DNA from: a phage
Length of the DNA stretch: 64,000 nucleotides
Sequence record: PZ049338.1
Direction: 5' to 3' (one strand)
Translations under genes and position numbers: made by a program
Shown here: positions 1-64,000 of the stretch, piece by piece
Layout of the letters: each line of letters starts with the position of its first letter
Numbering within the stretch: position 1 is the stretch's first letter
Notes under the pieces: generated by a model
What the model saw: the letters and a program-made list of their open reading frames with translations, nothing else
Database searches by the model: none
What the model was told of the DNA's origin: nothing

Positions 1-171
1 TTAGTAACGTGTACGAGTTACCGGATATTCGGCTTCACGCAGACGTCTCAGGTTTTCTTCAACCGGATTGGCTTGCTTGCGAGAAGCTAGGATGCGCTCA
101 CGGCGTTCAAGAGCATCTTCACGGTATCCGATAGTTGCTGGTAAGGACACAGCTACACGTTTCTTTTTCAT
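1..171 (-). CDS. small hypothetical protein (56 aa)
   Basis: Not in ORF track (<60 aa). ATG at 171-169 overlaps stop of upstream gene (ATGA), TAA at 3-1; translation MKKKRVAVSLPATIGYRE... Confidence 0.35.
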   Translation of the reverse strand: MKKKRVAVSLPATIGYREDALERRERILASRKQANPVEENLRRLREAEYPVTRTRY

Positions 172-539
172 TTTTTAGTACCTATGGTAGATAAGTCTAC
201 GTTTTTGTAAAATTGTGCAACCTGATAAGCGCGGTCGGCGATGGTTGCGTCAGGGATTGGTCCACGTTCCACACCAGCGTCACAGTAGTAACACTGGAGG
301 ATGCAAACTTGTAACGCATATTCACGTCGTTGAACCCAGATACGGAAGAAGGTGTCTAGCTCTTCGTCCGAGTAGCGCAAGTAAGGGTCTTGCTTGATGC
401 GCTCGATTGATTCAGGGTGCAATGGTAGTGGCTTGTTGCCACCCATCACGAAAGGATAAAGCTGTCGCAGCGAAGATAGGACACGCTTGTAGGTATCATG
501 CTCAATTTGGGTGAAGCGAATCGGCGTGTGAGCTTTCAT
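168..539 (-). CDS. hypothetical protein (123 aa)
   Basis: ORF track; co-oriented with neighbours in a packed minus-strand block. Confidence 0.55.
   Translation of the reverse strand: MKAHTPIRFTQIEHDTYKRVLSSLRQLYPFVMGGNKPLPLHPESIERIKQDPYLRYSDEELDTFFRIWVQRREYALQVCILQCYYCDAGVERGPIPDATIADRAYQVAQFYKNVDLSTIGTKK
279..290 (-). other. strand-specific 12-mer (TACTACTGTGAC on minus), exact copy 1
   Basis: exact 12-mer; shares 18-mer with copy at 2539. Confidence 0.6.
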
Positions 540-906
540 TTAATTTTTCCTTATTACGCTGACCGAACATGTAATACGAAGACCAGTTTGCAGTTTGTGC
601 ATTGCAAATTGGGGTGATAACATTAGTGCAACCATTCATCGAAGATGATAACTCGATTACACTTGCAATGGATTGGTTTACGTTGACACTGCCAGCGCCC
701 ATCTGGATTGCTTCAACATAGCCATCAAACATAATGTCTAAGCATTCTTGACGATCTGTTAAATCGTCAACCATATCACACACAGCAGCAGCATCAGAGT
801 TCATCATGTCAACGATGTTGGCTGGAATATCTACCGGAGGAAGTTCAGCGGTAGCAGGCACAGGGTGACAGGCAGAGATAAACAAGGCCAGCAGTAAACG
901 TTTCAT
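502..906 (-). CDS. hypothetical secreted protein with N-terminal signal-peptide-like segment (134 aa)
   Basis: N-terminus MKRLLLALFISACHPVPATA is hydrophobic; start overlaps upstream stop (ATGA). Confidence 0.5.
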   Translation of the reverse strand: MKRLLLALFISACHPVPATAELPPVDIPANIVDMMNSDAAAVCDMVDDLTDRQECLDIMFDGYVEAIQMGAGSVNVNQSIASVIELSSSMNGCTNVITPICNAQTANWSSYYMFGQRNKEKLNESSHADSLHPN

Positions 907-1214
907 ATAATGATTTCCAGAGATTTAAGGTGAACACGCTTGAGGTGTCCATCTTTGAATTTAACAATAACATACGGGGAGAAGTACGGAGCACTGTCAC
1001 TGTGGTATTCACAGAAGGCCGTATGTTCAGATGAATAGCGATACATCAGGTCACGGTTACGCAGAATGCGACGCTTAGTGAAGTCGAGCGCCAGACCTTT
1101 ATCTTTGAAGCCGAGCTTTTTCATCTCAGCTTGTACATGATTCCACACAGAATAACGCATTATCCACCCATCCCAACGAAAGTAATCAGACCGAAAAACA
1201 CACCGAAGGCGCAC
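903..1214 (-). CDS. hypothetical protein (103 aa)
   Basis: ORF track; tight coupling to downstream gene. Confidence 0.5.
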   Translation of the reverse strand: MRLRCVFRSDYFRWDGWIMRYSVWNHVQAEMKKLGFKDKGLALDFTKRRILRNRDLMYRYSSEHTAFCEYHSDSAPYFSPYVIVKFKDGHLKRVHLKSLEIII

Positions 1215-1247
1215 AATGAAATGACGCCAGCCACATGAGCACGCGCC

Positions 1248-1259
1248 GTCACAGTAGTA
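1248..1259 (-). other. strand-specific 12-mer, exact copy 2 (intergenic)
   Basis: exact 12-mer. Confidence 0.6.
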
Positions 1260-1649
1260 TTACGAGTTGCCATGAGTGATTACCTTAACCAGAGTGTTAA
1301 CGTGAATTGAAGTAACGTCGCCAGTTTCCAGAACTTTGCAGCGAATTTCGTCGAACGTGCTGTCAATTTCAAGAACTAAATAAGTTTCTTGATTATCACA
1401 ATGACGATGGTCACATGGACGGCAAACATCATTGACTGACAGCGCGCCAATGGCAATTGGTTTTACTTCATCGGATGGACGCAGACGGCACGCAGCATAG
1501 GCCGGGAACTTTGCAACAGTCTTGCTGATTTCATTGACAGCCAGAACATTGTCATGCTCGCCATACATACGGATGCAAACGTAGACAGTATCATCACTGC
1601 CTAGACTGAATCGGTCGCCTAAATTCAATTCGAACATTTCACGTTTCAT
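1260..1649 (-). CDS. hypothetical protein (129 aa)
   Basis: ORF track. Confidence 0.55.
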   Translation of the reverse strand: MKREMFELNLGDRFSLGSDDTVYVCIRMYGEHDNVLAVNEISKTVAKFPAYAACRLRPSDEVKPIAIGALSVNDVCRPCDHRHCDNQETYLVLEIDSTFDEIRCKVLETGDVTSIHVNTLVKVITHGNS

Positions 1650-1662
1650 AAATCCACCTGAA

Positions 1663-1827
1663 TTAAGATAATTTCAAATTAGTGCCAGCTACAGTCGCAC
1701 TGATTGCAGGCCATACAGCCAGAATAAAGAAAATACCAGCGATTAAATCACCGCCGAAAAGCCAGAAGAAGGCAGAAAGGAACAGAAAGAACACGCTCAG
1801 GATAATTTTCAATAACGTTTTCATCAT
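1663..1827 (-). CDS. small hydrophobic membrane protein (54 aa)
   Basis: Not in ORF track. ATGATG start at 1827 with GAGAGG Shine-Dalgarno upstream; translation MMKTLLKIILSVFFLFLSAFFWLFGGDLIAGIFFILAVWPAIS... gives two predicted TM segments. Confidence 0.4.
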   Translation of the reverse strand: MMKTLLKIILSVFFLFLSAFFWLFGGDLIAGIFFILAVWPAISATVAGTNLKLS

Positions 1828-1943
1828 GAACCTCTCATTCGTTGTTGGGAATAGTCACAGTAGTTGGCACTGGCGGTAATGATGCCAATACTTGAGCGGC
1901 ATAATCAGCCATGAATTTCATGTACTCAGCAGGTGTAAGCATA

Positions 1944-2153
1944 TTAAAACCCCCACACGTTATTGTAGTAAGCATCGCCAGACGGACGGGATGAATCAAG
2001 TCGTGACAAATCATCACGGCGCTTAATACGGGCTTTCATTGCAGCACGGGCGGCAGCACGCTTTTTATAGCTTGCCTTGTTCTTGCCACGGGGCACAGCT
2101 TGCCCTTTCATTTTCTGCAATGAAATCAAATCGTTATAGCGTTTACTTGCCAT
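1944..2153 (-). CDS. small basic (Arg/Lys-rich) protein (69 aa)
   Basis: ORF track; composition KRAAARAAMKARIKRRDD suggests nucleic-acid binding. Confidence 0.45.
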   Translation of the reverse strand: MASKRYNDLISLQKMKGQAVPRGKNKASYKKRAAARAAMKARIKRRDDLSRLDSSRPSGDAYYNNVWGF

Positions 2154-2508
2154 GACGTTTCCCCTTACTTGGTTTTACGTGACGTTTTTTGTGAGTATTG
2201 TACACGCGAGGCTCGGCCTTGCTTGCATTTTGGCGCGGTTTCTCAGCCTTAGCCGCTTTCATTTCTTCCGTGTATGTGCGCTCGTCGCCTAACTTGATGC
2301 GTACACCATTAACCACGGTTTTAAAACCAGTCTGACTAATCTGATAATGAAGACACTTGCGCTTCTGACCGTTCAACAATTTATGGACGGACTCGGACGC
2401 AGTTTTAGTACCGCCCACGGCTTGCAAAGATTGCTTGCGCTTTTTAATGCGTGGACGGTTGACTTTTACAGCGTAGATTGACGCGTTCATTATGAATTGA
2501 ACAGACAT
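2143..2508 (-). CDS. Lys-rich basic protein, possible DNA/RNA-binding (121 aa)
   Basis: ORF track; GAGG SD upstream of ATG; very basic C-terminus. Confidence 0.5.
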   Translation of the reverse strand: MSVQFIMNASIYAVKVNRPRIKKRKQSLQAVGGTKTASESVHKLLNGQKRKCLHYQISQTGFKTVVNGVRIKLGDERTYTEEMKAAKAEKPRQNASKAEPRVYNTHKKRHVKPSKGKRHGK

Positions 2509-2538
2509 AGTTGTGCCTCAAATCGGTTGGGTGGAGTC

Positions 2539-2550
2539 GTCACAGTAGTA
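2539..2550 (-). other. strand-specific 12-mer, exact copy 3 (intergenic)
   Basis: exact 12-mer. Confidence 0.6.
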
Positions 2551-2561
2551 ACACTGCGGCC

Positions 2562-2687
2562 TTACATGAACAGGGAAGCGAAGACACAAGCGGCAACGAT
2601 ACCACAAGCGAAGGTTAACCAGAATTTTGTAGTGCCTTCGTGAATGTCAACATCGCCATACTCGACGGTATACTTATTCTTGTTCAT
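2562..2687 (-). CDS. small protein with hydrophobic C-terminus (41 aa)
   Basis: Not in ORF track; ATG at 2687 preceded by AAGGTG SD; MNKNKYTVEYGDVDIHEGTTKFWLTFACGIVAACVFASLFM. Confidence 0.3.
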   Translation of the reverse strand: MNKNKYTVEYGDVDIHEGTTKFWLTFACGIVAACVFASLFM

Positions 2688-2757
2688 ATTAGTCACCTTG
2701 TCAGTTAAGTAATACTAATAAAGCCCATCATATAGATAGGCTTGATAGTGTCACTTG

Positions 2758-3378
2758 TTACGCAGCTTTCTTGCTTGCTGCCTTGCTGCGCAGTTCACGC
2801 ATATTTTCAGCGGTGAACAGATCGTTGATGGCTTTAATGGCCATGTTACGCAGTACATCGGTATTCGCGCCGTTCTCAATCGCTTGCTGCAATTGGGATT
2901 GGATAGACGAGCGGATTGATTTGGCGGACTTATCCAAATCATATGACTTAGCATCGCGCTCCTTAGTCTTATTGGTATGCAGCAGGGAAGAGTATTCCGC
3001 AGCTACGAAGGCTTTTACCGCGTTACGATATGCAACCTTCTGCTCCTTAGATACCGGAGCTTCACCTTTCGCCGCGTCATGTTTCCAGTTGGTTACGGTG
3101 TAGGCTTTTTCTTTCTTGTCTGCGGACGTGTTATCTTTATCCATTTTGATAACCAGTTTTGCCATAGTCGGCAGCAGGTCATTGATAACAGCACGTTGCA
3201 ATTGTGGGAAACGTTTAATTGCATTGATGAAAAATTCAATATTGGACGGATTGCAGGAGTCTTTACCCCAATAATCGGTCGCAACTACCTCAAAGGTTTT
3301 AACCAGACCGCGCGAACCTTCACGGAAGTTTTTAACGGATTCGATAATCAGCATTTGGGTAGCGTTCAATTTAGCCAT
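2758..3378 (-). CDS. hypothetical protein (206 aa), first sizeable gene of the leftward unit
   Basis: ORF track; GAGGAA SD 9 nt upstream of ATG at 3378. Confidence 0.6.
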   Translation of the reverse strand: MAKLNATQMLIIESVKNFREGSRGLVKTFEVVATDYWGKDSCNPSNIEFFINAIKRFPQLQRAVINDLLPTMAKLVIKMDKDNTSADKKEKAYTVTNWKHDAAKGEAPVSKEQKVAYRNAVKAFVAAEYSSLLHTNKTKERDAKSYDLDKSAKSIRSSIQSQLQQAIENGANTDVLRNMAIKAINDLFTAENMRELRSKAASKKAA

Positions 3379-3434
3379 GATAATATTCCTCGTTGTTTAC
3401 ATTGATTGAGTTATGAATCAGCACGATTCGATAA

Positions 3435-3466
3435 ATAGCCCACGCATCATGGGAATTATGGGCTAT
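3435..3466. other. inverted repeat (ATAGCCCA ... TGGGCTAT) just upstream of the first leftward gene
   Basis: 8-bp arms read directly; possible operator or RNA structure. Confidence 0.35.
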
Positions 3467-4238
3467 TCGAATCATCACTATTTGCGACTTGTCCAGTCGC
3501 CGGACTGATGCGCGCCTGATGGATACGGGGGCGAGTACCTTTTCACTTTACACATCAAATTTTACTCCCCGACTATCTGCGAATTAAAGATTAATCAGTG
3601 TTAATTGACGCAGTGACACGCCTCAAACGAGATAATCAACCATTGAAATCAATCAAGGCCGATTAAATAAAACTTGTCGTTGTTGTGCTACGTTGTCGCA
3701 TTCTTTATATAATCTTTCGGTAGTCTTAGTTGTGAGTAGGTAGAATTTTCATTCATTCGCTATCACTATTCGATTACGCGGCCTCTCGGCCTATCATCTT
3801 TTCAATCACTAGCCCACTTATTCTATTCAGTGAGATACCAAATTAACACTATACCGACGCTTAGATGTATAGATGATGTTCTAGTCTGGTTAAATCAGTC
3901 TTTACTTTGATGGCAACATGACACGTTGTGTAAACCGCTGGCACTTAAGCCGTCACGCATTGCGTTTTACGCCACCTTTTCAACCTTCCTTGCAAGCCTT
4001 GCGACTTTTAAGGTCGGGGCAAACTACTCCGGCTAAGTATTCAGTGTCTTATGTTTCCCACTGTTACCCGCTTTCGTCAATAAGCCGTAATTTAAAACCA
4101 TCCGTTAATCAGGTATGATTGCCACATTGTCGGGGGGAAGTATCCGACTGATGTTTACCGTTGGTTATACGGCGGGCTATTGCCCCTTAAGGTGCGGCCT
4201 ATGTGGTAGGCTGCCTTTGATGGGTAATGATTAACCTA

Positions 4239-4248
4239 TCCCATCTAT
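4239..4248 (+). promoter_or_regulatory. TCCCATCTAT motif copy 1
   Basis: exact 10-mer, repeated 4 times in the control region. Confidence 0.35.
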
Positions 4249-4269
4249 TTACTACTGGATAACTAATCT

Positions 4270-4292
4270 AGTTAATCCACATATATTAAGAG
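4270..4292 (-). promoter_or_regulatory. 23-bp repeated element, inverted copy (CTCTTAATATATGTGGATTAACT on minus strand)
   Basis: 1 mismatch to copies at 25156-25178 and 47913-47935. Confidence 0.4.
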
Positions 4293-4315
4293 ATAATCCC
4301 TTAATACGTCCTACT

Positions 4316-4351
4316 TAAAACATTCTAGGTTATCCCTTCCTACCTTGTCAA
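4316..4351 (-). promoter_or_regulatory. sigma70-type promoter P1 (leftward): -35 TTGACA 4351-4346, -10 TAGAAT 4327-4322, 18-nt spacer
   Basis: hexamers read directly; AT-rich upstream. Confidence 0.5.
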
Positions 4352-4426
4352 CCTTACTTAGAAAATTCTTTCTTCTGGTTGACTCACCTGATAGTTACTT
4401 GGCTATTCAGCTTCACTATCTGGTAT

Positions 4427-4463
4427 GTGGTAGATTATAGGTTTAACCTTTCTACCTTGTCAA
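4427..4463 (-). promoter_or_regulatory. sigma70-type promoter P2 (leftward): -35 TTGACA 4463-4458, -10 TATAAT 4439-4434, 18-nt spacer
   Basis: consensus hexamers; shares CTACCTTGTCAA context with P1; AT-rich UP-like region. Confidence 0.6.
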
Positions 4464-4683
4464 TAAGATATTTTAATTTATCTTGCTGACCTTTACTACC
4501 TATCAGGCTTTCGCGTTGTTGCTGCGTCGTCCTGATATGATTAACTATACGCAATCTTTTCAGATATGCAAACTAATATTTTAATTATTTTCTAACTTTC
4601 TTTCATCTCACTGATTTATAACGGATTATTTCTTGATATTCTTTCTTGATTCAGTGGATAAGATACGGGATACGGCTTATCTA

Positions 4684-4693
4684 TCCCATCTAT
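4684..4693 (+). promoter_or_regulatory. TCCCATCTAT motif copy 2
   Basis: exact 10-mer. Confidence 0.35.
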
Positions 4694-4894
4694 AGCGTCA
4701 CCTTTCCACCTGGACAAATTGGAACATCAATCACCTTATCTATTCCCTACCTTTCCAGCTCATAGATTCATGCCTGATTGATGATCTTTCTTGTGAGCTG
4801 GAAGCTAAGAGATAACACCGCATGAATTAAAACTAGATAAAGGGCACTAGATAGAAACATGCGGAACGTTATCCCATACGTCTTAATTGCTATT

Positions 4895-4932
4895 ACACGG
4901 AAGAAAGGAAAGGAAGAAAGGAAGAAAGGAAG
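4895..4932 (+). repeat. polypurine tract (GGAAGAAAGGAAAGGAAGAAAGGAAGAAAGGAAGA)
   Basis: read directly. Confidence 0.7.
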
Positions 4933-5040
4933 ATACACCATACGGATTAATGCTTATCAAACTATCGTCGGGTAACGGTGCAATGATTAAGATTGATGCG
5001 ACCAATGGTCGTGTTATGACCTGCGGTCATGCGTACCTAT

Positions 5041-5198
5041 TATCAAAGTCAACAATCAAACGATGATTATCAAAGACGATTATCAAACGATAACTATCAA
5101 AGACGATTATCAAACGATAACCATCAAAGGATAACTATCAAAGGATAACTATCAAAGGATAACTATCAAAGGATAACTATCAAAGGATAACTATCAAA
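5041..5198. repeat. tandem array, about 12 units of 13-14 bp with core TATCAAAG/C (5 perfect GGATAACTATCAAA units at 5129-5198)
   Basis: read directly; iteron-like. Confidence 0.85.
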
Positions 5199-5803
5199 GG
5201 CTGGCATTTTAAACACCGACGTTTTAGCCTCACAAAATAACGGGAAGAAATATAGCTCAGGATACTTACTATTAGTAAGAACATAACCATGCTGGTTATT
5301 ATTACCATGCTATCTATGCGATGGCTTATCATTAGGTAGCTAACTATAACATCGTGCATCATATTCCATTGGTATCATTAGATGACTAATCATGTGCGTG
5401 CATAGTATATCACTTGAGATAATAACGCATGAATACTATATCACTTCCCATTATCAGCGGAGGTATATTAATCCCGTGAACTAATAGCCAACTAATTACT
5501 TATGATATAGTTGCCAATGTTATTAATAGATGAGGTATGGTATCATTTGTATATTAATAATAAGCAAGCTATCTATTCACTGGATGCAATTACAGTATTG
5601 TGCTTCATCCAATAGGCTGTATAATCGTTGTTACATTGTTAACGGTATATGTGCCGACCCACTTCCCCCTTTTTAAAAGTTGTGTGCGCAGCTAGCCCCC
5701 TATACCACCGCGTGAGAGTATGAGAATGAGGATACCCTAACCAATTAATGGGTGAGAGTGATTGCCCGTGGGTATGACCTCCCATCAGACAGTACTCATG
5801 ACC

Positions 5804-5813
5804 TCCCATCTAT
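5804..5813 (+). promoter_or_regulatory. TCCCATCTAT motif copy 3 (GACCTCCCATC also at 5776-5786)
   Basis: exact 10-mer. Confidence 0.35.
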
Positions 5814-5872
5814 CAGTGTCAGTAGAGGCCGAAGGCCTTGGTCTTACCAAAGGTAAGTGACTTCCCATCTAT

Positions 5873-5882
5873 TTTCACTTTC
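5873..5882 (+). promoter_or_regulatory. TCCCATCTAT motif copy 4
   Basis: exact 10-mer. Confidence 0.35.
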
Positions 5883-5896
5883 TTTCAGTGTAAACA

Positions 5897-5920
5897 GTGT
5901 AAATCTGTAAGAAAATTGAA
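5897..5920 (+). promoter_or_regulatory. repeat TTCAGTGTAA-N-TCTGTAA copy 1 (candidate late promoter or packaging-related element)
   Basis: near-identical copy at 6168-6188; TAATCTGTAAG also at 12433-12443 upstream of capsid gene. Confidence 0.3.
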
Positions 5921-6167
5921 AATTTTGAACTAAAGTTCATGTACGAAGGAGATAGAGATTGATAAGAGATTCTTAAACAGTTTCTTATATATCTCCTTCT
6001 TATCCATTCTTATATATCCTCTCTTCTCTCCTCTATAAAAGCCCCTCTTATATTTAAAAATCCATAAACCAATTACGCTGAACAAGAAGAAAGTATAAAG
6101 GAGGTTATGACCTTCCATCTGATTGATAAGATGAGTACCCATCAACTATTTTAATCTTTTCAGTGTA

Positions 6168-6188
6168 AGTCTGTAATGTTTTCCATTT
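6168..6188 (+). promoter_or_regulatory. repeat TTCAGTGTAA-N-TCTGTAA copy 2
   Basis: see copy 1; about 135 bp upstream of first late gene. Confidence 0.3.
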
Positions 6189-6322
6189 ATCAGTGCTATA
6201 TGTAACTGTAGCATCTATAAGGTTTATGTAATTAATAAATAGATAGATGGGTGGATGGTGGGAACTACATTCGCTGGAAGCGAAACTATTGCTTCTGGCA
6301 ATTATTAATTGAAGGAGTGAAC

Positions 6323-6709
6323 ATGTCTGACAATAACGAATTACTTGATTCCATTGTTGAAGGTCGCTCCGTCAAGACTGGACAGTTTGTGAAGGGTAAT
6401 ACTCAAGGTAAGGGCCGTCCGAAAGGTAGCCGAAACAAAATGACTCAACGAATGTTGAATCGTGTTGCTGAACGAAGTGAAGATGGTTTGTCTATGGAAG
6501 AAATCATGATGGATATCGCCCAAGACCCTCAAATGCCAGCAGAGCTTCGCTTTAAAGCAGCAGCTAAAGTTTCTGACCTCGTTTATCCTAAAGCATCTTC
6601 TGTTGAAGTTAAGATGGACGATAAAGAAAGCATGACTAAAGAACAGATTGATGCTCGCCTTAAAGCTTTGCTTAGTGGTGGCCATACAACTGAAGACACT
6701 GAGGACTAA
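6323..6709 (+). CDS. putative DNA-binding protein / terminase small subunit candidate (128 aa) with AT-hook-like GRPKGSR motif
   Basis: start moved to internal ATG 6323 (GAAGGAG SD); sits 2 genes upstream of large terminase; function by position only. Confidence 0.4.
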   Translation: MSDNNELLDSIVEGRSVKTGQFVKGNTQGKGRPKGSRNKMTQRMLNRVAERSEDGLSMEEIMMDIAQDPQMPAELRFKAAAKVSDLVYPKASSVEVKMDDKESMTKEQIDARLKALLSGGHTTEDTED

Positions 6710-6711
6710 AT

Positions 6712-6948
6712 ATGATTGGACTGATATTTGATATTCTTATTCCACGCTTCCGTACTTCTGATTTTTGCCTTGAGGGTAATGATGCTGAAGGTTATGACGC
6801 TGTGTGTGAATATACGTCACGAGATGTAGGAGAACGCTTCGATAAGATAGCAAGTATCAGTTACTTTCAACTCTTCGGGTTTGTTCTGTTTCCTAAAGTA
6901 CATCTAGATTCGATTCGTACGTTTACAAGAGAAGACGTACTGAAATAA
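6712..6948 (+). CDS. hypothetical protein (78 aa)
   Basis: ORF track; SD GAGGA in end of preceding gene. Confidence 0.4.
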   Translation: MIGLIFDILIPRFRTSDFCLEGNDAEGYDAVCEYTSRDVGERFDKIASISYFQLFGFVLFPKVHLDSIRTFTREDVLK

Positions 6949-7276
6949 ATTCCTTGCCAGCCAGCGAGGTTGACTTTCGTCGGGTAAGTCGTGAAAGAAC
7001 CCGACCGCGAATTCAAAGTCTAGCTAGGGTGACAAGAGTATGACAGGCTGTCCTAGATAAGTGTCGGTACTCAACTAGATGTTGTATTGGATGTTAGGTA
7101 AGTCAAGAGAGACAAGCCACGGTCGGGGTCGTCCACGTTAAACATTAAAACCCCGCCCCTCGAATACACGACTGAAGATTTTCCAAATGACTAAAGGTTC
7201 AGAAAATTTTGCAGTTGCCGCTTTGCGGATTAGGGTGAGAGCCCTCGAAAGGTTTATAGTATACACGGAGGTAAGG

Positions 7277-8761
7277 ATGGATTTTAATGAAATCGACTTA
7301 GACTCCCTTCCGGAACATATCAAGTGGGAAATTATTGACTTACTAGAGGAAAGGGAAAGGGTCATTAAATATAATCGGATTAACGAATTCGAACCCTACG
7401 AGTTCCAAAAGAATTTTTATTCTGCAAGTGCTAAATTCAAAAGACGCTTCCTTTGTGCGGCTAACCGAGTTGGTAAGTCTTACTCTGAAGCGGTAGAAGT
7501 GTTTTATCATTTGTCAGGTCTGTACCCTGAATGGTGGGACGGACACAGATTTAAGAAACCAATCCTCTTATGGGCTGTTGGTATCACCGGTGACTCAACT
7601 CGAAAGGTGTTGCAGAAGGAGTTGTTTGGTACACCGATGGGCAAAGACCAAGATGCATTGGGAACAGGCGCTATCCCTCGTGACCTGATTGACATTGAGA
7701 ACATCGAGAAAGACGGTAACATCATCAAAATCGCAAAGGTTAAGCATCATGATAAAAATGGTGACTTTGATGGTTGGTCTACTATCGAATTCCGCTCAAC
7801 TCAACAGGGTGAGCACGTACTGATGGGTGCGACTGTAGATTATATATGGTTAGATGAAGAAGACCCGTTCAAGTCTATGGAAATCTATGCACAGTGCGTT
7901 ACTCGTACTGCTACTACTGGTGGTTTGATTACCATCACCGCTACTCCTGAGAACGGTTTGACGAAACTGGTAGACCTGTTCATGAAAGACACGTCAGGTT
8001 ACTTATATTTTCAGAATGCGACATGGGATGATGCTCCCCACTTAGATGAAGAAACTAAAAAAGAGTTGTTAGCATCTATTCCGACATGGCAGCACGAAAT
8101 GCGAAGCAGGGGGATTCCAATGATGGGCGAAGGTTTGATTTACGATATTGCAGAGTCTTCTATTATTACAGAGCCGATTGAGATTCCATCTCACTGGCGT
8201 AGACTTGCAGCAGTTGATATTGGTATCAGTCACGATACTGCGGTTGTATGGACAGCTTACGATGCTGCTACTGACTGTATCTATGTATATGACTGCTACT
8301 CAGCAGATGCGGGCGTTCCTGCTATGCACGCTACAGCTATTAATGCTCGTGGCAACTGGATTCCTGTTATTCTTCCACACGATGCTGATAACACTGAACG
8401 TGGTTCAGGTCGTAGTGTCGCGTCTTATTATGCAGAGGCTGGTGTCAACGTGATGCCTGAGACGTTCTATAATCCACTGGATTGGACGGGTAAGAAGAAT
8501 AACTTCGTAGAACCGGGCATTATGGAAATCCTTCAAAGGATGAAGACTGGTCGCTTTAAAGTGTTTAGCACTTGTGGCAAGTTCTTCGAAGAAATGCGTC
8601 GTTATCACCGTAAAGATGGCAAGATTGTCAAAGAATTCGATGATACAATGGACGCAGCACGATATTCAGCACTCTCAGTAATTGGACGTGGTGTAAGTGC
8701 AGGTGAAGCAAGTGCTGGCTACAATGCAGCATTCAATGATAACTGGAATTACAATTACTAA
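7277..8761 (+). CDS. terL: terminase large subunit (ATPase/nuclease)
   Basis: start moved to ATG 7277 (GGAGG SD); Walker A-like AANRVGKS; about 495 aa; position upstream of portal. Confidence 0.8.
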   Translation: MDFNEIDLDSLPEHIKWEIIDLLEERERVIKYNRINEFEPYEFQKNFYSASAKFKRRFLCAANRVGKSYSEAVEVFYHLSGLYPEWWDGHRFKKPILLWAVGITGDSTRKVLQKELFGTPMGKDQDALGTGAIPRDLIDIENIEKDGNIIKIAKVKHHDKNGDFDGWSTIEFRSTQQGEHVLMGATVDYIWLDEEDPFKSMEIYAQCVTRTATTGGLITITATPENGLTKLVDLFMKDTSGYLYFQNATWDDAPHLDEETKKELLASIPTWQHEMRSRGIPMMGEGLIYDIAESSIITEPIEIPSHWRRLAAVDIGISHDTAVVWTAYDAATDCIYVYDCYSADAGVPAMHATAINARGNWIPVILPHDADNTERGSGRSVASYYAEAGVNVMPETFYNPLDWTGKKNNFVEPGIMEILQRMKTGRFKVFSTCGKFFEEMRRYHRKDGKIVKEFDDTMDAARYSALSVIGRGVSAGEASAGYNAAFNDNWNYNY

Positions 8762-8779
8762 CAATTATAGGAGTTTAGA

Positions 8780-11143
8780 ATGTCAGATAATAAAATTACT
8801 GGCAACATCACAATTGATGAAGACACTCTGAGCACTCTCCAATACCAAGTTGGTACTTATTATAACCACGCTATTGGTTATCATGAAGGGGAACTGGGTG
8901 TTCGTGCTCGGATGGGTTGGGAATATTACTACGGTAACCTCCCAGAACCCGTCACAAAGGGCTCTTCTAAGTGGGTTGACCGAAGTGTATGGGAAAGTGT
9001 GAATGGTACGCTACAGGAGCTTGTAAGCGTTTTTACAAGTGGTGAGGATGCAGTTAAGTTCGCCCCGATGCACTCTAAAGATGCAGATGCTGCTATTGCA
9101 GCGACTAAGATGGTTAACAAGGTTCTTCTCCGTGATAATCCGGGATTCAACGTACTGCATGACGCTTTTAAAGAGTGTCTGATTGCGCGTAACTCGTTTA
9201 TCAAACGTTACTGGAAAGTTGAGAAGAAAGTATTCACTGAAGAATTCGATGGTTTAACCAAAGATGAATTAGATGTGTACCTCTCTGGTATTAAGGGAGA
9301 TATTATTGAGTTTTCCTCTGAGATTAAGGATATGTCAGAAGATGAAGACGGTGATAATATCATTGAGACCCATGCTGAAGAGCAAGAAGAAAATGAATTT
9401 GAACAAATCGAAGATGAACCACAGGCACAAGCTATTCCTGAAGACATGACCTCTGCTGGTGACTTGCAAGACGAGCCAGAACCAGAACCTGTCGAAGAAA
9501 CCGAAGCTGACAACGAAATTGCTGACATTGCTCCGGGTGCTTTAGCTAAGCCTGAAGAAGATTCCGAAGAAGAGGAAGAACAAAACGAAGAAGACCAACT
9601 CTTCTGCGGCATTGTTACCTATGAAGTTACAACCGAAGGTGTTTGCGTTGAATATGTTCCTTTCGAAGAAGTAATCATTGAACCTACGGCTCGTTCCTTG
9701 CATGATGCCAACTATATCGGCCATCGTGTTCGTAAATCCAAGGACGAACTGATTCTTATGGGCTTTGATGCTGATGTTATTGAAGAATTGAACCCAGCTT
9801 CGTCTGATATTGAAGCTGGAGTCATCGCTAACTCTCGTGTTAACAACCTGAACCCACTTAACGTGAGTGATGTGTTGTCTGTAGGTGACGAGAAGGCAGA
9901 TAAACTGTGGTTGCATGAAAACTACATTAAGACATCTCTCATCTCTGGTCGTTTGGAGATTTTGCAGGTGTTTACACTCAACGGTCAGATTCTGGAAGTG
10001 AACCGTGTCAACGAATTCCCATTCGAGACAATGACTCCGTTCCCAATTCCGGGTTCTGTGTGGGGTGAATCAGTATTTGACATTACTAAAGATGTACAGG
10101 ATTTATCTACGACGCTGATTCGTGGTATGATTGATAACATCATGAACGCTAACTTCCGTAGATATGAAGCCATCAAAGGTCAGTACGACCGAGAATCATT
10201 ACTGAACAACCGTCCGGGTGCAGTCGTTGAGGTTCTATCTCAAGGTGCTGTTACTCCTTTCCCATATCACCAATTACCACAAGGTATCGACAACCTGCTT
10301 ACTTACATTAATAGCAAGAAGGAAGAACGTACTGGTGTTAGTAAGGTAGGGCAAGGTCTTGACCCAAACGTGTTTAAGAACGATAACTCGACTGCCACTG
10401 TAAATATGGTCATGAGTGCTGCTCAAAACCGTTTGCGCATGGTTGCTCGTAACATCGCTCAACGCGGTATGATGAGTTTGATGCTGTCCATCTACAACTT
10501 GATTCGTGAGAATGGTAAGACACCTATCAACGTTGAAACAGCTAATGGTAATGTAACACTTGACCCACGTAAACTGCCACATCGTACTCAAATGATTGTA
10601 GCGGTAGCGGTAGGTGATGGTGAGCGTCGTGAACGTGCAGCAGGTTTGCAGAGTTTGATGATGTCTATGACTCAGATTCCTCAATTGCAACAGTTCCTGC
10701 AACCGAACAACGCATACTACTTAGCAACTCAACTGTTTGAGACTATGGGTATCTATGATGTGGAAAACTATCTGACTCCAATTGATAAGTTACCTCCTCC
10801 GAAACCAGACCCGATTCAAGAACTGACTATCCAGCAGTTGCAGGAGACAGTTAAGCAGATTGGTGTTACAACACAGAAGATTCTGTCCGACGTTAATAAT
10901 GAAGACCGTAAATCAGAGTTTGAGCAGCAGAAAGCTGCGGATGAAATGAGTCTGAAGATTAACGAGTCCCGCTCTAAGGTAGACAAGGAAGCTGAGGAGG
11001 TGGAGATTAAGCGACTGGAATTGCAACTTAAACGTGAGGAGTTGGCTATCCAACGTGAGTTGGTTGAGCTTAAGAAACAAGAGATGCTTGTTGAGGCTCA
11101 ATTGGAAGCACGACAGACTCGCCCGGTTTCACTTGGGAGGTAA
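8780..11143 (+). CDS. portal protein (787 aa) with long acidic insertion
   Basis: size and position between terminase and scaffold; Glu/Asp-rich stretch encoded about 9340-9600. Confidence 0.7.
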   Translation: MSDNKITGNITIDEDTLSTLQYQVGTYYNHAIGYHEGELGVRARMGWEYYYGNLPEPVTKGSSKWVDRSVWESVNGTLQELVSVFTSGEDAVKFAPMHSKDADAAIAATKMVNKVLLRDNPGFNVLHDAFKECLIARNSFIKRYWKVEKKVFTEEFDGLTKDELDVYLSGIKGDIIEFSSEIKDMSEDEDGDNIIETHAEEQEENEFEQIEDEPQAQAIPEDMTSAGDLQDEPEPEPVEETEADNEIADIAPGALAKPEEDSEEEEEQNEEDQLFCGIVTYEVTTEGVCVEYVPFEEVIIEPTARSLHDANYIGHRVRKSKDELILMGFDADVIEELNPASSDIEAGVIANSRVNNLNPLNVSDVLSVGDEKADKLWLHENYIKTSLISGRLEILQVFTLNGQILEVNRVNEFPFETMTPFPIPGSVWGESVFDITKDVQDLSTTLIRGMIDNIMNANFRRYEAIKGQYDRESLLNNRPGAVVEVLSQGAVTPFPYHQLPQGIDNLLTYINSKKEERTGVSKVGQGLDPNVFKNDNSTATVNMVMSAAQNRLRMVARNIAQRGMMSLMLSIYNLIRENGKTPINVETANGNVTLDPRKLPHRTQMIVAVAVGDGERRERAAGLQSLMMSMTQIPQLQQFLQPNNAYYLATQLFETMGIYDVENYLTPIDKLPPPKPDPIQELTIQQLQETVKQIGVTTQKILSDVNNEDRKSEFEQQKAADEMSLKINESRSKVDKEAEEVEIKRLELQLKREELAIQRELVELKKQEMLVEAQLEARQTRPVSLGR

Positions 11144-11146
11144 TGA

Positions 11147-11371
11147 GTGAACCTAACTGCATTAAGTAAATTAAAAGGATTAATGGAGGGGGATGACCTC
11201 TCCAACCTTTTACAAGAGTTAAAAAATGATATTGCCCTGAGTATAGTTCAGACTTCATTCGACCAAAAGGAAAAGAGGGAAGAGCTATACATGCTAACTA
11301 AAGCTATAGATGGTTTACAGGTTAAGCTTCAGGAGTATGTTAACGAATATGATAAGATTCAGGAGATTTAA
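11147..11371 (+). CDS. small hypothetical protein (74 aa, GTG start)
   Basis: ORF track; GGGAGG SD upstream. Confidence 0.4.
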   Translation: MNLTALSKLKGLMEGDDLSNLLQELKNDIALSIVQTSFDQKEKREELYMLTKAIDGLQVKLQEYVNEYDKIQEI

Positions 11372-11373
11372 TA

Positions 11374-12429
11374 ATGGCTAATGACGCAATCGAAGTACAA
11401 GAAGTAGTAACTAACCCAATGTTCATTGATACTGACAACTTTAACTTCTTTGACCTTGAAGATGTAGTTGCTGATGATGGTAACGAACTCGGCTATAATA
11501 CTAAGCAGACTGGCAAAGACCTGATGCCTAAAGAAGAAGTAGCTGAAGCCGATGAAGACGAAGGTGATGAGGATACTGATGCCCTCCCTCCGGAAGAAGG
11601 CGAAGAAGGTTACGAAGATGAAGACGAAGAAGGTAATGAAGGCGAAGCTGACGAATCCGAACAAGCTGAAGCAGGCGAAGACGGTGAAGAAGTTGACTTT
11701 GAGACTTACGAAGTAACTCTGCCTAATGGCGAAGTCATAGTTCTCAGTGATGCTATCGCTGGTTACAAAAACGCTCAGGCGCTGGCGGCAGAACGCGAAG
11801 AGTTCGAGAGCGTGCGTAATAAATTCACTGATGAATCTGAGAAAGTAGCTAAGTATCTTGATTTGGCTCGTCTGGAAGCTGACCGTGTAATCGAAGATTA
11901 TGAAGACTTCGACTGGGCAGCATACAAGAAAGATGACCCGGTTGGTTATGTAGAGAACCGTGAGTTCTTAGACCGCTATCGTGCGCGTCGTCAGGAGATT
12001 ATTGAAGCTCAGGAATCCTTAGAAGCAGAACGTGCTGCCAAAGAAGCTGAAGACTTTAAAGAGAAAGCCCGTGAAGCAGGTGTTATTCTGGCTCGTGATA
12101 TTCCGGGTTGGAACAACGATATGTACCAGAGCCTCATGCTGTACGCAGTAGAGAATGGTGCGAATGCTGAAGAAATTGCTAACTCTGTTGACCCAACTAT
12201 TTTTAAGATTCTGCACAAAGCAATGCAGTATGATAAGGGTAAGCAGGTCGTAAAAGCTAAAGTTAAGCGTGTTGGTGGTTCCCCGACTAAAGTAGCTAAG
12301 CCGTCTGCGAAAGTGACGACTACTACCTCTCCGGAGACCGGAAAACGTAAAGCAATCCTTAAGAAAATGGAGAATGGTGGCCTGAACGAGAGCGAACTGC
12401 GTAATTCTTTCAGTTTCTTGGAAGATTAA
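11374..12429 (+). CDS. scaffolding protein (acidic, coiled-coil-like)
   Basis: position before capsid gene; strongly acidic low-complexity N-terminal half; AGGAG SD. Confidence 0.6.
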   Translation: MANDAIEVQEVVTNPMFIDTDNFNFFDLEDVVADDGNELGYNTKQTGKDLMPKEEVAEADEDEGDEDTDALPPEEGEEGYEDEDEEGNEGEADESEQAEAGEDGEEVDFETYEVTLPNGEVIVLSDAIAGYKNAQALAAEREEFESVRNKFTDESEKVAKYLDLARLEADRVIEDYEDFDWAAYKKDDPVGYVENREFLDRYRARRQEIIEAQESLEAERAAKEAEDFKEKAREAGVILARDIPGWNNDMYQSLMLYAVENGANAEEIANSVDPTIFKILHKAMQYDKGKQVVKAKVKRVGGSPTKVAKPSAKVTTTTSPETGKRKAILKKMENGGLNESELRNSFSFLED

Positions 12430-12580
12430 TGGTTAATCTGTAAGGGTTTTATGATAAACGTACTAGAATAGTATGTTAACAACAAGGAAATGCCTTGTGT
12501 GTTCAACAAAGAGTAACGAACGTGTTCGTGCTCACTGAGCCGCAAGGCAAACAACAATATTATCAGAGGAGAATTCTCTA

Positions 12581-13546
12581 ATGGCAGATACTACTTTAGT
12601 TTCTTATGACCTGAATGGTAAGAAACTTTCCTTTGCAAACTGGATTTCTAACCTGTCTCCTACCGAGACCCCGTTCGTTTCCATGACTGGCAAAGAAGCA
12701 ATTAATCAGACTCTGTTCCAATGGCAGACTGATACGCTGGAAACCGCTAACCCGAACAACGCAGTTGTTGAAGGTTCTGCTGCTGAAGCTCCAGTTCGTA
12801 GCTCTACCACTGTACTGAACAACGTTACTCAGATTCTGCGTAAAGTGGTTCGTGTTTCTGATACCGCAAACGCTCTGGCGAACTACGGTCGTGGTCAGGA
12901 ACTCCAGTACCAGATGGAAAAAGCTGGTAAAGAAATCAAGCGTGACCTCGAAGTTGCTCTGCTGCGTAACGGCGCTAAAGTTGACGGTAACGGCACTACT
13001 GCTCGTAAGACCGCTGGCTTTACTGCTCTGGTTGCTGCTAAAGGTGTAGCTGACCCGGACACTGGTGCTGTTGTTCATAAAGAGACTGCTGTTAAGTCTA
13101 AGATTTCTGAAGCAGAACTGTTTGACCTGACGTACAACCTGTACCTGTCTGGTTCTAACGCGAACATCATCATGTTCCACCCGAAACACGCAAGCTTCTT
13201 CGCTTCCCTGATGGACACTCCGGCTGCTGGTACTAACCGCATGAAGATGTTCGACGGTAGCGATACTAAGTTTAACCAGTATGTTTCTAGCGTAGTTGAC
13301 CCGCTGGGTCAGTTGTACAAGCTGATTCCTAACCGTTGGATGGATGAGACTGAGATCTACTTCTTCACTCCTTCTGACTGGGATGCTGCTCGAATGGATT
13401 GGGGTAGTCGTGGTACTACCACTGTTGCTGGTGCTCACGAACACGCATTGCGTATTACTGGTGGTATCTTCTCTCAAGGTGATAACCAGAAGCACAACAA
13501 CATTCAACCATTCATTACTGTATATATGTGGCGTCGCATTTCTTAA
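12581..13546 (+). CDS. major capsid protein (321 aa)
   Basis: position after scaffold, GAGGAG SD, size typical; not motif-verified. Confidence 0.65.
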   Translation: MADTTLVSYDLNGKKLSFANWISNLSPTETPFVSMTGKEAINQTLFQWQTDTLETANPNNAVVEGSAAEAPVRSSTTVLNNVTQILRKVVRVSDTANALANYGRGQELQYQMEKAGKEIKRDLEVALLRNGAKVDGNGTTARKTAGFTALVAAKGVADPDTGAVVHKETAVKSKISEAELFDLTYNLYLSGSNANIIMFHPKHASFFASLMDTPAAGTNRMKMFDGSDTKFNQYVSSVVDPLGQLYKLIPNRWMDETEIYFFTPSDWDAARMDWGSRGTTTVAGAHEHALRITGGIFSQGDNQKHNNIQPFITVYMWRRIS

Positions 13547-13559
13547 TAGGAGTTAGTCC

Positions 13560-15266
13560 ATGCCTTTAATGAGATTACGAAATGTAGGGAAGACTGGTGT
13601 AACAACAGATATCCCTTCATATGATTTAAAACCCTCGGATTGGTCTTGGGCTAACAACGTTCGATTCCAAGCAGATAGGGTTCAGAAAGTGGGTGGCTCT
13701 AAGGCCGCCCTAACTCGTCTTATGCCACAAGAACATCCACTTGGTGTCGTACAGTGGCCTCTTACTGAATCACTGTTATATGGTACTTGGAAGCCTGGGA
13801 CATCTAAGGGTAGTTTATGGGTGGCTCGTGGTAACTCACATGAGAATATTTCAAAAAGAGCCTCCGGAAGTAGTACACCTTTTGAATATGAGTGTTCTCC
13901 AGAGTATTCATGGGACTATACAACACTCTCTAACACAGTTATTTTTAATACTCGTCTTTCAGACCCACAAGGTATTAAGAATGGTCAAGCTTACTTCTCA
14001 GACCTTCCGGGTTGGGGTAAGCCCACAGCATCTACTACTGCAAACTGGAAAGCTAACCGAATTCGTGCATTTAAGAACTACTTACTTTGCATGGGTATGT
14101 GGGAGAATGGTGTAGAGTTTCCTCAGCGTGTACGATGGTCTGATGTTGCAATGGTCGGTTCACTTCCTTCTAATTGGTATGAAAATGACCAGACTAAAGA
14201 TGGTGGATTTAACGACCTGACAGACTCATTATCACACATCATTGATGGTCGTCCTTTGCGTGACTCCTTTGTTGTTTATACAAACCGAGACACATTCATC
14301 ATGGACTACGTTGGTGGTACAATGGTGTTCAACTTCCGTAAAATCTTCTCAGATTCAGGGATGCTTGCACCAAACTGTTGTGTTGAGTTTGAAGGTCAGC
14401 ACTTTGTTATTTCAGAGGATGACATTTTCGTTCACAACGGTTCCACTCGTAGGTCTGTTGCTACAGGTCGTGTGAAAGATTACCTCATGGCTCAGATTGC
14501 CTCTAACAACCACGAAGCTACTCGTGTATATGCATATCCTGCTCGTAAAGAGATTTGGATTACATATGTTAGTGATGGTAACACTCCATCTAACGCTGAC
14601 GATAAGGTTTGGTCTTGTGATAAGGCTGCAATCTGGTCTTGGCAGTACGATACTTGGTCTTTTACAGACTTACCTAATATCTATGATATTGGTATCGGAT
14701 TATCACCTGAGACTGACTCTCGTTTCTGGTATGATAGTGAGTTCGTACCAACACCTGGAGACCCGACACAATATGGTGACTATCCGTGGGAAGATCCTAA
14801 GATTCCTGAAGATATTTGGAAGAACAAGGTTCAGGGGTTCACAAGACATGTAATGTTCGGTGCCTCATCTGATATGTGCTTCTACAACCTTGATAATGGT
14901 TACTATTGGGAGAAGTATGATGCGGTGTCTAAGACTATTTCCAAAGTTCCAGTTGTTTGTGAATTAGAGCGTTCTGCACTGGATTTCGATGAACAAGAAC
15001 CTGATATCTCTTACCATAAATGGTGGAGGGCAGTTTACCCACAGATGGGTGGTACTGGTACAGTTCGATTCTATGTTGGTGGCTCTAACTCCCCTAACGG
15101 TGAACCTGTTTGGGATTCTTGGCAGGACTTTGATATCGAACTTGATTCTAAAGTTGACTGCTTCTCAAACTACAGATACCCAGCAATTAAACTGCTTGAT
15201 TCTACGGAAGGTGAGTGGTCAATGGTTGGATATGATGTTGAATACTTCAAAGAAGGGAATAGATAA
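13560..15266 (+). CDS. virion structural protein (568 aa), possible tail/adaptor component
   Basis: late block position; AGGAG SD. Confidence 0.5.
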   Translation: MPLMRLRNVGKTGVTTDIPSYDLKPSDWSWANNVRFQADRVQKVGGSKAALTRLMPQEHPLGVVQWPLTESLLYGTWKPGTSKGSLWVARGNSHENISKRASGSSTPFEYECSPEYSWDYTTLSNTVIFNTRLSDPQGIKNGQAYFSDLPGWGKPTASTTANWKANRIRAFKNYLLCMGMWENGVEFPQRVRWSDVAMVGSLPSNWYENDQTKDGGFNDLTDSLSHIIDGRPLRDSFVVYTNRDTFIMDYVGGTMVFNFRKIFSDSGMLAPNCCVEFEGQHFVISEDDIFVHNGSTRRSVATGRVKDYLMAQIASNNHEATRVYAYPARKEIWITYVSDGNTPSNADDKVWSCDKAAIWSWQYDTWSFTDLPNIYDIGIGLSPETDSRFWYDSEFVPTPGDPTQYGDYPWEDPKIPEDIWKNKVQGFTRHVMFGASSDMCFYNLDNGYYWEKYDAVSKTISKVPVVCELERSALDFDEQEPDISYHKWWRAVYPQMGGTGTVRFYVGGSNSPNGEPVWDSWQDFDIELDSKVDCFSNYRYPAIKLLDSTEGEWSMVGYDVEYFKEGNR

Positions 15267-15490
15267 TGGCTGCAATCGACAGGACAAAACAACCCTATCG
15301 TATTTACAAACCACTCTTCCTAGATGAAGACCAGATTAAGATGGACTTAGACCGAGAGTTTGAGTCCATCTCTCAGGCACTCATTTGGGTAACGAACAAT
15401 ATGCTTATAATTGTTGATGCGGTCAATCCTCTTCTGATTGCTGCTGGTAAAGCACCTATTGTTCTTGAATATCCTAAGACGAATAGCTAA
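15266..15490 (+). CDS. hypothetical protein (74 aa), TAATG coupled
   Basis: ORF track. Confidence 0.45.
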   Translation: MAAIDRTKQPYRIYKPLFLDEDQIKMDLDREFESISQALIWVTNNMLIIVDAVNPLLIAAGKAPIVLEYPKTNS

Positions 15491-15502
15491 GGAGCTAATA
15501 AA

Positions 15503-16735
15503 ATGGGCAAGAAAAGTACACCGAAGCAGACCACTACTTCAAAAACTGAGAATAATCCGTGGGCTCCGGCCCAAGACCAACTCAAAGATATACTCTCTGA
15601 GGCTCAGAAACAATATGAAGCAACCGGTGGTCTCGATGGTAACTGGATTGATAAGAATTTCCCAGACTTAACACCAGAGATGAAAGCATCTCTTGGTAAT
15701 CTGGCATCTTCTGGTCAGTTAAATCAAGTAGCGGATAATATTAATAAGATTACCTCTAGTGCATCTACAAACGTAAATAATGCCTCTAGTGCATTATCTG
15801 GAATGACTTCTGGTGGCATTACTGGTCAGCAGATTAATGATTTGGCTAGCTCATTATATGATAATGAACTTGTTGACAGTCAAGTTACAAGTCTCACTGA
15901 TGATGCAATGTTAAACTACGACAAACAAGTTAATGCACTTAACCAAGCTGCTGGTGCAACTGGTAACATGGGCTCTTCTCGTGCTGGTGTTGCTCAAGGT
16001 GTTATGGCAGGTGAAACCAACAAAGCAATCGCTAAAGGTACAGCGGACATTACTAATGCCGCTCGTTCCTCAGCGTACAACCAAGCACTTGGTACACTGC
16101 AAGGTAATCAACAGACTAATCTGTCTGCTTCTGGCGCTCTTGGTAGTCTCGGTATGAACCAAGGTCAACTTCAAGCTAGTAACTCTGATATCTATCAGAA
16201 GGTTCTCCAGAACGAAGCTACTGCTGCTAACGTGTGGCAATCTCAAGCACAAGGTAAAGCTGATAACGATTGGTTCAACGCAACTGGTGCTGCTAATGGT
16301 GGCTGGGATAACCTGTCTAAATACTTGCAAATGGTTGGTGCCATTGGTGGTATGGGAGGTACTTCCAACTCTACCGTTACATCTAAGACCTCAGGAAGCA
16401 GTGGTGGTATGTTCAACTCCATCCTTGGTGGTGTTTCTACCGGTGCCGGTTTGATTGGTGCTGGTGCTCAAGCTGGTTGGTGGTCTGACGCTGCTATGAA
16501 GAAGAACGTCAAGAAGACTGGCAAGACTAAGAAAGGTACTAACAAATATGAGTGGGAGTGGAACAAGGCAGGTGAGGAGAAGGGTATGAAGGGTAAGGCG
16601 TCTGGTGTACTTGCACAAGATGTTGCCAAGAAGAACCCTGAAGCTGTTAAGAAAACTCCAAGTGGCAAGCTGATGGTCGATTATGATAAGACTGATGTTA
16701 AGCCTAAAAACTCTAAAGCTAAGAAGAAGAAATAA
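15503..16735 (+). CDS. Ser/Gly/Asn-rich structural protein, possibly fibre-like (C-terminal GVLAQDV...PEAV...VDY resembles fibre chaperone motifs)
   Basis: AAGGAG SD; composition; weak motif resemblance only. Confidence 0.45.
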   Translation: MGKKSTPKQTTTSKTENNPWAPAQDQLKDILSEAQKQYEATGGLDGNWIDKNFPDLTPEMKASLGNLASSGQLNQVADNINKITSSASTNVNNASSALSGMTSGGITGQQINDLASSLYDNELVDSQVTSLTDDAMLNYDKQVNALNQAAGATGNMGSSRAGVAQGVMAGETNKAIAKGTADITNAARSSAYNQALGTLQGNQQTNLSASGALGSLGMNQGQLQASNSDIYQKVLQNEATAANVWQSQAQGKADNDWFNATGAANGGWDNLSKYLQMVGAIGGMGGTSNSTVTSKTSGSSGGMFNSILGGVSTGAGLIGAGAQAGWWSDAAMKKNVKKTGKTKKGTNKYEWEWNKAGEEKGMKGKASGVLAQDVAKKNPEAVKKTPSGKLMVDYDKTDVKPKNSKAKKKK

Positions 16736-16754
16736 GAGCCTTCGGGCTCTTTTC
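16735..16754 (+). terminator. intrinsic terminator (AGAGCC ttcg GGCTCT + TTTTC)
   Basis: hairpin with UUCG loop and T-run directly after stop codon. Confidence 0.65.
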
Positions 16755-16770
16755 TTATAGGAGAATAGAA

Positions 16771-17631
16771 ATGGGTAATATCTTATCAGCAATCACAGAT
16801 GGTGCTTTGGATTCTATCAAAAGCCCCCTTAAGGTTGTAAAAGACATTGGTAAAGGTGATTTCAGCGGGGCATTTAAAAACCTCAAACACATTCCCGGTA
16901 ACCAAGAACGTGCTAACAAAGAGATTCTTCAATCTGCTGGTGTCCGAGGTTGGGTTGGTGACTATCCCGGTGAAAGTGCTGCTGCAATAGTTGGTTCTAT
17001 CTTTGGCGGTGCAGCCCTTATGGGTGGTGGAGCAGCCGCAGCCGGTGGTGCTGGGGCAGCAGGTGCTGGAGGTGCTGCGGGTGGTTCTGCTGCTCTTGGT
17101 GGTGCAGGTGCTGCCGGATATTTAGCACCTACTGCTGCTGGAGGTGTTGGTGCCACAGGTGCTGGCAGTAGCTTAGTATCTACAGGTGCTCTCTCAGCTA
17201 TCAGTTCCCAAGCCCCATCTACTGCTGCACTGTTACAGATGGGTAATGCTGGGGTTGGTGCATCTACAGCAACTGCTGGTGCTTCGTCCTTTACTCCTGC
17301 AATGTTAACAACTCAAGGTGCTGCTGCATCTGGCGGTACTTATGGTGCTGCTTCTGCTCCTGCAATTGCATTGCAAACACCTGCTGCCGGTGGTGCTTCT
17401 GCTGGAAGCTCTACAATGTCAAACCCTGAAACTTGGAATCAAATCTCTAAACTTGTGAACAGTGTTAAAAAACCAGAGCAAGAGAACCAAACACTTGCAC
17501 CTGTTCCAATGGGTTCGGGACATCGAGGTAACTTCAACTTCGACCGTAAGAATTTCCAAAATCAGGCACTAACTCAAACGTATGGTGAACTTTATAATAA
17601 ACCTACGAAAACACCGAATATTAAATTCTAA
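16771..17631 (+). CDS. Gly/Ala-rich low-complexity virion protein (286 aa)
   Basis: AGGAG SD; long GA-rich tract. Confidence 0.45.
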   Translation: MGNILSAITDGALDSIKSPLKVVKDIGKGDFSGAFKNLKHIPGNQERANKEILQSAGVRGWVGDYPGESAAAIVGSIFGGAALMGGGAAAAGGAGAAGAGGAAGGSAALGGAGAAGYLAPTAAGGVGATGAGSSLVSTGALSAISSQAPSTAALLQMGNAGVGASTATAGASSFTPAMLTTQGAAASGGTYGAASAPAIALQTPAAGGASAGSSTMSNPETWNQISKLVNSVKKPEQENQTLAPVPMGSGHRGNFNFDRKNFQNQALTQTYGELYNKPTKTPNIKF

Positions 17632-17642
17632 GGAGAGATTAG

Positions 17643-18197
17643 ATGGCTACTAACGCCTACTTAGAGCGCATGAATCAGCTCCGTTCAGAAAGACGTCAAG
17701 TTAAAACTAGACAGTTAGAAGAAATGGGTGTTCCGATTCGTCGCCCAGAACAACATAGTAATTATAATGGTGCTTCACCTTCAGGTGTTCCTACTGGAGA
17801 AGCTCCTATCCCTCAAGAAGATGAATCATACAAAGACTCCCACTTCTATAATGCGTTTGAAGGTTATAAACAGCGTGATGAGAAGTTTGGTAGTGTCATT
17901 GATGAACTCACTGAGTTAGCTACAGGTCTTCGTGAGCAGGTTAAACTAGGGTATATGCCTGAGCAAGTTGCTCGTCAACGATTGACACAATTCGTAGGTG
18001 ATACTCAACAGCAATTTGTACGTGCTAAGCCTCAACTGGAAAAAGAAAAGCAGAATAAGCAAATGGAAGCAATGTTAGGTGTATTAACTGGTGTTACACA
18101 GCAACAGCAGATGCAACAGCAGCAAGCCAAAGCTAACGAGCCTATCCCAGCAGAGGGTATTTCAGCAGAAGAAGCACAACAAAGGGGAGGTTGGTAA
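17643..18197 (+). CDS. hypothetical structural protein (184 aa)
   Basis: ORF track; AAGGAG SD. Confidence 0.45.
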   Translation: MATNAYLERMNQLRSERRQVKTRQLEEMGVPIRRPEQHSNYNGASPSGVPTGEAPIPQEDESYKDSHFYNAFEGYKQRDEKFGSVIDELTELATGLREQVKLGYMPEQVARQRLTQFVGDTQQQFVRAKPQLEKEKQNKQMEAMLGVLTGVTQQQQMQQQQAKANEPIPAEGISAEEAQQRGGW

Positions 18198-19840
18198 TGG
18201 CTGATTCTAACAGCCTGTCATTTGGTGCTCTCGCACTGAATACTGGCATTAATAATTTAAAGAAGGTTGTTAATCCTGTTATTAACACCTCTCTCGCTGA
18301 AAATGATTTCAAAGAGCAGAATGGTCGGTATCCAAACTCTAAGGATGAGTTGAATACTTTTATCAAGCAGGGTGGTCAATCTGAACGTGACCGTCGTAAT
18401 CCTGCTCCAACTCCTGCTCCTGCACAAGCGGCTCCAGAACAAGCTCCGGGTGAACCATTTAACCCATCTAGTCTGTTAGTTCCAGTGCAGAAACATCTTC
18501 CTACTCAACAGACACCTGATAGTGCTCAGGATAAGGCCGCACAGCAACGTGGGGCTCTTAATCAGCAAGCACAAGGCAAAGCCCAAGCTGTTGCGAAAGC
18601 ACGCTCACAGGGCTACCAGGACGTTCCTAATGCTGCTCAAGACCCAGCGGGTAACTTAGCTGCTCGTAACGCTAACAAAGCTGCTGGTGTGGGTGGTACT
18701 TCTGGTGAGATTAACTTTAATAAAGAAGGCGAAGTACCTTCTCCTCAACAAGCTCAGAACATGCAGCTTGACCAATTGGGTAAGAAGACAGCCTTCAATA
18801 TGGATGATATGCCTGAGTGGTATGAGTCTAATTCGTTTAACTATGGACTCATTTCTTTTGGTCTCAATCTGTTATCTGGTAACGATTTGGCTACCTCTTT
18901 TGGTGCCGCTGGTGAAGCTTTCTCTTCTATGTATGGGCAAGAGCGTCGTCAGATGTGGGCGCAAGATTTGATTAGTCAGGGATATTCCCCTACAGAGGTT
19001 GAAGAGTACATCCGTACTGGTAAGTCTGACGTATTGACCGACCCGATGGAGAAACAGGCTAAGCAGATTCAAATGGCTACTGGTTTGGCTAATCTGGAAG
19101 CTATTCAGTACGAGAACTCTGATGAAGAGCGTCAGTACAAGAAAGACCAAGATAAGTTTGAACGTGATATCAAGATTCAGCAACTCAATGATTCCCGTGC
19201 TGCTCGTGCTGAAAGTGCTGCCCTCCGTCGTGAACAGATGGCTATCAATCAGGAGGAAAGAGAGTTACGTCGTCAAGAGCGTGCTGAGAAAGCTGCTGCG
19301 AAGGGTCAGGAGTATAAAGAAAGCTTGGCTAAGGCTGAGAACTGGTATACCCGTGCTCGTCAAGGTTATAAGAACTACGAAGATACAGTTAAGAGTTATG
19401 GTGGTGTTAACAACATTTACTCCGATAGTGCTTTAGGTAAGATTACTCAGGCTGCACTGACTGATGCTGTGTTCTCTGGTACCTCTGTCAAAGAAGCTGT
19501 TTCGAAGGGTGTTGACGAGAAGTTCGTTACCACTGTTAACCGTGAACGTGAGTTCTTGGCTCCTCTGCTCCGTAAGGACTCTGGTGCTGCAATCTCTCAA
19601 TCTGAATGGAAAACTACGGGTGAGATTTACTTCCCACGTCCGGGTGATACCCAGCAAACGATTGACCAGAAAGCTCAATCTCGTGTTGTAGCAATGTTGG
19701 CAACCAACCCTCATGCATCTGGTGAACTCCGTGGTGCAGTTGATGCTTACACTCGTGGTGAGATTTCCTCTCTCCGTGAGAAAGGTGGTCGAGTTTATGC
19801 TCAATTACCAGACGGAAGGTGGTTGGAAATCCAACAATAA
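18197..19840 (+). CDS. virion protein (about 547 aa)
   Basis: start moved to ATG 18197 (GGGGAGG SD; TAATG overlap). Confidence 0.5.
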   Translation: MADSNSLSFGALALNTGINNLKKVVNPVINTSLAENDFKEQNGRYPNSKDELNTFIKQGGQSERDRRNPAPTPAPAQAAPEQAPGEPFNPSSLLVPVQKHLPTQQTPDSAQDKAAQQRGALNQQAQGKAQAVAKARSQGYQDVPNAAQDPAGNLAARNANKAAGVGGTSGEINFNKEGEVPSPQQAQNMQLDQLGKKTAFNMDDMPEWYESNSFNYGLISFGLNLLSGNDLATSFGAAGEAFSSMYGQERRQMWAQDLISQGYSPTEVEEYIRTGKSDVLTDPMEKQAKQIQMATGLANLEAIQYENSDEERQYKKDQDKFERDIKIQQLNDSRAARAESAALRREQMAINQEERELRRQERAEKAAAKGQEYKESLAKAENWYTRARQGYKNYEDTVKSYGGVNNIYSDSALGKITQAALTDAVFSGTSVKEAVSKGVDEKFVTTVNREREFLAPLLRKDSGAAISQSEWKTTGEIYFPRPGDTQQTIDQKAQSRVVAMLATNPHASGELRGAVDAYTRGEISSLREKGGRVYAQLPDGRWLEIQQ

Positions 19841-19855
19841 TATTGGAGATGATAA

Positions 19856-22800
19856 ATGAATTTTGTGACTGACCCTAAATTGCTTGAGGAGTTAAACGCA
19901 GGATTCAATCCACAGGGGGCTTCGGCCCCTTCGGTTGATTCCCAAACTCAAACCGCTCCACAGGAAGCAGAAACTAACTGGGGTATTTACGCTAAAGAAG
20001 ATGGTTCCATTATGGACACTATCGGTTCTGGTTTGACCAGGATGGGGCGTGCTACCGCAGCAGCTATGGTTCCTAGTGATGATGAGGACATGTCGGATTA
20101 CGCATTAGCTCGCGCTCGACGTGCTAACGCAGAGTACAAAGCTGATGCTGAAAAGCTTGGTGTTGCAGGTCAGGTAGTTGCAGGTGCTGCAACATATGCC
20201 CCTGTTATTGCCGCTGGTATTGCTAACCCTCTGGCAGGTGCTGCTATGATGGGTGGTGCTACTACTGCTGACTCTCTTGCTGCACAGATTGATAACAATC
20301 AAGATTTAGACCTTAACAGTGCAATTGCTGCCGGTGCTGCATCAGCAGGTGTCGACCTTGCTACAATGGGACTCGCCTCTCGTGGCATGAATGTTGCTAA
20401 GGAATTAACATCCCCTGTTAAGCGTGCAATTGCCGGTACTGGTATACAAGCAACTCAGGGTGCTACTTCTAACGCAGCAGCTCAAGCTGCTATTAACTTA
20501 GCATCTGGTCGTCCTTGGAATGAAGGTCTGATAGAAGCTGCTGCCATTGGTGGTGTTGCAGGTGGTGGTTTACATGCTACCCTCTCTGGATTGAACCACT
20601 CTGCAGGCACTCCACCTAATAAGGGTGGTCAGAAGGCTACAGAAGACCAAGTTAAGTTCGAAACCAAAGATGGGATTACTCCTACGGGTGATTATCGTAA
20701 TCAAGTGTACGAATACGCAAACCAACGTCACCAGTATGATGAAGACATTAACAACATCGACATTGATGATACTAATGGTTTGGATGCCGCTGTAAATGCT
20801 AAAGTAGGCATGGCACTTAACAACGGTACTGCCTCTGCTATTCAGGGCACTGCTAAGCTGTTAGATAAGTTTAAAGTACCTAAGACTATTAACTTCTGGG
20901 ATATGGATGTTGGTAATGGTATCAGTAGCCAACCTGTTGGTAACATAGCTCGCGATTGGTTCAATTTCAGTGACAAAGACCTGTTGAAAGCTGGTGAATC
21001 TATTGGCCGTGCCAAGCAGACATTGACTGGACGTACCAAAGCACTGGAACAGGGTGAGTTTGAGGAATCCTTCCTTCGTCAGATGAAAGACTCTTACGAT
21101 AAGGCCCAAAACGACATCTTAGGGCGTGCAGAATCCAACTGGCGTACCGTCGATAACATTCGTTCACAAATGACCGGTGCAGAGCGTCCTATGCGTGATT
21201 CTCTGAATATCCTGTCTCGTAACCTTGAAGACTACTCTAAGATGGTACGTGATGCCAACTTAGGTAAAGCCCCTAACACCGATACTCTCCGTGCTGTTGT
21301 AGAAAGCATTGAAGTTAATGCTAAGAAGACTGGACTTCGTGACAAGCTGAAATCTCTTGTAGATGACGCTGAGCAGTTTGATGGTATCACAAACTTAGAG
21401 TCTGCACTGTTGTTTGCAAAAGGTGCTCAGAAGGTTGCTCCTGGCATCCATCGTGCTAACCCTGACCCACTGAAAGCATCAAGCCAGAAGGCTGATATGC
21501 TGGATGCTGCTGCTGTTGCAACAGGTCAGTTCTGGTTACCTGTGGCTCGTCGTGGTCTTCGTGAGATTGGCGGTAAACGTTCTCAAGCTCGTTTGCGTGG
21601 TGAGAAGGCTCAAGGTGAAGTTGTTTCTCAATCCTTGGCTCGTGACCCACGTCCTGATTTTGTTAACCAAGCTGCTCAGCGTGGTGATTTCAAAGGTGCT
21701 GCTGATGAAGCTGCTGCTGATTTGGAATCAATGGGTATTTCTACTGGTCAGAAAGATGTATGGGGTCGTGAAGCCGAGGCTGCACCTGTACAAGAGACTG
21801 CACCAATCCAAGAAGCCCCGGTTACTCCGGAACCTAAAGTCGATGTTTGGGGTCGTCCTCGTGAGTTCACAGACCTGACTGGTCGTGGAGTACGTGAGGC
21901 AGAAGCAGCTAAGGCTGAAGCAGAGGCCGCTAACGCACCTGTGGTAGACCCAGAAGCAGAAGCCCAGATAAGGTTCAACCTTGGTGAAAGACTCGCTCAG
22001 GATGCTCGTGTGGACGCTCAGAGACGTGCTCCTGCACCAGAACCTGAACCTGCATTCACGGATAAAGACTCTCGTCGTGTAGATGACTTGCAAACCAAAC
22101 AGAACACCGATGGTTTAACATCCTCTGAAGCTCGTGAACTTGAGTCACTTATTCAGCGTAAGCCTACGCCTGAAGTTAAGGAAGCAGAACCTGAAGCCCC
22201 TAAGAAAGAAGGTGTTAAAGCTTCTGAACTGGCTCGTAAACCCATCTCTGATAAGATTAAAGAGTTCAAGGAGTTGTCTCCTGAAGCTAAGAAAGACCCT
22301 CAACTGATTAACGAGTTTACTCGTAACAGACGTCTTCTCTCTGATGCTGATAAAGCTGTATCCTCTAAGGCTACTGCTATGTCTGTTCCTCAGGAAGATA
22401 TTTGGAGAATCATTGAACGTCAAGGTGGCTTGGAGTCTGTATTTAAGGATGGTCACTCTGCTGAACGTGGTCTGAATATTCTTATGCAGAAAGATAAGAT
22501 TGACTTGCAACGTAAAGCTGATATCGAAGCTAAGAATGCCGAAGATGCCGCTGACAGTGTTAATACTAAATCAGGGAAAGGTGAGACAACCTCTACTGAT
22601 GAAGTTGATACTGGAAAGGTAATCGAAGACATGAAGAAAGACTTCATCTCTAAAGGTGTTTCTGGTGAGACATTTGAAGCTGCACAAGTCCGCGCTGAAC
22701 AGACCCTTGGCCCAGATTATACACCAACGCAGTTAGCTAACGTTGTTAAATTACTGGCAAAAGAGAAAGCGGCTAAGGCTCGTGAAGAAGCTAAGAAGAC

Positions 22801-23866
22801 TAGTAAAGCAGCTAAAACCTCTACTCCGGCAGCAACCCCTACCGTTGGTAGAACAATGCAAGACTCTTGGAATGATATTCATGGTTATGCACAGACACTC
22901 GGTGTTGATGCTGAACCTGAAATCCGTAAGGCACTTAAATCAGCCATGAACTCTGGTAACAAGGACAGGGCTAAATTTAAGGCACTTAGCGAGGCCAAGG
23001 AGCGTGAGTTGTACAACAAGGTAGACGACTTCATTGCAGAACAGCAGAAGGCCTACGAGCGTGCTTTAGCGGCTCCTAAGACCGAACAACCTGCTGAGTT
23101 GGGTGAATGGCGTAAGAAGGTTGCAGACCTCAAGAAACGTCGTGCTCGTGTTTCTAACTTCAATGACTGGCAGACTAAGAAAGCTAATGACCGCAAGGTA
23201 GTAGCAGAGAAAGCTATCAAAGAAGAAGAAGCTCGTACTAAGCGTTTAGAGGCTGAAGCTAAGAAGGCTGATGATGAAGCTAAGGCTGCTGAGAAGGCTA
23301 TCAAAGATGCTGAAGAAGCTAAGGCAGCAGAGCAGAAGAAAATGGAAGAAGCTGTAGAGAAGGCTTTCGAAGAGAAAGATATGGATGCTGATGTTATCGT
23401 AGAAGCTGGTTCCCAGTTGTTTGAGAAACTTGCTGCTCGTGTTAACAGTACAGATTCACCTGACTACAATAAGTTGAAAGCCATTATGACTGTTGTTGAG
23501 CGTAACCTGCCAGTTACCAAACTGAAAACAGGTGAACGTAATCAGGCTAAAGCTTTACTGCTGTCCCAGAAGGCACTGTTCGATGGTCTGGCTCGTAAAG
23601 CAGAGTTCCCGAACAATCCTGAATACTGGTTGTCTACAACAGAACGTGACTTAATTGGTGAAGCATACACTGGTAAGCAAGGGACTAAGGAGTACGGTTC
23701 CATGTATCAGCGTCTGCGTGCTGGTCTGTTCGAAGACGAATCAACTCGTGAGTATGTTCGATTCCCTATCGAGGCTCTGAATCGTAAGATTAAGAATCTT
23801 CGTAAGCGTGCTGAGAATACTACTGAACTTGGAGAGGGTGCTATTAACGTTCAGGACATCAAGTAA
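19856..23866 (+). CDS. large Ala-rich/coiled-coil internal virion or ejection protein (1336 aa)
   Basis: size, composition, position at end of structural block. Confidence 0.5.
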   Translation: MNFVTDPKLLEELNAGFNPQGASAPSVDSQTQTAPQEAETNWGIYAKEDGSIMDTIGSGLTRMGRATAAAMVPSDDEDMSDYALARARRANAEYKADAEKLGVAGQVVAGAATYAPVIAAGIANPLAGAAMMGGATTADSLAAQIDNNQDLDLNSAIAAGAASAGVDLATMGLASRGMNVAKELTSPVKRAIAGTGIQATQGATSNAAAQAAINLASGRPWNEGLIEAAAIGGVAGGGLHATLSGLNHSAGTPPNKGGQKATEDQVKFETKDGITPTGDYRNQVYEYANQRHQYDEDINNIDIDDTNGLDAAVNAKVGMALNNGTASAIQGTAKLLDKFKVPKTINFWDMDVGNGISSQPVGNIARDWFNFSDKDLLKAGESIGRAKQTLTGRTKALEQGEFEESFLRQMKDSYDKAQNDILGRAESNWRTVDNIRSQMTGAERPMRDSLNILSRNLEDYSKMVRDANLGKAPNTDTLRAVVESIEVNAKKTGLRDKLKSLVDDAEQFDGITNLESALLFAKGAQKVAPGIHRANPDPLKASSQKADMLDAAAVATGQFWLPVARRGLREIGGKRSQARLRGEKAQGEVVSQSLARDPRPDFVNQAAQRGDFKGAADEAAADLESMGISTGQKDVWGREAEAAPVQETAPIQEAPVTPEPKVDVWGRPREFTDLTGRGVREAEAAKAEAEAANAPVVDPEAEAQIRFNLGERLAQDARVDAQRRAPAPEPEPAFTDKDSRRVDDLQTKQNTDGLTSSEARELESLIQRKPTPEVKEAEPEAPKKEGVKASELARKPISDKIKEFKELSPEAKKDPQLINEFTRNRRLLSDADKAVSSKATAMSVPQEDIWRIIERQGGLESVFKDGHSAERGLNILMQKDKIDLQRKADIEAKNAEDAADSVNTKSGKGETTSTDEVDTGKVIEDMKKDFISKGVSGETFEAAQVRAEQTLGPDYTPTQLANVVKLLAKEKAAKAREEAKKTSKAAKTSTPAATPTVGRTMQDSWNDIHGYAQTLGVDAEPEIRKALKSAMNSGNKDRAKFKALSEAKERELYNKVDDFIAEQQKAYERALAAPKTEQPAELGEWRKKVADLKKRRARVSNFNDWQTKKANDRKVVAEKAIKEEEARTKRLEAEAKKADDEAKAAEKAIKDAEEAKAAEQKKMEEAVEKAFEEKDMDADVIVEAGSQLFEKLAARVNSTDSPDYNKLKAIMTVVERNLPVTKLKTGERNQAKALLLSQKALFDGLARKAEFPNNPEYWLSTTERDLIGEAYTGKQGTKEYGSMYQRLRAGLFEDESTREYVRFPIEALNRKIKNLRKRAENTTELGEGAINVQDIK

Positions 23867-24085
23867 TTGTAAGGTGTTGCAAATTATGGCACTAATATAG
23901 TTTGTGACACACTTGCAGATTCACCGTACCTGAATAGGACTTGATAATGAACGAATATAAACTTCCTTCGAACAAAGATAAAGATTTCTGGGAACGTAAT
24001 AACGAATCTCGGAAAGAAAGCAAAATCACCAAAAAGAAGGGAGATAAAAACCCTTGGACTCCATACCGGAGTTGGTAACCTTTAC

Positions 24086-24110
24086 AGGGCTCCTTCGGGA
24101 GCCTTTTTTC
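24086..24110 (+). terminator. intrinsic terminator (GGGCTCC ttcg GGAGCC + TTTTTT)
   Basis: read directly. Confidence 0.75.
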
Positions 24111-24128
24111 GTTTATGGGGTATAAGAT

Positions 24129-24554
24129 TTGAAAAAGAGATATTACAAGAAGAAAGAAGGGTCGTTGAAAGGGACTGGATACGACTCCTTTTTAGAGAAG
24201 CATGTTCATGAGAACATAATCCCGAATGCCAGATTCCATGATAAGGGAGATAAGGTGTCTTATACCGTTTCTCATACTTACGAACCTGATTTCGTATTAG
24301 AGAAAGATGGTAAGACTTACTTAGTGGAAACTAAGGGTAGGTTCAGGGATTCAAATGAGGCTAGGAAGTACATCTTTATTAGAGAATTCTTACCAGAGAA
24401 TACTGAATTGGTATTTGTATGGGAGAAGTCCAACACCATATTCCCGTTCGCCAAAAAGAGGAAGGATGGGACTAAAGCAACTCATGAGGAATGGGCCATT
24501 AAGAACGGCTTTCGGAACTGGGTTCAAACATCATTCACAGAGGAAGTGTTATGA
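24129..24554 (+). CDS. endonuclease I-like Holliday junction resolvase (PD-(D/E)xK)
   Basis: HTYEPDFVL...YLVETKG and IREFLPE align by eye with recalled T7 gene 3 endonuclease (HTYTPDFLL...FVETKG, IREQHPE). Confidence 0.7.
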   Translation: MKKRYYKKKEGSLKGTGYDSFLEKHVHENIIPNARFHDKGDKVSYTVSHTYEPDFVLEKDGKTYLVETKGRFRDSNEARKYIFIREFLPENTELVFVWEKSNTIFPFAKKRKDGTKATHEEWAIKNGFRNWVQTSFTEEVL

Positions 24555-24970
24555 TTAAGCATATAGCTACATGGGTTAAACAAGTTGTATTTGGGGCTGG
24601 TATTGTGGCAGTCCTTGGTCTATTCCCACTAGGTTACAAATATGGGGTAGATTCTGAACACATTGCTCAACGAGCAGAGTATACCAAAGAACTTGAAACC
24701 TTAGTCAAACGTTATGACCAGACTCAAGGTATCTTATCAGCATTGGCTCAGGGTCAGCAAGTTTCATTGACCCTTTTACGCACTAAACAGGATGGAGTGA
24801 AAAGTGACGTTAATAAGTACAATCAAAGCAGTAATGCTCGTATTTCTTGTCTTGATGATGAGTGGTTGCGGGTCTACAACAACTCCATTACCGGAGATAA
24901 GCATAAATCCGGAAGCAAGGTTGATGGAAAGACCACAGGAAAGGTTAACACTGGAGATGGGAGCAAATAA
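24551..24970 (+). CDS. i-spanin (Rz-like)
   Basis: N-terminal TM (VVFGAGIVAVLGLFPLG) then charged periplasmic domain; o-spanin ORF nested out of frame. Confidence 0.6.
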   Translation: MIKHIATWVKQVVFGAGIVAVLGLFPLGYKYGVDSEHIAQRAEYTKELETLVKRYDQTQGILSALAQGQQVSLTLLRTKQDGVKSDVNKYNQSSNARISCLDDEWLRVYNNSITGDKHKSGSKVDGKTTGKVNTGDGSK

Positions 24971-25082
24971 TGGTAATGCTCTTTCTGTTATCACTGAGAA
25001 TAACATGATATGTGAAAGAGAGATTAATAAACTCACTGATTTGCAAGATTGGGTGGGGTTATTGAAACATGTGCCTAAATAA
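24804..25082 (+). CDS. o-spanin (Rz1-like outer-membrane lipoprotein)
   Basis: signal peptide plus lipobox-like LMMSGC, Pro-rich; overlaps and extends past i-spanin. Confidence 0.6.
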   Translation: MTLISTIKAVMLVFLVLMMSGCGSTTTPLPEISINPEARLMERPQERLTLEMGANNGNALSVITENNMICEREINKLTDLQDWVGLLKHVPK

Positions 25083-25087
25083 GATAT

Positions 25088-25114
25088 AGGGGAATATTAA
25101 TTTCCCCTTTTTTC
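25088..25114 (+). terminator. intrinsic terminator (AGGGGAA tattaat TTCCCCT + TTTTTT)
   Basis: read directly; end of plus-strand late block. Confidence 0.7.
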
Positions 25115-25155
25115 TTAAAAGTTTGTAAGATAATTAGAAATGTTAAGTAGAATTA

Positions 25156-25178
25156 CTCTTTATATATGTGGATTAACT
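25156..25178 (+). promoter_or_regulatory. 23-bp repeated element CTCTTTATATATGTGGATTAACT (copy A)
   Basis: identical to 47913-47935; inverted near-copy at 4270-4292. Confidence 0.45.
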
Positions 25179-25310
25179 CCACCCTATATAATAATAAAGA
25201 CTGAGGTTAATTATCAGTGAAATAATAACTAGAACCAGTGGAATCATCCAATTGTCAAGAAAATTAAGTATTGACAGTGCTATCTTGTTCATACTTTGTA
25301 ATCCACTCCT

Positions 25311-26030
25311 CTATCGTTGGGGGGGTTTAACTTTCTCGATAGCTGCTCTAAAGATTGCAGCACGGTGGAGTTTATCAGATATTTCCGGAGAACGTAACTT
25401 AGTCTTTGGAACAATAATTGAGACATAAGCACTATCAGCAGAATCGAAAGGATATTGACTAATTGCCCTAACATCTAAAGCCCTCAAACCATGAATCTTC
25501 ACAGGATATTTCTTTGTGATGTAAATGTGCTTGAAAACCTCGTCCATTCGCTCTCTCCAAGCCGGGGAGCGTATAGAACGGTGTCTACCAACACAACCTA
25601 TGGCTACACGTTCAAACCTCTCACACAGCCTCTCAAGACGTTCTAGAGACCCTTCGGAGTGCCATACAGGTACTGCCTTGCTTAGTAGGTGTTCTGGTAA
25701 CTTCGCTAGGAGCGCGTCGTTTTCTTCATCAGTGCCGCCAATAACGTCAGGTACAATAAACCACCCGATACGAGCATAAAGAGACTCAACCCACTTATAA
25801 TACTTATTCCAATGTTTATCCCAGTCAACTATCTCACCTTTACGATTCGATTTCATCCAAACAGAGAAAGCACCATTATCAAGAATCAAGTCACAATCTA
25901 ATTGAACTATACGCTTAATCTGGTCAGGGCGATGGAAAGAAACAAGGGCTCCACCTCCACGGTAGAGTGCCTTGATTAGCTCATCACCTTCACCACCCCA
26001 AATAGGGCCACCATGAAAGTGTATTGTCAT
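25311..26030 (-). CDS. hypothetical protein (239 aa), coupled to NADAR gene
   Basis: ORF track; 4-nt overlap with upstream gene. Confidence 0.55.
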   Translation of the reverse strand: MTIHFHGGPIWGGEGDELIKALYRGGGALVSFHRPDQIKRIVQLDCDLILDNGAFSVWMKSNRKGEIVDWDKHWNKYYKWVESLYARIGWFIVPDVIGGTDEENDALLAKLPEHLLSKAVPVWHSEGSLERLERLCERFERVAIGCVGRHRSIRSPAWRERMDEVFKHIYITKKYPVKIHGLRALDVRAISQYPFDSADSAYVSIIVPKTKLRSPEISDKLHRAAIFRAAIEKVKPPQR

Positions 26031-26503
26031 TTTCGTTCCTGTAATAGTTTACGGAGCCTATCAAACTCAGCAAGCATCCAACCATATTGAGGTTGGTTAA
26101 TTACTGTAGCATTATTAGGTTGTCCATAATAATAGTAATGCTCAAATGGCAATGTAGATTCAGAAAGCAAGATGCGGATATCCCGATGCTGTCTCAGTTT
26201 ACAACGAATAGCTGCAAGGATAACTTCCTGATGCTCAAGCTCCATATTACCTCTGGTGTCAATACGGAACTCTTTAACAGTTTTACCAATACGTTTGGAG
26301 CCATGACCAGATGCCAGTCTGAATTCATCAAACTGACAACCAGTTAAGTAGTAATGCCAGAAGCCTTCCATTGAACGGAATGAACCATATCCATCAACAA
26401 TGAAGTCTCTGTCGTACAAGTTAGAAAGCATTCTACCAAGTTCAGTGTGACCTCTTGAGTAGATATTGATGTGCTCAACACCATCCAATGTGGGGTTTAT
26501 CAA
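26027..26503 (-). CDS. NADAR-domain (YbiA-like) protein
   Basis: INIYSRG...LSNLY...FIVDGYGSFRSMEGFWHYY fits recalled NADAR pattern. Confidence 0.6.
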   Translation of the reverse strand: MINPTLDGVEHINIYSRGHTELGRMLSNLYDRDFIVDGYGSFRSMEGFWHYYLTGCQFDEFRLASGHGSKRIGKTVKEFRIDTRGNMELEHQEVILAAIRCKLRQHRDIRILLSESTLPFEHYYYYGQPNNATVINQPQYGWMLAEFDRLRKLLQERK

Positions 26504-26748
26504 AACGGAATATCCTCTTCTAACTGTCTACGAACCTCAGCCTCTGACATTTCAACACAGACAGGGCAATACCACTGATTGTTGAGAACCGTTCCCCAGC
26601 CGCTTGCTACGGCCCCTGTTGTGGTTCGTATGCCACATGGACAAGGGACTAAGCCCTCGTCGTCAAGAATAAGTTTAGATTTAGTTTTAGCCACCAAATA
26701 ACTCCTTCGCCTGCTGTTTAAACTTCGCAACTTCTTCCGGGTTGTCAC
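26500..26748 (-). CDS. small Zn-ribbon protein (82 aa, GTG start)
   Basis: CPC...CPVC cysteine pairs; start codon lies inside a TACTACTGTGAC-like motif. Confidence 0.4.
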   Translation of the reverse strand: MTTRKKLRSLNSRRRSYLVAKTKSKLILDDEGLVPCPCGIRTTTGAVASGWGTVLNNQWYCPVCVEMSEAEVRRQLEEDIPF

Positions 26749-27256
26749 AGTAGTTTAAGTCAGCTTCAAGTAATGCGTAATGGATAACTTTCAAAAGATC
26801 TTGAAGACCATTCTTATCTTTGTGCCGGTATGCATACTTAATCATATTGCACTGTTGAAAATTTAACTGAGGATTTGCGTTGTAGAATTCAATTGGCTGA
26901 ATACGCCCACTACCTGCTTGATAGTGAGAACCACCAACCATAGTGCTTAATGAATTACCCTTAGATGCCATCGCTAATTGCTCCGTGTGGTCATGTGAAT
27001 AGTCTACTGGGGCAGTTTTATGTCCAGTAAGCATTGGTACGCAAATGTGGACTTCATTACGCTTACCCACATCAATTGCCTTTCTTTCATTACTTAATTC
27101 ATACCCTGTCATTTGGGCTAGGTTATGAAGTTGGTCAGACACTATCTCATACATCTTTCTAAAAGCTTTGGCAGATAAGGATGCTTCCTCGTATTTTCGG
27201 CTTAATACCTGAAGTTCCGCCTCAGTCTCGAAGTGATTAATCATCGTCTTCATCAT
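26687..27256 (-). CDS. hypothetical protein (189 aa), C-terminal conserved-looking SHYQAG...IQPIEFY region
   Basis: ORF track; resemblance to a phage DUF recalled only vaguely. Confidence 0.5.
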   Translation of the reverse strand: MMKTMINHFETEAELQVLSRKYEEASLSAKAFRKMYEIVSDQLHNLAQMTGYELSNERKAIDVGKRNEVHICVPMLTGHKTAPVDYSHDHTEQLAMASKGNSLSTMVGGSHYQAGSGRIQPIEFYNANPQLNFQQCNMIKYAYRHKDKNGLQDLLKVIHYALLEADLNYCDNPEEVAKFKQQAKELFGG

Positions 27257-27342
27257 CCTCAGATTTCTTAATCATAATCATCATGCCCATTAATAGTAAC
27301 ATGAAAGCCAATACAAACAAATCACTAACAAATAAAGACGGG

Positions 27343-27687
27343 TTAGTAAACATAACAAGGTTTTCCTAATCGTTTCATCTCTGAAATCATATGCTTAGTC
27401 CCTTTGGACTCACCATCCCACATAATAATCGCTTGGTCGGCGTAGAGAGCCATCTTTGCATTGCGCAAGTGACCAGCCTTTTTACCATGTATGTGCCATT
27501 CGGCTGGGAATCGTTTAACTGGAGCACGACAACGAGCAGCTATACGCTCGCCATGTTGGTCTGGCCCTCGGGCTGTACCTGATACTACTTCGGTAATAGT
27601 CCTGCGGATATCCTTAGGAATCTGATTCCATTGAACCACAAACTCCTCCCAAGTTATATCACGACTTCCGGCAATGATAGTCTTCAT
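27343..27687 (-). CDS. SLOG / DUF2493-like nucleotide-binding protein
   Basis: GSRD...SGTARGPD...FPAEW...GKKAGHLRN...WDGESKGT fits recalled family pattern. Confidence 0.5.
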   Translation of the reverse strand: MKTIIAGSRDITWEEFVVQWNQIPKDIRRTITEVVSGTARGPDQHGERIAARCRAPVKRFPAEWHIHGKKAGHLRNAKMALYADQAIIMWDGESKGTKHMISEMKRLGKPCYVY

Positions 27688-27688
27688 G

Positions 27689-27868
27689 TCAGAGTCCTTC
27701 TACGGTCTTACCTATTACGAAAACCTCTTCATCTGGGAAACGAGCTAAGTAACGCTGACCTGCTTCTTCAGCAGCCTCAGTTGTTGAGTGAACACTCTCA
27801 CAGAACCATTCCCACTGACAGTAAGGGCTATCACTATATGTAGTAGCCATCAAAATAAATACCATCAT
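27689..27868 (-). CDS. small hypothetical protein (59 aa)
   Basis: start trimmed to ATGATG at 27868, 1 nt after upstream stop. Confidence 0.35.
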   Translation of the reverse strand: MMVFILMATTYSDSPYCQWEWFCESVHSTTEAAEEAGQRYLARFPDEEVFVIGKTVEGL

Positions 27869-27869
27869 A

Positions 27870-28310
27870 TTAAAACCTGCTAGATAAGTCAGCACCATGT
27901 GCCGATATACGCTTATACTTCAGCGTCATTTCATAAGTAGAGGTTGCTTTTGTATATGCAATCCACTCTACACCCAATTCCATTGCAACTTCACGCATCC
28001 AACGATAACCACCCACGAGAGCACGCCTGTTAGCGTCTGTGGAGAACGCAACTAGTACAGACATACAATCACCTACATGCATATCAACTTCTCGGTAGAA
28101 GGCCATTGAGGCCACTATATTGCCATCATCACCGAACACTACATACTCATACCGGTTCATACTTTCAATGAGTATTTTTGTATTATAGTAGAACTCGAAT
28201 GACTCTCGATGCTGGAAAAGGGGCTGACCAGCCCACACAACACCAGCAAATCTTGGAGAGAATCCTGCTGTGGGGCTGTTTGGCCCCTTAATGTATTTAT
28301 GTACAGGCAT
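27870..28310 (-). CDS. hypothetical protein (146 aa)
   Basis: ORF track. Confidence 0.5.
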   Translation of the reverse strand: MPVHKYIKGPNSPTAGFSPRFAGVVWAGQPLFQHRESFEFYYNTKILIESMNRYEYVVFGDDGNIVASMAFYREVDMHVGDCMSVLVAFSTDANRRALVGGYRWMREVAMELGVEWIAYTKATSTYEMTLKYKRISAHGADLSSRF

Positions 28311-28324
28311 GGTCAGTTCCTTAA

Positions 28325-28579
28325 TTAATCACAACTAGAGCTAGAGCCAGAGTCACAGCTAGAACTACCACTGTCGTAATTATCACTAGATGTTGCGATT
28401 GTAGTGGAAGTGGAGATACCTGCATCATCAGAAGTTACAGTTGCACGCTTAGTTGTCTTCTTAGCTACAACCTTCTTATCTTCAGGGGTAGGGATGGTGC
28501 CATAACGAATCTTCTCGTTACAACGCATCAGTTCAAACATATTGCTATGAGTTTCTTTACCACATGCTACACAAGTCAT
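28325..28579 (-). CDS. small protein with N-terminal Cys pair and Ser-rich tail (84 aa)
   Basis: ORF track. Confidence 0.45.
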   Translation of the reverse strand: MTCVACGKETHSNMFELMRCNEKIRYGTIPTPEDKKVVAKKTTKRATVTSDDAGISTSTTIATSSDNYDSGSSSCDSGSSSSCD

Positions 28580-28848
28580 TAATGTGCTCCTATAAAAGAT
28601 TTATTTGAGATACTAGTTGGGCCGGTACAGTAATGAGAACCTGTAAAGTAACCACCACAAATTTGACAAGTGTAATCCATGCTGGAGAACGGTTGTCCTG
28701 TGTTATTTACTGGAATCACTTCGCCATTACGGCCACGATTTGCTCGTACAAACCGCTTTGCAGCGGCAAGTAGAACATCATAACCCATCTCTGGGCTTAA
28801 TCCTTCAGACACAGCGATTGCTCGCTCTAACTGGGATAGTGTGTACAT
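28579..28848 (-). CDS. hypothetical protein, start uncertain (track ORF extends to 29016 and overlaps ligase)
   Basis: in-frame ATG at 28848 just after ligase stop; no clear SD. Confidence 0.3.
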   Translation of the reverse strand: MYTLSQLERAIAVSEGLSPEMGYDVLLAAAKRFVRANRGRNGEVIPVNNTGQPFSSMDYTCQICGGYFTGSHYCTGPTSISNKSFIGAH

Positions 28849-28858
28849 TTCATATACT

Positions 28859-29956
28859 TTATTCAATTGGATTTCCTTCTGCATCACATTCGCGGACGTA
28901 GAGTCCGACAGGGAACTGTGGTAAGCCATCGTTAGTGAGGGCTTGGTATTTGTAGGTAATCCATTTACCAAGGAGTTTAACTTGGCTATCATATTTCCGA
29001 AAATCATGTCCACCACGCATTTTACACTTGAAGTAATTCTTAGTACCCTTCATCTGGCAGACGAGTACACCCTCTTCATTAAGGTCTTTCTCAACGTGTG
29101 TTACGAATGCCTCAGCATCCTGCATTAACTTCCACTTCTGTAAGTTATGAGAGCGATGATTGAACTCGTAAAGACCATTCACATTACGAAGCATCATACC
29201 TTCATATCCATCATTAATGAATCTGTTCAGTAGAATCTGAGCAGAGATTTCATTATTGACTAAGATGTTAGGTACAACCTTGATGAACTGAGTTCTTACT
29301 TTAGTAACATCAGCAAGCATGTCATGTCGTGTTTCCCAAGTCACATCTGACACTGGAATATCAAACACATGGAACTCAAGTCGTGATGTATCTTTGTTAG
29401 GCTTCTTAGCCGCACTGACGATGTTTTGAAGAGGTAGTCCGTGGATGTACAACTCACCATCCAGCTTAGTGAATCCTGTCCGTTCAGATACGTCAATGAT
29501 TTCTTTCTTTAAATGCTCATGGCAGTCATATGTCTTACCGCCTCGGCTATGGAGGATAACCCCTTCATGAGTGATCTCAGCAATGCATCGAAGCCCGTCA
29601 AGCTTAGGAGAAACGTAGCAAGGCCAACTAATACGATGTCCCACTTTTGTATAATCGTGGGCCAACATGGGGAGGATTTCTCCGACACCCATCGCTTCCT
29701 CAACAGTGGGTCGGTAGCATTTATCGATTTGTTTGTTGTATTTTGATTCAGCTTCCAACAGAGCTTGTTCTTGTGCTGTCGTTTCATTTGCACGTCCTAC
29801 ATTCTTAGGCTTAGCAACAGTCTCCTTGATTTGCATCTTACCACCAAGACGACCATGTGTGACAATAACAGTATCATCAGAGACTCCGACAGTCCAAATC
29901 TTAATGTTACCCTTCTTGTCCTTAGCAAACAACTCTTTACAATAAACCATTCTCAA
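28859..29956 (-). CDS. ATP-dependent DNA ligase
   Basis: adenylation motif KLDGLR; 365 aa. Confidence 0.8.
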   Translation of the reverse strand: MRMVYCKELFAKDKKGNIKIWTVGVSDDTVIVTHGRLGGKMQIKETVAKPKNVGRANETTAQEQALLEAESKYNKQIDKCYRPTVEEAMGVGEILPMLAHDYTKVGHRISWPCYVSPKLDGLRCIAEITHEGVILHSRGGKTYDCHEHLKKEIIDVSERTGFTKLDGELYIHGLPLQNIVSAAKKPNKDTSRLEFHVFDIPVSDVTWETRHDMLADVTKVRTQFIKVVPNILVNNEISAQILLNRFINDGYEGMMLRNVNGLYEFNHRSHNLQKWKLMQDAEAFVTHVEKDLNEEGVLVCQMKGTKNYFKCKMRGGHDFRKYDSQVKLLGKWITYKYQALTNDGLPQFPVGLYVRECDAEGNPIE

Positions 29957-29962
29957 TCCTTA

Positions 29963-29992
29963 GAGACGAAAAAGGCACCCGAAGGTGCCCTC
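29963..29992 (-). terminator. intrinsic terminator on minus strand (GGGCACC uucg GGUGCC + U-run)
   Basis: read directly. Confidence 0.65.
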
Positions 29993-29997
29993 TTAAA

Positions 29998-30468
29998 TTA
30001 CAGGTTTTTAGTTGCACGCATAACTGCTGCAATGTTGGCGATATCTGTAGCTGACACAGAATCAAGGCCAAGTTCCTGGATAACTTTCACAACATCCTTT
30101 GGGTCAATGTCGTCAGCCTCATCCACTGCAATCGAGCCTTCCACTTGAGCATTTTCACGAGGCTCTTCAAGATTGCCTTCACGAACCAGAGTACCATCAG
30201 AAAGGTCAGTAACGTCTTCAACATCCGTGGTATCAAGTGCATCATAGTCATTCACCGTAGCTTCTTTACCCTTGAACTCAAATACATCAGAACCTGAAGC
30301 TACAAGAGCACTCTCATAGGATGCTCGGGTCGTCTCCAATGTCTGGCCGCTCGTCATCGTAATATACACTGTCGAGTTCTGTGCAAAGCTCACCGCTTCC
30401 ACTTTCTCCATGTTCACAAATACTTCCCGATTCGCATTCGCTAACGTCACTTGATAAAACTTCGCCAT
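29998..30468 (-). CDS. acidic hypothetical protein (156 aa)
   Basis: AAGGA SD upstream of ATG at 30468; overlaps exonuclease 3' end. Confidence 0.5.
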   Translation of the reverse strand: MAKFYQVTLANANREVFVNMEKVEAVSFAQNSTVYITMTSGQTLETTRASYESALVASGSDVFEFKGKEATVNDYDALDTTDVEDVTDLSDGTLVREGNLEEPRENAQVEGSIAVDEADDIDPKDVVKVIQELGLDSVSATDIANIAAVMRATKNL

Positions 30469-31285
30469 TATTTGTATCCTTACTTAGTTCATAATCTAAC
30501 CAGTCCCAGCTAAACAGGTTGTCTGCTGTTTGACCGATGTATAGTAAACGTGCTTGTTCAAGCATAACTTCTTCGTAATTCTCACCAAATACCTTTTTGT
30601 ATTCAGCGGAAACCACATCAAACATTTCCCTCACAGTAGTAAGACCATCCAACAACTTGATAGCTGTTGCCTCACCAACGCCTTTACGACGCAGTTGAAG
30701 TTTACCACCCCACATGACTTCTTTTCGAATACCACATCCGGGAATGTTATCGGTATTGTCTCCAGTCAGCATTTGCTGAAAGAAGAATAATTTAGATTCG
30801 AACTCTGGAACCCAATGTTTCAGAACTTCTGGTTGTCTATCACCACAAGCCCATCTATAATGCCAACCAAAACAAGTCCACATGTCCTTGTCACGAGTAG
30901 CAATCAGTGTATTCTCAGGGTCATTACGCTGCTCTATTGCCATCCAGTCGTCAGCCTCAATACCATCCACAATGATGTGGTTATAATATTTGACTATATG
31001 CTTCTCAACTGTTTCGTAATGGAAAGGCCTCGCTGTGTTTGGGTCACGATTACCCTTGTACTCCTGCTGAACAGCAACCTCATTTCTGAAATTACCTTTA
31101 CCAGACAATGCACAAATGTAACTGTCTCCCTTGTTAATCTTAATGACATGACGTATTAAATCATCTACAAGCTTAACAATCTCTGTCTCGGGTGCCGGTA
31201 TATACTCACCCTTAATGTAAGGATGAGCAGCTTTAATAGCACCAATCTGATACCGAAGAATGTCAGCGTCAATCAGTATACGCAT
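30314..31285 (-). CDS. 5'-3' exonuclease (FEN / T7 gene 6-like)
   Basis: YKGNRD and DxD-rich segments resemble recalled T7 gp6 (YKANRK). Confidence 0.7.
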   Translation of the reverse strand: MRILIDADILRYQIGAIKAAHPYIKGEYIPAPETEIVKLVDDLIRHVIKINKGDSYICALSGKGNFRNEVAVQQEYKGNRDPNTARPFHYETVEKHIVKYYNHIIVDGIEADDWMAIEQRNDPENTLIATRDKDMWTCFGWHYRWACGDRQPEVLKHWVPEFESKLFFFQQMLTGDNTDNIPGCGIRKEVMWGGKLQLRRKGVGEATAIKLLDGLTTVREMFDVVSAEYKKVFGENYEEVMLEQARLLYIGQTADNLFSWDWLDYELSKDTNNGEVLSSDVSECESGSICEHGESGSGELCTELDSVYYDDERPDIGDDPSIL

Positions 31286-31473
31286 TAGTTCTTCTCGTCA
31301 AATTGCTTAAGGGCACCGACTAGAGCATCAGCTTTAAACTTAGCTGTTGGTAGAGAAGGTTCTTCAACCTCCCGAACATTGGTAGTCTTGTTTGTGATGT
31401 TGTACCAGCGCAATCCTTCATCCACTGTTACAACATACTTGTCATTCTCATAAACAACATTATCCATCGTCAC
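31285..31473 (-). CDS. small hypothetical protein (62 aa)
   Basis: ORF track; ATGA coupling. Confidence 0.4.
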   Translation of the reverse strand: MTMDNVVYENDKYVVTVDEGLRWYNITNKTTNVREVEEPSLPTAKFKADALVGALKQFDEKN

Positions 31474-31476
31474 TCC

Positions 31477-32046
31477 TTAACTCTGGAAGTTTACTGATTC
31501 TCTGTCAATGTTAGCGACTAATTGACTTCGAATACGATGGAGACTGACGTAAATGTTATTTGAAGACATGCCATACTTATTGGCAACATCTTTAGTCGTG
31601 AGGTTCTTCAGGTAAACATCGGTGAACAATTCACGTTCTGATTCCTTAAGAGTCTCAAAAGCTCTCTGAACAAACGAGGAAGCTTCATCGGCTAGTAACT
31701 CACGAACAGGGTCAGTTAACCCATTATCATGGCATTCAAATTCGAGGACATTATCGTACATCTCCGTATCAACTCTGTCGAACTCTCGGCGTACATAACC
31801 ATAACGAACATTGTTCGCAATAGTACCTATAACACCGCCTAACTTATCCCACTGGATTCTGTCCCAATACTGCCAAATCCTTAGCAGAGTTTCTTGAGCC
31901 AAATCTTCAGCCAGATGGTAATCTTTTTCCATGTAGTAGAATTGTTTCTGGAGAGGTTTCCAGAACTCTTCGTACAACTCTTCAAAAGTATATGTTTCTC
32001 GTTTTGGAGTAGGGGCACTAATTCTCTTAGCCATCATACATTCCAT
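31477..32046 (-). CDS. ECF-type sigma factor (regions 2 and 4)
   Basis: DLAQETLLRIWQYWDRI (region 2-like) and LTTKDVANKYGMSSNNIYVSLHRIRSQL (region 4 HTH). Confidence 0.7.
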   Translation of the reverse strand: MECMMAKRISAPTPKRETYTFEELYEEFWKPLQKQFYYMEKDYHLAEDLAQETLLRIWQYWDRIQWDKLGGVIGTIANNVRYGYVRREFDRVDTEMYDNVLEFECHDNGLTDPVRELLADEASSFVQRAFETLKESERELFTDVYLKNLTTKDVANKYGMSSNNIYVSLHRIRSQLVANIDRESVNFQS

Positions 32047-32050
32047 GTAC

Positions 32051-32080
32051 TGATGAAAGAAAACCCCTCCGAAGAGGGGC
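32051..32080 (-). terminator. terminator-like hairpin (CCCCUC uucg GAGGGG + U-rich) immediately upstream of sigma factor gene
   Basis: read directly. Confidence 0.55.
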
Positions 32081-32275
32081 TAAGTTTCAAGCCGCACTTA
32101 AGGTAGCGAATCACCTTTACAAACAGCCTCTATCTGTTGCACACCGTTAGCATTAAGGTTCCGGGTTCTATATTATCGAGGATAAAGTATATGCTGATGG
32201 ACATATAGGCCATAGGTTATCTCCCAATTAGCCATCACCTTGGGGTAACATGCCCTTGCCGCTGTTTGAATTTAA

Positions 32276-33049
32276 TTAGAACGGGCAATCGTCGTCAAAA
32301 TCCAGACCTTCATCTGGTTTATTGGTCGGCTTATTGTTACCGTACTTCTGTTCTTCACGAGTAGTGGTATTCTTTGGCTTTTCACCATCACCACTGTCGG
32401 CAATTGGTTCTTTGCCTGCATACGGAATGTGTTGTGCATCTTTAGCTTCTGCAATCACATCACGCTGGAATTTGTAAAGCTTGGAGTATGCTTGCAGCAT
32501 CTCAGGGGTATCAATGTAAGGGTTATATGCTACCAGTTCTGAACGTGCTTCACCAACTTTGGACTTGTTTCGAGAAGAAACAGCACCAATGGAAGTCACT
32601 TTGTTACGCTTCACACCTTTCTTCGTGGTATAAGAACCAACACCGATTGAAACAACTTCATTCAGGCGTTCCATGAACCACTCGAGATTACGAGGAACTT
32701 CGGTAATAGTTGGGTCAATTGCTTTACAGAGGTCGAATACACCACCACGTTTAGCACCGGGGAAGAGGTAGAAGTCTTTGAACTGACAGGAAGGGCGAGG
32801 GTCGATAGGCTTACCGACTTTATCTTCTTCACCTTCGTATGTGCGACCAGTTGCGTCAACGTCAATAAGTTCAAAAGCAATGGTACACTTGAATGCGGGA
32901 GCTTTCGCTTCACCTTGCCAATCTGGTTGAGGCTGAACACCTAAGCCAACAAAGCGAACGATACGTGCGTCGAATACATCATCTTCAATCGCGTCGTATA
33001 CAGTGAAAGATTTTTTAGAAGTGGAAGTAGATGGAATAGCAGTAGTCAT
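32276..33049 (-). CDS. ssb: single-stranded DNA-binding protein with host-SSB-like acidic tail (…DFDDDCPF)
   Basis: C-terminus matches recalled E. coli SSB tip DFDDDIPF. Confidence 0.65.
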   Translation of the reverse strand: MTTAIPSTSTSKKSFTVYDAIEDDVFDARIVRFVGLGVQPQPDWQGEAKAPAFKCTIAFELIDVDATGRTYEGEEDKVGKPIDPRPSCQFKDFYLFPGAKRGGVFDLCKAIDPTITEVPRNLEWFMERLNEVVSIGVGSYTTKKGVKRNKVTSIGAVSSRNKSKVGEARSELVAYNPYIDTPEMLQAYSKLYKFQRDVIAEAKDAQHIPYAGKEPIADSGDGEKPKNTTTREEQKYGNNKPTNKPDEGLDFDDDCPF

Positions 33050-33144
33050 TATTTAATATCCTTATTAATTAATCTCAATGTTGAGAGAACTGTTTATATC
33101 TCTCGCTCAGTTGTATATAGATTAGTGTAAGATAACTGAAAATC

Positions 33145-33576
33145 TTACATACTTTCTTGCATTATTTGAGAGCGACTAACACCATCAAAGTAACAAAAAT
33201 CGCCCACAATATTGCTATTAATATGGTATACTTCATTGAGGTTCTCACCTGTACGCTTGTGATAGTGATGGCAGATAGCTTTGTGAGCACAAATCAACCG
33301 ACTCATGAACGCATACACATGGCTCCTGCCGTATGTACGACCATCCACTGTAGATGATTTCGTATTCACAAACCTGTCAACAGCGTCATACTCTATCACT
33401 GGTAACATTCTTAGTGCAACAAATAGTGCATTGGTTGATGAAGGGCGGGAATGTCCCGAGTTCGCCGCCCCGTATAACACATCCTGCAACCAACCACTAA
33501 GTTCATGGAGTTCATCAAAGTTAGAAAACAGGGACTGAATACAATGATTATCTAAATGGACTGTAGGACGTGACAT
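33145..33576 (-). CDS. hypothetical His/Cys-rich protein (143 aa)
   Basis: ORF track. Confidence 0.5.
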   Translation of the reverse strand: MSRPTVHLDNHCIQSLFSNFDELHELSGWLQDVLYGAANSGHSRPSSTNALFVALRMLPVIEYDAVDRFVNTKSSTVDGRTYGRSHVYAFMSRLICAHKAICHHYHKRTGENLNEVYHINSNIVGDFCYFDGVSRSQIMQESM

Positions 33577-33584
33577 TCTAAACC

Positions 33585-33989
33585 TTAAATCTCGAAGTGA
33601 GGGCCATCAAAACGTTTGTTCTTGTTCCAACCGTCAGTGGTTGGTGCCCAAGTACCACCCCACACAACACGAACGCCAAGTTTATCAGCGGAAGCTAACA
33701 TATGAGCAGCCATAACAACAAAGCTTTCCAGATTATTCCAATCAACAGGGTAAGGTACAATATCAATTGCATGACTATACCCATCAGATTGACGAAGGTG
33801 TTTAGAGTTCATAGTCCAAGATGAACCCTTGGCTACATATTCACGCTGCTTCTCAATAGTACGCATACCTTCTGTGATTGTCACATCGAAAGGCATATTC
33901 TTGAAAGCTTCGACACAGACAGCACGTAAGTCTGGATGAACTTGGTCAAGACGTTCTTGAGAGCGAGCACTAAGTTTAACATTACTCAT
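33585..33989 (-). CDS. endolysin, L-alanyl-D-glutamate peptidase (M15-like)
   Basis: SKHLRQSDGYSHAIDIVPY fits H..D..H zinc peptidase pattern. Confidence 0.7.
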   Translation of the reverse strand: MSNVKLSARSQERLDQVHPDLRAVCVEAFKNMPFDVTITEGMRTIEKQREYVAKGSSWTMNSKHLRQSDGYSHAIDIVPYPVDWNNLESFVVMAAHMLASADKLGVRVVWGGTWAPTTDGWNKNKRFDGPHFEI

Positions 33990-34007
33990 TATTAACTCCT
34001 TAAAGCA

Positions 34008-34520
34008 TTAAACATTGTCTTCAATATACCCTTTTTTAGGTGCTTCGTTGTGCATAACCTTACGAAGTTCTTGAAGGGAGATTGGGGTGTAGTTTAATTG
34101 CTCACATGATGTGCAGAAGTATCGCTTATCAACAATCTTAGCACGATGCATGTGTCCATGAATGTTCATCTTACCACGTAACTCAGCGGGATGCACTGGA
34201 ATGTGGGTAAGCCAGAACTCTTTGTACTTAATAGGGCCAGAGACCCAATTGAATGCCTTGTGGAAATCCACATGGAAATCATCATGGTTGCCCAGAATAA
34301 GATGTTTATTAGGGCAATTAATCTGCCTGATTAAGTCCAAAGCTGTAACATCAAACACCCAATCACCCATAAAGAACATCTTATCACGAGATGTGACTAA
34401 GTTGTTAATGTTTGTGATGATTGTCTGGTCATGATGCTCGATTGATTCAAACTCAGGGCGATACTTTAGGATGTTACGATGGGCGAAGTGCCCATCTCCT
34501 AGGAAATATACTTCAGCCAC
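34008..34520 (-). CDS. calcineurin-like metallophosphoesterase (GTG start)
   Basis: GDGHF, GNHD, GHMH motifs. Confidence 0.7.
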   Translation of the reverse strand: MAEVYFLGDGHFAHRNILKYRPEFESIEHHDQTIITNINNLVTSRDKMFFMGDWVFDVTALDLIRQINCPNKHLILGNHDDFHVDFHKAFNWVSGPIKYKEFWLTHIPVHPAELRGKMNIHGHMHRAKIVDKRYFCTSCEQLNYTPISLQELRKVMHNEAPKKGYIEDNV

Positions 34521-34522
34521 GA

Positions 34523-34684
34523 TTAATCCTCTTCTAAGGCTACAAGTTGCATTAATGCACCACCAAGCAGTTTGTGGTTCATCTTAGCTTCAGCTTCATC
34601 TTCGTAGACTTTCTGAACAACCTTCTGGTCTTTGCCAGAGGAAATAAGGAATGCGTGGTAATAGTAAATGCGCTTCTCAACCAT
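34523..34684 (-). CDS. small hypothetical protein (55 aa)
   Basis: Not in ORF track; ATG at 34684, stop 2 nt before phosphoesterase start. Confidence 0.3.
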   Translation of the reverse strand: MVEKRIYYYHAFLISSGKDQKVVQKVYEDEAEAKMNHKLLGGALMQLVALEED

Positions 34685-34830
34685 TAATCTCAACCTCGTC
34701 TACATATGAATAGGAATTATCGTAATCATAAGACTCACATACACGGTATGCTTCATCCTTGTCATGAGTTGCTAGGATAAGTCTCCAACCTTCTCCATCT
34801 ACCCCATCAACCCATACGTGGTAATACTTG

Positions 34831-35034
34831 TTAGAGGTCACTATTCAGTAAGTCCACCGCATATTCATAACCTGACCAGTTATCAACACCTGCTGCACGA
34901 AGGGCTTCAAGAAACTCAAGTTCCTCGTCTGCTTCTTCTAAAGTATTAACGATGCCTTGTAACTCTTCAGTCATCTTAACATCATTACCTTCGATGTACT
35001 TCTTTAAAATAGATGATAACATTAGATTGTGCAT
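34831..35034 (-). CDS. small hypothetical protein (67 aa)
   Basis: ORF track; start of a coupled run of five small genes. Confidence 0.45.
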   Translation of the reverse strand: MHNLMLSSILKKYIEGNDVKMTEELQGIVNTLEEADEELEFLEALRAAGVDNWSGYEYAVDLLNSDL

Positions 35035-35237
35035 CCATCACAAGTTAAGTCACCCATAAGTGACAGGGAGAGTAGGCGAGATTGTTCGTCACTGTAAAGC
35101 TGGTCAATCTCTTCTTTGAGTTTAGCCAGTTCAGTGAAATTAATCAACTGACCGTGTTCGAGGCAGTCCGTCTTAAATACAAAGAGTGCTTCAACTTCTG
35201 TTGAATCTTCATCTGTATATTTATCAATATATTCCAT
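35022..35237 (-). CDS. small hypothetical protein (71 aa)
   Basis: ORF track. Confidence 0.45.
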   Translation of the reverse strand: MEYIDKYTDEDSTEVEALFVFKTDCLEHGQLINFTELAKLKEEIDQLYSDEQSRLLSLSLMGDLTCDGCTI

Positions 35238-35464
35238 TATCGTACCTTCTTGTAAACTAACATACCAACATCGTTGGTGAATGGTTCAAGTTCTTTTACC
35301 CGGAATAACTCAACACGGCAATCAACTGTCGAGTATTTCTCAATGTTCTTTTTGACAGCTCGAGCATTCTTACGAGTTTTACATGAGACTGTAGTGTATG
35401 ACTGTGTTCCACCACTGTAGTTATAGGTCGTCTTTACAACCCATTTATCTCCACTGTAAATCAT
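35237..35464 (-). CDS. small hypothetical protein (75 aa)
   Basis: ORF track. Confidence 0.45.
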   Translation of the reverse strand: MIYSGDKWVVKTTYNYSGGTQSYTTVSCKTRKNARAVKKNIEKYSTVDCRVELFRVKELEPFTNDVGMLVYKKVR

Positions 35465-35811
35465 ACTTTAACTCCAAATTTATTTTTAAGAGTATCTTTA
35501 ATCCACTCAAGACGGTGTAAATTCAAGTGATGCTTGCGATAATTCTGGTCATTGATATATTGTTTTGAGCCAAACGGGAAGTCTGGGTCAAGATTATCTT
35601 CTTTGAAGAGATTTATCAATTGACGCATGATTGCAGTATTACTCCTCAACCCGTAATAGCTTGAGTAAGAAATAGAGTTACTGCACAGGCCATTATGGAA
35701 ATCAACCCACTCTGGTGGCTTGAGTGAATCATGAATGTGATAATACTGATATAGGAAGTCTTGAAGATTTCGTTCCTTCTTACGGAACAGTTTTCGGAGG
35801 AAATTAATCAT
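35461..35811 (-). CDS. hypothetical protein (116 aa)
   Basis: ORF track. Confidence 0.5.
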   Translation of the reverse strand: MINFLRKLFRKKERNLQDFLYQYYHIHDSLKPPEWVDFHNGLCSNSISYSSYYGLRSNTAIMRQLINLFKEDNLDPDFPFGSKQYINDQNYRKHHLNLHRLEWIKDTLKNKFGVKV

Positions 35812-36002
35812 TGTTGTGGAATCTCAAATGTTAATGGTTTAACCCTGAAGGTTATGTGTGGGTAATCTTTAATAAGACTTGCAGCTTTGACTATAGCATC
35901 TTGCTCTGTCGTGAAGATTAACAATTGACCACCGAGGCTTGCTACAGAGCCTAACTCGGTAACAATGGCCCATGTGACGTGTACGTGAATCTCTCTTCCC
36001 AT
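35808..36002 (-). CDS. small hypothetical protein (64 aa)
   Basis: ORF track. Confidence 0.45.
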   Translation of the reverse strand: MGREIHVHVTWAIVTELGSVASLGGQLLIFTTEQDAIVKAASLIKDYPHITFRVKPLTFEIPQQ

Positions 36003-36062
36003 TATTCCACACCTGCAATTAATGTTACTGTATATTTACGACCACCTCTAACATCTTCAACC

Positions 36063-36524
36063 TTAGTTACAATACCTTCCATTATGATTCCTTAATCGGT
36101 AATAAATTGCGGATTCAGTTCTGCCCAATCGTGCAGCTATAGTTTTAACAGGAACACCTGCTCTCCACATCTCAAAGCAATCGTCATGACTTTCTCTGTA
36201 ACGATTTACGTTTGTTTCAGTAGCATGTTCAGAGCCTTCAAGAATTTCAAGGTGTTCTGGGTTACAGCAAGCCCTGTTCCTGCATTTGTGATTAATCTCA
36301 CAACCTTCAGGGATTGAGCCGTTAAGTTCTTCCCACACTAACCTGTGGTACATCACCCAAGTATTTTTACCAATATTCTTGCGGAAGTACCCATCACTGT
36401 TAAGTTTATGAGAAACGGGGATTTTACACCCCGTATTAGTAATATCAAATACAAGTTTCTTTGGCATATTCAATGGGTATGGAACCAGCTTGCACCAAGC
36501 ATTGAGTCTGAAGCTAATGGACAT
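36063..36524 (-). CDS. HNH homing-type endonuclease
   Basis: INHKCRNRACCNPEHLEILEGSEHATETN HNH-like core; overlaps 3' end of polymerase gene. Confidence 0.65.
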   Translation of the reverse strand: MSISFRLNAWCKLVPYPLNMPKKLVFDITNTGCKIPVSHKLNSDGYFRKNIGKNTWVMYHRLVWEELNGSIPEGCEINHKCRNRACCNPEHLEILEGSEHATETNVNRYRESHDDCFEMWRAGVPVKTIAARLGRTESAIYYRLRNHNGRYCN

Positions 36525-38314
36525 TCCATATTCAACGACTCTCCAGCTTTTTTAACACACTGGTCAATCAACTCTCTTAATTTAACTACATCTTTGGTGG
36601 CGCAAGTGAACTGCATCTCATCGTGCATCATAATGACCTGATTTGCAAACAGCTTATCACGTTTAACCCAAGAAATCAGGTAGCAGTCAGCAATCTTCAT
36701 AACAATAGAACCAGCAGACTGGAGCATTGTATTCAGTGCTTTATGGGTCATCACCTCACCGGAGTTAGGGTCACGACGCATAATCAACTTACGACCATCA
36801 ATAGCTGGAACCCAACCATGTTTCGCTGCGAATGTTTGTACCCACTCCATAAGAACTGGAATACAAGGACATTCTTTCAGGAACTTATCACGAGCTTCCT
36901 GACCTTCGGCAACACCACCACCTAACTGAGCACCTAAGTTCGCATTACCAGCGCCATAGAGGAAAGCATAGATAAACGTCTTAGCCTGCTTACGAGTTGC
37001 TAGACCTGCAAGCTTCTGGTTGTGCGAGTGGATATCACCATTCAGAAGAACTTCACGATACTCTAGAGCGGAGTCGAGTGCTTTCTGATAATACTCAGCC
37101 TCTCGTGTCTTACCAGCTTCGAGAGCTTCCTCAAGCAGCATACGAGATACAGCAATGAGGTAGTGAGTAAGCATACGAAGTTCAAGACCTGCACCATCCC
37201 CACCTACGAAAGCCTGTTGGCCCTCTGGGATAAGGTATGTACAGTGTCCTACATCTTCCCACTTCTTACCATTGAACTCCTGCATGATGTTAGTCAGTGG
37301 CTTACGACGAAACTTGCCAGACTCAATCATTTTCTTGGTGAGCTTAGGAACCAGAATGCCACGACGACCCATCTCAGAGTCACAGTAGTCACCCTTAAAT
37401 AAGTGACGACATTCTTCACCCAGCAACGCACCAGCAGCAGGAATGTTAACAATTGTCTTGTGACGCATACGAGCAGTTGGTGTAGCGCATGGGTTGGCTT
37501 CACCAGACAGCTTACCATCAGCACGTACTTGAGCAATCAAACCTTCTAAGAGGGAACGACGATGCGCAAGCTGCATACGATGCTTCAAGAGCGTCAATGC
37601 CTGACTCTCATCCTCACCAACTGAATCAAAAGAATCATCAGTGATTTGTGGAGAAGTCGGCCAGAACTGTTTCAGTAGAAGTTTCTTCTTAATGGCATCG
37701 AAGTTAGGAACCTTTCTGCTCAGGTCGAAACCTAAAGCAACCAGAATTGCCTTCATGTAACCCTTCGTCTGGTCACGGAAGTGTGTATCAATAAACCCGT
37801 TAACAGCGTTGGTGAATGCAAGTCTGTCCTCAGAATCACACTGTTCATTGATGAACTTAGCGTATGAGGTTTTCTCCAAACGTTTGCGATACTGCCAAAC
37901 TTGGAAAGGTGTCTTCTTCTCGTTCCACTCAGTAGGAACCCAACCCATATCCATCATGACTTTCTTCAGTCGAGATGTTTTACCAGGGTCGAATGGTGTA
38001 TACCATACAGCGGAGAATGGCCCACTAACATCTTCAGAAGAGAGTCCATGAATGTCCATGTACTTCTGAACGAATGCTTTAGGTTGACCGTTCAACTTAA
38101 ACGGAGCTTTATACTCTGAACCCTTGTGCATCATAGGAGGAAGCAAAGGGATTAATTCGAGGTCAATCTTGAGGATACGCTCATTCAATGAGTGAACCAA
38201 CCAAGAAGCACCACGCTTATCAAAGTTACAGCCATGTTTCCACTGATTCGAAATCAAATCAGCGACTTTCTGTTCTAACAGGAATGGTTTAGTCCAATCC
38301 GGCTTGATATCCAT
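36470..38314 (-). CDS. family A DNA polymerase, polymerase domain only (614 aa)
   Basis: motif A DGAGLELR, motif B RKQAKTFIYAFLYG, motif C HDE; no 3'-5' exo motifs in this ORF. Confidence 0.85.
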   Translation of the reverse strand: MDIKPDWTKPFLLEQKVADLISNQWKHGCNFDKRGASWLVHSLNERILKIDLELIPLLPPMMHKGSEYKAPFKLNGQPKAFVQKYMDIHGLSSEDVSGPFSAVWYTPFDPGKTSRLKKVMMDMGWVPTEWNEKKTPFQVWQYRKRLEKTSYAKFINEQCDSEDRLAFTNAVNGFIDTHFRDQTKGYMKAILVALGFDLSRKVPNFDAIKKKLLLKQFWPTSPQITDDSFDSVGEDESQALTLLKHRMQLAHRRSLLEGLIAQVRADGKLSGEANPCATPTARMRHKTIVNIPAAGALLGEECRHLFKGDYCDSEMGRRGILVPKLTKKMIESGKFRRKPLTNIMQEFNGKKWEDVGHCTYLIPEGQQAFVGGDGAGLELRMLTHYLIAVSRMLLEEALEAGKTREAEYYQKALDSALEYREVLLNGDIHSHNQKLAGLATRKQAKTFIYAFLYGAGNANLGAQLGGGVAEGQEARDKFLKECPCIPVLMEWVQTFAAKHGWVPAIDGRKLIMRRDPNSGEVMTHKALNTMLQSAGSIVMKIADCYLISWVKRDKLFANQVIMMHDEMQFTCATKDVVKLRELIDQCVKKAGESLNMECPLASDSMLGASWFHTH

Positions 38315-38417
38315 ATCTACCTCAACATTACTAGCCGTACACCTGACGAATCAGTTGGGAGTTAAGTCGGCATTCGTAGTTATCCTTGCCGCCTCCGAAG
38401 AGGCAGCGATGTAGGTC

Positions 38418-38684
38418 TTAGTTAGCCCACTTAGTAAATCGACCGGTATTCAAATCACGTACAACGACGTTGGTTCGGAACAACTCTTTGAGTTCTTCTT
38501 TAGCCTTCATCAGTTTTTGTTGTTTGTAAATCTTACCAACCTGAATACGTGTAGGTTCGTCATTCGTTTCAAACAGAATCTTAATGTCCTTGCTGACAAG
38601 CTCAGGAAGAGTCCTATAAACTGCTGAAGATATGAAACGACCTTTGGTAGTGTATTCACGGTACTCGATAACTAATTTACTCAT
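38418..38684 (-). CDS. hypothetical protein (88 aa)
   Basis: ORF track. Confidence 0.45.
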   Translation of the reverse strand: MSKLVIEYREYTTKGRFISSAVYRTLPELVSKDIKILFETNDEPTRIQVGKIYKQQKLMKAKEELKELFRTNVVVRDLNTGRFTKWAN

Positions 38685-38935
38685 TTTGCTGCTCCATTAG
38701 CATTAGGGAAATAACGTTCATAATTTCTTGCGTGGTTAGTTTCCAACTTAGCCACACATTGACGACAGAATGGATACAATCCACTGTCAGAGTTCGCAGA
38801 TTCATCGAAGTGATAAACCCCACGAAGTTGTTTACAGCACTTGCAAGTGATGCACTGGCCGTAAGTTGTTCTTGCGTAATTGTTAATTAAACGCTTAACC
38901 ATGTCCATTAGGACTCCAGAGACAAAAAAGGCCAC
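38681..38935 (-). CDS. Cys-rich hypothetical protein (84 aa)
   Basis: ORF track. Confidence 0.45.
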   Translation of the reverse strand: MAFFVSGVLMDMVKRLINNYARTTYGQCITCKCCKQLRGVYHFDESANSDSGLYPFCRQCVAKLETNHARNYERYFPNANGAAK

Positions 38936-39044
38936 CCGTAGGCAGCCTTGTGTTAACCTTCACCCCAGCCCGTATTAGAATCCATCGAATTCATCATACG
39001 TCCCAGTTCTCTTCACCAGCAGTGTAACCAATTGCATTCATTCG

Positions 39045-39401
39045 TTAATCCTTCTTCTTCTTGCTCTTAGGCTTGCTCACAGGTAAACGGGACTTAGCGC
39101 CCTTACGTCCACCTGCGGCCTTACCTTTTGAGCTACCAGACTTACCACCAGCAGACATATTCTCGCTGGCATCACGTAAACGCAAATTACTGCGGTCATT
39201 GGAGCCACCATCTTTAACTGTCTTCTTGTGGTCAACGTGTACAGATGTTGGCAATTTTCTACCGATGCTCTTTTCCATCTCTCGACGGGCACGGTGTCGC
39301 ATTGCATCCTTAGACTTCTTACCAACGCCGGTATCACCACGCTTTATAGCAGTGATACGTTCTTGTGCGTAGTTTCGTACATAACCCGGTGAACTAGGCA
39401 T
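39045..39401 (-). CDS. basic protein with HNH-like motif (HVDHKK...GGSNDRSNLRL)
   Basis: motif read by eye; candidate small HNH nuclease. Confidence 0.45.
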   Translation of the reverse strand: MPSSPGYVRNYAQERITAIKRGDTGVGKKSKDAMRHRARREMEKSIGRKLPTSVHVDHKKTVKDGGSNDRSNLRLRDASENMSAGGKSGSSKGKAAGGRKGAKSRLPVSKPKSKKKKD

Positions 39402-39413
39402 TCAACCTCCATG

Positions 39414-39629
39414 TTAATCAGAGCATGAACGGGTGACCCCTCGCTCTCCAACTGGTGCGCGTTCTTTTGCTTGCCAGTCTTGTGCGAGTTTTTGATAATT
39501 CTCAGCTTCTTCCACATTGCCATTTGCATATGCTTCATCACGCATTGAAAAACACCAGTCAACCGTTGATGCGTTACTCTTGTCCATTATAATCACCCCA
39601 TTCGTATTCATATTCGTCGAAACGTTCAC
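39414..39629 (-). CDS. small hypothetical protein (start uncertain)
   Basis: ORF track; alternative frame 39344-39562 overlaps neighbour. Confidence 0.3.
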   Translation of the reverse strand: MNVSTNMNTNGVIIMDKSNASTVDWCFSMRDEAYANGNVEEAENYQKLAQDWQAKERAPVGERGVTRSCSD

Positions 39630-39795
39630 CCGGCATTGTTTCTTTACAACACGGGCATATGTAATAGTGTGAATAGTCCTCAGTGCTTACGCGTTTCATG
39701 GGAACAAAACACCAATCACATTCAATACTTTTCACACCGTACATAATGAATACCTTATTTAAGACTCTTCTCAACTCTACGAGTAATATACTCAC
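39574..39795 (-). CDS. small Zn-ribbon protein (73 aa)
   Basis: CDWC...CPCC. Confidence 0.45.
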   Translation of the reverse strand: MSILLVELRRVLNKVFIMYGVKSIECDWCFVPMKRVSTEDYSHYYICPCCKETMPGERFDEYEYEWGDYNGQE

Positions 39796-40024
39796 GAGCT
39801 ACTTTAGGATTACATTCCATTAAGAGGTCTTCAACATCTTCGTTGATTTCACTCTTCGTTACAGTTAACTGATGAAGATACTTACCCTGAATAATCATTG
39901 CAATCTGCAGAGCTTCATCAAAACTTGATTGATTGACAGCCTCTTGTGAGGCCATAACTGATTGGATGATTTGGTTTACATCAAATTCAACCAAGGAGCC
40001 ATCATCTTTCTGATATTTTACCAT
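39755..40024 (-). CDS. hypothetical protein (89 aa)
   Basis: ORF track. Confidence 0.45.
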   Translation of the reverse strand: MVKYQKDDGSLVEFDVNQIIQSVMASQEAVNQSSFDEALQIAMIIQGKYLHQLTVTKSEINEDVEDLLMECNPKVAREYITRRVEKSLK

Positions 40025-40032
40025 TCACTACC

Positions 40033-40482
40033 TCAGCGACCAGAGCGTACAAAGTATGCCAGCTTGTCGATGGCAGCTACTAATTCTTGCAAGATGCTAA
40101 CAGTCACATCATCCTCTGTATCAAACAGACGAGCCACATGACCAGTTATTGTTTCCAGAGTTTCGACCATATCAGACAACATCTCTGAACTGTCGTAGCT
40201 GTCAACACCTTCACTGAACCAGCGAACTTCATGATAATACCCTGCCGTTGATTTGACAGGATGCTGTAGGCCACGTAGCCGCTCAGCAACAATATCAGAC
40301 CATTCATCAGCAACAGTATCAATATCTTCGAACAGTTTATGGAGACTTCCAAAGTTGGCTCCGGTTACGTTCCAATGATAATTCTCTGCCTTGATGGACA
40401 GTAATTTGAGGTTGGCAACCACTGGATTCAATGGGTGCAGATTATCTTCACCACTTTGACGTGACGGTCTTGGAGATAACAT
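40033..40482 (-). CDS. Dps-like ferritin-fold protein
   Basis: YHWNVTGANFGSLHKLFEDI and DIVAERLRGL align by eye with recalled E. coli Dps (HWNMRGANFIAVHEML, DTMAERAVQLGG). Confidence 0.6.
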   Translation of the reverse strand: MLSPRPSRQSGEDNLHPLNPVVANLKLLSIKAENYHWNVTGANFGSLHKLFEDIDTVADEWSDIVAERLRGLQHPVKSTAGYYHEVRWFSEGVDSYDSSEMLSDMVETLETITGHVARLFDTEDDVTVSILQELVAAIDKLAYFVRSGR

Positions 40483-41138
40483 TACTCAGTTTCCTTAATA
40501 GTTGCTTTCAAGGCCGACCAAGCGACCGGATAAAGGTCAGTCATGATTGCATCAAGTTGCTGTGCAAACAAACGAACCTCGTATTGAGCATGAGTGCTCG
40601 AACGTTGACGGTATACTTCAAACCAACCATACAGTGAACCAGTCCATACCCATTCTGTAACCATCCCTTGCGGGAGTACAAAGCGAGCCTGCTCTGGTGC
40701 AATGAACTTAATCAGCTTATCGTAGGCAAGTAATGCTGCTTCATATGCGTAATTATACAACACAAGAGCTTCATATTTCTTAACACCTTCAAGAAGTACA
40801 CCACCGCCATCATGCAAGTTATCAGGTCGTGCAAAGATTTCCTTAGGAATGAACACTTCGACATTACCATCTTTATATCGACGGCTCATTTCGTTCCAAG
40901 AAAATCCAACCTGATGCTTACCTAGCTGGCGAGCGATTGCGATTGGGGCTTTACAGCGAAGGGTCACTGTTGCGTGCCGGAATGGGGTTACATGACGTTC
41001 ACGAGCTAAGAACTTGACCAAGCGAACATCTCGCTCATTCAACTCACCTTCTCGTGTTACACCATAAGATACTCGTGCTGCGTTAACAACTGAAGTATCA
41101 TCACCCATTAAATCTACTAATTGCGCTTCAATAGTCAT
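40482..41138 (-). CDS. thyX: ThyX-like flavin-dependent thymidylate synthase homologue (signature appears divergent)
   Basis: ARQLGKHQVGFSWNEMSRRY resembles ThyX motif region, but canonical RHR seems replaced by KHQ. Confidence 0.6.
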   Translation of the reverse strand: MTIEAQLVDLMGDDTSVVNAARVSYGVTREGELNERDVRLVKFLARERHVTPFRHATVTLRCKAPIAIARQLGKHQVGFSWNEMSRRYKDGNVEVFIPKEIFARPDNLHDGGGVLLEGVKKYEALVLYNYAYEAALLAYDKLIKFIAPEQARFVLPQGMVTEWVWTGSLYGWFEVYRQRSSTHAQYEVRLFAQQLDAIMTDLYPVAWSALKATIKETE

Positions 41139-41152
41139 CCTTGACCCTTATA

Positions 41153-41362
41153 TTAATATTCGATTTTACTTAAAATGAAAATAGCACCATCAGGTGTTAT
41201 ATTAGCCTTATGCATTGACACTTTAATGTTATGCTTACGGGCAGGTATGAGGTTTTTCAACCCTGCACGGGCTTCTTTTCTTGTTTTATAAGTCATTAAC
41301 AATGGTAAGTCGTCTGACTTATCTTTATTAAGAAGCTTGAGTACCCAAATCCATTGAGACAT
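41153..41362 (-). CDS. small hypothetical protein (69 aa)
   Basis: ORF track. Confidence 0.4.
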   Translation of the reverse strand: MSQWIWVLKLLNKDKSDDLPLLMTYKTRKEARAGLKNLIPARKHNIKVSMHKANITPDGAIFILSKIEY

Positions 41363-41371
41363 GATTGTACC

Positions 41372-41557
41372 TTAAATATGTTCGAAATCTTTACGAGTGG
41401 CTTCACGAATATAGAAGCCTTTATAGCCATGACTTGTTGCTAAATCATGTGCTATCTTCTTTGTAGCACAGATAGCCATAAGGCAACCCTGCACGACAAT
41501 AACATGGGCACGTAGTTCACGTTCCATTAACTGTATTCCATTTCTGTTGATTGACAT
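41372..41557 (-). CDS. small hypothetical protein (61 aa)
   Basis: ORF track. Confidence 0.4.
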   Translation of the reverse strand: MSINRNGIQLMERELRAHVIVVQGCLMAICATKKIAHDLATSHGYKGFYIREATRKDFEHI

Positions 41558-41702
41558 TCATTACATCGGGTTTTCTTTACAGTAATCTCGACATATTGTT
41601 TGTTCTTCCCACGAGAAGGAGAGCCTTTCTTAAGCTCTCGAATCTTCGTATAGGAAATGTTAAGCTCTATTCCAGAGCAGGTTGGACATCTCACTATTCA
41701 CC

Positions 41703-41945
41703 TCAGTAATTGTAAGGGTCGTAGTCCAAAGAATCAAACCCGTAATCTGAACTATCAAGATAGCGACCCGGAAAACCCATTCGCTGATAAGTTGGTTCGC
41801 TAGGGATGGTGTTACCACGAGTGATTTTCTTAACTTGGTCAGAGGAGAACAAAGCTAATCCTTCAGAGGTTCGGGCCGAAGCCCGTTCCCCTTTCTTGAC
41901 AACCTTACCCTTCTTTAACCAATCTTCGAAGGAGCGGTATTGCAT
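41703..41945 (-). CDS. hypothetical protein (80 aa)
   Basis: ORF track. Confidence 0.45.
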   Translation of the reverse strand: MQYRSFEDWLKKGKVVKKGERASARTSEGLALFSSDQVKKITRGNTIPSEPTYQRMGFPGRYLDSSDYGFDSLDYDPYNY

Positions 41946-41947
41946 GG

Positions 41948-42163
41948 TTATTTACCCCAATGTTCAACAAACTGTTGAAACACTTTACGGTCGAATGTGA
42001 AATTACGAGCAATATTACATTCAACAAAAGTAGAGCCCATATAGTCTATAGACAATTCATCAGTGTGACCGTGAACTTGGATAAGGCGTTTAATCTTATC
42101 CTTCTCCTTCCGAGGTAACATACGGAATGCTTCCTGTATGTCTGTAATATGCTTAATTTTCAT
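41948..42163 (-). CDS. hypothetical protein (71 aa)
   Basis: ORF track. Confidence 0.45.
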   Translation of the reverse strand: MKIKHITDIQEAFRMLPRKEKDKIKRLIQVHGHTDELSIDYMGSTFVECNIARNFTFDRKVFQQFVEHWGK

Positions 42164-42429
42164 CAGCGAGTCTCTTCTAAGTCTCGGTTAACACCCACAT
42201 TACCATCAAGGTTAGCCTGCACTTGAGCAGAAATAACAATCAGGTTCTTAGGGTAGGAGAGGGTTGTTTTACCAGAGCTAAGCACATGGATTCGAACTTT
42301 CAGAGGAGTAACATCCACAACTCGGGCTATTTCTAGCCCTTGGTTGTATTTACCATTACCCCAGACAACAATATCGTCCAGTCGAATCACCCGGTGCAGC
42401 TTATCACGGTGATTGTGTGACAGTAACAT
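42163..42429 (-). CDS. hypothetical protein (88 aa)
   Basis: ORF track. Confidence 0.45.
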   Translation of the reverse strand: MLLSHNHRDKLHRVIRLDDIVVWGNGKYNQGLEIARVVDVTPLKVRIHVLSSGKTTLSYPKNLIVISAQVQANLDGNVGVNRDLEETR

Positions 42430-42719
42430 TAATCAAGACCTCGCACTGTAGAGAGGATGAAATTACGCAGCATGTCTTCAGTCTGCATCCCTGTTTTGAA
42501 ACCTACTGGCTTCTTGTTTTCATCAAACACGATGATGGTTGGGACACCACGGATGCCAAAGGTACGAGCTTCTTCGCGTACTCCGTCGTCTTCGATGCTA
42601 CGGGATTCAAAAGTAAATCCCTCTTCTTCCAGTTCATCTTGAACTTTCTTGAAGATAGGCTCGATTGCTTTGCAAGGAGCACAGGAAGTACCAAAGTATT
42701 TAATTACAGAGTAAGCCAT
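42429..42719 (-). CDS. thioredoxin
   Basis: CxxC active site SCAPC in thioredoxin-sized (96 aa) protein. Confidence 0.75.
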   Translation of the reverse strand: MAYSVIKYFGTSCAPCKAIEPIFKKVQDELEEEGFTFESRSIEDDGVREEARTFGIRGVPTIIVFDENKKPVGFKTGMQTEDMLRNFILSTVRGLD

Positions 42720-43477
42720 TATTCACCACCTTCGTTGTCTAATTCCATTGCTTTAACCACTGCCTTACAGAAGCCGCTTCGAACGATATCGTCAGAAGTA
42801 CCTTCAACAACAGCAGCATAGTCGCCCAGAGCGTGACGGTTGATAAAATCAATCGCCCAATCCAGACCATTTTCACCACCCATATCATTCTGCTCGGAAT
42901 CCCCGATACAGAACAGCTTAGAGTTCTCACCCAAGCGAGTCATGATTGAGTACATTTCATCAGGTTTGGTATTCTGAGATTCATCCACAATGACCACAGC
43001 GTTCTCGAAAGAACGACCACGAACATATTCCAGTGGTACGAATTCAATGTTACCAAGACCCATCTGGCACTCATAGAAGCCATGACCGTAACGACCTTTG
43101 ATTACATCTACCATAGGCATCAGATACGGTTCAAACTTCTCTTTCAGAGTGCCGGGCAGGAGACCAAGAGATTTACCCATACCAACCGAAGGTCGGCTCA
43201 GTACAATCTTCTGAATCTTGTTCTGCTTAAGCCAATCTGCGGCTTGACTCATGAGTACAAAAGTCTTACCGCAACCAGCAGGAGCGTCAACAAACACAAC
43301 CTGAGCTTCCATCATGCTAGTATGAAGTTCACGTTGGAACTCATTCTTAGGGATGATAGGCTTGATAATGTTTGCTGTCTCAAACTCACGACGAGCGTGT
43401 TGGCTATTACGACGAACAGTTTCTTCGCGCAGTGCTTCACGACGTAATTCACGACGACTAGGCTTAAGTTTCTTCAT
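42719..43477 (-). CDS. phoH: PhoH-like ATPase
   Basis: Walker A DAPAGCGKTF; overall PhoH-like pattern. Confidence 0.75.
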   Translation of the reverse strand: MKKLKPSRRELRREALREETVRRNSQHARREFETANIIKPIIPKNEFQRELHTSMMEAQVVFVDAPAGCGKTFVLMSQAADWLKQNKIQKIVLSRPSVGMGKSLGLLPGTLKEKFEPYLMPMVDVIKGRYGHGFYECQMGLGNIEFVPLEYVRGRSFENAVVIVDESQNTKPDEMYSIMTRLGENSKLFCIGDSEQNDMGGENGLDWAIDFINRHALGDYAAVVEGTSDDIVRSGFCKAVVKAMELDNEGGE

Positions 43478-44081
43478 TATTCAACTCCTCAGTGTGACCA
43501 GAGCCAGCATATGCTTGAGTAGCACCCTGCTGACCGTTGTAGTTACCTTTAACAGCGTAAGAGTCGTTACCAACGTCTTCGTGTTCAAAGAATACCATCT
43601 GACCAATGCGCATACCGGGTTTGATAAGGAGTCGGTGATACTTGTTCATATTCTTGAACTCCATAGTAAGCTGTGCGCCATGCCAACCGGCATCTGCCCA
43701 ACCTGCCATCATGTGTTCAAGGAAGCAACGAGCCACTGTAGAACGTAATACAAACTGACTGGAGATAGTATTTGGTAAGTTAAATGTCTCAACAGAGTGA
43801 GCCAAGAAACACTGACCCGGTTCGATAATCAAACCAGTCTCAGGGATAATCTGTTTGATGAACTTAGGAGATTGCTTTGCAGCAATATCAATCGGTTCAG
43901 AATGAACACCCGGAACAGCTTCAGCCATACCAGAAAGGTCTTGGTATTGCCATGCAGGGGCTTCGACCAGAATCTCGTTACCAATACGGATATCAATACT
44001 CGCTGAGTTTACGTTCTCATGCAGAGCGTCAATAACATTTTCATCAATCAGTTGGTGCAATCGTGTAGAAGAGAGTAACAT
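43464..44081 (-). CDS. dcd: dCTP deaminase
   Basis: SIDIRIGNE, RSTVARCFL, KPGMRIGQMVFFE, YNGQQGA align with recalled E. coli Dcd. Confidence 0.75.
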   Translation of the reverse strand: MLLSSTRLHQLIDENVIDALHENVNSASIDIRIGNEILVEAPAWQYQDLSGMAEAVPGVHSEPIDIAAKQSPKFIKQIIPETGLIIEPGQCFLAHSVETFNLPNTISSQFVLRSTVARCFLEHMMAGWADAGWHGAQLTMEFKNMNKYHRLLIKPGMRIGQMVFFEHEDVGNDSYAVKGNYNGQQGATQAYAGSGHTEELNNEET

Positions 44082-44264
44082 TAACTATCCTTAGTCTTCG
44101 TCGTTGTCGTTAAAGCGGAATGGGTCGGAGCATTCAATTACCCCAGCGTCTTCGTCTAAGCGAAAGGTCATTCCTGCAATTTCAAAATCGGAGTCCATCA
44201 TGTGTTATTCCTTAACAAGAGGCCACACTTATTATAGTGACCTCTAGAGAGTATCCTTACACCG

Positions 44265-44762
44265 TTATTTGTAAAAGATTCTGCTATGTGGAGGATTCAA
44301 CCAATCAAATCCAGCCAGATTGCAAAGATGCTCATACAAAGCAACGGTAACATTTACGTCCTGCTCACAGTAAGTGAACATGTCTTCAGTGAACACATCC
44401 CAAGCATTCTCTGTCTTGCCATAATCGCCTTTATAGATACCAAGCTCACGACCCCATGAATCCAGTGAATGACCACCGGGGCGGTCAGGCTGGAGCATAC
44501 GGCTGAGAACTAAGGTATCAAAGGTGTTCATGTGGAATTCAAGACCACTGAGTTTAGCCAGAGTCGGGAGGTCATAATCAATGATGTTATGGCCAACCGT
44601 TAAATCGAAGGACATTAAATCCTTCATATACTTGTCTAAATCTTGTGGTCTATAACCCTGTCGCTCTTTCGGTTGACTAGGGTCAATAATCCAGGCACAG
44701 TGAAATTTGGAGACATCAATATAGAGATTGTTAGTCTCTATATCTGTACAAGCAATCTTCAT
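44265..44762 (-). CDS. DnaQ-like 3'-5' exonuclease (stand-alone polymerase proofreading domain)
   Basis: Exo I DIET, Exo II HNIIDYD, Exo III YCEQD. Confidence 0.7.
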   Translation of the reverse strand: MKIACTDIETNNLYIDVSKFHCAWIIDPSQPKERQGYRPQDLDKYMKDLMSFDLTVGHNIIDYDLPTLAKLSGLEFHMNTFDTLVLSRMLQPDRPGGHSLDSWGRELGIYKGDYGKTENAWDVFTEDMFTYCEQDVNVTVALYEHLCNLAGFDWLNPPHSRIFYK

Positions 44763-44771
44763 TAATACACC

Positions 44772-46568
44772 TTAGAATGGTCGACTATCATCACGACTGA
44801 CTTCATCAGAGTCAGGCTCCTCTCCCGGGATAGAGAAAGGATTCTTAGGGTCATACTCATCAGCAGTACGCTGTCTCAATCGACCTGTAACTGGGTTATA
44901 GGAAGTTGGGACAATACCTGTCTGACCGAAGTTACGGTCTTTCAGGAGACGAATCTGAGACAAGTTACGAGCATCACCATCTGCCTGCTTGTTACGCTCA
45001 AAGCCCAGAATTAACTGGGAGAATCGCATAAGAGCACGCGAACCTGTGAACTGCACTTCCTGAACCTGACCACCTTCCTCGTGCGGAGCACCAGTTTTAG
45101 GTGGGTTCAAGTGACTGAATACGAAACATGTGAACTCCAGTTCGTTACACAGTCCAGCCAGTTCTACAGCAATACGAGCAACTTCGGTGTTAATCTCAGT
45201 CGCTGATAAGTGTGATACCAGTGCGGTGATGTTATCTAAGAAGATGAACTTCACACCATGCTCCACAACCCAGAAACGCATACAGCGTTTGATATCTTCC
45301 CAATCATTCTGACCAAAGTTCCGGTAAAGGAACAGATGGCCATCATACTTCAGAGCTTCACTCTTAAGCAGTTCAGGGTCGAACTCAACATCTGGGCGAT
45401 GGAAAGGTATATTAGCAGATTTACCTGCGATGTTTTTGATTGTGTTACCTACAGTCTCTTCCAACATGAAAGCGCCCACTTTCTCTTTGTGGACGTTAAT
45501 GAGGTGAGCACTAAGTTCGTGAGCAAGCAGTGTTTTACCACCACCCACACCACCACCAATTGCAATCACTTCACCATATCGGAGACCGAAGGTTAACTCT
45601 GTAAGACCTTCCCAAGGGAATGATAAACCCCACTCAGGCTTCTTCAGCGCATCTTCCAGACACTCAGCTACAGTCGTTGAGCCAGCCGGAGATTCTTTTG
45701 CAGCATTGAAGCGTAAGCAGTTATTAAGTTCGAGGTCACGACCGTCCATGAGGAGGTCATTAGCGTCCTTAATTGGAGCACCATCTTTACGGAACCCTTT
45801 AGGGATTCGGGCAATCTTAATGTTCGGATACATCGCTCGAATCTTGTTCACAGCATCATCACCAGCTTCATCGTTATCCATGCAGACAACAACTTCAGCG
45901 AATGATTCTACGAATGCACGGTCACGAGAGAACGCAGCCGCTGCTGATTTCGAGCCATCCGGTAAAGAAACACATGCTGGTTTGTATGTACTCTTAGAGT
46001 TCTCTGTCAATACCTGAAAACCAGACATTGCACTGAGTTCGTCTTCAAATACAAACAACTTACCTGTGTACACATCACCAAGACGTGCTTGGGACATACC
46101 GAAGAAACTACAACCTGATGCTGCACCTACAGCATAAAAACCTTTAGGTTCTAAGGTGCGAACTTTGTAAGCACGGATTGCTCCGTCCTTTTCCTTCGGG
46201 TAAAACTGAGAGATAGGTTCCCGGTTAGTGGATGAAAGACCAATACGAACACCAAAACGTTCGGCAACTTCTTTCTTCACACCACGAATGGTGCAGTTCT
46301 GAATAGGAAGCTCTTGGACTTCCGCTAAACGTTCTTGTACTTCTTCCTCGGTCAGTTCACGGAATTCATGACGAACTCCTTCCCACTTCTCGCGGTTACC
46401 TTCTTCAACCTGTTCGTAAAAACCATCACGACTACAGTAAACCCACTGCTCGCCGGTCTCAACATTTTCCCAATGCTGAAGATGGTTGCCAGTTCGGTCA
46501 TGGCCTGCTGCCGTACAGGTTGGACATGCAGAATCACCAAGGATTCTTTTGTTTCCATAAACTTTCAT
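44772..46568 (-). CDS. primase-helicase (Zn-finger + TOPRIM + DnaB-like helicase)
   Basis: N-terminal CPTC Zn finger, TOPRIM-like CMDNDEAGDD, Walker A GGGVGGGKT. Confidence 0.8.
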   Translation of the reverse strand: MKVYGNKRILGDSACPTCTAAGHDRTGNHLQHWENVETGEQWVYCSRDGFYEQVEEGNREKWEGVRHEFRELTEEEVQERLAEVQELPIQNCTIRGVKKEVAERFGVRIGLSSTNREPISQFYPKEKDGAIRAYKVRTLEPKGFYAVGAASGCSFFGMSQARLGDVYTGKLFVFEDELSAMSGFQVLTENSKSTYKPACVSLPDGSKSAAAAFSRDRAFVESFAEVVVCMDNDEAGDDAVNKIRAMYPNIKIARIPKGFRKDGAPIKDANDLLMDGRDLELNNCLRFNAAKESPAGSTTVAECLEDALKKPEWGLSFPWEGLTELTFGLRYGEVIAIGGGVGGGKTLLAHELSAHLINVHKEKVGAFMLEETVGNTIKNIAGKSANIPFHRPDVEFDPELLKSEALKYDGHLFLYRNFGQNDWEDIKRCMRFWVVEHGVKFIFLDNITALVSHLSATEINTEVARIAVELAGLCNELEFTCFVFSHLNPPKTGAPHEEGGQVQEVQFTGSRALMRFSQLILGFERNKQADGDARNLSQIRLLKDRNFGQTGIVPTSYNPVTGRLRQRTADEYDPKNPFSIPGEEPDSDEVSRDDSRPF

Positions 46569-46635
46569 GACTTAATCCTTTTCCATGTCATTAAGCTTGC
46601 TGCGGGTATTACTTAGTGCCTTAGGTTAGATAACA

Positions 46636-47310
46636 TTACAGAGTGTCATAGTAGTCTGCGCGATTATGCAGACACCAGTCACCCGACTCAACACGGTTAC
46701 TGTCGCCTTGGTCTTCATCAATGTGATAAATCCAAGCCTTTGCGAAGGAACCATCATCCAGTTGGATTTCAACCTGCGTACGGTTATAGAAACCATTCTC
46801 AGGGTCACAGGCACTGTACCCTTCCAGCATGTCGTATGCACCAGTCAGACCTTCCAGAGGTGCTTCAAATACATCAACAACAACCTGCTTGCCAGACTTG
46901 TTAGCCTTAAGGTTCACGGAAGGGAAGTAGGAGCCACCGTAGCGATATAAATCGAACTGGTCTACAGTCACACCCTTACTTACAAATTCACCGCCGCCAC
47001 GAGCGTTTACGTGGAAATTCTGCATGTTGCGACGCAGAGAGCCATAAGTTGCGATGAATACTTTACCGTCTGAAGGAATTACTAAGTTCTTTGACATTAC
47101 TTGTCCTGTTTTAGGTTGTAGATAATATTTAACTTCGACAAATCGCCATGTGTTCTGGAGGTTCTCTGCCATTTCTTTTGCTTCTGGGTAAGTTAAGCCA
47201 CAGCCAAGCTGATAACCTTCCTCACCCTTACTCATGCGACCAATCAGTAAATAACGAACTTCATGGTCACCTGTTAGTGGTTCTTTAATTGAGAGCTTCA
47301 TCTTATACAC
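46636..47310 (-). CDS. gamma-glutamyl cyclotransferase-like (AIG2/GGCT fold) domain protein
   Basis: FIATYGSLRR ... DMLEGY ... YNRTQV fits GGCT pattern. Confidence 0.55.
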   Translation of the reverse strand: MYKMKLSIKEPLTGDHEVRYLLIGRMSKGEEGYQLGCGLTYPEAKEMAENLQNTWRFVEVKYYLQPKTGQVMSKNLVIPSDGKVFIATYGSLRRNMQNFHVNARGGGEFVSKGVTVDQFDLYRYGGSYFPSVNLKANKSGKQVVVDVFEAPLEGLTGAYDMLEGYSACDPENGFYNRTQVEIQLDDGSFAKAWIYHIDEDQGDSNRVESGDWCLHNRADYYDTL

Positions 47311-47366
47311 TTCTCACCCCTTGTTATGTTCGACAAAGGCCACTCCGAAGAATGACCTTTAGCAAA

Positions 47367-47903
47367 TTACCAGAGCTTATTAAGAGCCAGATTATTAGTA
47401 ATCACTGGTGTGCTTTCGTAATCATCCAGAGATGTTGGGCCCATACTAATAGCACCATATCCAGTTACGTGAACACTTACACGGGTCATCTGGTCGAAGA
47501 ATTCCTTCATCTGAGACGGTTCTGTGATGTTCTTTCCAGCAACACCAAGAACCTGTACACGCTGACCAGAGGAGCGCAGACCCTTCTTAGTGACCACTGC
47601 CGTAACTGTCTGACCAACAACAGTGGGCTTAGTTAATACCTCAAAGAACACACCGGATATGTCAGTTACACCCTGTTCCATATGCATTGTTGCATAGTTA
47701 ACTTTGTAGGTGTTTGGAACTTCATATACACGGGTAGATTTGAAAGTAGTACCAATGTAGTTATCTGCATTGAAGTCACGGGAACGGCTACGACGTTCAG
47801 CCTCAATGAGAAGTGATTGGTAATAACCTTCCAGTATTTCACCAACACCTTTACGAGTTGTACTTAACCCGATTACTCGGGAATATCCAATAATTAAGAA
47901 CAT
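47367..47903 (-). CDS. hypothetical protein (178 aa)
   Basis: ORF track; 23-bp repeated element immediately upstream. Confidence 0.5.
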   Translation of the reverse strand: MFLIIGYSRVIGLSTTRKGVGEILEGYYQSLLIEAERRSRSRDFNADNYIGTTFKSTRVYEVPNTYKVNYATMHMEQGVTDISGVFFEVLTKPTVVGQTVTAVVTKKGLRSSGQRVQVLGVAGKNITEPSQMKEFFDQMTRVSVHVTGYGAISMGPTSLDDYESTPVITNNLALNKLW

Positions 47904-47912
47904 TAAGAATCT

Positions 47913-47935
47913 CTCTTTATATATGTGGATTAACT
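47913..47935 (+). promoter_or_regulatory. 23-bp repeated element CTCTTTATATATGTGGATTAACT (copy B)
   Basis: identical to 25156-25178; 10 nt from start codon of 47367-47903. Confidence 0.45.
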
Positions 47936-47936
47936 A

Positions 47937-48476
47937 TTACAATTTCTGAGTCACTGTTTCGTAGGTGGTTACTACCTTTTTCTTCTTCTCAGTGATACCG
48001 GAAAGAAGTGCCCAATAGAAACGACCGCCATGACGTTCAGCCATCTCAGCAGCAATCTGCTCTGCCTTCTCAGCAGTTTCCACCACTACGCGAGGTGGAC
48101 GAGATGATTCAGGACACCACAAGATATACTTACCGAGGTTCTTATCTTTAGGAGAAGCCTTGGCTTCCGCTTTAGCTGTCTCTTGGGTAGCAGTAGAACT
48201 TTCACCCAAATCGTTGAGACGCCATGTATACAAGGCAGTACCTGATAGTAGGGTCAGTCGGCTACGAATGATGAAGCTGGTTGGTCGCTGATTCAACTGT
48301 ATAGAATACAATTGACGACCATGCTTGTCAATTAAGCACACTTCCCAACGACCCGGATATAACAAGTAGATTCCAATAGTGTACATGAACCTATTACCAA
48401 TACGAGCCTCTGCACGGTCATGGTCATGGAAGTTGAAGTTAACAGAAGAGGGGATGTGGATTAACTTCTTAGACAT
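47937..48476 (-). CDS. hypothetical protein (179 aa)
   Basis: ORF track. Confidence 0.5.
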   Translation of the reverse strand: MSKKLIHIPSSVNFNFHDHDRAEARIGNRFMYTIGIYLLYPGRWEVCLIDKHGRQLYSIQLNQRPTSFIIRSRLTLLSGTALYTWRLNDLGESSTATQETAKAEAKASPKDKNLGKYILWCPESSRPPRVVVETAEKAEQIAAEMAERHGGRFYWALLSGITEKKKKVVTTYETVTQKL

Positions 48477-48682
48477 TATTTACCAACCTTAGTTACGCTT
48501 TCAACAAGAGCATAAGGGAATGCGGCTTGCAATTCCATGTGACCTGCCTTACCACCAATAGTCTTGTTCTCAATGAAGATGTAGAACTTGTAGTGGTGAG
48601 GGTCAATCTGAACCATTGTTGCAGGAATGATTTTATCCGCAGAGTCAAGAAGTTTTACACGATATTTAATAATCTCAGCCAT
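48476..48682 (-). CDS. small hypothetical protein (68 aa)
   Basis: ORF track. Confidence 0.45.
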   Translation of the reverse strand: MAEIIKYRVKLLDSADKIIPATMVQIDPHHYKFYIFIENKTIGGKAGHMELQAAFPYALVESVTKVGK

Positions 48683-48686
48683 TTCT

Positions 48687-48956
48687 TTAATCCCAGTTAG
48701 GTTGGAGGTCTTTCATTGCGAAGTCACGTACTTCACCACGTTCACGGCAAACAGCTTTTACGAACCACTGTTCACCTTCATGGTACTCAGAGATACCATA
48801 CCAAATATTGATTGGTACAATAGTGCGCTCTGCTGTTTCACCGCGCCAGTTAGTGTAGGTCACACGGTGTGGTACTTGTAGAACTAATAACTTTGGTCGT
48901 GCTGTTTCAGAAGGGACTTTCGTCGTCATAATCTTCACCGTAGACAATAGAATCAA
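48687..48956 (-). CDS. hypothetical protein (89 aa)
   Basis: ORF track. Confidence 0.45.
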   Translation of the reverse strand: MILLSTVKIMTTKVPSETARPKLLVLQVPHRVTYTNWRGETAERTIVPINIWYGISEYHEGEQWFVKAVCRERGEVRDFAMKDLQPNWD

Positions 48957-49182
48957 TGAACGCTTGATGTTTTGCCAACTTCTTTTTCATGAGTTTGTTG
49001 TGGACTTGAAGAATATTAGAGACCTCTTTGGTGACAGTCACATGAGGTACAGCAACACCTTCAGCGAATTTTAGTCGCTTAAAGGGAGCGACAAGGTAAA
49101 TGAACTTAGCAACTTCAGTGTTGTTTCGTAAATTTACCTCTTCCCCATTAGTTAACTTATAATACACCCAGAGATTCCACAA
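48907..49182 (-). CDS. hypothetical protein (91 aa)
   Basis: ORF track; overlaps both neighbours. Confidence 0.4.
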   Translation of the reverse strand: MWNLWVYYKLTNGEEVNLRNNTEVAKFIYLVAPFKRLKFAEGVAVPHVTVTKEVSNILQVHNKLMKKKLAKHQAFIDSIVYGEDYDDESPF

Positions 49183-50344
49183 TAATTACATCGTTAGTTG
49201 TAACCATGATTTCCCAGCCAGCCAGTTCGAACATACCACCGGTGAATACACCTACGTTACGAACATCATCGTTACGCATCTGAACGATGTAGATGCCGTT
49301 TTCAACCAAGCGAATTGGTTCCTGACGCGTCACAGTAGCTGTTACCTCTGCTTCGATAGCGAAGTTTTCATCTTCAGCAGCTTCTACTGCATTGTCTGTG
49401 GCAGTCTGGTTCTGAGTTACAATGTCAACCAGTTCCTGAGCGGCAGCGTTACCACGAACGATTGCTGCTTGCAATTCACTGTTGGTGTTCACTTCATTTT
49501 GCAATTCAGCCAGAGCTTCATTAATATCTTCGACAGCATAAACTTCCTGACCATTGAAGATTGCCATTACGTTGGCTGCAAAACGTTCTGCGTTAGAACC
49601 GGTCATACCCGGAGCAGTGTTAACTTCCAGTACCCACGCTTCATCACGACGAGTAATGAGGTCAACTGCACCGTAGTCCAGACCCAGAGCAGCGATTGCT
49701 TTCAGGGCTTCACGCTTAGCTTCTTCATTAGGCTCAGCCTGCTGAGTTGCATAAATCCAACCAGTGTGGTGATTTCGGATAATATCACTGTATTCTGGCA
49801 GGTCAGCGTAACCGTTCACACGCTTCTTCTGCTGAATGTTAGTGATAACACCATTCATCACATGGATGCGGTATTCACGACGCTGAGCATTAACACCCTT
49901 GGTGTAAAGCTGTGCATTAGCCAGAGTACCTTGAACACCATCACCGAAAAGCTCTTCGTTGTTGGTTGCAATCACAATGCCTTCACCAGAGTGTCCAGAA
50001 AGGCGTGTACGGCAATAAACCAGATGACCTGCATCAAGCCATGACTGAGCTTCTTCACGGTCTGTAGTGTACTCTACAGTCTTCACATCATTGCGACGGA
50101 ATACTTCGAAAGAGATACGTTTGTTGGTCGCATTACCAACGTTGTACGGGTTGTTCAGGATGCGGGCATTGCCGATGATTTCGGCAGATAGGGAGGATGA
50201 ACCGTAGTTGACAATTAAGTCACCACTGCGACCACGGAAGCGAGAGCCATCAGTCAGGAGACGAAGTGCTCCCGGCATTAAAGGCATGAGTTCGTTCAGG
50301 GTGTCAGAAGGGCCATTTGAATATACACGTAAGCGAGGTGCCAT
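49157..50344 (-). CDS. ATP-grasp ligase
   Basis: C-terminal ATP-grasp signature WVLEVNTAPGMTGS. Confidence 0.7.
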   Translation of the reverse strand: MAPRLRVYSNGPSDTLNELMPLMPGALRLLTDGSRFRGRSGDLIVNYGSSSLSAEIIGNARILNNPYNVGNATNKRISFEVFRRNDVKTVEYTTDREEAQSWLDAGHLVYCRTRLSGHSGEGIVIATNNEELFGDGVQGTLANAQLYTKGVNAQRREYRIHVMNGVITNIQQKKRVNGYADLPEYSDIIRNHHTGWIYATQQAEPNEEAKREALKAIAALGLDYGAVDLITRRDEAWVLEVNTAPGMTGSNAERFAANVMAIFNGQEVYAVEDINEALAELQNEVNTNSELQAAIVRGNAAAQELVDIVTQNQTATDNAVEAAEDENFAIEAEVTATVTRQEPIRLVENGIYIVQMRNDDVRNVGVFTGGMFELAGWEIMVTTNDVIIVESLGVL

Positions 50345-50389
50345 TGTTGTTACCTTTTCAGTGGGTTGTTGGAAATCAATATTATAAGA

Positions 50390-50409
50390 GGCTCCGAAGA
50401 ACCTCTGAA
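50390..50409 (-). other. conserved intergenic hairpin (RNA AGAGGUUC uucg GAGCCUCU)
   Basis: UNCG tetraloop hairpin; family member. Confidence 0.5.
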
Positions 50410-50417
50410 ATATGGAC

Positions 50418-50657
50418 TTAAGCGGCCATCAATGCGATGAGTTTGCGGTTTTCATTCCTGAGAGCACCAATCTCATCATCAATAAGACTGTAGTGGTACG
50501 ATAACATTTGGAGGGACATTTCACCTACATCTGAGGCAGTCATCTGCTCGACGTAAGTTGCCTTCTCCTCAATCAGCCGTCCAATGTCTTTGTTGTTTTG
50601 TGCTATTAAATCCATCGCCTCTTTACGAGCAGCTCTTGCGACTTCATTATCAGCCAT
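50418..50657 (-). CDS. hypothetical protein (79 aa)
   Basis: ORF track. Confidence 0.45.
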   Translation of the reverse strand: MADNEVARAARKEAMDLIAQNNKDIGRLIEEKATYVEQMTASDVGEMSLQMLSYHYSLIDDEIGALRNENRKLIALMAA

Positions 50658-50881
50658 TAGACTTCAATCCCCTTCAGACGGCAGTAGTCAGCCAGCATCA
50701 TGTGGATTGATACCGGATAAGGGATAGCCACTTTAACACCTTTTTGCTCTTCGTAAAGACCAATCTGGTAGGCACGAACTGCACGGAGCATATCAGAACC
50801 TAAATCAGTCATTGGAACTTTACGAATCACAACCGGGTTCTCCAGACGAAGAACCTTAACTTCTTTCATTGAATCATCCAT
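50657..50881 (-). CDS. hypothetical protein (74 aa)
   Basis: ORF track. Confidence 0.45.
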   Translation of the reverse strand: MDDSMKEVKVLRLENPVVIRKVPMTDLGSDMLRAVRAYQIGLYEEQKGVKVAIPYPVSIHMMLADYCRLKGIEV

Positions 50882-50896
50882 ATTCTCATTTACCTA

Positions 50897-52888
50897 TCAT
50901 TTCTTGTTTGAAACTTTACCCGGAACCTTTCCAGTTTCCAGAACTTTTGAACAGCGTTCACAGCAAGGTGTACTGCCGATAAACTCTGTAACCGCTGCTT
51001 TGTTGAAAGGAATCTTGTAGTTGCAGAAAGAGCAAGTGTTCATCTCTTCCCACTGAACCAGAGTCACTTTCATACCGTTTTGCAGAGACTTGCGATAAGT
51101 CAGGATTGGTCGGACATTACTGCCGCTATTCTTCCGCGCTTCCACAATCTCATTCTGGAGAGCTTTCAGTTCACTCTTCAGATGCTTGTTACTGTGGCAC
51201 TGTAAGCAGAGGCTCTCAACCTCTGATTCAGCATCAACAGGTAACTCTTCTTGACAGTTGATACATTCAAAACGAAGCGAGTCGTCAGAGGACGTCTTTA
51301 CACCATCAACTAACCCCGCATCTACACAACCACCACAATAGGCGTAATCATGATAGATTGTTGAGTCTGCCACGAAATCGAACGGTATTGGAGAGCCACA
51401 GTTTCCGCAGCAATTGTAAGACCCGTTTCCCTCCCATTCCTTTTTTGTGACTACAGTTCCGTCACGAGTTGTGTCCATTGTGTAACCATCATCTTCCTCT
51501 TCTTCGAGTTCAGAGAAGTCACCAATTGAAACACCGGGAGTGGTAAGAGTTAGAGCCGGCGGGGTACGATTGTTCTTGACAGTGTTGAACTCTGTCAGAA
51601 TATCATTGATATCTTCATCTAACGAACCTTCATCATCCAAATCCAATGTTGAAGGAATTAGGGTCTCACCTTGTGGTGAAACATCAGATACGATGATAGT
51701 CAGGATGTAGTTTGATTCGTAACAAGAGATAATCTTGCCTTCGAACATACCACCATCGGTGTACATTTCCAGAGGAACGCCATGACCCTGAACCTCAATG
51801 TAAGCGCCTTCACCTATCCAACCGGTAAGTTGACCTTTCTGAGGATTCTTAGGATACGGTTCGTACTGATACGCTTCGAACACCATACGTTCATGCATCT
51901 TGTATGGAACCTGATGCACTTCCAGAAGTTCGTTAAGCTGCTTGTACTTGTTGCTCACTGAATCAGGGACACCAATGTGAGAAGGCTCAACGTTGCTTCG
52001 ATTAACGCTGCTGCGAGAAGGATTGTTATAAACACGCGACGAGCCGTAGGTGTCATAACGGTCTGAAAAGTAGTCATCATACGACTGGTAGGAATTGCCC
52101 CAGTAGCGCGATTGGTATACCGTTTGAAACACAGGCAGCTCGTGCTTGATTTCCTCCTTAAATACCAGACCATCAGTTGCATCAAATACATACTGAGTTC
52201 CGACTTCGAGTTCAAACTCTTTGTCGAAAGTTGGGTTCCACTTCTTACGGGACATAATCCACTTGAGCATGTCCTTCTCAGAAGCACCATACCAGTCACC
52301 ACCAGTGGTCTTCATCATGTAGAATGGACGCTCGTCGTTACGCAGGAAGTTCAGCGTATTCAGCTTAGCGTCATGCCACACCAGAACGAATGCACCATGC
52401 AATTTCTTGATGGTTTCTTCGATACCGATAGTTGCGATTGAATGGCAAACGTTCTCACTGTCCACTTCAAACTGCTCATGGTCAGGGAGTAGGCTTTGGT
52501 TTACTAATGAGCCGTTGTGAACCAGAGTGATATGTCCACATTGGAATGGGTGGGCGTTCTTGTCAACCACAGCTCCAGCAGTTGCATAGCGGTTGTGACC
52601 AACAATGAATCGAGGGTACGACACTGATGTTGTTTTAACACCGAGGTTGTTAACATTCTCAGAACGATGCTGAGCAATATCTTTCCACAGAGTTGAACGA
52701 AGGAAAATGTCACTTGGTACAGCTTTCTTAGCCGTCTTCAAGAAGGCATCCTGCTGATACGGCTTGTAATAAGCCATCACCCCAGTTGAATGGTCGCCTC
52801 GGAACACATCGGCATACAACATCTGCTCGAAACGCTCGAGGTTAGTTGAAGATAAGGCGGTTCCACCTACAAATACAATTCCACACAT
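50897..52888 (-). CDS. class II glutamine amidotransferase (Ntn, Cys2 nucleophile) with long Cys-rich Zn-ribbon C-terminal extension
   Basis: N-terminus MCGIVF as in PurF/GlmS-type amidotransferases; C-terminal clusters CCGNCGS, CINCQ...CLQCH, CSFCN...CCERC. Confidence 0.7.
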   Translation of the reverse strand: MCGIVFVGGTALSSTNLERFEQMLYADVFRGDHSTGVMAYYKPYQQDAFLKTAKKAVPSDIFLRSTLWKDIAQHRSENVNNLGVKTTSVSYPRFIVGHNRYATAGAVVDKNAHPFQCGHITLVHNGSLVNQSLLPDHEQFEVDSENVCHSIATIGIEETIKKLHGAFVLVWHDAKLNTLNFLRNDERPFYMMKTTGGDWYGASEKDMLKWIMSRKKWNPTFDKEFELEVGTQYVFDATDGLVFKEEIKHELPVFQTVYQSRYWGNSYQSYDDYFSDRYDTYGSSRVYNNPSRSSVNRSNVEPSHIGVPDSVSNKYKQLNELLEVHQVPYKMHERMVFEAYQYEPYPKNPQKGQLTGWIGEGAYIEVQGHGVPLEMYTDGGMFEGKIISCYESNYILTIIVSDVSPQGETLIPSTLDLDDEGSLDEDINDILTEFNTVKNNRTPPALTLTTPGVSIGDFSELEEEEDDGYTMDTTRDGTVVTKKEWEGNGSYNCCGNCGSPIPFDFVADSTIYHDYAYCGGCVDAGLVDGVKTSSDDSLRFECINCQEELPVDAESEVESLCLQCHSNKHLKSELKALQNEIVEARKNSGSNVRPILTYRKSLQNGMKVTLVQWEEMNTCSFCNYKIPFNKAAVTEFIGSTPCCERCSKVLETGKVPGKVSNKK

Positions 52889-52944
52889 GGATAATAATCC
52901 TCTAAGTTCATTTAAATGGGGCCGAAGCCCCTGTTTGTTAATAC

Positions 52945-54612
52945 TTAAGCGATATGGTCGTTATCTGGCTCATAATCATCGTCTTCTTCAATATCGTCAT
53001 CTTCAGATGATTCATACATATCGTAATCACCACCACGACGAGGTACAGGGACTTCATTACGAGCTTCACGGTTCTCTTCATTACGCATGTCTACGAACTG
53101 ACGGTAGAAGTTTCCGAACAGACGAGAACGTTGAGCCTGATTGGTTTCGTAGATGAACCAATCAATGTCAAAAGTGATGCCAAGCATATCGCACTTCCAA
53201 CGCAACTCAGCTAACCAACGGAATGTCAGCATTGGAGGGCGGGTGTTCTCCAACAACCAAGTGCCATTACTGCGGGTTTCCAGATTGATTCGCAGGTGTT
53301 CCCAATAGCGAGGTTCCAGATAGAAATTTGTACGATGACTTGAATCATCCTCGGCAGATTTCACAGTGTGAACGTAAGCACTGAGTTTGCGTAGGGTTGA
53401 CATTGAAATCACTTCATATGCCAGTTTGTAGCCAATGTCCAAATCTTCTTCGAAGTTCTGAACAACCTTCGGCAGACCCTTACGAATTGCGCTGTGAATC
53501 GGCAATGTTGATAGGTACTCAATGAAGTCACTATCAGTACCTTCGAAGTTCACCGCCAGTTCCTTCAGTGATAAGAAGCGGTTAGTCAGGCGAATAATGC
53601 TGCCCTTACGCCACTTGGCCTCACTAATACGGAATTCAACTGAACCAAAACTACTCATCGGTAACAAGTTCAGTGAAGTGTACTTATCCCATTCACGGGT
53701 TACACGATTAGTGAAATCGTGGTTGTCCAGATGCCAGTTGTTAGCCAGAGTAGCTAACTGCTCCTGTGCAAAACCAAGAGCAACACAGAAGTTGTTCTTG
53801 TAACGATGCCAACCAGAGCAGCGGAACAGTACACGCTCATAAACAATATACGCAAGAATCATGCGCTTCAGTTGAGCGACACTCAAATCACGTACATCAA
53901 TGTGAACGTGGGTGGAGCAACGCCAAGATGTATCTGGCGTATGACGGAACAGGAAGGAGTCGATTTCCAGGGATGCTGCATAGAGGTCACGACCACCCCA
54001 AGGGGATGAACATACAAACTCCATACCTGAGTTACGAAGTGAACCATCTAGCTTTGCTTCCCAATACTGGAAAGTTGGCTCATCACTGAGGTGAATCTCT
54101 TCGAGTTCAATCTCAATACCTGCCAGATGTGTTCCAACAATTAAAGGATGACCCTGAATAGTTGGGTAGGTTGCACGTTGCCCGTAAATCTGTGCAATAT
54201 TCATGTTATTCGATACCTCTACGTTTCCGGAGATGAAGCCGTTGCGGCTTGGATTATTAACGCTTCCGTGTCTCTGGTTACCAATCTCTTCCCGTAGATT
54301 GTCTCGTGTGTATGCGTGTTGACCTCTTTGAAGTCCAGTGAAGAGGCTAGGTCTCTGGCTTTCGCGCTCCATTCTCCGCTGTCTTGCTTGTTCATCAGCA
54401 CGGTTATTCAACCACGTCATGAAGGCACTATCTTCTGACTGAGCTACCCCCTGATTCACTATTGGCACAGGTGGCTCTTCGAAAGCTTGAGATACAACAC
54501 TTTCTGTTACATTCGGAGGTTGATAATTAGCCCATCTGTCCATGTGTACAGTGGCTTCAACGTCGAAGAAACCCCCAGTTAATCCTGGGGAGTTGTTACT
54601 GTTATTTGGCAC
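52945..54612 (-). CDS. glutamine-synthetase-fold carboxylate-amine ligase (GCS2/YbdK-like amidoligase), 555 aa
   Basis: GIEIELEE, THVHIDV, FGSVEFRIS match recalled YbdK motifs GIELEM, HVHVG, FGTVEVRVMD. Confidence 0.55.
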   Translation of the reverse strand: MPNNSNNSPGLTGGFFDVEATVHMDRWANYQPPNVTESVVSQAFEEPPVPIVNQGVAQSEDSAFMTWLNNRADEQARQRRMERESQRPSLFTGLQRGQHAYTRDNLREEIGNQRHGSVNNPSRNGFISGNVEVSNNMNIAQIYGQRATYPTIQGHPLIVGTHLAGIEIELEEIHLSDEPTFQYWEAKLDGSLRNSGMEFVCSSPWGGRDLYAASLEIDSFLFRHTPDTSWRCSTHVHIDVRDLSVAQLKRMILAYIVYERVLFRCSGWHRYKNNFCVALGFAQEQLATLANNWHLDNHDFTNRVTREWDKYTSLNLLPMSSFGSVEFRISEAKWRKGSIIRLTNRFLSLKELAVNFEGTDSDFIEYLSTLPIHSAIRKGLPKVVQNFEEDLDIGYKLAYEVISMSTLRKLSAYVHTVKSAEDDSSHRTNFYLEPRYWEHLRINLETRSNGTWLLENTRPPMLTFRWLAELRWKCDMLGITFDIDWFIYETNQAQRSRLFGNFYRQFVDMRNEENREARNEVPVPRRGGDYDMYESSEDDDIEEDDDYEPDNDHIA

Positions 54613-55196
54613 TGTGGTAATTCCTTGGCTAAAAAGCGAACCAAGTGACGTGCTTCAGCAGCCACTTCGATAGCATCGTCAGAGAGGAACTTACCGATGC
54701 TCACATCCTTGTAGCGTAAGTCTGAATTGACACGCAGGAATACCCCTCCAATAACTTCAGGATACTCATTTTTGTTGAAGAACGCTTTGATGTTCTCCCA
54801 ACTAAAGCGGAAGTTGTTACAGATACGGCTGTGGGTTAACCCCTTCTTAGTTGAGCGATTTGCACGATAACTGACCCATACGAAGTTGTTTCCAATCTTC
54901 ACGAATGCAGGCTCAGGTAATTCTAGAACCAGATTCGGGTCAGTATGAGAGATGGATACGTTACGGTAATTACCATCGTCACCCATCGTCGTTCCGTGGA
55001 ATACCAGAGCATCTTCAGCTTCCTGAGAATACGCTGCACGGTCACGCTGTGCTCGCGTCATTTCACTGAAATCCAGAACAGTATTGTCATGGGTCACTGC
55101 GTCAATCTGGAAGGGCTGGACTTTACCAGCCTCATCCTTCAGACCAACGTAAGTCCCAGAGTAATACATTGAGAAATCGTCGGTAAGCATTAGCAA
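54579..55196 (-). CDS. hypothetical protein (205 aa) within amidoligase cluster
   Basis: ORF track; overlaps both neighbours. Confidence 0.5.
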   Translation of the reverse strand: MLMLTDDFSMYYSGTYVGLKDEAGKVQPFQIDAVTHDNTVLDFSEMTRAQRDRAAYSQEAEDALVFHGTTMGDDGNYRNVSISHTDPNLVLELPEPAFVKIGNNFVWVSYRANRSTKKGLTHSRICNNFRFSWENIKAFFNKNEYPEVIGGVFLRVNSDLRYKDVSIGKFLSDDAIEVAAEARHLVRFLAKELPQCQITVTTPQD

Positions 55197-55993
55197 ATCT
55201 CCATCACACGTACATATTCTTTAGCCAGAGCTTTGTCATTGTTGTTAATGACACGCTGTACTTCTTCCGGGTTGATGATTGATGCGATGCCACGGAAATC
55301 ACCACGCATCATAGCGAATGCTTTCTGAGCTTGTTCCCAAGCCCATTTGCGATTCTCTTTGTTCATAATCCAGAAGTTGGACATTACACGATATTCGATA
55401 CCGTATGGCTTGAAGCGGCAAGCACCAGCTTTACCATACAGTTCTTTTCGACGGTCATCACCGTCCAGCAGGAGGGCGGGCAGTCCCAGGAAGTAGTCAC
55501 ACATCACGCCGAGAACTTTCTGACTTTCGGACGTCACAGTAGTAACTGTATCGTAGCCAACGTGGATGTGACCACCTGCTGTACGAAGACCGGGGTCAGC
55601 AGCTTGAGGTTTAGGATTACGCATACCAGTCAGTGCGTTGTAATCAGGCTCACAGCCGAATACGAATGCATCTTTGTGGAAGCGTTCCAGTTCAGCAGCG
55701 GTGTAGATATGAGAACTGACATTCATTGCCAGTTCATGACCTACATAACCAACTGCTTCTTCACAGTATTTGATACCATCAACAATGTTCTTGTCGAAGG
55801 ATTCAAAATCACTATGCGGGTTGGTGTCGAACTCAACCAGCACGTTATCTTCCTGAATACGAACGTCTTCCGTGACTGCTTTCTTGTTGTACTTGTCCGC
55901 TCCAAGCAGACCTGAAACAGAACTGATAGCCCCTGTGCTCGAATCACGAGTGAACAACTCAGGGTCGGTAGCCAACAAAATAACATTAGACAT
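55190..55993 (-). CDS. glutamine-synthetase-fold carboxylate-amine ligase (GCS2/YbdK-like amidoligase), 267 aa
   Basis: GGHIHVGYD and YGIEYRVMS match recalled YbdK HVHVG and VEVRVMD. Confidence 0.6.
   Translation of the reverse strand: MSNVILLATDPELFTRDSSTGAISSVSGLLGADKYNKKAVTEDVRIQEDNVLVEFDTNPHSDFESFDKNIVDGIKYCEEAVGYVGHELAMNVSSHIYTAAELERFHKDAFVFGCEPDYNALTGMRNPKPQAADPGLRTAGGHIHVGYDTVTTVTSESQKVLGVMCDYFLGLPALLLDGDDRRKELYGKAGACRFKPYGIEYRVMSNFWIMNKENRKWAWEQAQKAFAMMRGDFRGIASIINPEEVQRVINNNDKALAKEYVRVMEIC
55533..55544 (-). other. strand-specific 12-mer, exact copy 4 (intragenic)
   Basis: exact 12-mer. Confidence 0.6.
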
Positions 55994-56013
55994 TTCGTTT
56001 TCCTTAAAGAGGG

Positions 56014-57150
56014 TTAATATTTAGGGTTGTAACCGTTTGCTTCTGCGAAAGCAGCCAAAGCAGCAATTGCAGCTTCAGCATCTCTCTTGTTCATGTCACT
56101 ATGAACCGGACTGTATGGGTGGTCTTGCGAACCAGATGTTGGGCCTGCAATGTAGAAACCAACAACACTGTTCCATTCTTGCACGCCTGGGATTACTTCA
56201 TCACCAGCGATACTGAAAGCATCAACCATCTTACGGTAGCGAATTGCGTTAGAATGGTCAGTATCAATATCACCAAATGTATCACGCTCACGCGCTACAT
56301 CACGGGAATTGGTTCTCCAGTTCCAGTAAATACCCTTGTAGCGGTCATCAAACACCACTTCAAGACTTTTAAAGTGCGAGTCACGATAGTAACCACGCTG
56401 ATTCTTCCACGTATCCTGCACGTAGTCGAACTTGTCAACACGCTGATGGAGGAGGTTAATCAGGCCTTGAGAACCAATGGTGTCCGGAGAGAACCAGTTA
56501 TACTCACCAGTACGAATTGGTTGATAATACTTATCGACCTTGCCCGAGAATGCACTCTTGTTAACAGTGATGTTAAAGAAGTGCGCGATGATGGCAGAAA
56601 AACGTCGCGTGTATCCACAATGCAACGCCTCTTTATAAGCGGTGACGAATCCACCATAGTTACAGAGGTTGCGGAACAATGACATTGCCAACATAACTTC
56701 GTCAGCTTTGCGCTTGCCAATGTGGAAACGAATTACGCCAAGCTTTGGATGAACCTTCACCCAAGACTTATACATTGGCAACTCTTCCAGCAATAACTTC
56801 ATTTCACTGAAATAGTTTGGGCCACAAGTTTTAAGCATGTACTTGACGCGTGATTGTTGATTTTCGATTTGGTAGAATTCCTCAGGATATTCACCATCGC
56901 CATGAGTATCCATTGGGGCAGACCACATGTGACTAATGCCATACTCAACTTCAAAATCGATGTGCTTCTGTTGGTGACCATCACGCTCACGGATATTACT
57001 GGCTTCTACCGGAGTGAAATGTTGTGTCGGGCTGTCAGGGTTAATTAGGCGCTGCTCATGCCAACGATTAACACCCATTTTACCGAAACAAATACCTTGG
57101 GCACGGAAGGATTTTCCGTCCTTAAACATTACGCGATATTGAACTGACAT
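56014..57150 (-). CDS. hypothetical protein (378 aa) within amidoligase cluster
   Basis: ORF track. Confidence 0.5.
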   Translation of the reverse strand: MSVQYRVMFKDGKSFRAQGICFGKMGVNRWHEQRLINPDSPTQHFTPVEASNIRERDGHQQKHIDFEVEYGISHMWSAPMDTHGDGEYPEEFYQIENQQSRVKYMLKTCGPNYFSEMKLLLEELPMYKSWVKVHPKLGVIRFHIGKRKADEVMLAMSLFRNLCNYGGFVTAYKEALHCGYTRRFSAIIAHFFNITVNKSAFSGKVDKYYQPIRTGEYNWFSPDTIGSQGLINLLHQRVDKFDYVQDTWKNQRGYYRDSHFKSLEVVFDDRYKGIYWNWRTNSRDVARERDTFGDIDTDHSNAIRYRKMVDAFSIAGDEVIPGVQEWNSVVGFYIAGPTSGSQDHPYSPVHSDMNKRDAEAAIAALAAFAEANGYNPKY

Positions 57151-58107
57151 TTAGTTACCTTTTACATGTTCGTTAATGAGAGCAATGCAATTGAGGAGTT
57201 CTTCTTCATCAAGCTGATGGTAGCTTGAGGAATTATTACGAATCAGGCTCTCCAGTGTCTGACTGGTTGGTGAATCTGATGGAGCACCTTGTACATCCAT
57301 GAGAATATCCTTTAGGTCTGCTTCATGACCTATACGCTCGAAGATAGGTGCTGGTTCACCTTCCCCATCGTAGGTGGTCTCCATCGTACCATCACGGCCA
57401 TAGCCGCTTGCAGTGGAACCCCACTCACCTTGCCATGCGTGTCCCAGACGACCTTCCATAATCATAATAATGTCATGGATTTCAGTATCATCTTGGAACA
57501 GTTCAGAGTCATCACTGCATTGATACCAGTAACGAACCTCACCTTTCCAATTCGCATTGCCATTAAACATCATGGAGTAGATGAAGGCTTCTTTAGGTGA
57601 GTAACCTTTGTTACGAAGGAGTTCGTACAGTCGGTTACATGCTGTGTATTCAATCAAGTTACGGAGCATCATTGCACCGACGATTGTTACCTGCATTTGC
57701 TGACCGCATAGAGGCCATGTAATACGAACGTTGGCATTACCCCAATTGCCACTATATTCAGATACCTTATCAAGGTTCTCTACAGTCACATTGCTGTAGA
57801 ATTGTGGGAATGCTTCCATGATTGCAACTAAATCAGCTTCAATCATCCCCTTAACCGCGTCAGAATTACAACGAGGCACTGGTAACCAAATTAAGAAGTG
57901 AATGTTATCTGATTCGAAGTCGGGGTTTGCGCAGTAAACACTTTCTGCATCCTCCCAATCAAAATCTTCATCATCTTCATTTACAACATGCCCTAATCCA
58001 TTAACGTAATGCTCGTTCCATTGATTGATGTAGGCCATGAAGCCAAAGCATGGGCGAGAGTGACGGAGTTCCTTCCCTTGTCCGTTAACAGTGATAGCTT
58101 GTACCAT
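57151..58107 (-). CDS. hypothetical protein (318 aa), first gene of the cluster
   Basis: ORF track; hairpin and RBS upstream. Confidence 0.5.
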   Translation of the reverse strand: MVQAITVNGQGKELRHSRPCFGFMAYINQWNEHYVNGLGHVVNEDDEDFDWEDAESVYCANPDFESDNIHFLIWLPVPRCNSDAVKGMIEADLVAIMEAFPQFYSNVTVENLDKVSEYSGNWGNANVRITWPLCGQQMQVTIVGAMMLRNLIEYTACNRLYELLRNKGYSPKEAFIYSMMFNGNANWKGEVRYWYQCSDDSELFQDDTEIHDIIMIMEGRLGHAWQGEWGSTASGYGRDGTMETTYDGEGEPAPIFERIGHEADLKDILMDVQGAPSDSPTSQTLESLIRNNSSSYHQLDEEELLNCIALINEHVKGN

Positions 58108-58169
58108 TTGTTTGTTACCTTAGAGAGTTAAAGCTTAGAGCCCTCAATTAAGAGGGCGACCTTGAATTA

Positions 58170-58541
58170 TTATTCAGTTACTTGCAGCTTGGAAGATTCC
58201 CAAAGCTGGTCTACCAGATGAACGCGCTTAACTGCGTCGTCAATGAATTGGTTGAGTTGAATACGCTGGAACTTCTCAGCCTGACGAGAAAGCAGGAGCT
58301 CTTGGTACTGAGCTTTCAGGAAGTTGCGAGTTACCACCAGAGTTTTCTGACGATGCCCAGCTTTGCCCAGACGGATTTCAGCATTAATAACACTGAGTTG
58401 GTCGCTGATTGATTTGCGTAGGACTTTCGCCGCAGACACTTCCAGATTAAAACGCTTAAGGTCTTTACGAGCGTTAGTCAGTGCTGAGCCTTCAGATTTC
58501 AGGATTGCTTCGATAGTTGCGATATTACCAATCTTATTCAT
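58170..58541 (-). CDS. hypothetical protein (123 aa)
   Basis: ORF track. Confidence 0.45.
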   Translation of the reverse strand: MNKIGNIATIEAILKSEGSALTNARKDLKRFNLEVSAAKVLRKSISDQLSVINAEIRLGKAGHRQKTLVVTRNFLKAQYQELLLSRQAEKFQRIQLNQFIDDAVKRVHLVDQLWESSKLQVTE

Positions 58542-58986
58542 TGCTTTTACCCTTAGGTTTGTGGAGTTTTAGGAAATAATGGTTACGATATTTAAACGCT
58601 TTCTTACCTTTAGCCCAATAAGGTCTATCAGTACCACTGTAGAAGTGGGTGTAGCGATACTTGGGTTTATAACCGGGCTTCATCACCTTGCTGGCTAAGA
58701 ACATTGCCTGTGCATAAGCTGCCTTCTCTTGACTCGTTTGTGGGTGAGTCTTGAAGACCTTCTTTTGCATAGTCAGCAAACCGTTGAAGTCTTTGTGTTT
58801 AAGGCGTTTTGTCCAATCGAACTGACTCTTTTGCAGAACAACTTTACAAGCAGTATCTGGGTAACGTTCATCAGTGACACGAGTCGCTATAACATCAGCA
58901 ACTAATTCCATGCCCTTGTCACCCTCGCCTCCGGCCTCCGTATATATTGTTAATGTAAGTGCTAATAAGCACGCTGCAAAGCTCAT
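58534..58986 (-). CDS. SleB-like cell-wall hydrolase with signal peptide
   Basis: N-terminal hydrophobic leader; TEAGGEG...VIATRV...YPDT...VVLQKSQF fits recalled SleB/CwlJ hydrolase pattern. Confidence 0.55.
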   Translation of the reverse strand: MSFAACLLALTLTIYTEAGGEGDKGMELVADVIATRVTDERYPDTACKVVLQKSQFDWTKRLKHKDFNGLLTMQKKVFKTHPQTSQEKAAYAQAMFLASKVMKPGYKPKYRYTHFYSGTDRPYWAKGKKAFKYRNHYFLKLHKPKGKSNE

Positions 58987-59018
58987 TGGGGATTGCTCTC
59001 CTAGTGAGGTTAGTTAAT

Positions 59019-59037
59019 GGCTCTCGTAAGAACCCTT
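59019..59037 (-). other. conserved intergenic hairpin (GGCTCTCGTAAGAACCCTT family)
   Basis: family member. Confidence 0.45.
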
Positions 59038-59047
59038 AGTAACTTCG

Positions 59048-59311
59048 CTACGAAGCAGTTATTTCAACTGATTTAAATACCTTCTCAACAGGTAGGTTGT
59101 GGGCCATATTTCGGGCTTCACCTGTTTCGAGATTAACAACTTTCATGTACTCTTTACCACGGCAAACACCACCGAGTAGCATATATACACGGTGCAATGG
59201 GCACCCTTCGAGGGCAAATACAGAGCCCATATGTAACTCACCAACAGTGATAGTTGTTGGATTAAGGTTAGTGGTAATTTTAACCTTTGTCATTTTCGAC
59301 AATCTCCACAC
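59048..59311 (-). CDS. hypothetical protein (87 aa)
   Basis: ORF track. Confidence 0.45.
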   Translation of the reverse strand: MWRLSKMTKVKITTNLNPTTITVGELHMGSVFALEGCPLHRVYMLLGGVCRGKEYMKVVNLETGEARNMAHNLPVEKVFKSVEITAS

Positions 59312-59759
59312 GAGGACAGTATTTATCTTTATTGCTGCGATACATCACAACAATCCAGTTTGAATCACGACGCTCTTTCTTACGTCGTTTCTTTTCAGCA
59401 CGAGTTTCATATGTGCCAGTTCGGTAGTCACGGTATATTCCACGAAGGTAGTAGAATAACCAACCAACACCAAATGATACACCAGCCAAAGCAGCAAAAG
59501 ATAAGGCACCAAGAGCAGGGGCAGCGAACCATGTCCACCAATTGAATGACAAAATATTCTCATGTCCAAGGAGAGAGCCACCAACCATTGACAGTGCAGC
59601 GTACAATACTGCAATGAGACCTGATAGCATCACAAAATGAAATACTGTCCGCCAGAAGTATTCGCAGAAGTTGCTCATGTTATCCCAATGATAACTGGAA
59701 AGGCTTGACATTTTTTTGTTAAACTTGTGCAGCCAACCGTTCTTATTAACCTTAATCAT
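59280..59759 (-). CDS. membrane protein (2-3 predicted TM segments)
   Basis: hydrophobic stretches VFHFVMLSGLIAVLYAALSMVGG and WFAAPALGALSFAALAGVSFGVGWLFYY. Confidence 0.5.
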   Translation of the reverse strand: MIKVNKNGWLHKFNKKMSSLSSYHWDNMSNFCEYFWRTVFHFVMLSGLIAVLYAALSMVGGSLLGHENILSFNWWTWFAAPALGALSFAALAGVSFGVGWLFYYLRGIYRDYRTGTYETRAEKKRRKKERRDSNWIVVMYRSNKDKYCPRVEIVENDKG

Positions 59760-60025
59760 TACGCATCCCCGATATGTTTACATTCAACTTTAACACGGAC
59801 AACCTGAGTATCAGCCAGTGGTGCGCTGACATTACCAGTCTCGATGTTAGTCAGGTGTACGCGGTGGTATCCCGGAAGAGCATTAATACTAACATTTGAG
59901 GAGTTGGCTACATCACCAACTAGGTAAAGAGTGTCGCCATTAACAAAACGAACAACTTCACCGGGTTTTGCTTGACAAAGACCAATAACTTTTGGCATTG
60001 GTACTTTTGATTTTGTCACTTTCAT
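59759..60025 (-). CDS. hypothetical protein (88 aa)
   Basis: ORF track. Confidence 0.45.
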   Translation of the reverse strand: MKVTKSKVPMPKVIGLCQAKPGEVVRFVNGDTLYLVGDVANSSNVSINALPGYHRVHLTNIETGNVSAPLADTQVVRVKVECKHIGDA

Positions 60026-60327
60026 TTATGTAACCTCAGGAATACATGTAACACAGTGGATGCACGGTTAGTAACTGAATTAACCGAACGGTTTAGCTTC
60101 TTTGCAATCCAATCGCGAGGACGAATACCAGCCCACTTGCGAATGAAGTCATCATCCTTGTCAGTGTAAGGTTGACGCTGTTTTGCACGGGAGATTTTGA
60201 ATCGTGAGCAGGCACCAATGATAACCGTCACAGTAGTACCCATCTTTTCAGCCACTTCTTCAACTGAATACTTCTTAATCAAACGTTCTAAACGCTTGAT
60301 GTTCTTATTTGTCCAAGTAAATTGCAT
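60022..60327 (-). CDS. small basic protein, possible HTH regulator (101 aa)
   Basis: AGGAGG SD; motif and hairpin upstream. Confidence 0.5.
   Translation of the reverse strand: MQFTWTNKNIKRLERLIKKYSVEEVAEKMGTTVTVIIGACSRFKISRAKQRQPYTDKDDDFIRKWAGIRPRDWIAKKLNRSVNSVTNRASTVLHVFLRLHK
60227..60238 (-). other. strand-specific 12-mer, exact copy 5 (intragenic)
   Basis: exact 12-mer. Confidence 0.6.
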
Positions 60328-60350
60328 ATGAACCTCCTAAGTATTTAATA

Positions 60351-60370
60351 AAGGGCTCCGTAGAACCCTT
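60351..60370 (-). other. conserved intergenic hairpin (RNA AAGGGUUC uacg GAGCCCUU)
   Basis: 8-bp stem with UACG tetraloop, then RBS. Confidence 0.5.
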
Positions 60371-60375
60371 GATAA

Positions 60376-60453
60376 TTACTCAGCATCAACAGTGAGTGAA
60401 ATGCCGAATGCGATTAGGGCAAGAACTACAGCCGCTATTGCATACCAATCCAT
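60376..60453 (-). CDS. micro-ORF, 25-aa hydrophobic peptide (MDWYAIAAVVLALIAFGISLTVDAE)
   Basis: Not in ORF track; strong AAGGAG SD 5 nt upstream of ATG. Confidence 0.3.
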   Translation of the reverse strand: MDWYAIAAVVLALIAFGISLTVDAE

Positions 60454-60597
60454 AATCACTCCTTATTCCATTTAACATTAAATGAGATAAGGCACGCCGC
60501 TGCCAGTGCAGTTTCAACAACAGCGATCACATGATTACCAACAGTCACATCGTATATCGCAAATCCCAACCAGAATGCTGTAAGGTACAGATATAGT

Positions 60598-61350
60598 TTA
60601 CGACTGGATAATGCTTTCTTGAGCCAGTTCATCTTTCACCTGTTTAAGTGTAAATGTATTGTCGTCACAATCAATACCAATAGGGCCGATAATACGGTAT
60701 TTAGTATTGCGAGTTTCAACAAAGAAAGTACCAACCTTCTCAGAGATATTTACTACACGGGAGGTACTGATTGACAACCCATCACGGAAAGGGTGATTTC
60801 CGTGAGTGTGGGTATCGCTCCAGATTCGACCAGTCATGTACCAGTTGCTATCATTGGACTTGTAAATGATAGCAGATGACAGTTTGGCGTCGAATTGTGG
60901 AATTGGTAATGGGACATAACCTTCACGCAGTATCGGATTTTGTTCATCCGGCATTTGAGTGAAAGGCTTCATCTCAAACATTATTTCAAAGTCACGAGCC
61001 CATTGGCGAATCCGTTTTGGATTTAAACCATTGACACGTTTGAAGTAACCCTGCTGATGTTCAGCACTGATTAATTCATATGACAAATCCAAATCCGTAC
61101 GATGAACAGTGGAACACATCATCATAAGGTATTCATGACGACCACACCACACGTAAAGAAGATGTCCAATCTCCTCTTTAGTGAAATCTGTCGCTTCCGC
61201 CAGACGGTCAGTGATACCAAGCGCCAGTGGTTCAGGGAAACGCTTGTAGAAAAGGATTGGGAACTTCTCAATAAGTTCCGGCATACGACGCTTATAGAAA
61301 TCGTACTGAACAGGGGTAACAGGGCGAAGTTTTACGCGTTGAGTTGTCAT
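60598..61350 (-). CDS. ProQ/FinO-domain-like RNA-binding protein with C-terminal extension
   Basis: LIEKFPILFYKRFPEPLALGI...LLYVWCGRHEYL...DLD resembles recalled ProQ/FinO N-terminal pattern. Confidence 0.5.
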   Translation of the reverse strand: MTTQRVKLRPVTPVQYDFYKRRMPELIEKFPILFYKRFPEPLALGITDRLAEATDFTKEEIGHLLYVWCGRHEYLMMMCSTVHRTDLDLSYELISAEHQQGYFKRVNGLNPKRIRQWARDFEIMFEMKPFTQMPDEQNPILREGYVPLPIPQFDAKLSSAIIYKSNDSNWYMTGRIWSDTHTHGNHPFRDGLSISTSRVVNISEKVGTFFVETRNTKYRIIGPIGIDCDDNTFTLKQVKDELAQESIIQS

Positions 61351-61613
61351 CTATTTGCCTCACATTTAATTACTTCGTTTATTTCTTCAGCCACACTCTT
61401 TGCCTCTTTATACGAGGTTAGTAAAGAGTTCCAGTAATCGTCACGGTATTCGTGAACAGTTAATGAACTAAGGCGCTCTTTGTAATACTTAGCGCGCTTT
61501 ATTGCATCACGTCCAGTTTCTATCATGTGACGTGTGTTTTTAAGTCTTTTATTTCTGACGAGATTCTTCGTCATCCATAAATTTACGCTTCTTGTGTTCA
61601 TAATGAACCTCAA
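61347..61613 (-). CDS. hypothetical protein (88 aa)
   Basis: ORF track. Confidence 0.45.
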   Translation of the reverse strand: MRFIMNTRSVNLWMTKNLVRNKRLKNTRHMIETGRDAIKRAKYYKERLSSLTVHEYRDDYWNSLLTSYKEAKSVAEEINEVIKCEANR

Positions 61614-61757
61614 TTGCGATGATTGTCACAACTGCAACAGCAGCGAGAGCGTATTCAATCCACCAGATATCAGCTAGGCTTGACATAGATGAAACCCTCA
61701 TAGGCGGTGTAGATGAACTTACGACCGAGCAGTGTGCCTACAAGCACGTACTTTTGT

Positions 61758-61946
61758 TTAGTGGAGTTGGACACTACGGCCCCCCTGATATGGTGAGGAG
61801 TTAGGATACCAGAACATGTTCTTACTGTTTGCAATCATACCGAATCCGGTAAGACCCATCAGTTGGTCACACAATGCTTGAGCGATTGATTGAGGCTTGG
61901 TGGTAGATTCACTAACCTTGAAACTGACTTTAGGCTCTTTGTACAT
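61758..61946 (-). CDS. small hypothetical protein (62 aa)
   Basis: ORF track. Confidence 0.4.
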   Translation of the reverse strand: MYKEPKVSFKVSESTTKPQSIAQALCDQLMGLTGFGMIANSKNMFWYPNSSPYQGGRSVQLH

Positions 61947-62164
61947 TACAAACCCCCATGTCTACATTTAACAAGAATGCCGTCAATGATGATGTAGTGT
62001 GAATGGTAAACCATTTCACGAGGTATATCACCATGTTCGCTGTTCCACTGGATAAAGTTCATCCGTTCCCAATCAATATATTGGGACTTCGCTTGAGCAA
62101 TTACTTCTTCCAGAGTGACTTCACCATAAGGACTCATTGACTTCATCATTTCACAAACTGACAT
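61946..62164 (-). CDS. hypothetical protein (about 73 aa)
   Basis: start trimmed to ATG 62164, 1 nt after upstream stop. Confidence 0.4.
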   Translation of the reverse strand: MSVCEMMKSMSPYGEVTLEEVIAQAKSQYIDWERMNFIQWNSEHGDIPREMVYHSHYIIIDGILVKCRHGGL

Positions 62165-62165
62165 A

Positions 62166-62477
62166 TCAACTCCTGTCAAAGTCGAGAACAACACTACCGT
62201 TCTTCTCAATCTCAGCCATAACTTTATTGTACTCATTCACTGTTCGAACGAGTGCAGCCTTCGGGTTGGCTTGCATGGCAATACCCATGACAACGCCTTG
62301 AACTTGAGGGTCAGTCACCCAAGTATTAACGATTGCTGATGCACAACCAACAATCTTAGGAATCACGCGTGGTTTACGCTTTTCAGTGCGAGCACTATCA
62401 CACTCGATAAGGTAAGTCATTATCAGTGCTTCAAGGGCTTCCTCATACTGAAAGAGTTTTTCATCTTGAACAATCAT
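62166..62477 (-). CDS. hypothetical protein (103 aa)
   Basis: ORF track. Confidence 0.45.
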   Translation of the reverse strand: MIVQDEKLFQYEEALEALIMTYLIECDSARTEKRKPRVIPKIVGCASAIVNTWVTDPQVQGVVMGIAMQANPKAALVRTVNEYNKVMAEIEKNGSVVLDFDRS

Positions 62478-62696
62478 TAGAAGTCCTTAAAATAGGAGGC
62501 GGGGACGAGCCGCCTTTACCCTATGAGTTAAGTTTGCATGTAAGACCTAACAATCGGATGCCTTCAGCGGAATAAGCGTTATGCGTATCCTGCACTAAAC
62601 TCCCGCCCCCTTAGTGGGCTGGGTGTATAAAGGGTAACGCCCTTATGGGCTAGTTACATGAATGTTAGTTTGATAGGAGATCTGACGTCCTATCTC

Positions 62697-62720
62697 AAAG
62701 GGCTCTCAGAAGAACCCTTT
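62697..62720 (-). other. conserved hairpin (AAAGGGCTCTCAGAAGAACCCTTT) in 250-bp intergenic region
   Basis: 10-bp stem; family member. Confidence 0.45.
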
Positions 62721-62728
62721 ACGATAGT

Positions 62729-62977
62729 TTACAGATGCAGCATGTACGTGTGCAGTGCATCGTGAGCCATCTCACGAGTTGGATAAGGCATAGACCAAAG
62801 TCCAGCTTCATCACTGTACACATAAGCACACTCATTACTTACCGGGTCACGCAGTTTGGTAATCAGTGGGTCAACATGCTCAACCACTATTGCACCGTGT
62901 GATGCTGCTTCTTGGAGGAGGTTTGCAGTATTACTTGTAACCCTCACACCTCCGAAGTATTGAAGATGTCTTGCCAT
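62729..62977 (-). CDS. hypothetical protein (82 aa)
   Basis: ORF track. Confidence 0.45.
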   Translation of the reverse strand: MARHLQYFGGVRVTSNTANLLQEAASHGAIVVEHVDPLITKLRDPVSNECAYVYSDEAGLWSMPYPTREMAHDALHTYMLHL

Positions 62978-63315
62978 TATGAGAATAAACCTCCTCGACT
63001 GAATTTAGGTTTTGGTGGTTCAACCGACTTCTTCATTGTTACGAGTGAGTTCAACCCCTTCTTAATAGCTTCAGATATTTCAGCGTATATCTTTGCATCA
63101 AGTAGGATGAAATCCCCAACAGGCTTGCCACCAGATAGTACACTCTGGATGGTTTCCTCACCAAAGGTAAACTTTGGCCCGAACCCTCCGAAGAAGTGGA
63201 CTGTACCAGCCAATTCGTCACGAGAAACAATGCTCATTTCGATGTGAGTAACACCCGGCACTGAATCAAACTGACAGCGAATCTTAACAGATGGAAAACT
63301 CAGTACACTAATCAT
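62977..63315 (-). CDS. hypothetical protein (112 aa)
   Basis: ORF track. Confidence 0.45.
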   Translation of the reverse strand: MISVLSFPSVKIRCQFDSVPGVTHIEMSIVSRDELAGTVHFFGGFGPKFTFGEETIQSVLSGGKPVGDFILLDAKIYAEISEAIKKGLNSLVTMKKSVEPPKPKFSRGGLFS

Positions 63316-63587
63316 TGTTTCTTACCCGGAAGAAGTTTGTAGAGGAAATCCACCCAAAGTTTACCGAAGCAAATTCCAGTGAACACACCCAAAACAGCGA
63401 CAAGGCCTAGGGGCCATAAGAAAATCATCACAGTAGTAAACGTTACATCTGGATGACCTTTCTTCTCACGACTTCTGAACATATCAGAGCCTAGTTGGTC
63501 AGCCAGACGTACCGCACCGATTGTGGCTACAATTCCTATTAGGTAAATGGCAACTATAAGGATGAGGTAATCAGAAAAGCTGTTCAT
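63312..63587 (-). CDS. small two-TM membrane protein (holin-like candidate)
   Basis: two hydrophobic segments in 91 aa; function speculative. Confidence 0.45.
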   Translation of the reverse strand: MNSFSDYLILIVAIYLIGIVATIGAVRLADQLGSDMFRSREKKGHPDVTFTTVMIFLWPLGLVAVLGVFTGICFGKLWVDFLYKLLPGKKQ

Positions 63588-63750
63588 TACAACATCTTCA
63601 GAGTTATTGATGAATCTTCACCTTCTGTAAACACGTTTGCATCCTTAACAGGATACTCATTACCTGAGGCATCTTCTATATAGACAATAGCTTCCGGCCC
63701 AGATTTAACAGAGAGGTTTTCAAGAACTCTGATTAATTCATCAACTGTCA
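63587..63750 (-). CDS. small hypothetical protein (54 aa)
   Basis: Not in ORF track; ATG 63750, TAATG overlap with next gene. Confidence 0.3.
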
Positions 63751-63769
63751 TAACAACCTCAATAATTAA

Positions 63770-63964
63770 TCAGCAGGATTGGTCACAAGGCTGGTCGCCA
63801 CAGGTTGTGCAGATTACCGGAGAGTAACTACACGCTGGGTATACTGACACACCATCCCACGTTTCACACCCACAAGCAGGGCATGTACCGTTAGATTCCA
63901 TGTCATCGCCATCTTCAACTTCACCACCACCGTAACAAGTCATCGGTAATACCCCAAGTAACAT
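63770..63964 (-). CDS. Cys-rich small protein (64 aa)
   Basis: ORF track; CPACGC...CTTCGDQPC. Confidence 0.4.
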   Translation of the reverse strand: MLLGVLPMTCYGGGEVEDGDDMESNGTCPACGCETWDGVSVYPACSYSPVICTTCGDQPCDQSC

Positions 63965-64000
63965 AATAAGGTTTCAAGACAGTTAAGATGGAATTCTTCT

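Follow-up and report, generated by a model that had tools for sequence, protein, structure and literature searches.

Two promoter classes, early and late, have been reported for phage 7-11, and the sites considered below lie outside those probed; the late, gp47 class has the consensus GTAAtg-N16-aCTA and eight mapped members (Lavysh et al. 2022, PMC8948821). In phiEco32, the gp36-dependent middle and late promoters carry the motif tAATGTAtA (Savalia 2008; Pavlova 2012; summarised in PMC8948821 and PMC12276001) and each consist of one 9-bp element, transcription starting 6-8 bp further downstream (PMC8948821). This phage belongs to the same supergroup as the one analyzed here and has the same genome layout, but the Grimontviridae lack its gp79 co-activator, and gp47, which reads a bipartite promoter, is only ~15% identical to gp36. 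The promoters of T7, T3 and SP6, which are read by single-subunit phage RNA polymerases, are contiguous, asymmetric 23-bp units: an A/T-rich 5' arm is followed by a block, at about -8 to -12, that confers specificity and varies by lineage, then by a TATA-like stretch leading up to the start, and the initial transcript is rich in purines. T4-type phages carry PeSLs, mobile promoter/stem-loop cassettes repeated before several genes of one genome.

Here, we analyzed a 23-bp element in a stretch of 64,000 nucleotides (record PZ049338.1; hereafter, the window) from a Salmonella-type phage, a Grimontviridae podophage ~97% identical to the plasmid-dependent phage PKM.Hi.22.6. A sequence-only reading had placed the element at three distant loci. 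A pattern search of the 64-kb window bore this out, returning exactly 3 matches at ≤3 mismatches: two identical copies and a 1-mismatch copy in the opposite orientation. The same search gave 0 matches in 100 dinucleotide-preserving shuffles of the window, the chance expectation being no copies. In the orientation of the genes around it, the element reads AGTTAATCCACATATATAAAGAG. The copies and the features around them are:

4270-4292, + strand (sense reading): copy a, AGTTAATCCACATATATTAAGAG, 1 mismatch
4322-4351, - strand: early promoter P1, sigma-70-type, TTGACA-18-TAGAAT (11/12, near-consensus)
4434-4463, - strand: second early promoter, sigma-70-type, TTGACA-18-TATAAT (12/12)
5907, 6173, 12440, 17546 and 23869, + strand: starts of gp47-type promoters (GTAAGn-N16-ACTA)
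25088-25108, no strand assigned: bidirectional intrinsic-terminator hairpin between the late (+) and early/middle (-) blocks
25156-25178, - strand: copy b, AGTTAATCCACATATATAAAGAG, 0 mismatches
31477-32046, - strand: ECF-type sigma factor, orthologue of phage 7-11 gp47
46639, 44260, 39690 and 33148, - strand: starts of gp47-type promoters (GTAAGn-N16-ACTA)
47367-47903, - strand: gene directly 3' of copy c, 178 aa, PHROG 23983
47913-47935, - strand: copy c, AGTTAATCCACATATATAAAGAG, 0 mismatches
60598-61350, - strand: ProQ/FinO RNA-chaperone domain protein (PF04352, E = 3.6e-9)

The positions of the neighboring genes, promoter and terminator also confirmed the contexts first described for the three copies. 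Copy a sits within a 2.8-kb non-coding region and is directed toward the late (+ strand) genes, head-on to the early promoters and ~23-45 nt downstream of the predicted P1 start; no known transcript passes through on its strand, while the predicted P1 transcript would contain its reverse complement at about +23 to +45. Copy b is an orphan: the last minus-strand gene (25311..26030) stops 133 nt before it, and it points at the bidirectional terminator hairpin 47 nt downstream. Copy c occupies a 33-nt gap between two minus-strand genes, starting 1 nt after the stop of 47937..48476 (-) and ending 9 nt before the ATG of 47367..47903 (-), where its 3' AAAGAG probably acts as the Shine-Dalgarno of that gene.

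The sequence-only reading would have been weakened by a lack of conservation in relatives, but conservation is strong. All Grimontviridae lineages examined carry the element at orthologous positions, in 4-7 copies each: 4 in PKM.Hi.22.6, 5 in 7-11, 6 in GAP52, 4 in Privateer and, in BUCT695, 4 full copies plus 3 that comprise the core only (238+, 8540-, 8994-). All Crifsvirus and Privateervirus records contain multiple copies of it, and the phiEco32 genome has no copy. The further copies that the same reading proposed to look for include a fourth one in PKM.Hi.22.6 (76301-76323, 2 mismatches, 8 nt before an ATG), outside the window. In Logan contig L142, copy c is matched at 23/23 positions although its flanks are only 76% and 73% identical (chance at flank-level identity, 0.75^23, ~0.001), and in contig L143 at 22/23; orthologues of copy c lie upstream of 7-11 gp094, BUCT695 gp049 and GAP52_071. 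Copy a stands out as a patch that resembles phage 7-11 (83% over 30 nt) in otherwise unalignable DNA, with inverted orthologues in 7-11, GAP52, BUCT695 and Privateer. The orthologue of copy b lies at 30491-30513 in 7-11; those in GAP52, BUCT695 and Privateer head a PnuC/endonuclease/spanin cassette and share with copy b the downstream flank TAATTCT..CTTAAC. The 7-11 sites comprise gp139, gp114, gp094, a position after gp031 and the non-coding region. From the shuffles and these alignments we conclude that the copies are not due to chance and are under purifying selection.

The element varies in a structured way. Its core allele depends on the lineage, being either AATCCACAT or ATTGCACAT; it is invariant inside one genome, switches in all copies of a genome together and changes independently of the host, as expected for a phage-encoded recognition factor. 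After CACAT, variation occurs by A/T exchange only (ATATAA, ATAATA, AATATA, TATAAT), and in the 3' block by purine exchange only. All full copies in the lineages examined lie in non-coding DNA and are co-oriented with flanking genes, except for one per genome that faces the late cluster. In 13 copies from five lineages, the purine block is 6-12 nt before an ATG or GTG, a spacing at which it would often be the Shine-Dalgarno sequence. The block is also retained in copies that have no nearby start codon (a, b and their orthologues; for b-type copies the next start codon is 43-130 nt away, or there is no gene), and so belongs to the element rather than merely to a ribosome site. No dyad symmetry or stem-loop was found in the element.

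These features fit best with a promoter, or at least with a site acting at the DNA level. Of the functions initially considered for the element (operator, promoter, processing or translation control), we therefore favor a promoter or DNA-level site, and disfavor a purely translational or processing role because no start codon is near copies a and b or their orthologues and because no known transcript runs through on the strand of copy a. Specifically, we propose, at a probability of roughly 45%, that the element by itself forms a promoter that is specific to the family and lacks a -35 box; it would represent a third Grimontviridae class. A specificity core of 9-14 bp at about -8 to -20 (A-R-T-W-A-A-T-C-CACAT here, ATTATTG-CACAT in other genera) would be followed by a 7-9 bp A/T-only stretch serving as the melting region and by a purine block (AAGAG, AAGGG) where transcription would start, and which would double as a Shine-Dalgarno if a gene directly follows. 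The pattern of variation, with an invariant core, an A/T-only middle and a purine-only 3' block, looks promoter-like, and the single 9-bp gp36 promoters of phiEco32 provide a sister-group precedent.

Every copy would then head one transcription unit. Copy c would drive transcription of 47367..47903 and the genes downstream; copy b may once have driven the PnuC/lysis cassette, and as an orphan would now yield at most an ~80-nt RNA ending at the terminator; copy a would fire rightward, across the early promoters, to the repeat-rich non-coding region and the late genes. Compact units that run from a copy to a terminator are seen in 7-11 (copy 71777, gp114-gp112, terminator 70683-70707) and Privateer (copy 37438, gp045 and gp044, terminator 36084-36106; copy 27238, gp027, terminator 26861-26883), and copy b with terminator 25088-25108 was counted among them. 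The element could be read by the host core enzyme with a phage factor, or by gp47 acting independently of a -35. A search for a polymerase or sigma factor able to read the element found none, the sole sigma factor being the gp47 orthologue, and neither the large ORFs of the window nor the annotated relatives yielded a gene for an RNA polymerase.

Such a promoter fits no published 7-11 class (sigma-70 early, gp47 late). The gp47 promoters belong to the same family and occur in the window alongside the element; both have a CAC-containing block (CACTA in gp47 promoters, CACAT in the element) lying a few bases before the presumed start. However, ACTA is missing from the element at the distance that gp47 promoters require, the bases most conserved in the element would coincide with the unconserved spacer of gp47 promoters, and no element position in 7-11 is among the eight mapped gp47 promoters. 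More reminiscent of the element are the gp36 promoters, which also consist of one short A/T-rich unit without a -35 box and occur in few, highly conserved copies per genome. A P6 candidate from a motif scan of phiEco32 (position 1677) abuts a Shine-Dalgarno 14 nt before an ATG, with the layout TAATGTAGA-AGGAGTATAAA-ATG. The sequences are nevertheless unlike, 9 bp versus 23 bp, and no element copy matches the gp36 motif TAATGTATA within 1 mismatch. Likeness to T7, T3 and SP6 promoters is in layout only: the element is 13/23 identical to the SP6 promoter without gaps, and a gene for a single-subunit RNA polymerase was neither detected in the window nor is one annotated in any relative. PeSLs, too, are short regulatory cassettes that recur before several genes within one phage, but the element has no stem-loop, and its copies stay at orthologous places from one genus to another; PeSLs, by contrast, border variable gene insertions.

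Some further observations speak against a promoter: the Shine-Dalgarno fusion in most copies would also be compatible with a role at the RNA level, antisense pairing accounts equally well for the conserved position of the inverted copy shortly past the early promoters, and a promoter leaves unexplained the core-only copies of BUCT695, which have no A/T and purine modules. Antisense pairing is the main rival, if an unlikely one, because the inverted copy lies in the early leader and is complementary to ribosome sites. The early-transcript leader, carrying CUCUUAAUAUAUGUGGAUUAACU, would pair with translation-initiation regions in trans or after processing, possibly aided by ProQ/FinO, and either block translation or create an ~22-bp RNase III substrate. 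CUCUUAAUAUAUGUGGAUUAACU is complementary (22/23) to the sense copies, including the Shine-Dalgarno of selected genes, and the purine block, which would pair with the anti-Shine-Dalgarno stretch, is conserved in copy a though no gene follows. All copies of a genome share one core allele, and since concerted change would simply preserve complementarity, no specificity protein would be needed; the family encodes ProQ/FinO-domain proteins, with orthologues in 7-11, GAP52 and BUCT695. The arrangement seen at near-consensus P1 recurs in 7-11, where the inverted copy lies at ~+88 of annotated sigma-70-type promoters (101-129, 196-222); we equate these with two sites upstream of gene 151 that primer extension confirmed as promoters (PMC8948821). 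The inverted copy lies at ~+42 of promoter 74-46 in GAP52 and shortly downstream of promoter 88034-88006 in Privateer; in BUCT695 the geometry is weak (TTGAGA-17-GATAAT at 402-430), and the early operon holds two more antisense core copies (8540-, 8994-). In T4 lysozyme (gene e) and in FinP/traJ/FinO, the complement of a ribosome site is likewise carried on an earlier or abundant transcript, and the gene e promoter lies immediately before the ribosome site, so that it could give transcripts escaping pairing. The phage resembles the latter system in encoding a FinO/ProQ-domain protein, but its complement is kilobases away in the early leader rather than adjacent, and one antisense copy would serve several targets in a putative pairing. 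Against pairing, the A/T exchanges relative to copy a produce mid-duplex mismatches rather than wobble pairs, the 5' edge of copy a is unlike the sense copies in BUCT695 and Privateer, and ribosome-site occlusion does not explain the b-type copies, given their distance from start codons or lack of a gene. No discrete small RNA is predicted because no terminator follows the antisense copy, and by a crude calculation the duplex gains only ~8-10 kcal/mol over other ribosome sites.

The core-only copies of BUCT695 would suit an operator, since they show that the core can stand without its modules. A sequence-specific phage DNA-binding protein other than RNA polymerase would act at the element as a polar roadblock, repressor, activator or replication factor, and at copy a, placed where a roadblock would halt early transcription, would shut off the promoters just upstream. 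The host-independent, lineage-specific core allele agrees with this, but we consider it quite unlikely: most operators have a dyad symmetry that the element lacks, a roadblock right before start codons inside an early operon has no obvious use, no candidate protein emerged, and early transcripts of 7-11 remain constant during infection (PMC8948821). We give little credence to a cis-acting cassette for translation initiation or RNA processing, a strong A/U-rich ribosome-binding region or endonuclease site that was copied to several genes and has no DNA-level role. The purine block before start codons in the 13 copies speaks for it, as does an Srd-like protein annotated in 7-11, GAP52 and Privateer, whose T4 counterpart stimulates RNase E. 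However, the strand of copy a and its orthologues has neither a reachable start codon nor a known upstream promoter, the b-type copies are too far from a gene or have none, and the conserved 14-nt 5' core, which changes in concert, is far longer than a ribosome site needs. Localized single-strand interruptions occur in T5, phiKMV-like and LUZ24-like phages, and the element could mark such a nick or a genome end (terminal-repeat boundary). The linear 7-11 GenBank record opens inside an a-type copy (...CCACATATAA / TAAGAG...; chance ~0.0013) and the GAP52 record stops 3 nt past its copy; these records presumably come from one sequencing group, so their openings are not independent. PhageTerm assigned Privateer a 'novel end type' (PMC7881722), but the A24, PKM and Privateer records open elsewhere, and the physical end is likely near 5697 rather than at copy a, because the 193-bp terminal repeat in the phiEco32 record has a right boundary whose homologue is a block kept in all lineages (window 5655-5745, CCACTTCCCCCTTTTT...GCAGCT/AGCC). 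A break at copy a would also sever the 7-11 early promoters from their genes, and a nick site accounts for neither Shine-Dalgarno fusion nor gene co-orientation, making this very improbable. Least probable of all is a host DnaA box (TTWTNCACA) recruiting DnaA to regulate transcription or replication. TAATCCACA and TATTGCACA are each 8/9 to the relaxed consensus and their two lineage differences fall exactly on its two degenerate positions, yet position 2 (T) is mismatched in every copy, three 7-11 copies reach only 7/9, and the box accounts for just 9/23 conserved bases. GAP52 and A24 have five perfect TTATCCACA boxes in 190 bp of non-coding DNA while keeping the element different, which argues that these phages use consensus boxes where they want DnaA.

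If the promoter reading is true, the element would constitute an undescribed third class of phage promoter, placed directly before ribosome-binding sites.

Read along the local direction of transcription, a 23-bp element, AGTTAATCCACATATATAAAGAG, occurs three times in the window. A search allowing up to three mismatches returned these three matches and none in 100 shuffled sequences. All positions proposed by the sequence-only reading were confirmed, and a pattern search bore out the opposite orientation and single mismatch of the copy at 4270-4292. The surroundings it had described hold as well: copy a lies just downstream of early promoter P1, ~23-45 nt past the predicted P1 start; copy b follows 25311..26030, the last gene of the minus-strand block; and copy c, said to lie close to the start codon of 47367..47903, ends 9 nt before its ATG.

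4270-4292, plus strand: copy a, one mismatch, inside a 2.8-kb non-coding region (~3400-6250)
25156-25178, minus strand: copy b, 47 nt before the bidirectional terminator hairpin 25088-25108
47913-47935, minus strand: copy c, occupying the 33-nt gap between 47937..48476 (minus) and 47367..47903 (minus)
4351-4322, minus strand: near-consensus sigma-70 promoter (P1), 11/12 match, copy a head-on to it
4463-4434, minus strand: second sigma-70-type promoter, 12/12 match, copy a head-on to it

The window shares ~97% identity with PKM.Hi.22.6 (OR053651), a Salmonella podophage that is plasmid-dependent and belongs to the Grimontviridae; phage 7-11 is a more distant relative. Its genes are arranged as in phiEco32 and 7-11: the plus strand carries the late structural genes (~6250-25080) and the minus strand a long early/middle block, with a large non-coding region carrying the early promoters between the divergent gene ends and a bidirectional terminator between the convergent ends. 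Relative to PKM.Hi.22.6, 8.96 kb (PKM 13408-22365) comprising a second head protein and tail genes are missing at a junction at 13375-13381, and the major-capsid ORF (12581..13546) is fused to the 3' part of a tail-protein gene, which supplies its last ~55 codons. This junction represents either a deletion mutant or a mis-assembly, and a phage with the genome as read is probably not viable. Small insertions or deletions relative to PKM.Hi.22.6 lie at the 36004-36474, 31270-31265 and 44774 junctions; the differences include an HNH endonuclease ORF (36063..36524) beside the DNA polymerase gene, and an endonuclease VII gene (PKM.Hi.22.6 54163-54528) is absent from the window.

Further copies, which the sequence-only reading had proposed to seek in relatives, were found, and conservation there is clear, contrary to the lack of conservation named there among the refuting observations. 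PKM.Hi.22.6 carries a fourth copy, d (AGTTAATCCACATATAATAAGAG, 76301-76323), 8 nt before an ATG and outside the window. Phage 7-11 has five copies (AGTWAATCCACATAWWATAARGR), four on the minus strand and one on the plus strand:

84120, minus strand: 7 nt before the GTG of gp139
71777, minus strand: 9 nt before gp114
58825, minus strand: 12 nt before gp094, the orthologue of 47367..47903
30491, minus strand: past the last gene, gp031, and before the terminator; orthologue of copy b
non-coding region, plus strand: orthologue of copy a

In Aeromonas phage BUCT695, copies (AATTAATCCACATATATAAAGGG) precede gp049 (orthologous to the gene behind copy c), gp084 and, at a distance of 43 nt, a PnuC-like gene; a further copy, inverted, lies in its non-coding region, and three more consist of the core only. 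Cronobacter phage GAP52 and Proteus phage Privateer carry six and four copies, respectively, at corresponding places, with the core replaced by ATTATTGCACAT in every one, and blastn found this variant in multiple copies in all Crifsvirus and Privateervirus records. The element is 23/23 identical before the orthologous gene of a metagenomic relative whose flanking genes share only 76% and 73% DNA identity with those of the window, and 22/23 identical in another relative; copy a forms an island of similarity to 7-11 amid otherwise unalignable DNA. No copy was found in phiEco32, and IMG/VR scans with the core pattern, the downstream protein and the terminase gave chance matches or distant phages only. 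The named Grimontviridae compared here are part of the ~25 genomes of that family and come from outside its LAh_6, APT65 and Vp_R1 groups. Together, the shuffle result and the conservation in relatives exclude a chance repeat. The element is real and strongly conserved, and apparently undescribed so far: a full-text literature search for the motif strings returned unrelated PCR primers only.

Aligned on an invariant CACAT, the copies resolve into three parts. The core, ~9-14 bp long, is constant within a genome and lineage-specific (A-R-T-W-AATC-CACAT or ATTATTG-CACAT). It is followed by 7-9 bp of A and T only, often including TATAAT or TATATA, where copies differ by A/T exchange only, and then by a purine block (AAGAG, AAGGG or AAGGA) that varies by purine exchange only. 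In 13 copies this block is the Shine-Dalgarno sequence, 6-12 nt before a start codon; it is also retained in the gene-less copies, namely copy a with its orthologues and copy b. All full copies are non-coding and co-oriented with the flanking genes, except one per genome that faces the late cluster.

Gene order in relatives explains why copy b has no gene behind it. In GAP52, BUCT695 and Privateer, the last operon of that strand (PnuC or a small gene, endonuclease and spanins) opens with the counterpart of copy b, and the sequence just 3' of this counterpart (TAATTCT...CTTAAC/CTTACA) is common to these three phages and the window. The window and 7-11 have no PnuC gene and carry the endonuclease and spanin genes on the plus strand (24129..24970). 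Copy b is now an orphan facing the terminator.

Several other features lie near the copies. A 13-nt core copy (AGTTAATCCACAT) at 48450-48462 (minus strand) lies within the first codons of 47937..48476; a synonymous change breaks it in a metagenomic relative (L142), so that it is a coding-sequence coincidence. Inverted repeats flank or overlap copy a at 4257-4278 (GGATAACTA-ATC-TAGTTAATCC) and 4284-4306 (TATTAAGAG-ATAAT-CCCTTAATA) and would fold as hairpins in the early leader RNA; they are retained with changes in PKM.Hi.22.6 and are not conserved in 7-11, which led us to reject them as part of the element. The leader itself runs for ~940 nt (3379-4315) from the early promoters to the first early gene, whose ATG is at 3378, and has a counterpart of comparable length in 7-11 and BUCT695. 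It is partly conserved with 7-11 (3582-4001, 62%), G+C-richer and hairpin-rich, and has no Rfam match.

Among the promoter classes known from related phages, none accounts for the element. Lavysh et al. (PMC8948821) mapped two sigma-70 early promoters in 7-11 and eight late promoters (GTAAtg-N16-aCTA) that depend on gp47, its ECF-type sigma factor; they found no middle promoters, and MEME gave no over-represented motif. A gp47 promoter is rejected by sequence, as all three window copies lack (N)CTA at a 16-nt spacing behind a GTAA-like hexamer; in the 7-11 copies the spacing would be 16-18 nt and ACTA is present in only two of five. It is rejected by position as well: the mapped promoters lie upstream of genes 1, 8, 12, 16, 22, 28, 48 and 69 (PMC8948821), and the 7-11 copies (gp139, gp114, gp094, after gp031, terminal non-coding region) are at none of these eight sites. 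Clean matches to the gp47 type (GTAAGn-N16-ACTA, consensus from PMC8948821) do exist in the window:

5907, 6173, 12440, 17546 and 23869, plus strand: gp47-type promoters
46639, 44260, 39690 and 33148, minus strand: gp47-type promoters

These nine, all separate from the element, fall mostly at places orthologous to mapped 7-11 promoters, showing that the late-promoter class is conserved in the PKM lineage. The phiEco32 gp36 promoter (tAATGTAtA, with AATGTA centred at -11.5) has no match to the element with up to one mismatch on either strand, the nearest approach being TATGTG on the antisense strand. The phages also differ in their machinery: the gp36 sigma factor lacks region 4, which is present in the window sigma factor (Pfam Sigma70_r4_2), and phiEco32 has a co-activator, gp79, that the 7-11 subgroup does not (PMC8948821). 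The TGATGT-type motifs predicted by Guzina and Djordjevic (PMC4331800) differ from the element. A canonical sigma-70 promoter is rejected because no lineage has a conserved -35 upstream of the copies, the one shared extension being an extra 12 bp in three Privateer copies, and because a consensus scan skips them; a -10-like hexamer is nevertheless embedded in the element, as TATAAT in PKM copy d and the 7-11 and GAP52 copies and as TATATA or TATATT in the window. Rfam gave no match at gathering thresholds and a tRNA scan nothing, both across the whole window. An intrinsic terminator, which would need a G+C-rich dyad and a T run, is rejected, as the 23-mer has no dyad symmetry and the hairpin at 25088-25108 near copy b is a separate feature. 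Resemblances to IHF, sigma-32 and Tus/Ter sites, from a comparison with their consensus sequences by eye, are partial matches only, and a lambda boxA-like antisense reading (CTCTTTA) has the wrong orientation in three of four copies.

T7 and SP6 promoters span 23 bp, in which a specificity block at ~-8 to -12 is followed by a TATA stretch and then by a purine-rich start. The layout of the element is reminiscent of these, and its length and arrangement would fit a contiguous block of ~23 bp from -17 to +6 with the start inside. A T7-like promoter would require a phage-encoded single-subunit RNA polymerase; Pfam or PHROG scans of the large window ORFs and the annotations of five related genomes show no RNA polymerase, and the likeness is one of arrangement only.

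We favour the reading that the element is a single-element promoter without a -35, to which we give a probability of roughly 45%. Transcription would start at or just before the purine block. This reading draws on the oriented placement of copies in non-coding DNA, on a promoter-like pattern of variation (invariant core, A/T-only stretch, purine-only block), on the purine block kept in gene-less copies and on the core, whose concerted change in every copy of a genome hints at a reader encoded by the phage. It is also consistent with several compact units in which the element is followed by 0-3 genes and a terminator:

7-11: 71777 to terminator 70683-70707
Privateer: 37438 to terminator 36084-36106
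Privateer: 27238 to terminator 26861-26883
window: copy b to terminator 25088-25108

The sister group offers a precedent, since each phiEco32 promoter consists of one element, with transcription starting 6-8 bp downstream of it (PMC8948821); a motif-scan site that we take as P6 of phiEco32 abuts a Shine-Dalgarno sequence. A search for the reader returned no candidate, the gp47 orthologue being the only sigma factor. No hidden RNA polymerase or second sigma factor appeared in scans of the large window ORFs by Pfam or PHROG rather than each by both (30 ORFs combined), or in the annotations of five related genomes. A family sigma-factor HMM run against all six-frame ORFs of five genomes recovered only the known sigma factor, and three neighbouring proteins compared with PDB sequences bore no resemblance to a solved DNA-binding or sigma structure. 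A marginal match to 7-11 gp094 (E = 0.098) failed on alignment inspection.

The main rival, which we consider unlikely, acts at the RNA level: the leader of the early transcript would pair with ribosome sites bearing sense copies, as in FinP/traJ. Copies b and c agree with the complement of copy a at 22/23 positions, the AAGAG block included, and the early transcript carries the inverted copy in its 5' leader at +23 to +45 in the window, ~+88 in 7-11 and ~+42 in GAP52, and likewise in Privateer; in BUCT695 it adjoins a weaker promoter, and two more antisense cores lie inside the early operon. Consensus promoters 23-88 nt upstream in four lineages would drive transcription of the antisense strand, those of 7-11 being experimentally validated early promoters (PMC8948821). 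Pairing would account for the concerted core change without any protein and for the purine block retained in copy a, and ProQ/FinO-domain proteins are encoded across the family. That of the window, a 250-aa protein (60598..61350, minus strand; RNA-chaperone domain PF04352, E = 3.6e-9) whose link to the element is a candidate only, has orthologues in 7-11, GAP52 and BUCT695, one annotated 'RNA chaperone'; a second small protein (168..539, minus strand) matches PHROG 18901, as does the 60598..61350 product. However, A/T exchanges between copies would put mismatches within the duplex, b-type copies are distant from any start codon, and in two lineages copy a has diverged at its 5' edge. Promoter and pairing could also be combined. 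In the control of T4 lysozyme, pairing silences early transcripts and later transcripts escape; in a conceivable long-range version, pairing would silence early read-through transcripts but not later ones initiated within the element.

We consider the other readings less likely still. A non-promoter operator would suit the core-only copies, but the element is not dyad-symmetric and a roadblock before start codons would have no clear use. Copies a and b speak against a cassette that serves purely as a ribosome site or in processing. The likeness to a DnaA box (TTWTNCACA) is striking, with 8/9 positions matching and lineage differences falling on degenerate positions; it is undermined by replacement of the contact T at position 2 in all copies, by a match of only 7/9 in three 7-11 copies, and by five perfect boxes (TTATCCACA) placed elsewhere in GAP52 and A24, within ~190 bp of Crifsvirus non-coding region (GAP52 443-631). 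Perfect boxes are absent from the window, 7-11, BUCT695 and Privateer, and a DnaA-dependent origin may exist in the Crifsvirus genus only. A genome terminus or nick at the element was suggested by the 7-11 GenBank record (NC_015938), which opens inside the a-type copy (ending ...AGTAAATCCACATATAA and beginning TAAGAG..., chance ~0.0013), and by the GAP52 record, which ends 3 nt past its copy. We reject it in view of a block at window 5655-5745 (CCACTTCCCCCTTTTT...GCAGCT|AGCCCCCTATACCACCGCGTG), kept in 7-11, GAP52, A24, BUCT695 and Privateer. Its homologue in the phiEco32 record (...CTCCCCCTTTTT...GCGGCT|AGGCAC) is the right boundary of a 193-bp terminal repeat, which puts the predicted physical genome end near 5697. 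Two repeat arrays, candidate iterons or packaging-protein sites, also lie in the non-coding region of the window: a 14-bp unit (AACTATCAAAGGAT) is repeated in tandem 10.9 times at 5051-5200, and a short GAAAGGAA array occupies 4899-4933.

It is somewhat unlikely, in our estimate, that the element belongs to a circuit of an undescribed kind. One version would be a T7-style 23-bp promoter read on the host core enzyme by an unrecognised sigma-like or polymerase-directing phage factor; the other would be a one-to-many antisense regulon, in which an anti-ribosome-site sequence in the early leader silences a gene set with a phage ProQ/FinO-type chaperone. Two core alleles, AATCCACAT and ATTGCACAT, provide a ready-made swap to identify the recognising factor.

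Taken together, these findings point to a putative phage-specific promoter or regulatory cassette. Phage 7-11, the experimentally studied model of the family, has been described with two promoter classes only (PMC8948821). That five genera keep a strictly conserved element at orthologous sites, in several oriented copies, implies that the promoter map of the family is incomplete, the gap being either a missing promoter class with an unrecognised specificity factor or an RNA-level circuit. The family includes the plasmid-dependent phages PKM.Hi.22.6 and PKM.Lu.22.1, which are considered as tools against the spread of resistance plasmids, giving practical value to knowledge of how their genes are timed.

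What the first reader, a model, noticed from the sequence alone, without database searches (positions are those of the whole stretch)
4316..4463. Two tandem near-consensus sigma70 promoters directing leftward transcription
Seen in sequence: on the minus strand, TTGACA-18 nt-TATAAT (4463-4434) and TTGACA-18 nt-TAGAAT (4351-4322), each embedded in a repeated CTACCTTGTCAA context with AT-rich upstream DNA. Inference: these are host-RNAP early promoters that start the infection programme before the phage sigma factor takes over.
Basis: partly seen in the sequence, partly recalled or inferred. Interest (0 to 1): 0.45.

Follow-up and report, generated by a model that had tools for sequence, protein, structure and literature searches.

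The report
Tandem early host-polymerase promoters of a phage
These are the two strong start signals that the bacterial RNA polymerase most likely uses to begin reading a 7-11-like Salmonella phage genome; this kind of promoter is already known, but they drive an unusual 940-base folded, non-coding RNA leader that has not been described.

Summary
TTGACA-18-TATAAT (4463-4434) and TTGACA-18-TAGAAT (4351-4322) lie on the minus strand. They are the only matches of 11/12 or better in the 64 kb, and both are invariant in the two closest phages.

The window is a Grimontviridae phage, about 92% identical here to the plasmid-dependent phages Hi226 and Lu221 and more distantly related to Salmonella phage 7-11. 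In 7-11 a tandem pair of leftward sigma70 promoters sits at the same place, between the same two conserved sequence blocks. That pair was validated by primer extension (Lavysh 2022). The window also encodes a sigma factor 82% identical to the 7-11 late sigma factor. One caveat: in 7-11, sigma70 transcription is not shut off later in infection.

As a promoter finding this is a new member of a known kind, and ordinary.

Two side findings were not expected:
- The promoters feed a roughly 940-nt ORF-free leader whose first 214 nt form a multi-helix RNA. It shows extensive compensatory base changes across four sequence lineages and has no Rfam match.
- The leader starts with a 23-nt box. Reverse-complement copies of this box overlap the Shine-Dalgarno sites of particular downstream genes, and the box sequence co-varies with the leader copy in 7-11 and GAP52.

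The function of the leader and the box is inferred, not shown.

The parts
4434..4463 (-). Early promoter P-up: -35 TTGACA (4463-4458), 18-nt spacer, -10 TATAAT (4439-4434). Predicted start near A4428 or A4426.
   Evidence: 12/12; unique in the window. Invariant in Hi226 and Lu221. Corresponds in position to 7-11 promoter 222-194, which shares TTGACAAGG.
4322..4351 (-). Early promoter P-down: -35 TTGACA (4351-4346), 18-nt spacer, -10 TAGAAT (4327-4322). Predicted start near A4316 or A4315.
   Evidence: 11/12. Hexamers invariant in Hi226 and Lu221. Aligns with 7-11 promoter 129-101 in an unsupervised MAFFT alignment; that 7-11 promoter was validated by primer extension.
4544..4572 (-). Candidate third, weaker promoter TTTGCA-17-TATAGT, with an A/T-rich stretch immediately upstream.
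   Evidence: 9/12. Hexamers conserved in Hi226 and Lu221. Matches in position the predicted 7-11 site 316-288. Spacings 109 and 112 bp here, against 94 and 93 bp in 7-11.
4577..4632 (-). Conserved block A, upstream of the promoter cluster (AATAATCCGTTATAAATCAGTGAGATGAAAG...).
   Evidence: blastn with word size 7: 80-81% identity over 59 columns to 7-11 and SE131, within otherwise unalignable DNA.
4270..4292 (-). 23-nt box CTCTTAATATATGTGGATTAACT at about +25 to +47 of the P-down transcript. It is block B and the 5' edge of the structured leader.
   Evidence: 92% identical to 7-11 and SE131. Repeated in the genome in the opposite orientation.
4084..4297 (-). Leader RNA domain 1. A closing helix P1, hairpins H0 (4279-4256), H1 (4245-4219), H2/H3 (4217-4189), H4 (4185-4174), H5 (4172-4158), H6 (4148-4129) and H7 (4120-4096), plus a loop-to-strand pairing (PK) between the H3 loop and GUGG after H6.
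   Evidence: Curated arms are 99% canonically paired (408/413 cells) in 8 sequences of 4 lineages. On an unfitted MAFFT alignment, 90.5% of cells are paired against 28-46% for slid partners; 17 of 32 pairs change on both sides against 0-5. Covariance model hit of 222 bits. No Rfam match.
3379..4316 (-). Whole untranslated leader, about 940 nt, from the P-down start to the first early start codon.
   Evidence: No sense-strand ORF longer than 35 aa, and none conserved between lineages; tblastx hits fall in all frames and both strands. MFE -260 kcal/mol, z = -3.5 against shuffles. Leaders of 940-1280 nt in all seven other sequences compared: six phage genomes and one metagenome contig.
3425..3473 (-). 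Long interrupted hairpin about 35 nt upstream of the ribosome-binding site of the first early gene.
   Evidence: Identical predicted shape in the window and in 7-11 despite different sequence: GAUUCGA/UCGAAUC against GUUUCGG/CCGAAGC, and UAGCCCA/UGGGCUA against UAGACCU/AGGUCUA.
2758..3378 (-). First early ORF (206 aa), homologue of 7-11 gp151. Function unknown.
   Evidence: 74-76% identical to the 7-11 and SE131 proteins.
47913..47935 (+). Reverse-complement copy of the box. On the leftward mRNA it reads AGUUAAUCCACAUAUAUAAAGAG and overlaps the Shine-Dalgarno site of ORF 47903-47367.
   Evidence: The downstream ORF is the homologue of 7-11 gp094 and GAP52 gp043, which carry the box at the same place.
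25156..25178 (+). Second reverse-complement copy of the box, in the gene-free convergence region between the late (rightward) and leftward clusters, next to a terminator hairpin.
   Evidence: A copy lies at the matching place in 7-11, at 30498.
31492..32034 (-). Phage sigma factor gene (context for the interpretation).
   Evidence: tblastn with SaPh711_gp47: 81.8% identity over 181 aa, E = 1e-105.
6174..6199 (+). Late-promoter-like site GTAATG-16-GCTA facing the gene 1 and terminase cluster (context: the divergent promoter of the same control region).
   Evidence: Read. The 7-11 late consensus GTAAtg-(16)-aCTA, with P1 upstream of gene 1, comes from Lavysh 2022. One mismatch to that consensus; not tested further.

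Best explanation
The two sites are the main early promoters of a 7-11-like (Moazamivirus-type, Grimontviridae) podophage. They are the counterparts of 7-11 promoters P151-2 and P151-3.

Inferred mechanism. After DNA entry, the host sigma70 holoenzyme binds the near-consensus -35 and -10 hexamers, probably helped by the A/T-rich DNA upstream. It starts leftward transcription near 4427 and 4316. A weaker third promoter at 4572-4544 probably adds to this. The two strong promoters are paralogous: they are copies of a 30-nt repeat.

Transcripts first cross a roughly 940-nt untranslated, highly structured leader, then enter the long leftward early gene cluster. In 7-11, transcription of the phage sigma factor gene initially depends on read-through from these promoters. 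That sigma factor then turns on the late promoters, including the divergent one at about 6174-6199.

Shown: the sequence features, their uniqueness in the window, their conservation and synteny, and the conserved RNA structure.
Shown in 7-11, not in this phage: sigma70-type early activity in vivo from 5 min after infection.
Inferred: activity in this phage, the exact start sites, and any role of the leader.
For: Sequence and statistics.

Conservation: both hexamer pairs are invariant in Hi226 and Lu221.

Identity of the phage.

Synteny with 7-11: the promoter cluster is bracketed by conserved blocks A and B in the same order, upstream of the gp151 homologue.

Experimental validation of the 7-11 pair: primer extension, with products from 5 min after infection (Lavysh 2022, PMC8948821). 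I mapped their primers to 7-11 positions 291-272 and 42-61, which bracket 222-194 and 129-101. An independent prediction ranked these two as the strongest in the 7-11 genome (Guzina 2015, PMC4331800).

Phage sigma factor present in the window.

More distant relatives also carry strong leftward TTGACA-17-TAGAAT or TATAAT promoters at the head of the early cluster: GAP52 at 11/12 and Proteus phage P59 at 12/12.
Against: There is no transcript or in vitro data for this phage.

A consensus match alone is weak evidence in this group: only 2 of 5 consensus-like predictions in 7-11 were confirmed. The two that were confirmed are, however, the counterparts of these sites.

Both spacers are 18 bp, one more than the optimum; the 7-11 spacers are 17 bp.

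The sequence between the conserved blocks is not alignable base by base between the two clades. Orthology of the individual promoters therefore rests on order and position, plus the shared TTGACAAGG.

Hi226 and Lu221 are only 5-8% diverged from the window, so invariance of the hexamers there carries limited weight.
Confidence: 0.9

Rival explanations
1. Add-on rather than strict rival. The first product of the promoters, the structured leader, is itself a regulator. Its 5' box (CUCUUAAUAUAUGUGGAUUAACU) contains an anti-Shine-Dalgarno stretch. It pairs, in trans or over long range in cis, with reverse-complement boxes that overlap the ribosome-binding sites of selected leftward genes. That pairing would control their translation or create double-stranded processing sites. 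The analogy is the P1/P7 c4 antisense RNA, which is made from the leader of the operon it controls.
For: The box occurs once in sense orientation in the leader. In reverse-complement orientation it occurs at 47913-47935 and 25156-25178 (3 copies, 0 expected).

In 7-11 there are 1 sense and 4 antisense copies. In GAP52 there are 1 sense and 5 antisense copies.

Most antisense copies abut a start codon, and their CTCTT or CTCCTT end is the complement of the Shine-Dalgarno site.

The same gene family carries the box in three phages although the proteins are only 24-30% identical: window ORF 47903-47367, 7-11 gp094 and GAP52 gp043.

The box sequence differs between genomes (GTGGATTAACT, GTGGATTTACT, GTGCAATAATTA), but within each genome the leader copy and the target copies agree.
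Against: Agreement of copies within a genome is equally expected if a genome-specific protein binds the box as DNA or RNA.

One copy per genome in the window and in 7-11 lies in a gene-free 3' region, so it is not a ribosome-binding site.

The 3' half of the leader box is predicted to be paired within the leader (helices P1 and H0).

No expression data exist.
Confidence: 0.35
2. Add-on. The leader makes early transcription processive. It would work either as a boxA-type or put-type antitermination signal, or simply by being too structured for Rho to load. RNA polymerase started at these promoters could then read through tens of kilobases to reach the sigma factor gene.
For: Lavysh 2022 conclude that 7-11 early transcription must be antiterminated by a strategy 'that remains to be defined'.

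At the same position, just downstream of the early promoters, relatives carry canonical boxA GCTCTTTAA(A/C/T)AA in the sense orientation: Proteus phage P59 (2 copies), Aeromonas phage LAh_8 (2), Kuravirus NJ01 (5) and GAP52 (1).

The window's box begins UCUCUUAA. By my own recollection, not a tool result, this matches lambda boxA CGCUCUUA at 6 of 8 positions.

A 940-nt untranslated RNA would otherwise be an obvious Rho target (established knowledge of Rho-dependent termination).
Against: Neither the window nor 7-11 or SE131 has a canonical boxA anywhere in the sequence examined.

The window box lacks the G of GCUCUUUA.

The other copies of the box are antisense on the leftward transcripts, which a nut-like RNA signal does not explain.

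I found no homologue of the '7-11 Q-like' protein gp136 in the window, although 12.5 kb of the genome lies outside it.
Confidence: 0.3
3. The promoters serve DNA replication: leftward transcription from them activates or primes an origin in the adjacent repeat-rich control region, as with the T7 primary origin or ColE1 RNA II. Starting the early mRNAs would then be a secondary role.
For: The promoters sit in a 2.8-kb gene-free, AT-rich region. It holds 11 tandem 14-bp units (5039-5200) and several CCCATCTAT-type repeats.

The box contains TGTGGATTA, which matches a DnaA box at 8 of 9 positions (sequence; consensus from memory).

The phage encodes a PolI-type polymerase and a primase-helicase (7-11 annotation).
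Against: The repeats lie upstream of the promoters, not downstream.

In 7-11 the transcripts accumulate as early mRNA.

Nothing here tests origin function.
Confidence: 0.08
4. The matches are chance or relic sequences with no promoter activity.
For: Three of five consensus-like predictions in 7-11 gave no primer-extension product.
Against: These are the only matches of 11/12 or better in 64 kb. They are tandem, co-oriented with the early genes, and located in the one large intergenic region. They are conserved. They sit at the same place as the two 7-11 promoters that were confirmed.
Confidence: 0.02

Closest known systems
Early promoters P151-2 and P151-3 of Salmonella phage 7-11 (Lavysh et al. 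2022; predicted by Kropinski 2011 and by Guzina and Djordjevic 2015)
   Same: A tandem pair of leftward sigma70-type promoters with TTGACA -35 elements, plus a weaker third site upstream. It occupies the same slot between conserved blocks A and B, upstream of a leader about 1 kb long and the gp151 homologue. It is divergent from the gene 1 and terminase cluster, in a phage that encodes the same late sigma factor.
   Different: Spacers are 18 bp rather than 17 bp. The -10 elements are closer to consensus (TATAAT and TAGAAT, against TAATCT and TATAGT). Promoter spacing is 112 bp rather than 93 bp. The two promoters here are copies of a 30-nt repeat. The surrounding sequence is not alignable. There is no experimental data for this phage.
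Early promoter cluster of phiEco32 and other kuraviruses
   Same: Several sigma70-dependent promoters at the head of the leftward early cluster, in a prolate-headed podophage that later uses its own sigma factor.
   Different: phiEco32 has four early promoters, a middle gene class, and gp79, which shuts off sigma70 transcription. The 7-11 group lacks gp79. Kuravirus NJ01 has canonical boxA repeats in its early region, whereas the window has none.
T7 A1/A2/A3 early promoters (from established knowledge; not tested here)
   Same: Two or three strong host-polymerase promoters in tandem, about 110-125 bp apart, next to a repeat-rich non-coding region. They feed a leader that contains long hairpins before the first early gene.
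   Different: T7 switches to its own RNA polymerase, not to a sigma factor. The T7 leader is about 400 nt and is not known to form a multi-helix domain. There is no sequence relationship.
P1/P7 c4 antisense RNA (analogy for the leader box only; from established knowledge)
   Same: A structured RNA encoded in the leader of an operon, with sequence complementary to a ribosome-binding region further down the same operon.
   Different: c4 is about 77 nt, is processed by RNase P, and controls a single target in a temperate phage's immunity system. Here the leader is about 940 nt, there are several targets spread over tens of kilobases, and neither processing nor any effect has been shown.

Membership tests
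Bacterial sigma70 (housekeeping) promoter | -35 hexamer close to TTGACA | tested here: met
   TTGACA at both sites, 6/6.
Bacterial sigma70 (housekeeping) promoter | -10 hexamer close to TATAAT, with A at position 2 and T at position 6 | tested here: met
   TATAAT (6/6) and TAGAAT (5/6).
Bacterial sigma70 (housekeeping) promoter | Spacer of 17 +/- 1 bp | tested here: met
   18 bp at both sites, which is within range but not optimal.
Bacterial sigma70 (housekeeping) promoter | Specific initiation by sigma70 holoenzyme about 7 nt downstream of the -10 element | not testable with these tools
   Needs in vitro transcription or 5'-end mapping. Shown only for the counterparts in 7-11.
Early promoter cluster of 7-11-like phages (P151-2 and P151-3) | Located between the gp151 homologue and the gene 1/terminase cluster, reading towards gp151 | tested here: met
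   gp151 homologue at 3378-2758 on the minus strand. Gene 1 homologue at 6323-6709 and terminase at 7187-8761, both on the plus strand.
Early promoter cluster of 7-11-like phages (P151-2 and P151-3) | Same flanking conserved sequence blocks, in the same order | tested here: met
   Block A (4632-4577) matches 7-11 429-374. Block B (4293-4270) matches 7-11 7-1 joined to 89916-89900. The promoters lie between the two blocks in both phages.
Early promoter cluster of 7-11-like phages (P151-2 and P151-3) | Genome encodes the gp47-type late sigma factor | tested here: met
   82% identity over 181 aa, at 32034-31492.
Early promoter cluster of 7-11-like phages (P151-2 and P151-3) | Transcripts appear by 5 min after infection and persist | not testable with these tools
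   An experimental property, reported for 7-11 only.
boxA / nut-type antitermination site | boxA consensus GCUCUUUAACAA (rrn) or CGCUCUUA (lambda) on the transcript | tested here: not met
   The window has UCUCUUAAUAUA. There is no GCTCTTTAA anywhere in the window or in the 7-11 and SE131 loci, while P59, LAh_8, NJ01 and GAP52 have it in their early leaders.
boxA / nut-type antitermination site | All functional copies in sense orientation on the regulated transcripts | tested here: not met
   Only the leader copy is in sense orientation. The copies at 25156 and 47913 are antisense to the leftward transcripts.
Any described RNA family (Rfam 15) | Covariance-model match at or near the gathering score | tested here: not met
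   No hit in the whole window at gathering thresholds. Only two chance-level hits (E = 0.8 and 6.4) in 3300-6300 at E <= 10, and neither lies in the leader.
Leader-encoded antisense RNA (P1/P7 c4 type) | Leader sequence complementary to a downstream ribosome-binding region of the same transcription unit | tested here: met
   22 of 23 complementary positions, including the Shine-Dalgarno site of ORF 47903-47367. The same layout occurs in 7-11 and GAP52.
Leader-encoded antisense RNA (P1/P7 c4 type) | Processing to a discrete small RNA, and repression of the target | not testable with these tools
   Needs Northern blots or RNA-seq, and reporter assays.

The most novel reading that the evidence does not exclude
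The promoters' first product is a previously undescribed, conserved, multi-helix leader RNA of 214 nt (core domain) to about 940 nt, found in Moazamivirus-type phages. Its 5' box acts through complementarity with boxes over the ribosome-binding sites of a conserved set of downstream genes (the gp094 and gp139 families). Alternatively, or in addition, it stands in for the canonical boxA antitermination signal that relatives carry at the same position. Either way, a lytic phage would begin infection by making a regulatory RNA before any protein.
Probability: 0.4. Interest if true: 0.65.

Novelty: new member of a known kind. Interest (0 to 1): 0.35.

Why it matters
As promoters they matter only for annotation. 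They fix the start of the early transcription unit of a plasmid-dependent phage related to Lu221 and Hi226. They also extend to a second clade the 7-11 scheme of sigma70 early promoters followed by a phage sigma factor for late genes.

The wider value lies in what they transcribe. A leader about 1 kb long and free of ORFs is unusual in a densely coded lytic phage genome. Its structure is conserved through many compensatory changes. It also carries a box that co-varies with boxes over the ribosome-binding sites of the same genes in three diverged phages.

Lavysh et al. (2022) left open how early transcription from these promoters reaches genes tens of kilobases away. The leader, and the canonical boxA elements I found at the same position in relatives, give concrete and testable candidates.

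Tried and rejected
**Known RNA families.** Rfam found nothing over the whole window at gathering thresholds, and only noise at E <= 10 over 3300-6300. No tRNA or tmRNA was found in the window.

**Searches for more relatives.**
- The gp151-family protein found only 7-11 itself in IMG/VR. It found nothing in metagenome or genome contigs.
- A DNA pattern for the box found nothing in IMG/VR, because the 7-11 record is cut inside it.
- A second DNA pattern found one extra metagenome contig, AKZA01001883.1. This gave a fourth lineage for the covariation test.

**Spread of the leader domain.** The covariance model of leader domain 1 finds all Moazamivirus-type leaders it could be run on. These are the window, Hi226, Lu221, SE131 and the metagenome contig, at 185-222 bits. 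It finds nothing credible in GAP52, Proteus phage P59, Aeromonas phage LAh_8 or Kuravirus NJ01. The domain as modelled is therefore clade-specific, or too diverged to detect.

**Coding leader.** Rejected. No conserved ORF exists, and tblastx similarity falls in all frames and on both strands.

**Box as a gp47-type late promoter (GTAAtg-16-aCTA).** Rejected by inspection of the copies. The only exact consensus match in the window is at 46614-46639 on the minus strand.

**Box as one of the Guzina 2015 motifs (TGTGATGTTATA).** It is a different sequence.

**Pre-RBS hairpin as an intrinsic terminator.** The window has a weak U-rich tail, but 7-11 has none. I consider a conserved terminator unlikely.

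**Shared spacer AGGTAGRAAGG as a regulator site.** It is not conserved in 7-11 beyond TTGACAAGG. I read it as a trace of local duplication.

**Physical genome ends and terminal repeats.** These cannot be located from sequence alone.
Full report
**1. The observation**

The minus strand reads ...cttaTTGACAaggtagaaaggttaaaccTATAATctaccaca... (4463-4434) and ...aaggTTGACAaggtaggaagggataaccTAGAATgttttaag... (4351-4322). The consensus scan scores these 12/12 and 11/12, both with 18-nt spacers.

My scan of all 64 kb on both strands found no other site at 11/12 or better. First-order Markov shuffles gave a mean of 0.05 perfect sites and 1.73 sites at 11/12 or better per window.

The two sites are copies of a 30-nt direct repeat, 83% identical (family D4). 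Both share TTGACAAGGTAGRAAGG. GC content falls to 0.32-0.35 around and upstream of them.

A weaker site, TTTGCA-17-TATAGT (4572-4544), lies 109 bp further upstream.

**2. Where this is**

The region 3300-6300 is 92-93% identical to two 76-kb Salmonella phages, PKM.Hi.22.6 and PKM.Lu.22.1. It has patchy 70-80% similarity to Salmonella phage 7-11 and its relatives.

Hi226 and Lu221 are prolate-headed, plasmid-dependent podophages of the family Grimontviridae. Their closest relatives are 7-11, SE131 and pSal-SNUABM-01 (PMC10782986).

The promoters lie in a 2.8-kb stretch with no credible genes (3379-6322). On one side is the first leftward ORF (3378-2758), which is 74% identical to 7-11 gp151. 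On the other side is the rightward gene 1 and terminase cluster.

**3. Comparison with 7-11**

The 7-11 record annotates leftward consensus-type promoters at 101-129 and 196-222. Guzina and Djordjevic (2015) ranked 101-129 and 194-222 as the two strongest sigma70 sites in that genome, with a third at 288-316.

Lavysh et al. (2022) tested five predicted sigma70 promoters by primer extension on RNA from infected cells. Only '151-2 and 151-3' were confirmed. Their products appear at 5 min and persist through infection.

The numbering in that paper is ambiguous, so I mapped their primers. The '151_2,3' pair lies at 7-11 positions 291-272 and 42-61, which brackets exactly the tandem pair at 222-194 and 129-101. 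'151_1' is the distant site at 1001-1029.

In both phages the promoter cluster lies between the same two conserved blocks:
- Block A is window 4632-4577, about 80% identical to 7-11.
- Block B is window 4293-4270, 92% identical to 7-11.

Both phages have three sites in tandem. Spacings are 109 and 112 bp in the window, and 94 and 93 bp in 7-11. An unsupervised MAFFT alignment places the window's downstream promoter on the 7-11 promoter at 129-101. The hexamers are unchanged in Hi226 and Lu221.

The window also encodes a protein 82% identical to the 7-11 late sigma factor gp47. A GTAATG-16-GCTA site faces the gene 1 cluster (6174-6199), close to the published late consensus.

One qualification: in 7-11, sigma70 transcription is not shut off, and there is no gp79-type inhibitor.

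**4. What the promoters transcribe**

From the downstream start (about 4316) to the first start codon (3378) there are about 940 nt. No sense-strand ORF exceeds 35 aa. All relatives have leaders of 940-1280 nt.

No ORF is conserved between lineages. Translated similarity falls in all frames and on both strands, which indicates nucleotide conservation rather than protein conservation.

The leader folds better than shuffled controls (z = -3.5). It matches no Rfam family.

I aligned eight leaders:
- the window, Hi226 and Lu221;
- 7-11 and SeKF_80;
- SE131 and pSal-SNUABM-01;
- one metagenome contig found with a DNA pattern.

The first 214 nt after the start (window 4297-4084) contain a series of hairpins at fixed positions. 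Their sequences differ between lineages, but pairing is kept. Examples:
- H1 is GAUGGG/CCCAUC, UAGCGG/CCGCUA, UCUGACA/UGUCAGA or GUAUCAG/CUGAUAC, always with a 15-16-nt loop.
- H6 has six different five-pair versions.
- H3 always has a 7-nt loop. Its A(C/U)CAC pairs with GUG(G/A)U after H6, and the C-G to U-A switch has occurred twice.

Even within the 95%-identical Hi226, Lu221 and window trio there are double changes that keep pairs: A-U to G-C in H0, U-A to C-G in H5, U-A to C-G in H3, and U-A to G-U in H6.

On the unfitted MAFFT alignment, the 32 pairs whose columns are consistent behave as follows:
- 90.5% of cells are paired, against 28-46% when partners are slid by 1-3 columns.
- 17 pairs change on both sides, against 0-5 in the slid controls.
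- The covariation score is 0.49, against at most 0.11 in the slid controls.
- At most 1 of 500 shuffles reaches the observed value on any measure (0 of 500 on four of the five measures).

I derived the structure from these same sequences. That inflates the paired percentage, but it affects the two-sided-change counts less.

A covariance model built on this alignment recovers the Moazamivirus-type leaders at 185-222 bits. It finds nothing credible in GAP52, P59, LAh_8 or NJ01.

Further downstream there are more compensated hairpins. One is a long interrupted hairpin at 3473-3425, just before the ribosome-binding site; its predicted shape is identical in the window and in 7-11.

The central part of the leader has been replaced between 7-11 and SE131, although they are 85-94% identical on either side.

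**5. The box at the start of the leader**

The covariance model unexpectedly matched two short sites elsewhere in the window. These are copies of the 23-nt block B, CTCTT(A/T)ATATATGTGGATTAACT, at 25156-25178 and 47913-47935. Both are on the plus strand, so they are antisense to the leftward transcripts (3 copies, 0 expected).

Other genomes have the same layout:
- Hi226 has a further copy at 76294-76320.
- 7-11 has four plus-strand copies near 30498, 58832, 71784 and 84127, besides the leader copy.

Most antisense copies lie immediately upstream of a leftward start codon. Their CTCTT or CTCCTT end is the complement of the Shine-Dalgarno sequence. One copy per genome lies in the gene-free convergence region beside the terminator.

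I assembled the GAP52 genome to test whether this is general. It has a different box, TCTCTTATATAATGTGCAATAATTAC. This occurs once in sense orientation in the early leader and five times in antisense orientation, three of them directly beside annotated leftward gene starts.

The same gene family carries the box in the window (ORF 47903-47367), in 7-11 (gp094) and in GAP52 (gp043). Those proteins are only 24-30% identical. The gp139 family carries it in both 7-11 and Hi226.

So the position of the box is conserved, and its sequence changes in step with the leader copy. This fits RNA-RNA pairing between the leader and these start regions. It fits equally well a genome-specific protein that binds the box. 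I cannot separate the two explanations.

**6. boxA in relatives**

Strong leftward sigma70-type promoters head the early cluster in GAP52 (TTGACA-17-TAGAAT) and in Proteus phage P59 (TTGACA-17-TATAAT).

In P59, canonical boxA sequences GCTCTTTAA(A/C/T)AA follow the early promoters within about 20 nt, on the early sense strand. GAP52, Aeromonas phage LAh_8 and Kuravirus NJ01 also carry sense-strand boxA in their early regions, but I did not measure the distance to a promoter there. None occurs in the window, 7-11 or SE131.

Lavysh et al. noted that 7-11 must antiterminate early transcription by an undefined strategy. The boxA elements in relatives suggest a Nus-factor route in those phages. They raise the possibility that the structured leader, whose box begins UCUCUUAA, does the equivalent job here. 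The window box fails the boxA consensus test, so this remains an analogy only.

**7. Verdict**

The finding is real and correctly interpreted. As a promoter finding it is an ordinary new member of a known, experimentally characterised kind.

Two things deserve follow-up: the structured, ORF-free leader, and the anti-Shine-Dalgarno box shared with specific downstream genes. I found no description of either in the papers searched.

Noticed in passing
window 4084-4297 (minus strand); whole leader 3379-4316: Conserved multi-helix RNA domain at the 5' end of a roughly 940-nt ORF-free leader. It shows compensatory changes in at least eight helices across four lineages and has no Rfam match.
   Followed up: yes
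window 4270-4292 (-), 25156-25178 (+), 47913-47935 (+); Hi226 76294-76320 (L017); 7-11 near 30498, 58832, 71784 and 84127 (L007, L018, L004); GAP52 30217, 30560, 37303, 52860, 66643 and 76624: A genome-specific box of 23-27 nt. One sense copy lies in the early leader. Several reverse-complement copies overlap the Shine-Dalgarno sites of particular leftward genes (the gp094 and gp139 families). Box sequence and leader copy change together between genomes.
   Followed up: partly
L014 4302 and 4479 (-); L015 4030 and 4520 (-); L016 1237-1930 (-, 5 copies); L019 202 (-): Canonical boxA (GCTCTTTAA[A/C/T]AA) on the early sense strand in Proteus phage P59, Aeromonas phage LAh_8, Kuravirus NJ01 and Cronobacter phage GAP52; in P59 it lies just downstream of the early promoters. 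It is absent from the window, 7-11 and SE131. I found no report of it in the papers searched.
   Followed up: partly
window 5039-5200: About 11 tandem 14-bp units (AACTATCAAAGGAT and variants) in the gene-free control region upstream of the promoters. They resemble iterons or a packaging signal. The array differs in length from Hi226 and Lu221; the alignment breaks there.
   Followed up: no
window 4236-4248, 4681-4693, 5775-5872, 6108-6122; inverted at 6240-6254: Repeated CCCATCTAT / TGACCTCCCATCTAT motifs scattered through the control region in both orientations. Similar 'gatagatggga' and 'cccatctgt' motifs occur in the 7-11 control region.
   Followed up: no
window 3425-3473 (minus strand): A 49-nt interrupted hairpin just before the first early ribosome-binding site. 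Its predicted shape in 7-11 is identical despite many substitutions. It is a candidate RNase III or processing site. Its loop contains AUG triplets but has no Shine-Dalgarno site.
   Followed up: partly
window 6174-6199 (+) and 46614-46639 (-): Matches to the 7-11 late (gp47) promoter consensus GTAAtg-16-aCTA. The first is GTAATG-16-GCTA upstream of the gene 1 homologue. The second is an exact GTAATG-16-ACTA within the leftward cluster.
   Followed up: partly
window 31492-32034 (minus strand): Phage sigma factor gene, 82% identical to SaPh711_gp47.
   Followed up: partly
7-11 leader against SE131 leader (L003/L004 against L005 1195-1801): The central 500-600 nt of the leader is non-homologous between 7-11/SeKF_80 and SE131/pSal-SNUABM-01, although the flanks are 85-94% identical. 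A module of the RNA appears to have been exchanged. A hairpin AGAUAGUAAUAUCU is shared by 7-11 and the GAP52 leader.
   Followed up: partly
window 4899-4933: Purine-rich short tandem repeats (GAAAGGAA x3 and GGAAGAAAGGAAA x2) in the control region.
   Followed up: no
L019/L020 (GAP52 leader, just after the box): GAP52 has a possible 35-aa hydrophobic ORF (MVTYSNELTSKQMLKSANKFWLIVGLTVAALIVIL) between the box and a GC-rich structured stretch. Neither the window nor 7-11 has an equivalent ORF.
   Followed up: no

Follow-up and report, generated by a model that had tools for sequence, protein, structure and literature searches.

A variable-number short-repeat array beside a predicted terminal repeat in a 7-11-like podophage genome

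The DNA described here (the window) is a 64,000-nucleotide stretch of the phage sequence record PZ049338.1. It derives from a Salmonella/E. coli podophage of the family Grimontviridae and the 7-11/phiEco32-like type, and it is ~93% identical to the Salmonella phages PKM.Hi.22.6 (Hi226) and PKM.Lu.22.1 (Lu221). These two are C3-morphotype Grimontviridae podophages that infect only cells carrying conjugative plasmids (PMC10782986), and their genome layout is also that of phage 7-11 and, at a greater distance, that of phiEco32 (PMC8948821). A 2.9-kb region without credible genes (3379–6322) is bounded on the left by the minus-strand (leftward) early genes, which begin at 3378, and on the right by the rightward genes for a small-terminase-like (TerS-like) protein and the large terminase (TerL). 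The tandem array that concerns us lies inside this region, in which the following features were located.

4322..4351, minus strand: second sigma-70 promoter, TTGACA-18-TAGAAT, 11/12 consensus matches, directed toward the early genes; a direct repeat of the promoter at 4434..4463
4434..4463, minus strand: sigma-70 promoter, TTGACA-18-TATAAT, 12/12 consensus matches, directed toward the early genes
4954..4962, plus strand: solitary upstream copy of the repeat unit, TTATCAAAC, 80 bp left of the array
5041..5200, no strand assigned: the array in full; its 12 units have the core (T/C/A)ATCAAA(G/C) and recur every 13/14 bp
5041..5122, no strand assigned: degenerate 5' half of the array (units 1–6), with a 27-bp higher-order unit
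5123..5200, no strand assigned: perfect 3' half of the array, six (C/T)ATCAAAGGATAAC units, five of them perfect GGATAACTATCAAA
5196..5211, no strand assigned: conserved boundary motif AAAGGCTGGCATTTTA, into which the last array unit runs
5204..5268, no strand assigned: left part of a conserved block, including AAATAACGGG at 5235–5244; predicted left edge of a terminal repeat
5655..5756, no strand assigned: cross-genus non-coding element, CCCCCTTTTT ... AGCTAGCCCCCTATACCACCGCG, resembling the right part of the 193-bp phiEco32 repeat
6323..6709, plus strand: TerS-like gene, 128 aa, homologue of phiEco32 gp6 and 7-11 gp001
7277..8761, plus strand: large terminase gene, 494 aa, with PF03237 and PF17289 on the gene of identical length in relatives

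The two sigma-70 promoters are embedded in a 30-nt direct repeat, and early promoters have been validated at their positional counterparts upstream of 7-11 gene 151 (PMC8948821). Between the leftmost promoter and the first early gene lies a leader of ~900 nt that contains no convincing ORF; GC-rich, stem-like stretches occur in it at ~3900–4200, with no match in Rfam. On the other side, the TerS-like gene lies 1.1 kb from the array, and its product matches phrog_8771 and shows weak similarity to DUF5681 and to the small terminase of PDB 7joq; a homologue of the gene has been named small terminase (PMC9965538). Three to seven tRNA genes stand between the TerS-like and large terminase genes in 7-11, SE131, A24, ECO319P1, and BUCT695, whereas the window carries no tRNA gene anywhere; the interval compared was 6710–7276, set against L003, L016, L017, and L018.

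Read directly within 5036–5204, the array consists of 12 head-to-tail units with an ATCAAA core, whose starts fall at 5042, 5055, 5069, 5082, 5096, 5109, 5123, 5137, 5151, 5165, 5179, and 5193, giving successive spacings of 13, 14, 13, 14, 13, 14, 14, 14, 14, 14, and 14 bp. Tandem Repeats Finder reports a period-14 array of 10.9 copies at 5051–5200 and an overlapping period-13 array at 5039–5114, the former being by far the strongest repeat of the 64-kb window (score 195). There is a single array of this kind in the window. Across the window, GGATAACTATCAAA with up to three mismatches occurs 21 times, against 7.4 ± 2.4 in shuffled sequence (0 of 100 shuffles reach 21); for TATCAAA, 30 occurrences were counted where 12.7 are expected, and the array accounts for 10 of them. 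The 5' half is organized as a 27-bp higher-order unit (TTATCAAAGACGA followed by TTATCAAACGATAAC) that is repeated ~2.5 times, and the 3' half as a 14-bp unit present six times, with C in place of T at the start of its first copy; the five mismatch-free GGATAACTATCAAA copies occupy 5129–5198, and the copy number of this perfect part depends on the assembly. The unit also holds short inverted arms, GATA-AC-TATC and TATC-AAAG-GATA. The coordinates, unit count, period, and gradient from degenerate 5' to perfect 3' units given by an earlier sequence-only reading of this DNA were all borne out by direct reading, Tandem Repeats Finder, and shuffling, and that reading was also right to exclude a CRISPR array. 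CRISPR arrays have repeats of 24–48 bp with unique spacers of similar length between them; here, the units are 13–14 bp long, contiguous, and without spacers, and a CRISPR array was accordingly rejected.

A polypurine tract, GGAAGAAAGGAAAGGAAGAAAGGAAGAAAGGAAGA, in which GAAAGGAA is repeated ~3 times, lies ~100 bp to the left of the array (4899–4934). An A/G-rich tract is found at the matching position in Hi226, Lu221, 7-11, A24, and phiEco32, so that its position is conserved while its sequence drifts.

Besides Hi226 and Lu221, further close relatives of the window phage, 85–96% identical in the non-coding region, were recovered from public assemblies through the exact TerS-like protein and its near homologues. 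Eleven close relatives were compared, and units were counted between the conserved anchors CATACGGATTAAT and GGCATTTT...AAATAACGGG. The counts for nine loci, with the window for comparison, are as follows.

L032: 0 units
L031: 0 units
L033: 1 unit
Hi226: 1 unit and one degenerate unit
Lu221: 1 unit and one degenerate unit
L029: 2 units
L030: 2 units
L028: 3 units
L042: 3 units
Window: 12 units

In Hi226 and Lu221, the flanks align with those of the window base for base, and a lone AAGTCAATTATCAAAGG stands in place of the array. The tract of every close relative ends in AAAGG-YKGGCATTTT, that is, AAAGG followed by (C/T)(T/G)GGCATTTT. Copy number thus differs by whole units among close relatives while the flanks are conserved, as is characteristic of variable-number tandem repeats (VNTRs), and all the differences fall at one spot; on these sequence comparisons, the locus is a VNTR. 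Relatives (L029, L030, L028, and L042) share TTATCAAAGACGA and TTATCAAACGATGA, the unit types that make up the degenerate half, whereas the perfect unit TATCAAAGGATAAC is private to the window phage. The solitary upstream copy TTATCAAAC is kept in Lu221, L030, and L033; Hi226 has an altered version, and in L028, L029, and L031 other sequence stands in its place. A wider scan of ~25 related loci yielded a maximum of ~4 units outside the window. Exact searches gave no match for a 28-mer of the array or for a 19-mer of its left flank in IMG/VR, nor for a 22-mer of the array in 185,579 bacterial and archaeal (GTDB) genomes, and similarity in plasmid sequences was limited to one spurious 46-nt match. 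Provided that L031 and L032 represent viable phages, a recognizable unit is dispensable. The comparison of repeat number among relatives that had been proposed from the sequence thus returned a divided answer: the array itself is not conserved (0–3 units against 12), and its association with a genome terminus, discussed below, is likely.

The array is non-coding. Stop codons are present in every frame, and the hypothetical proteins of 46–50 aa annotated across the site in Hi226 and Lu221 (L001 5085–5237, WKV17052.1; L002 5062–5202, WHS68260.1) are very likely not genes, because the small ORF is cut short, to 0–35 aa in other relatives and to 0–38 aa when the window is counted together with six of them; a coding array was rejected on these grounds. 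Rfam gave no match up to E = 1 over 3000–7000, and no tRNA was detected in the window. A hairpin or cruciform was also rejected, since single-strand DNA folding gave only ~-10 kcal/mol over 169 nt, with mini-stems of 4–5 bp. The tract is thus free of coding or structured-RNA constraint, as expected for a VNTR. That the array is an assembly artifact or part of a small protein-coding gene, as the two annotated proteins and the tendency of assemblers to miscount perfect short tandem repeats might suggest, appears extremely improbable: the perfect tract of 70–78 bp is shorter than a typical read, stutter in the assembly would not yield the diverged 5' units, relatives assembled independently carry 1–3 units at the matching site, and the coding variant of this explanation meets the interrupted and unconserved frames just described.

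The motif predates the array. The homologous position is occupied by three or four ATCAAT motifs, spaced 11–15 bp apart, in SE131, in pSal-SNUABM-01, and in contigs L011 and L062, with pSal-SNUABM-01 and L062 carrying an 11-bp unit ~4 times; 7-11 instead has two inverted TTGAT motifs and one TTATCAAG there. SE131 reads AGATAACTATCAATCAATAGTTAATCAATAGG, which has 12 consecutive bases in common with the window unit, and phiEco32 carries ATTATCAACGTAACTAT, a sequence similar to ATTATCAAACGATAACTAT of the window, at a distance of ~70 nt ahead of its right terminal repeat. Because relatives hold 0–3 units or 3–4 ATCAAT motifs, the array is best seen as a lineage-specific expansion of a small ancestral motif cluster; judging from these alignments, a small ATCAA-type cluster has long been present at the site, with only its copy number unstable.

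Directly abutting the right side of the array is a non-coding block that is conserved across genera (5204–5756). In its left part, AAATAACGGG is common to the window, 7-11, SE131, A24, ECO319P1, and BUCT695; in phiEco32, AAATAAACGGG is found 30 nt in from the left terminus. Within the region, BLAST gave matches in other genera for a single part, the element at 5655–5756 (CCCCCTTTTT...CCTATACCACCGCG). This element is conserved in 7-11, SE131, pSal-SNUABM-01, A24, ECO319P1, and BUCT695, and throughout the family it probably serves as the recognition core for packaging or for the terminus. In phiEco32, ~20 nt separate CCCCCTTTTTAGG from the right boundary of the terminal repeat. Direct terminal repeats of 193 bp have been mapped in phiEco32 (PMC4281155, PMC9965538), and the terminal repeats of kuraviruses share a conserved core at positions ~130–170 (PMC9965538).

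The position of the physical terminus in the window phage can be predicted from such comparisons. One end of the linear BUCT695 record falls 31 nt before AAATAACGGG, the other finishes ...AAAAGGCTG, and window positions 5196–5248 align across the junction of the two (68% over 53 nt, E = 0.001), placing the break opposite 5203/5204; these record ends may or may not be physical ends. In a MAFFT alignment, the phiEco32 terminus falls opposite ~5219, although the similarity is weak and, with E-values near 1, non-significant alone. A further caveat is that, for the family member Privateer, PhageTerm returned a 'novel ends type'. With low to moderate confidence, we predict a terminal repeat at ~5204–5692 (right edge near 5692) with the array lying against its inner edge, an adjacency predicted from weak alignments. 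Among the record and contig ends, the BUCT695 break is the only informative one, and it is suggestive: the first and last 55 nt of the nominally linear ECO319P1 record are identical, an assembler overlap that says nothing about termini, the records of 7-11, SE131, A24, and Hi226 were opened arbitrarily, and the starts of metagenomic contigs are scattered, so that neither of these groups is informative on physical ends.

Other short repeats are found in the interior of the predicted or mapped terminal repeats of the family. GTATGGA-type units of 15–17 bp occur ~3 times in 7-11-like contigs (L043 188–359, L046 2695–2743), TATTACCCTGCTATA occurs 2.2 times in Hi226 (L001 5263–5295), and ACGGGGA occurs three times in phiEco32 (L005 60–100). 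It seems to be typical of the terminal region in this family to carry short repeats that are unstable.

A close architectural parallel to the array is provided by phage T7. Its terminal repeat is flanked by short-repeat arrays that were reportedly named SRL and SRR by Dunn and Studier in 1983; to our knowledge, the function of T7-type arrays has never been established, and a literature search on this point returned nothing usable. In the T7 sequence, we found 13 units with a TAAAG core (mostly CCTAAAG) and a 13-bp period at 177–334, starting 15 bp after the 160-bp terminal repeat (1–160) and lying ahead of the early promoters (phiOL follows at 405 and A1 at 498), and the leftward E. coli promoter A0 is annotated at 224, inside the array. 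Both phages thus carry ~12–13 head-to-tail, non-coding units with a period of 13–14 bp and a total length of ~160 bp, in which a conserved purine-rich core of 5–8 bp (CCTAAAG in T7 and TATCAAAG in the window) is followed by a variable spacer. In both, the array stands at the early-gene end, between a terminal repeat (mapped in T7, predicted in the window) and early promoters for the host polymerase; read along the minus strand, the window presents the block (5756–5204), the array (5200–5041), the promoters (4463 and 4351), and the early genes (from 3378) in this order. Each array also contains a leftward sigma-70 promoter (T7) or a promoter-like site (window). About a dozen ~13-bp units with a short core and a variable spacer in non-coding DNA, the hallmarks of a T7-type array, are therefore all present. 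The differences are nevertheless clear: the unit sequences are unrelated, and the window phage belongs to the Grimontviridae and has a phage sigma factor instead of a phage RNA polymerase. The T7 repeat is flanked by a second, weaker array on its opposite side, whereas no second tandem array was detected at 5693–6250 in the window, where only scattered TCCCATCTAT-type motifs occur, and copy number in the window lineage varies from 0 to 12 among close relatives.

Two further systems are instructive. The VNTRs or minisatellites of bacterial and phage non-coding DNA resemble the array in their whole-unit differences, in having perfect young copies beside diverged old ones, and in being non-coding and dispensable; the array differs from them in where it lies, a conserved and probably functional site bordering the terminal block, and in its origin from a motif cluster conserved across genera. 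The kuraviruses phiEco32 and SU10 are related phages with a matching genome layout. In phiEco32, ACGGGGA occurs three times with a spacing of 13–15 bp inside the 193-bp repeat, and TTATCAACG is present ~70 nt before the right repeat, while SU10 has CCCTTTTTTA twice in its terminal repeat region; these are 2–4 copies inside the terminal repeat, compared to the 12 of the window, which are predicted to lie just outside it. What is found at this locus is a short-repeat array of a known kind at a predicted phage genome end, and it behaves as a VNTR. The sequence-only reading had offered two interpretations, iteron-like binding sites of a replication origin or partition-type protein and a repeat array of the kind that flanks the terminal repeats of T7-like phages. 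The latter is the better one: it holds for the architecture, in that the array lies between the early promoters and a terminal-repeat-like block, with the terminus itself being a prediction.

The iteron interpretation, under which the array would be an iteron-type replication origin or a partition/incompatibility site bound cooperatively by a phage-encoded initiator, did not survive comparison with known origins. Iterons measure 17–22 bp, are phased at about two helical turns, and are few and stable in number, and they lie beside an initiator gene, an AT-rich unwinding element, and DnaA boxes. The array resembles iterons of the lambda ori (O-binding sites), P1, or R6K type in consisting of short direct repeats in a long non-coding region; moreover, the reverse complement of the unit starts with AGTTATCC, the first two thirds of a DnaA box, and the Crifsvirus relative ECO319P1 carries five perfect DnaA boxes in the equivalent non-coding region. 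It departs from them, however, in unit length, in phasing (13–14 bp against ~22 bp), in a copy number that ranges from 0 to 12 among close relatives, and in its neighborhood. No Rep, O, or ParB-like gene is adjacent, nor is one annotated in the closest genome, whose T7-like replication module (polymerase, primase/helicase, ligase, exonuclease, and endonuclease VII) lies >30 kb away. The units match the DnaA box TTATCCACA at only 6 of 9 positions, and boxes with up to one mismatch show no enrichment (24 in the window, 18.6 expected) and are absent from the array, for which reasons a DnaA-box array was rejected. Mimicry of plasmid iterons, considered on account of the plasmid dependence of the relatives, was rejected for want of any real similarity to plasmid sequences. 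In our assessment, the array is not a replication origin, and a cooperatively bound iteron or partition site of any kind is highly improbable.

The five perfect DnaA boxes lie within ~200 bp in ECO319P1 (L020, record positions 1–700, reverse complement); the count is for ECO319P1, to which A24 (L018), also a Crifsvirus, is closely related. The equivalent region of the window has just two boxes matching at 8 of 9 positions (4273 and 4653). These observations offer a hint that some members of the family may recruit or titrate host DnaA.

The explanation that we favor, and regard as probable though well short of certain, is that the array is a non-coding, hypervariable VNTR that is tolerated at varying copy number. 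It would have grown, through replication slippage or unequal recombination, out of 1–3 seed copies of the 13/14-bp unit, with the core TTATCAAAG; these lay at the early-gene end of the genome, where the conserved terminal block (terminal repeat/packaging) has its inner edge. The expansion would have taken place in at least two steps: first, the 27-bp double unit was presumably amplified, and later a recent six-copy burst of one 14-bp unit would have occurred beside the conserved boundary AAAGGCTGGCATTTT. A recent burst fits because the 5' unit types are common to relatives and the perfect 3' unit is private, so that the 5' half may be the older and the 3' half, whose six-copy unit is seen in the window phage alone, the younger; the relatives are 85–96% identical mosaics rather than isogenic strains, which makes the timing of the expansion uncertain. 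On this account, copy number is freely tolerated and the motif is not required. An array-level function is considered unnecessary, because 0–12 copies are tolerated and no second lineage shows a comparable expansion. For the single unit, the most plausible role would be weak accessory protein binding or spacing at a genome-end processing site. The persistence of the cluster from Kuravirus to Grimontviridae suggests that at least one copy may be functional, and a purely neutral reading may be too weak.

The same persistence across genera and in phiEco32, together with the abutting terminal block and the TerS-like gene nearby, could instead be read as the mark of a selected accessory element for packaging or end processing, whose units would bind the small terminase or another DNA-binding or DNA-bending protein of phage or host; the inverted arms of the unit could suit a dimeric binder. 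Lying just before the terminal cut in the direction of packaging, such an array would slow or position the terminase, as cosQ and cosB/IHF do in lambda, and extra copies would confer an advantage in packaging or ejection. We regard this as rather unlikely. Relatives that are presumed to grow have 0–3 units, and L032 and L031 have no recognizable one; a second large expansion was not seen among the ~25 loci, which gives no sign of recurrent selection; and the site is so far linked to no protein. Nor do the units fit the IHF consensus WATCAANNNNTTR: an array of IHF sites was rejected, since exact matches are absent from the array and the best unit agrees at 8 of the 9 specified positions, missing the conserved middle T of TTR. 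A more specific version, in which the TATCAAAG unit, overlapping the predicted AAAGG-CTGG cut boundary, is an amplified cis-acting end-processing site to which the small terminase or an architectural protein of the host binds, must be called doubtful; if it were true, multiplication of the unit would alter the termination of packaging or the first step of DNA ejection.

Transcription provides another possible role. Adjacent 14-bp units form, on the minus strand, TTGATA-16-TATCCT, a 9/12 match to the sigma-70 consensus that keeps the key T, A, and T of the -10 element and recurs five times in register, pointing toward the early genes, and the annotated T7 A0 promoter has the same direction and setting. 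By this analogy, the perfect units might be a string of weak leftward promoters or an RNA polymerase sink, which we judge improbable: 9/12 matches are common (19 in the region against 11 expected, 5 of the 19 being this one repeated site), the early genes are already served by two consensus promoters, and relatives with three or fewer units cannot form such sites at all. The VNTR at the terminal-block edge, in which none of these array-level roles is needed, remains our preferred reading.

From a practical perspective, the array indicates where the genome probably ends in a group of plasmid-dependent phages whose annotation is poor. These phages are candidates for the removal of resistance plasmids, and their deposited records have been arbitrarily circularized. 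The array also exposes the hypothetical genes annotated over the site as very likely spurious and offers a hypervariable marker for strain discrimination. If the end-processing role were true, the function of T7-type arrays could be tested directly on the natural series of 0, 1, 2, 3, and 12 units; if there is no such role, the array is an ordinary product of slippage.

Two further motifs were observed in the surrounding non-coding region. Late promoters read by the phage sigma factor of 7-11 follow the pattern GTAAtg-16-aCTA, which, in its loose form, shows no enrichment across the whole window and which two plus-strand sequences fit, at 6173–6198 and 5907–5932; the former site, GTAATGTTTTCCATTTATCAGTGCTA at 6173, is ~125 nt upstream of the TerS-like gene, where promoter P1 was mapped in 7-11. 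The TCCCATCTAT family comprises exact copies at 4239–4248, 4684–4693, 5804–5813, and 5863–5872 and variants at 5780, 6112, and 6138, and its TCCCATC portion is far more frequent here than the remainder of the window would predict (5 observed against 0.09 expected). A related CCATCAATCAGTGAC repeat is present just upstream of gene 1 in 7-11 and L011. All TCCCATCTAT copies have the same orientation and flank the array and the conserved block on both sides, and they may be candidate protein-binding sites.
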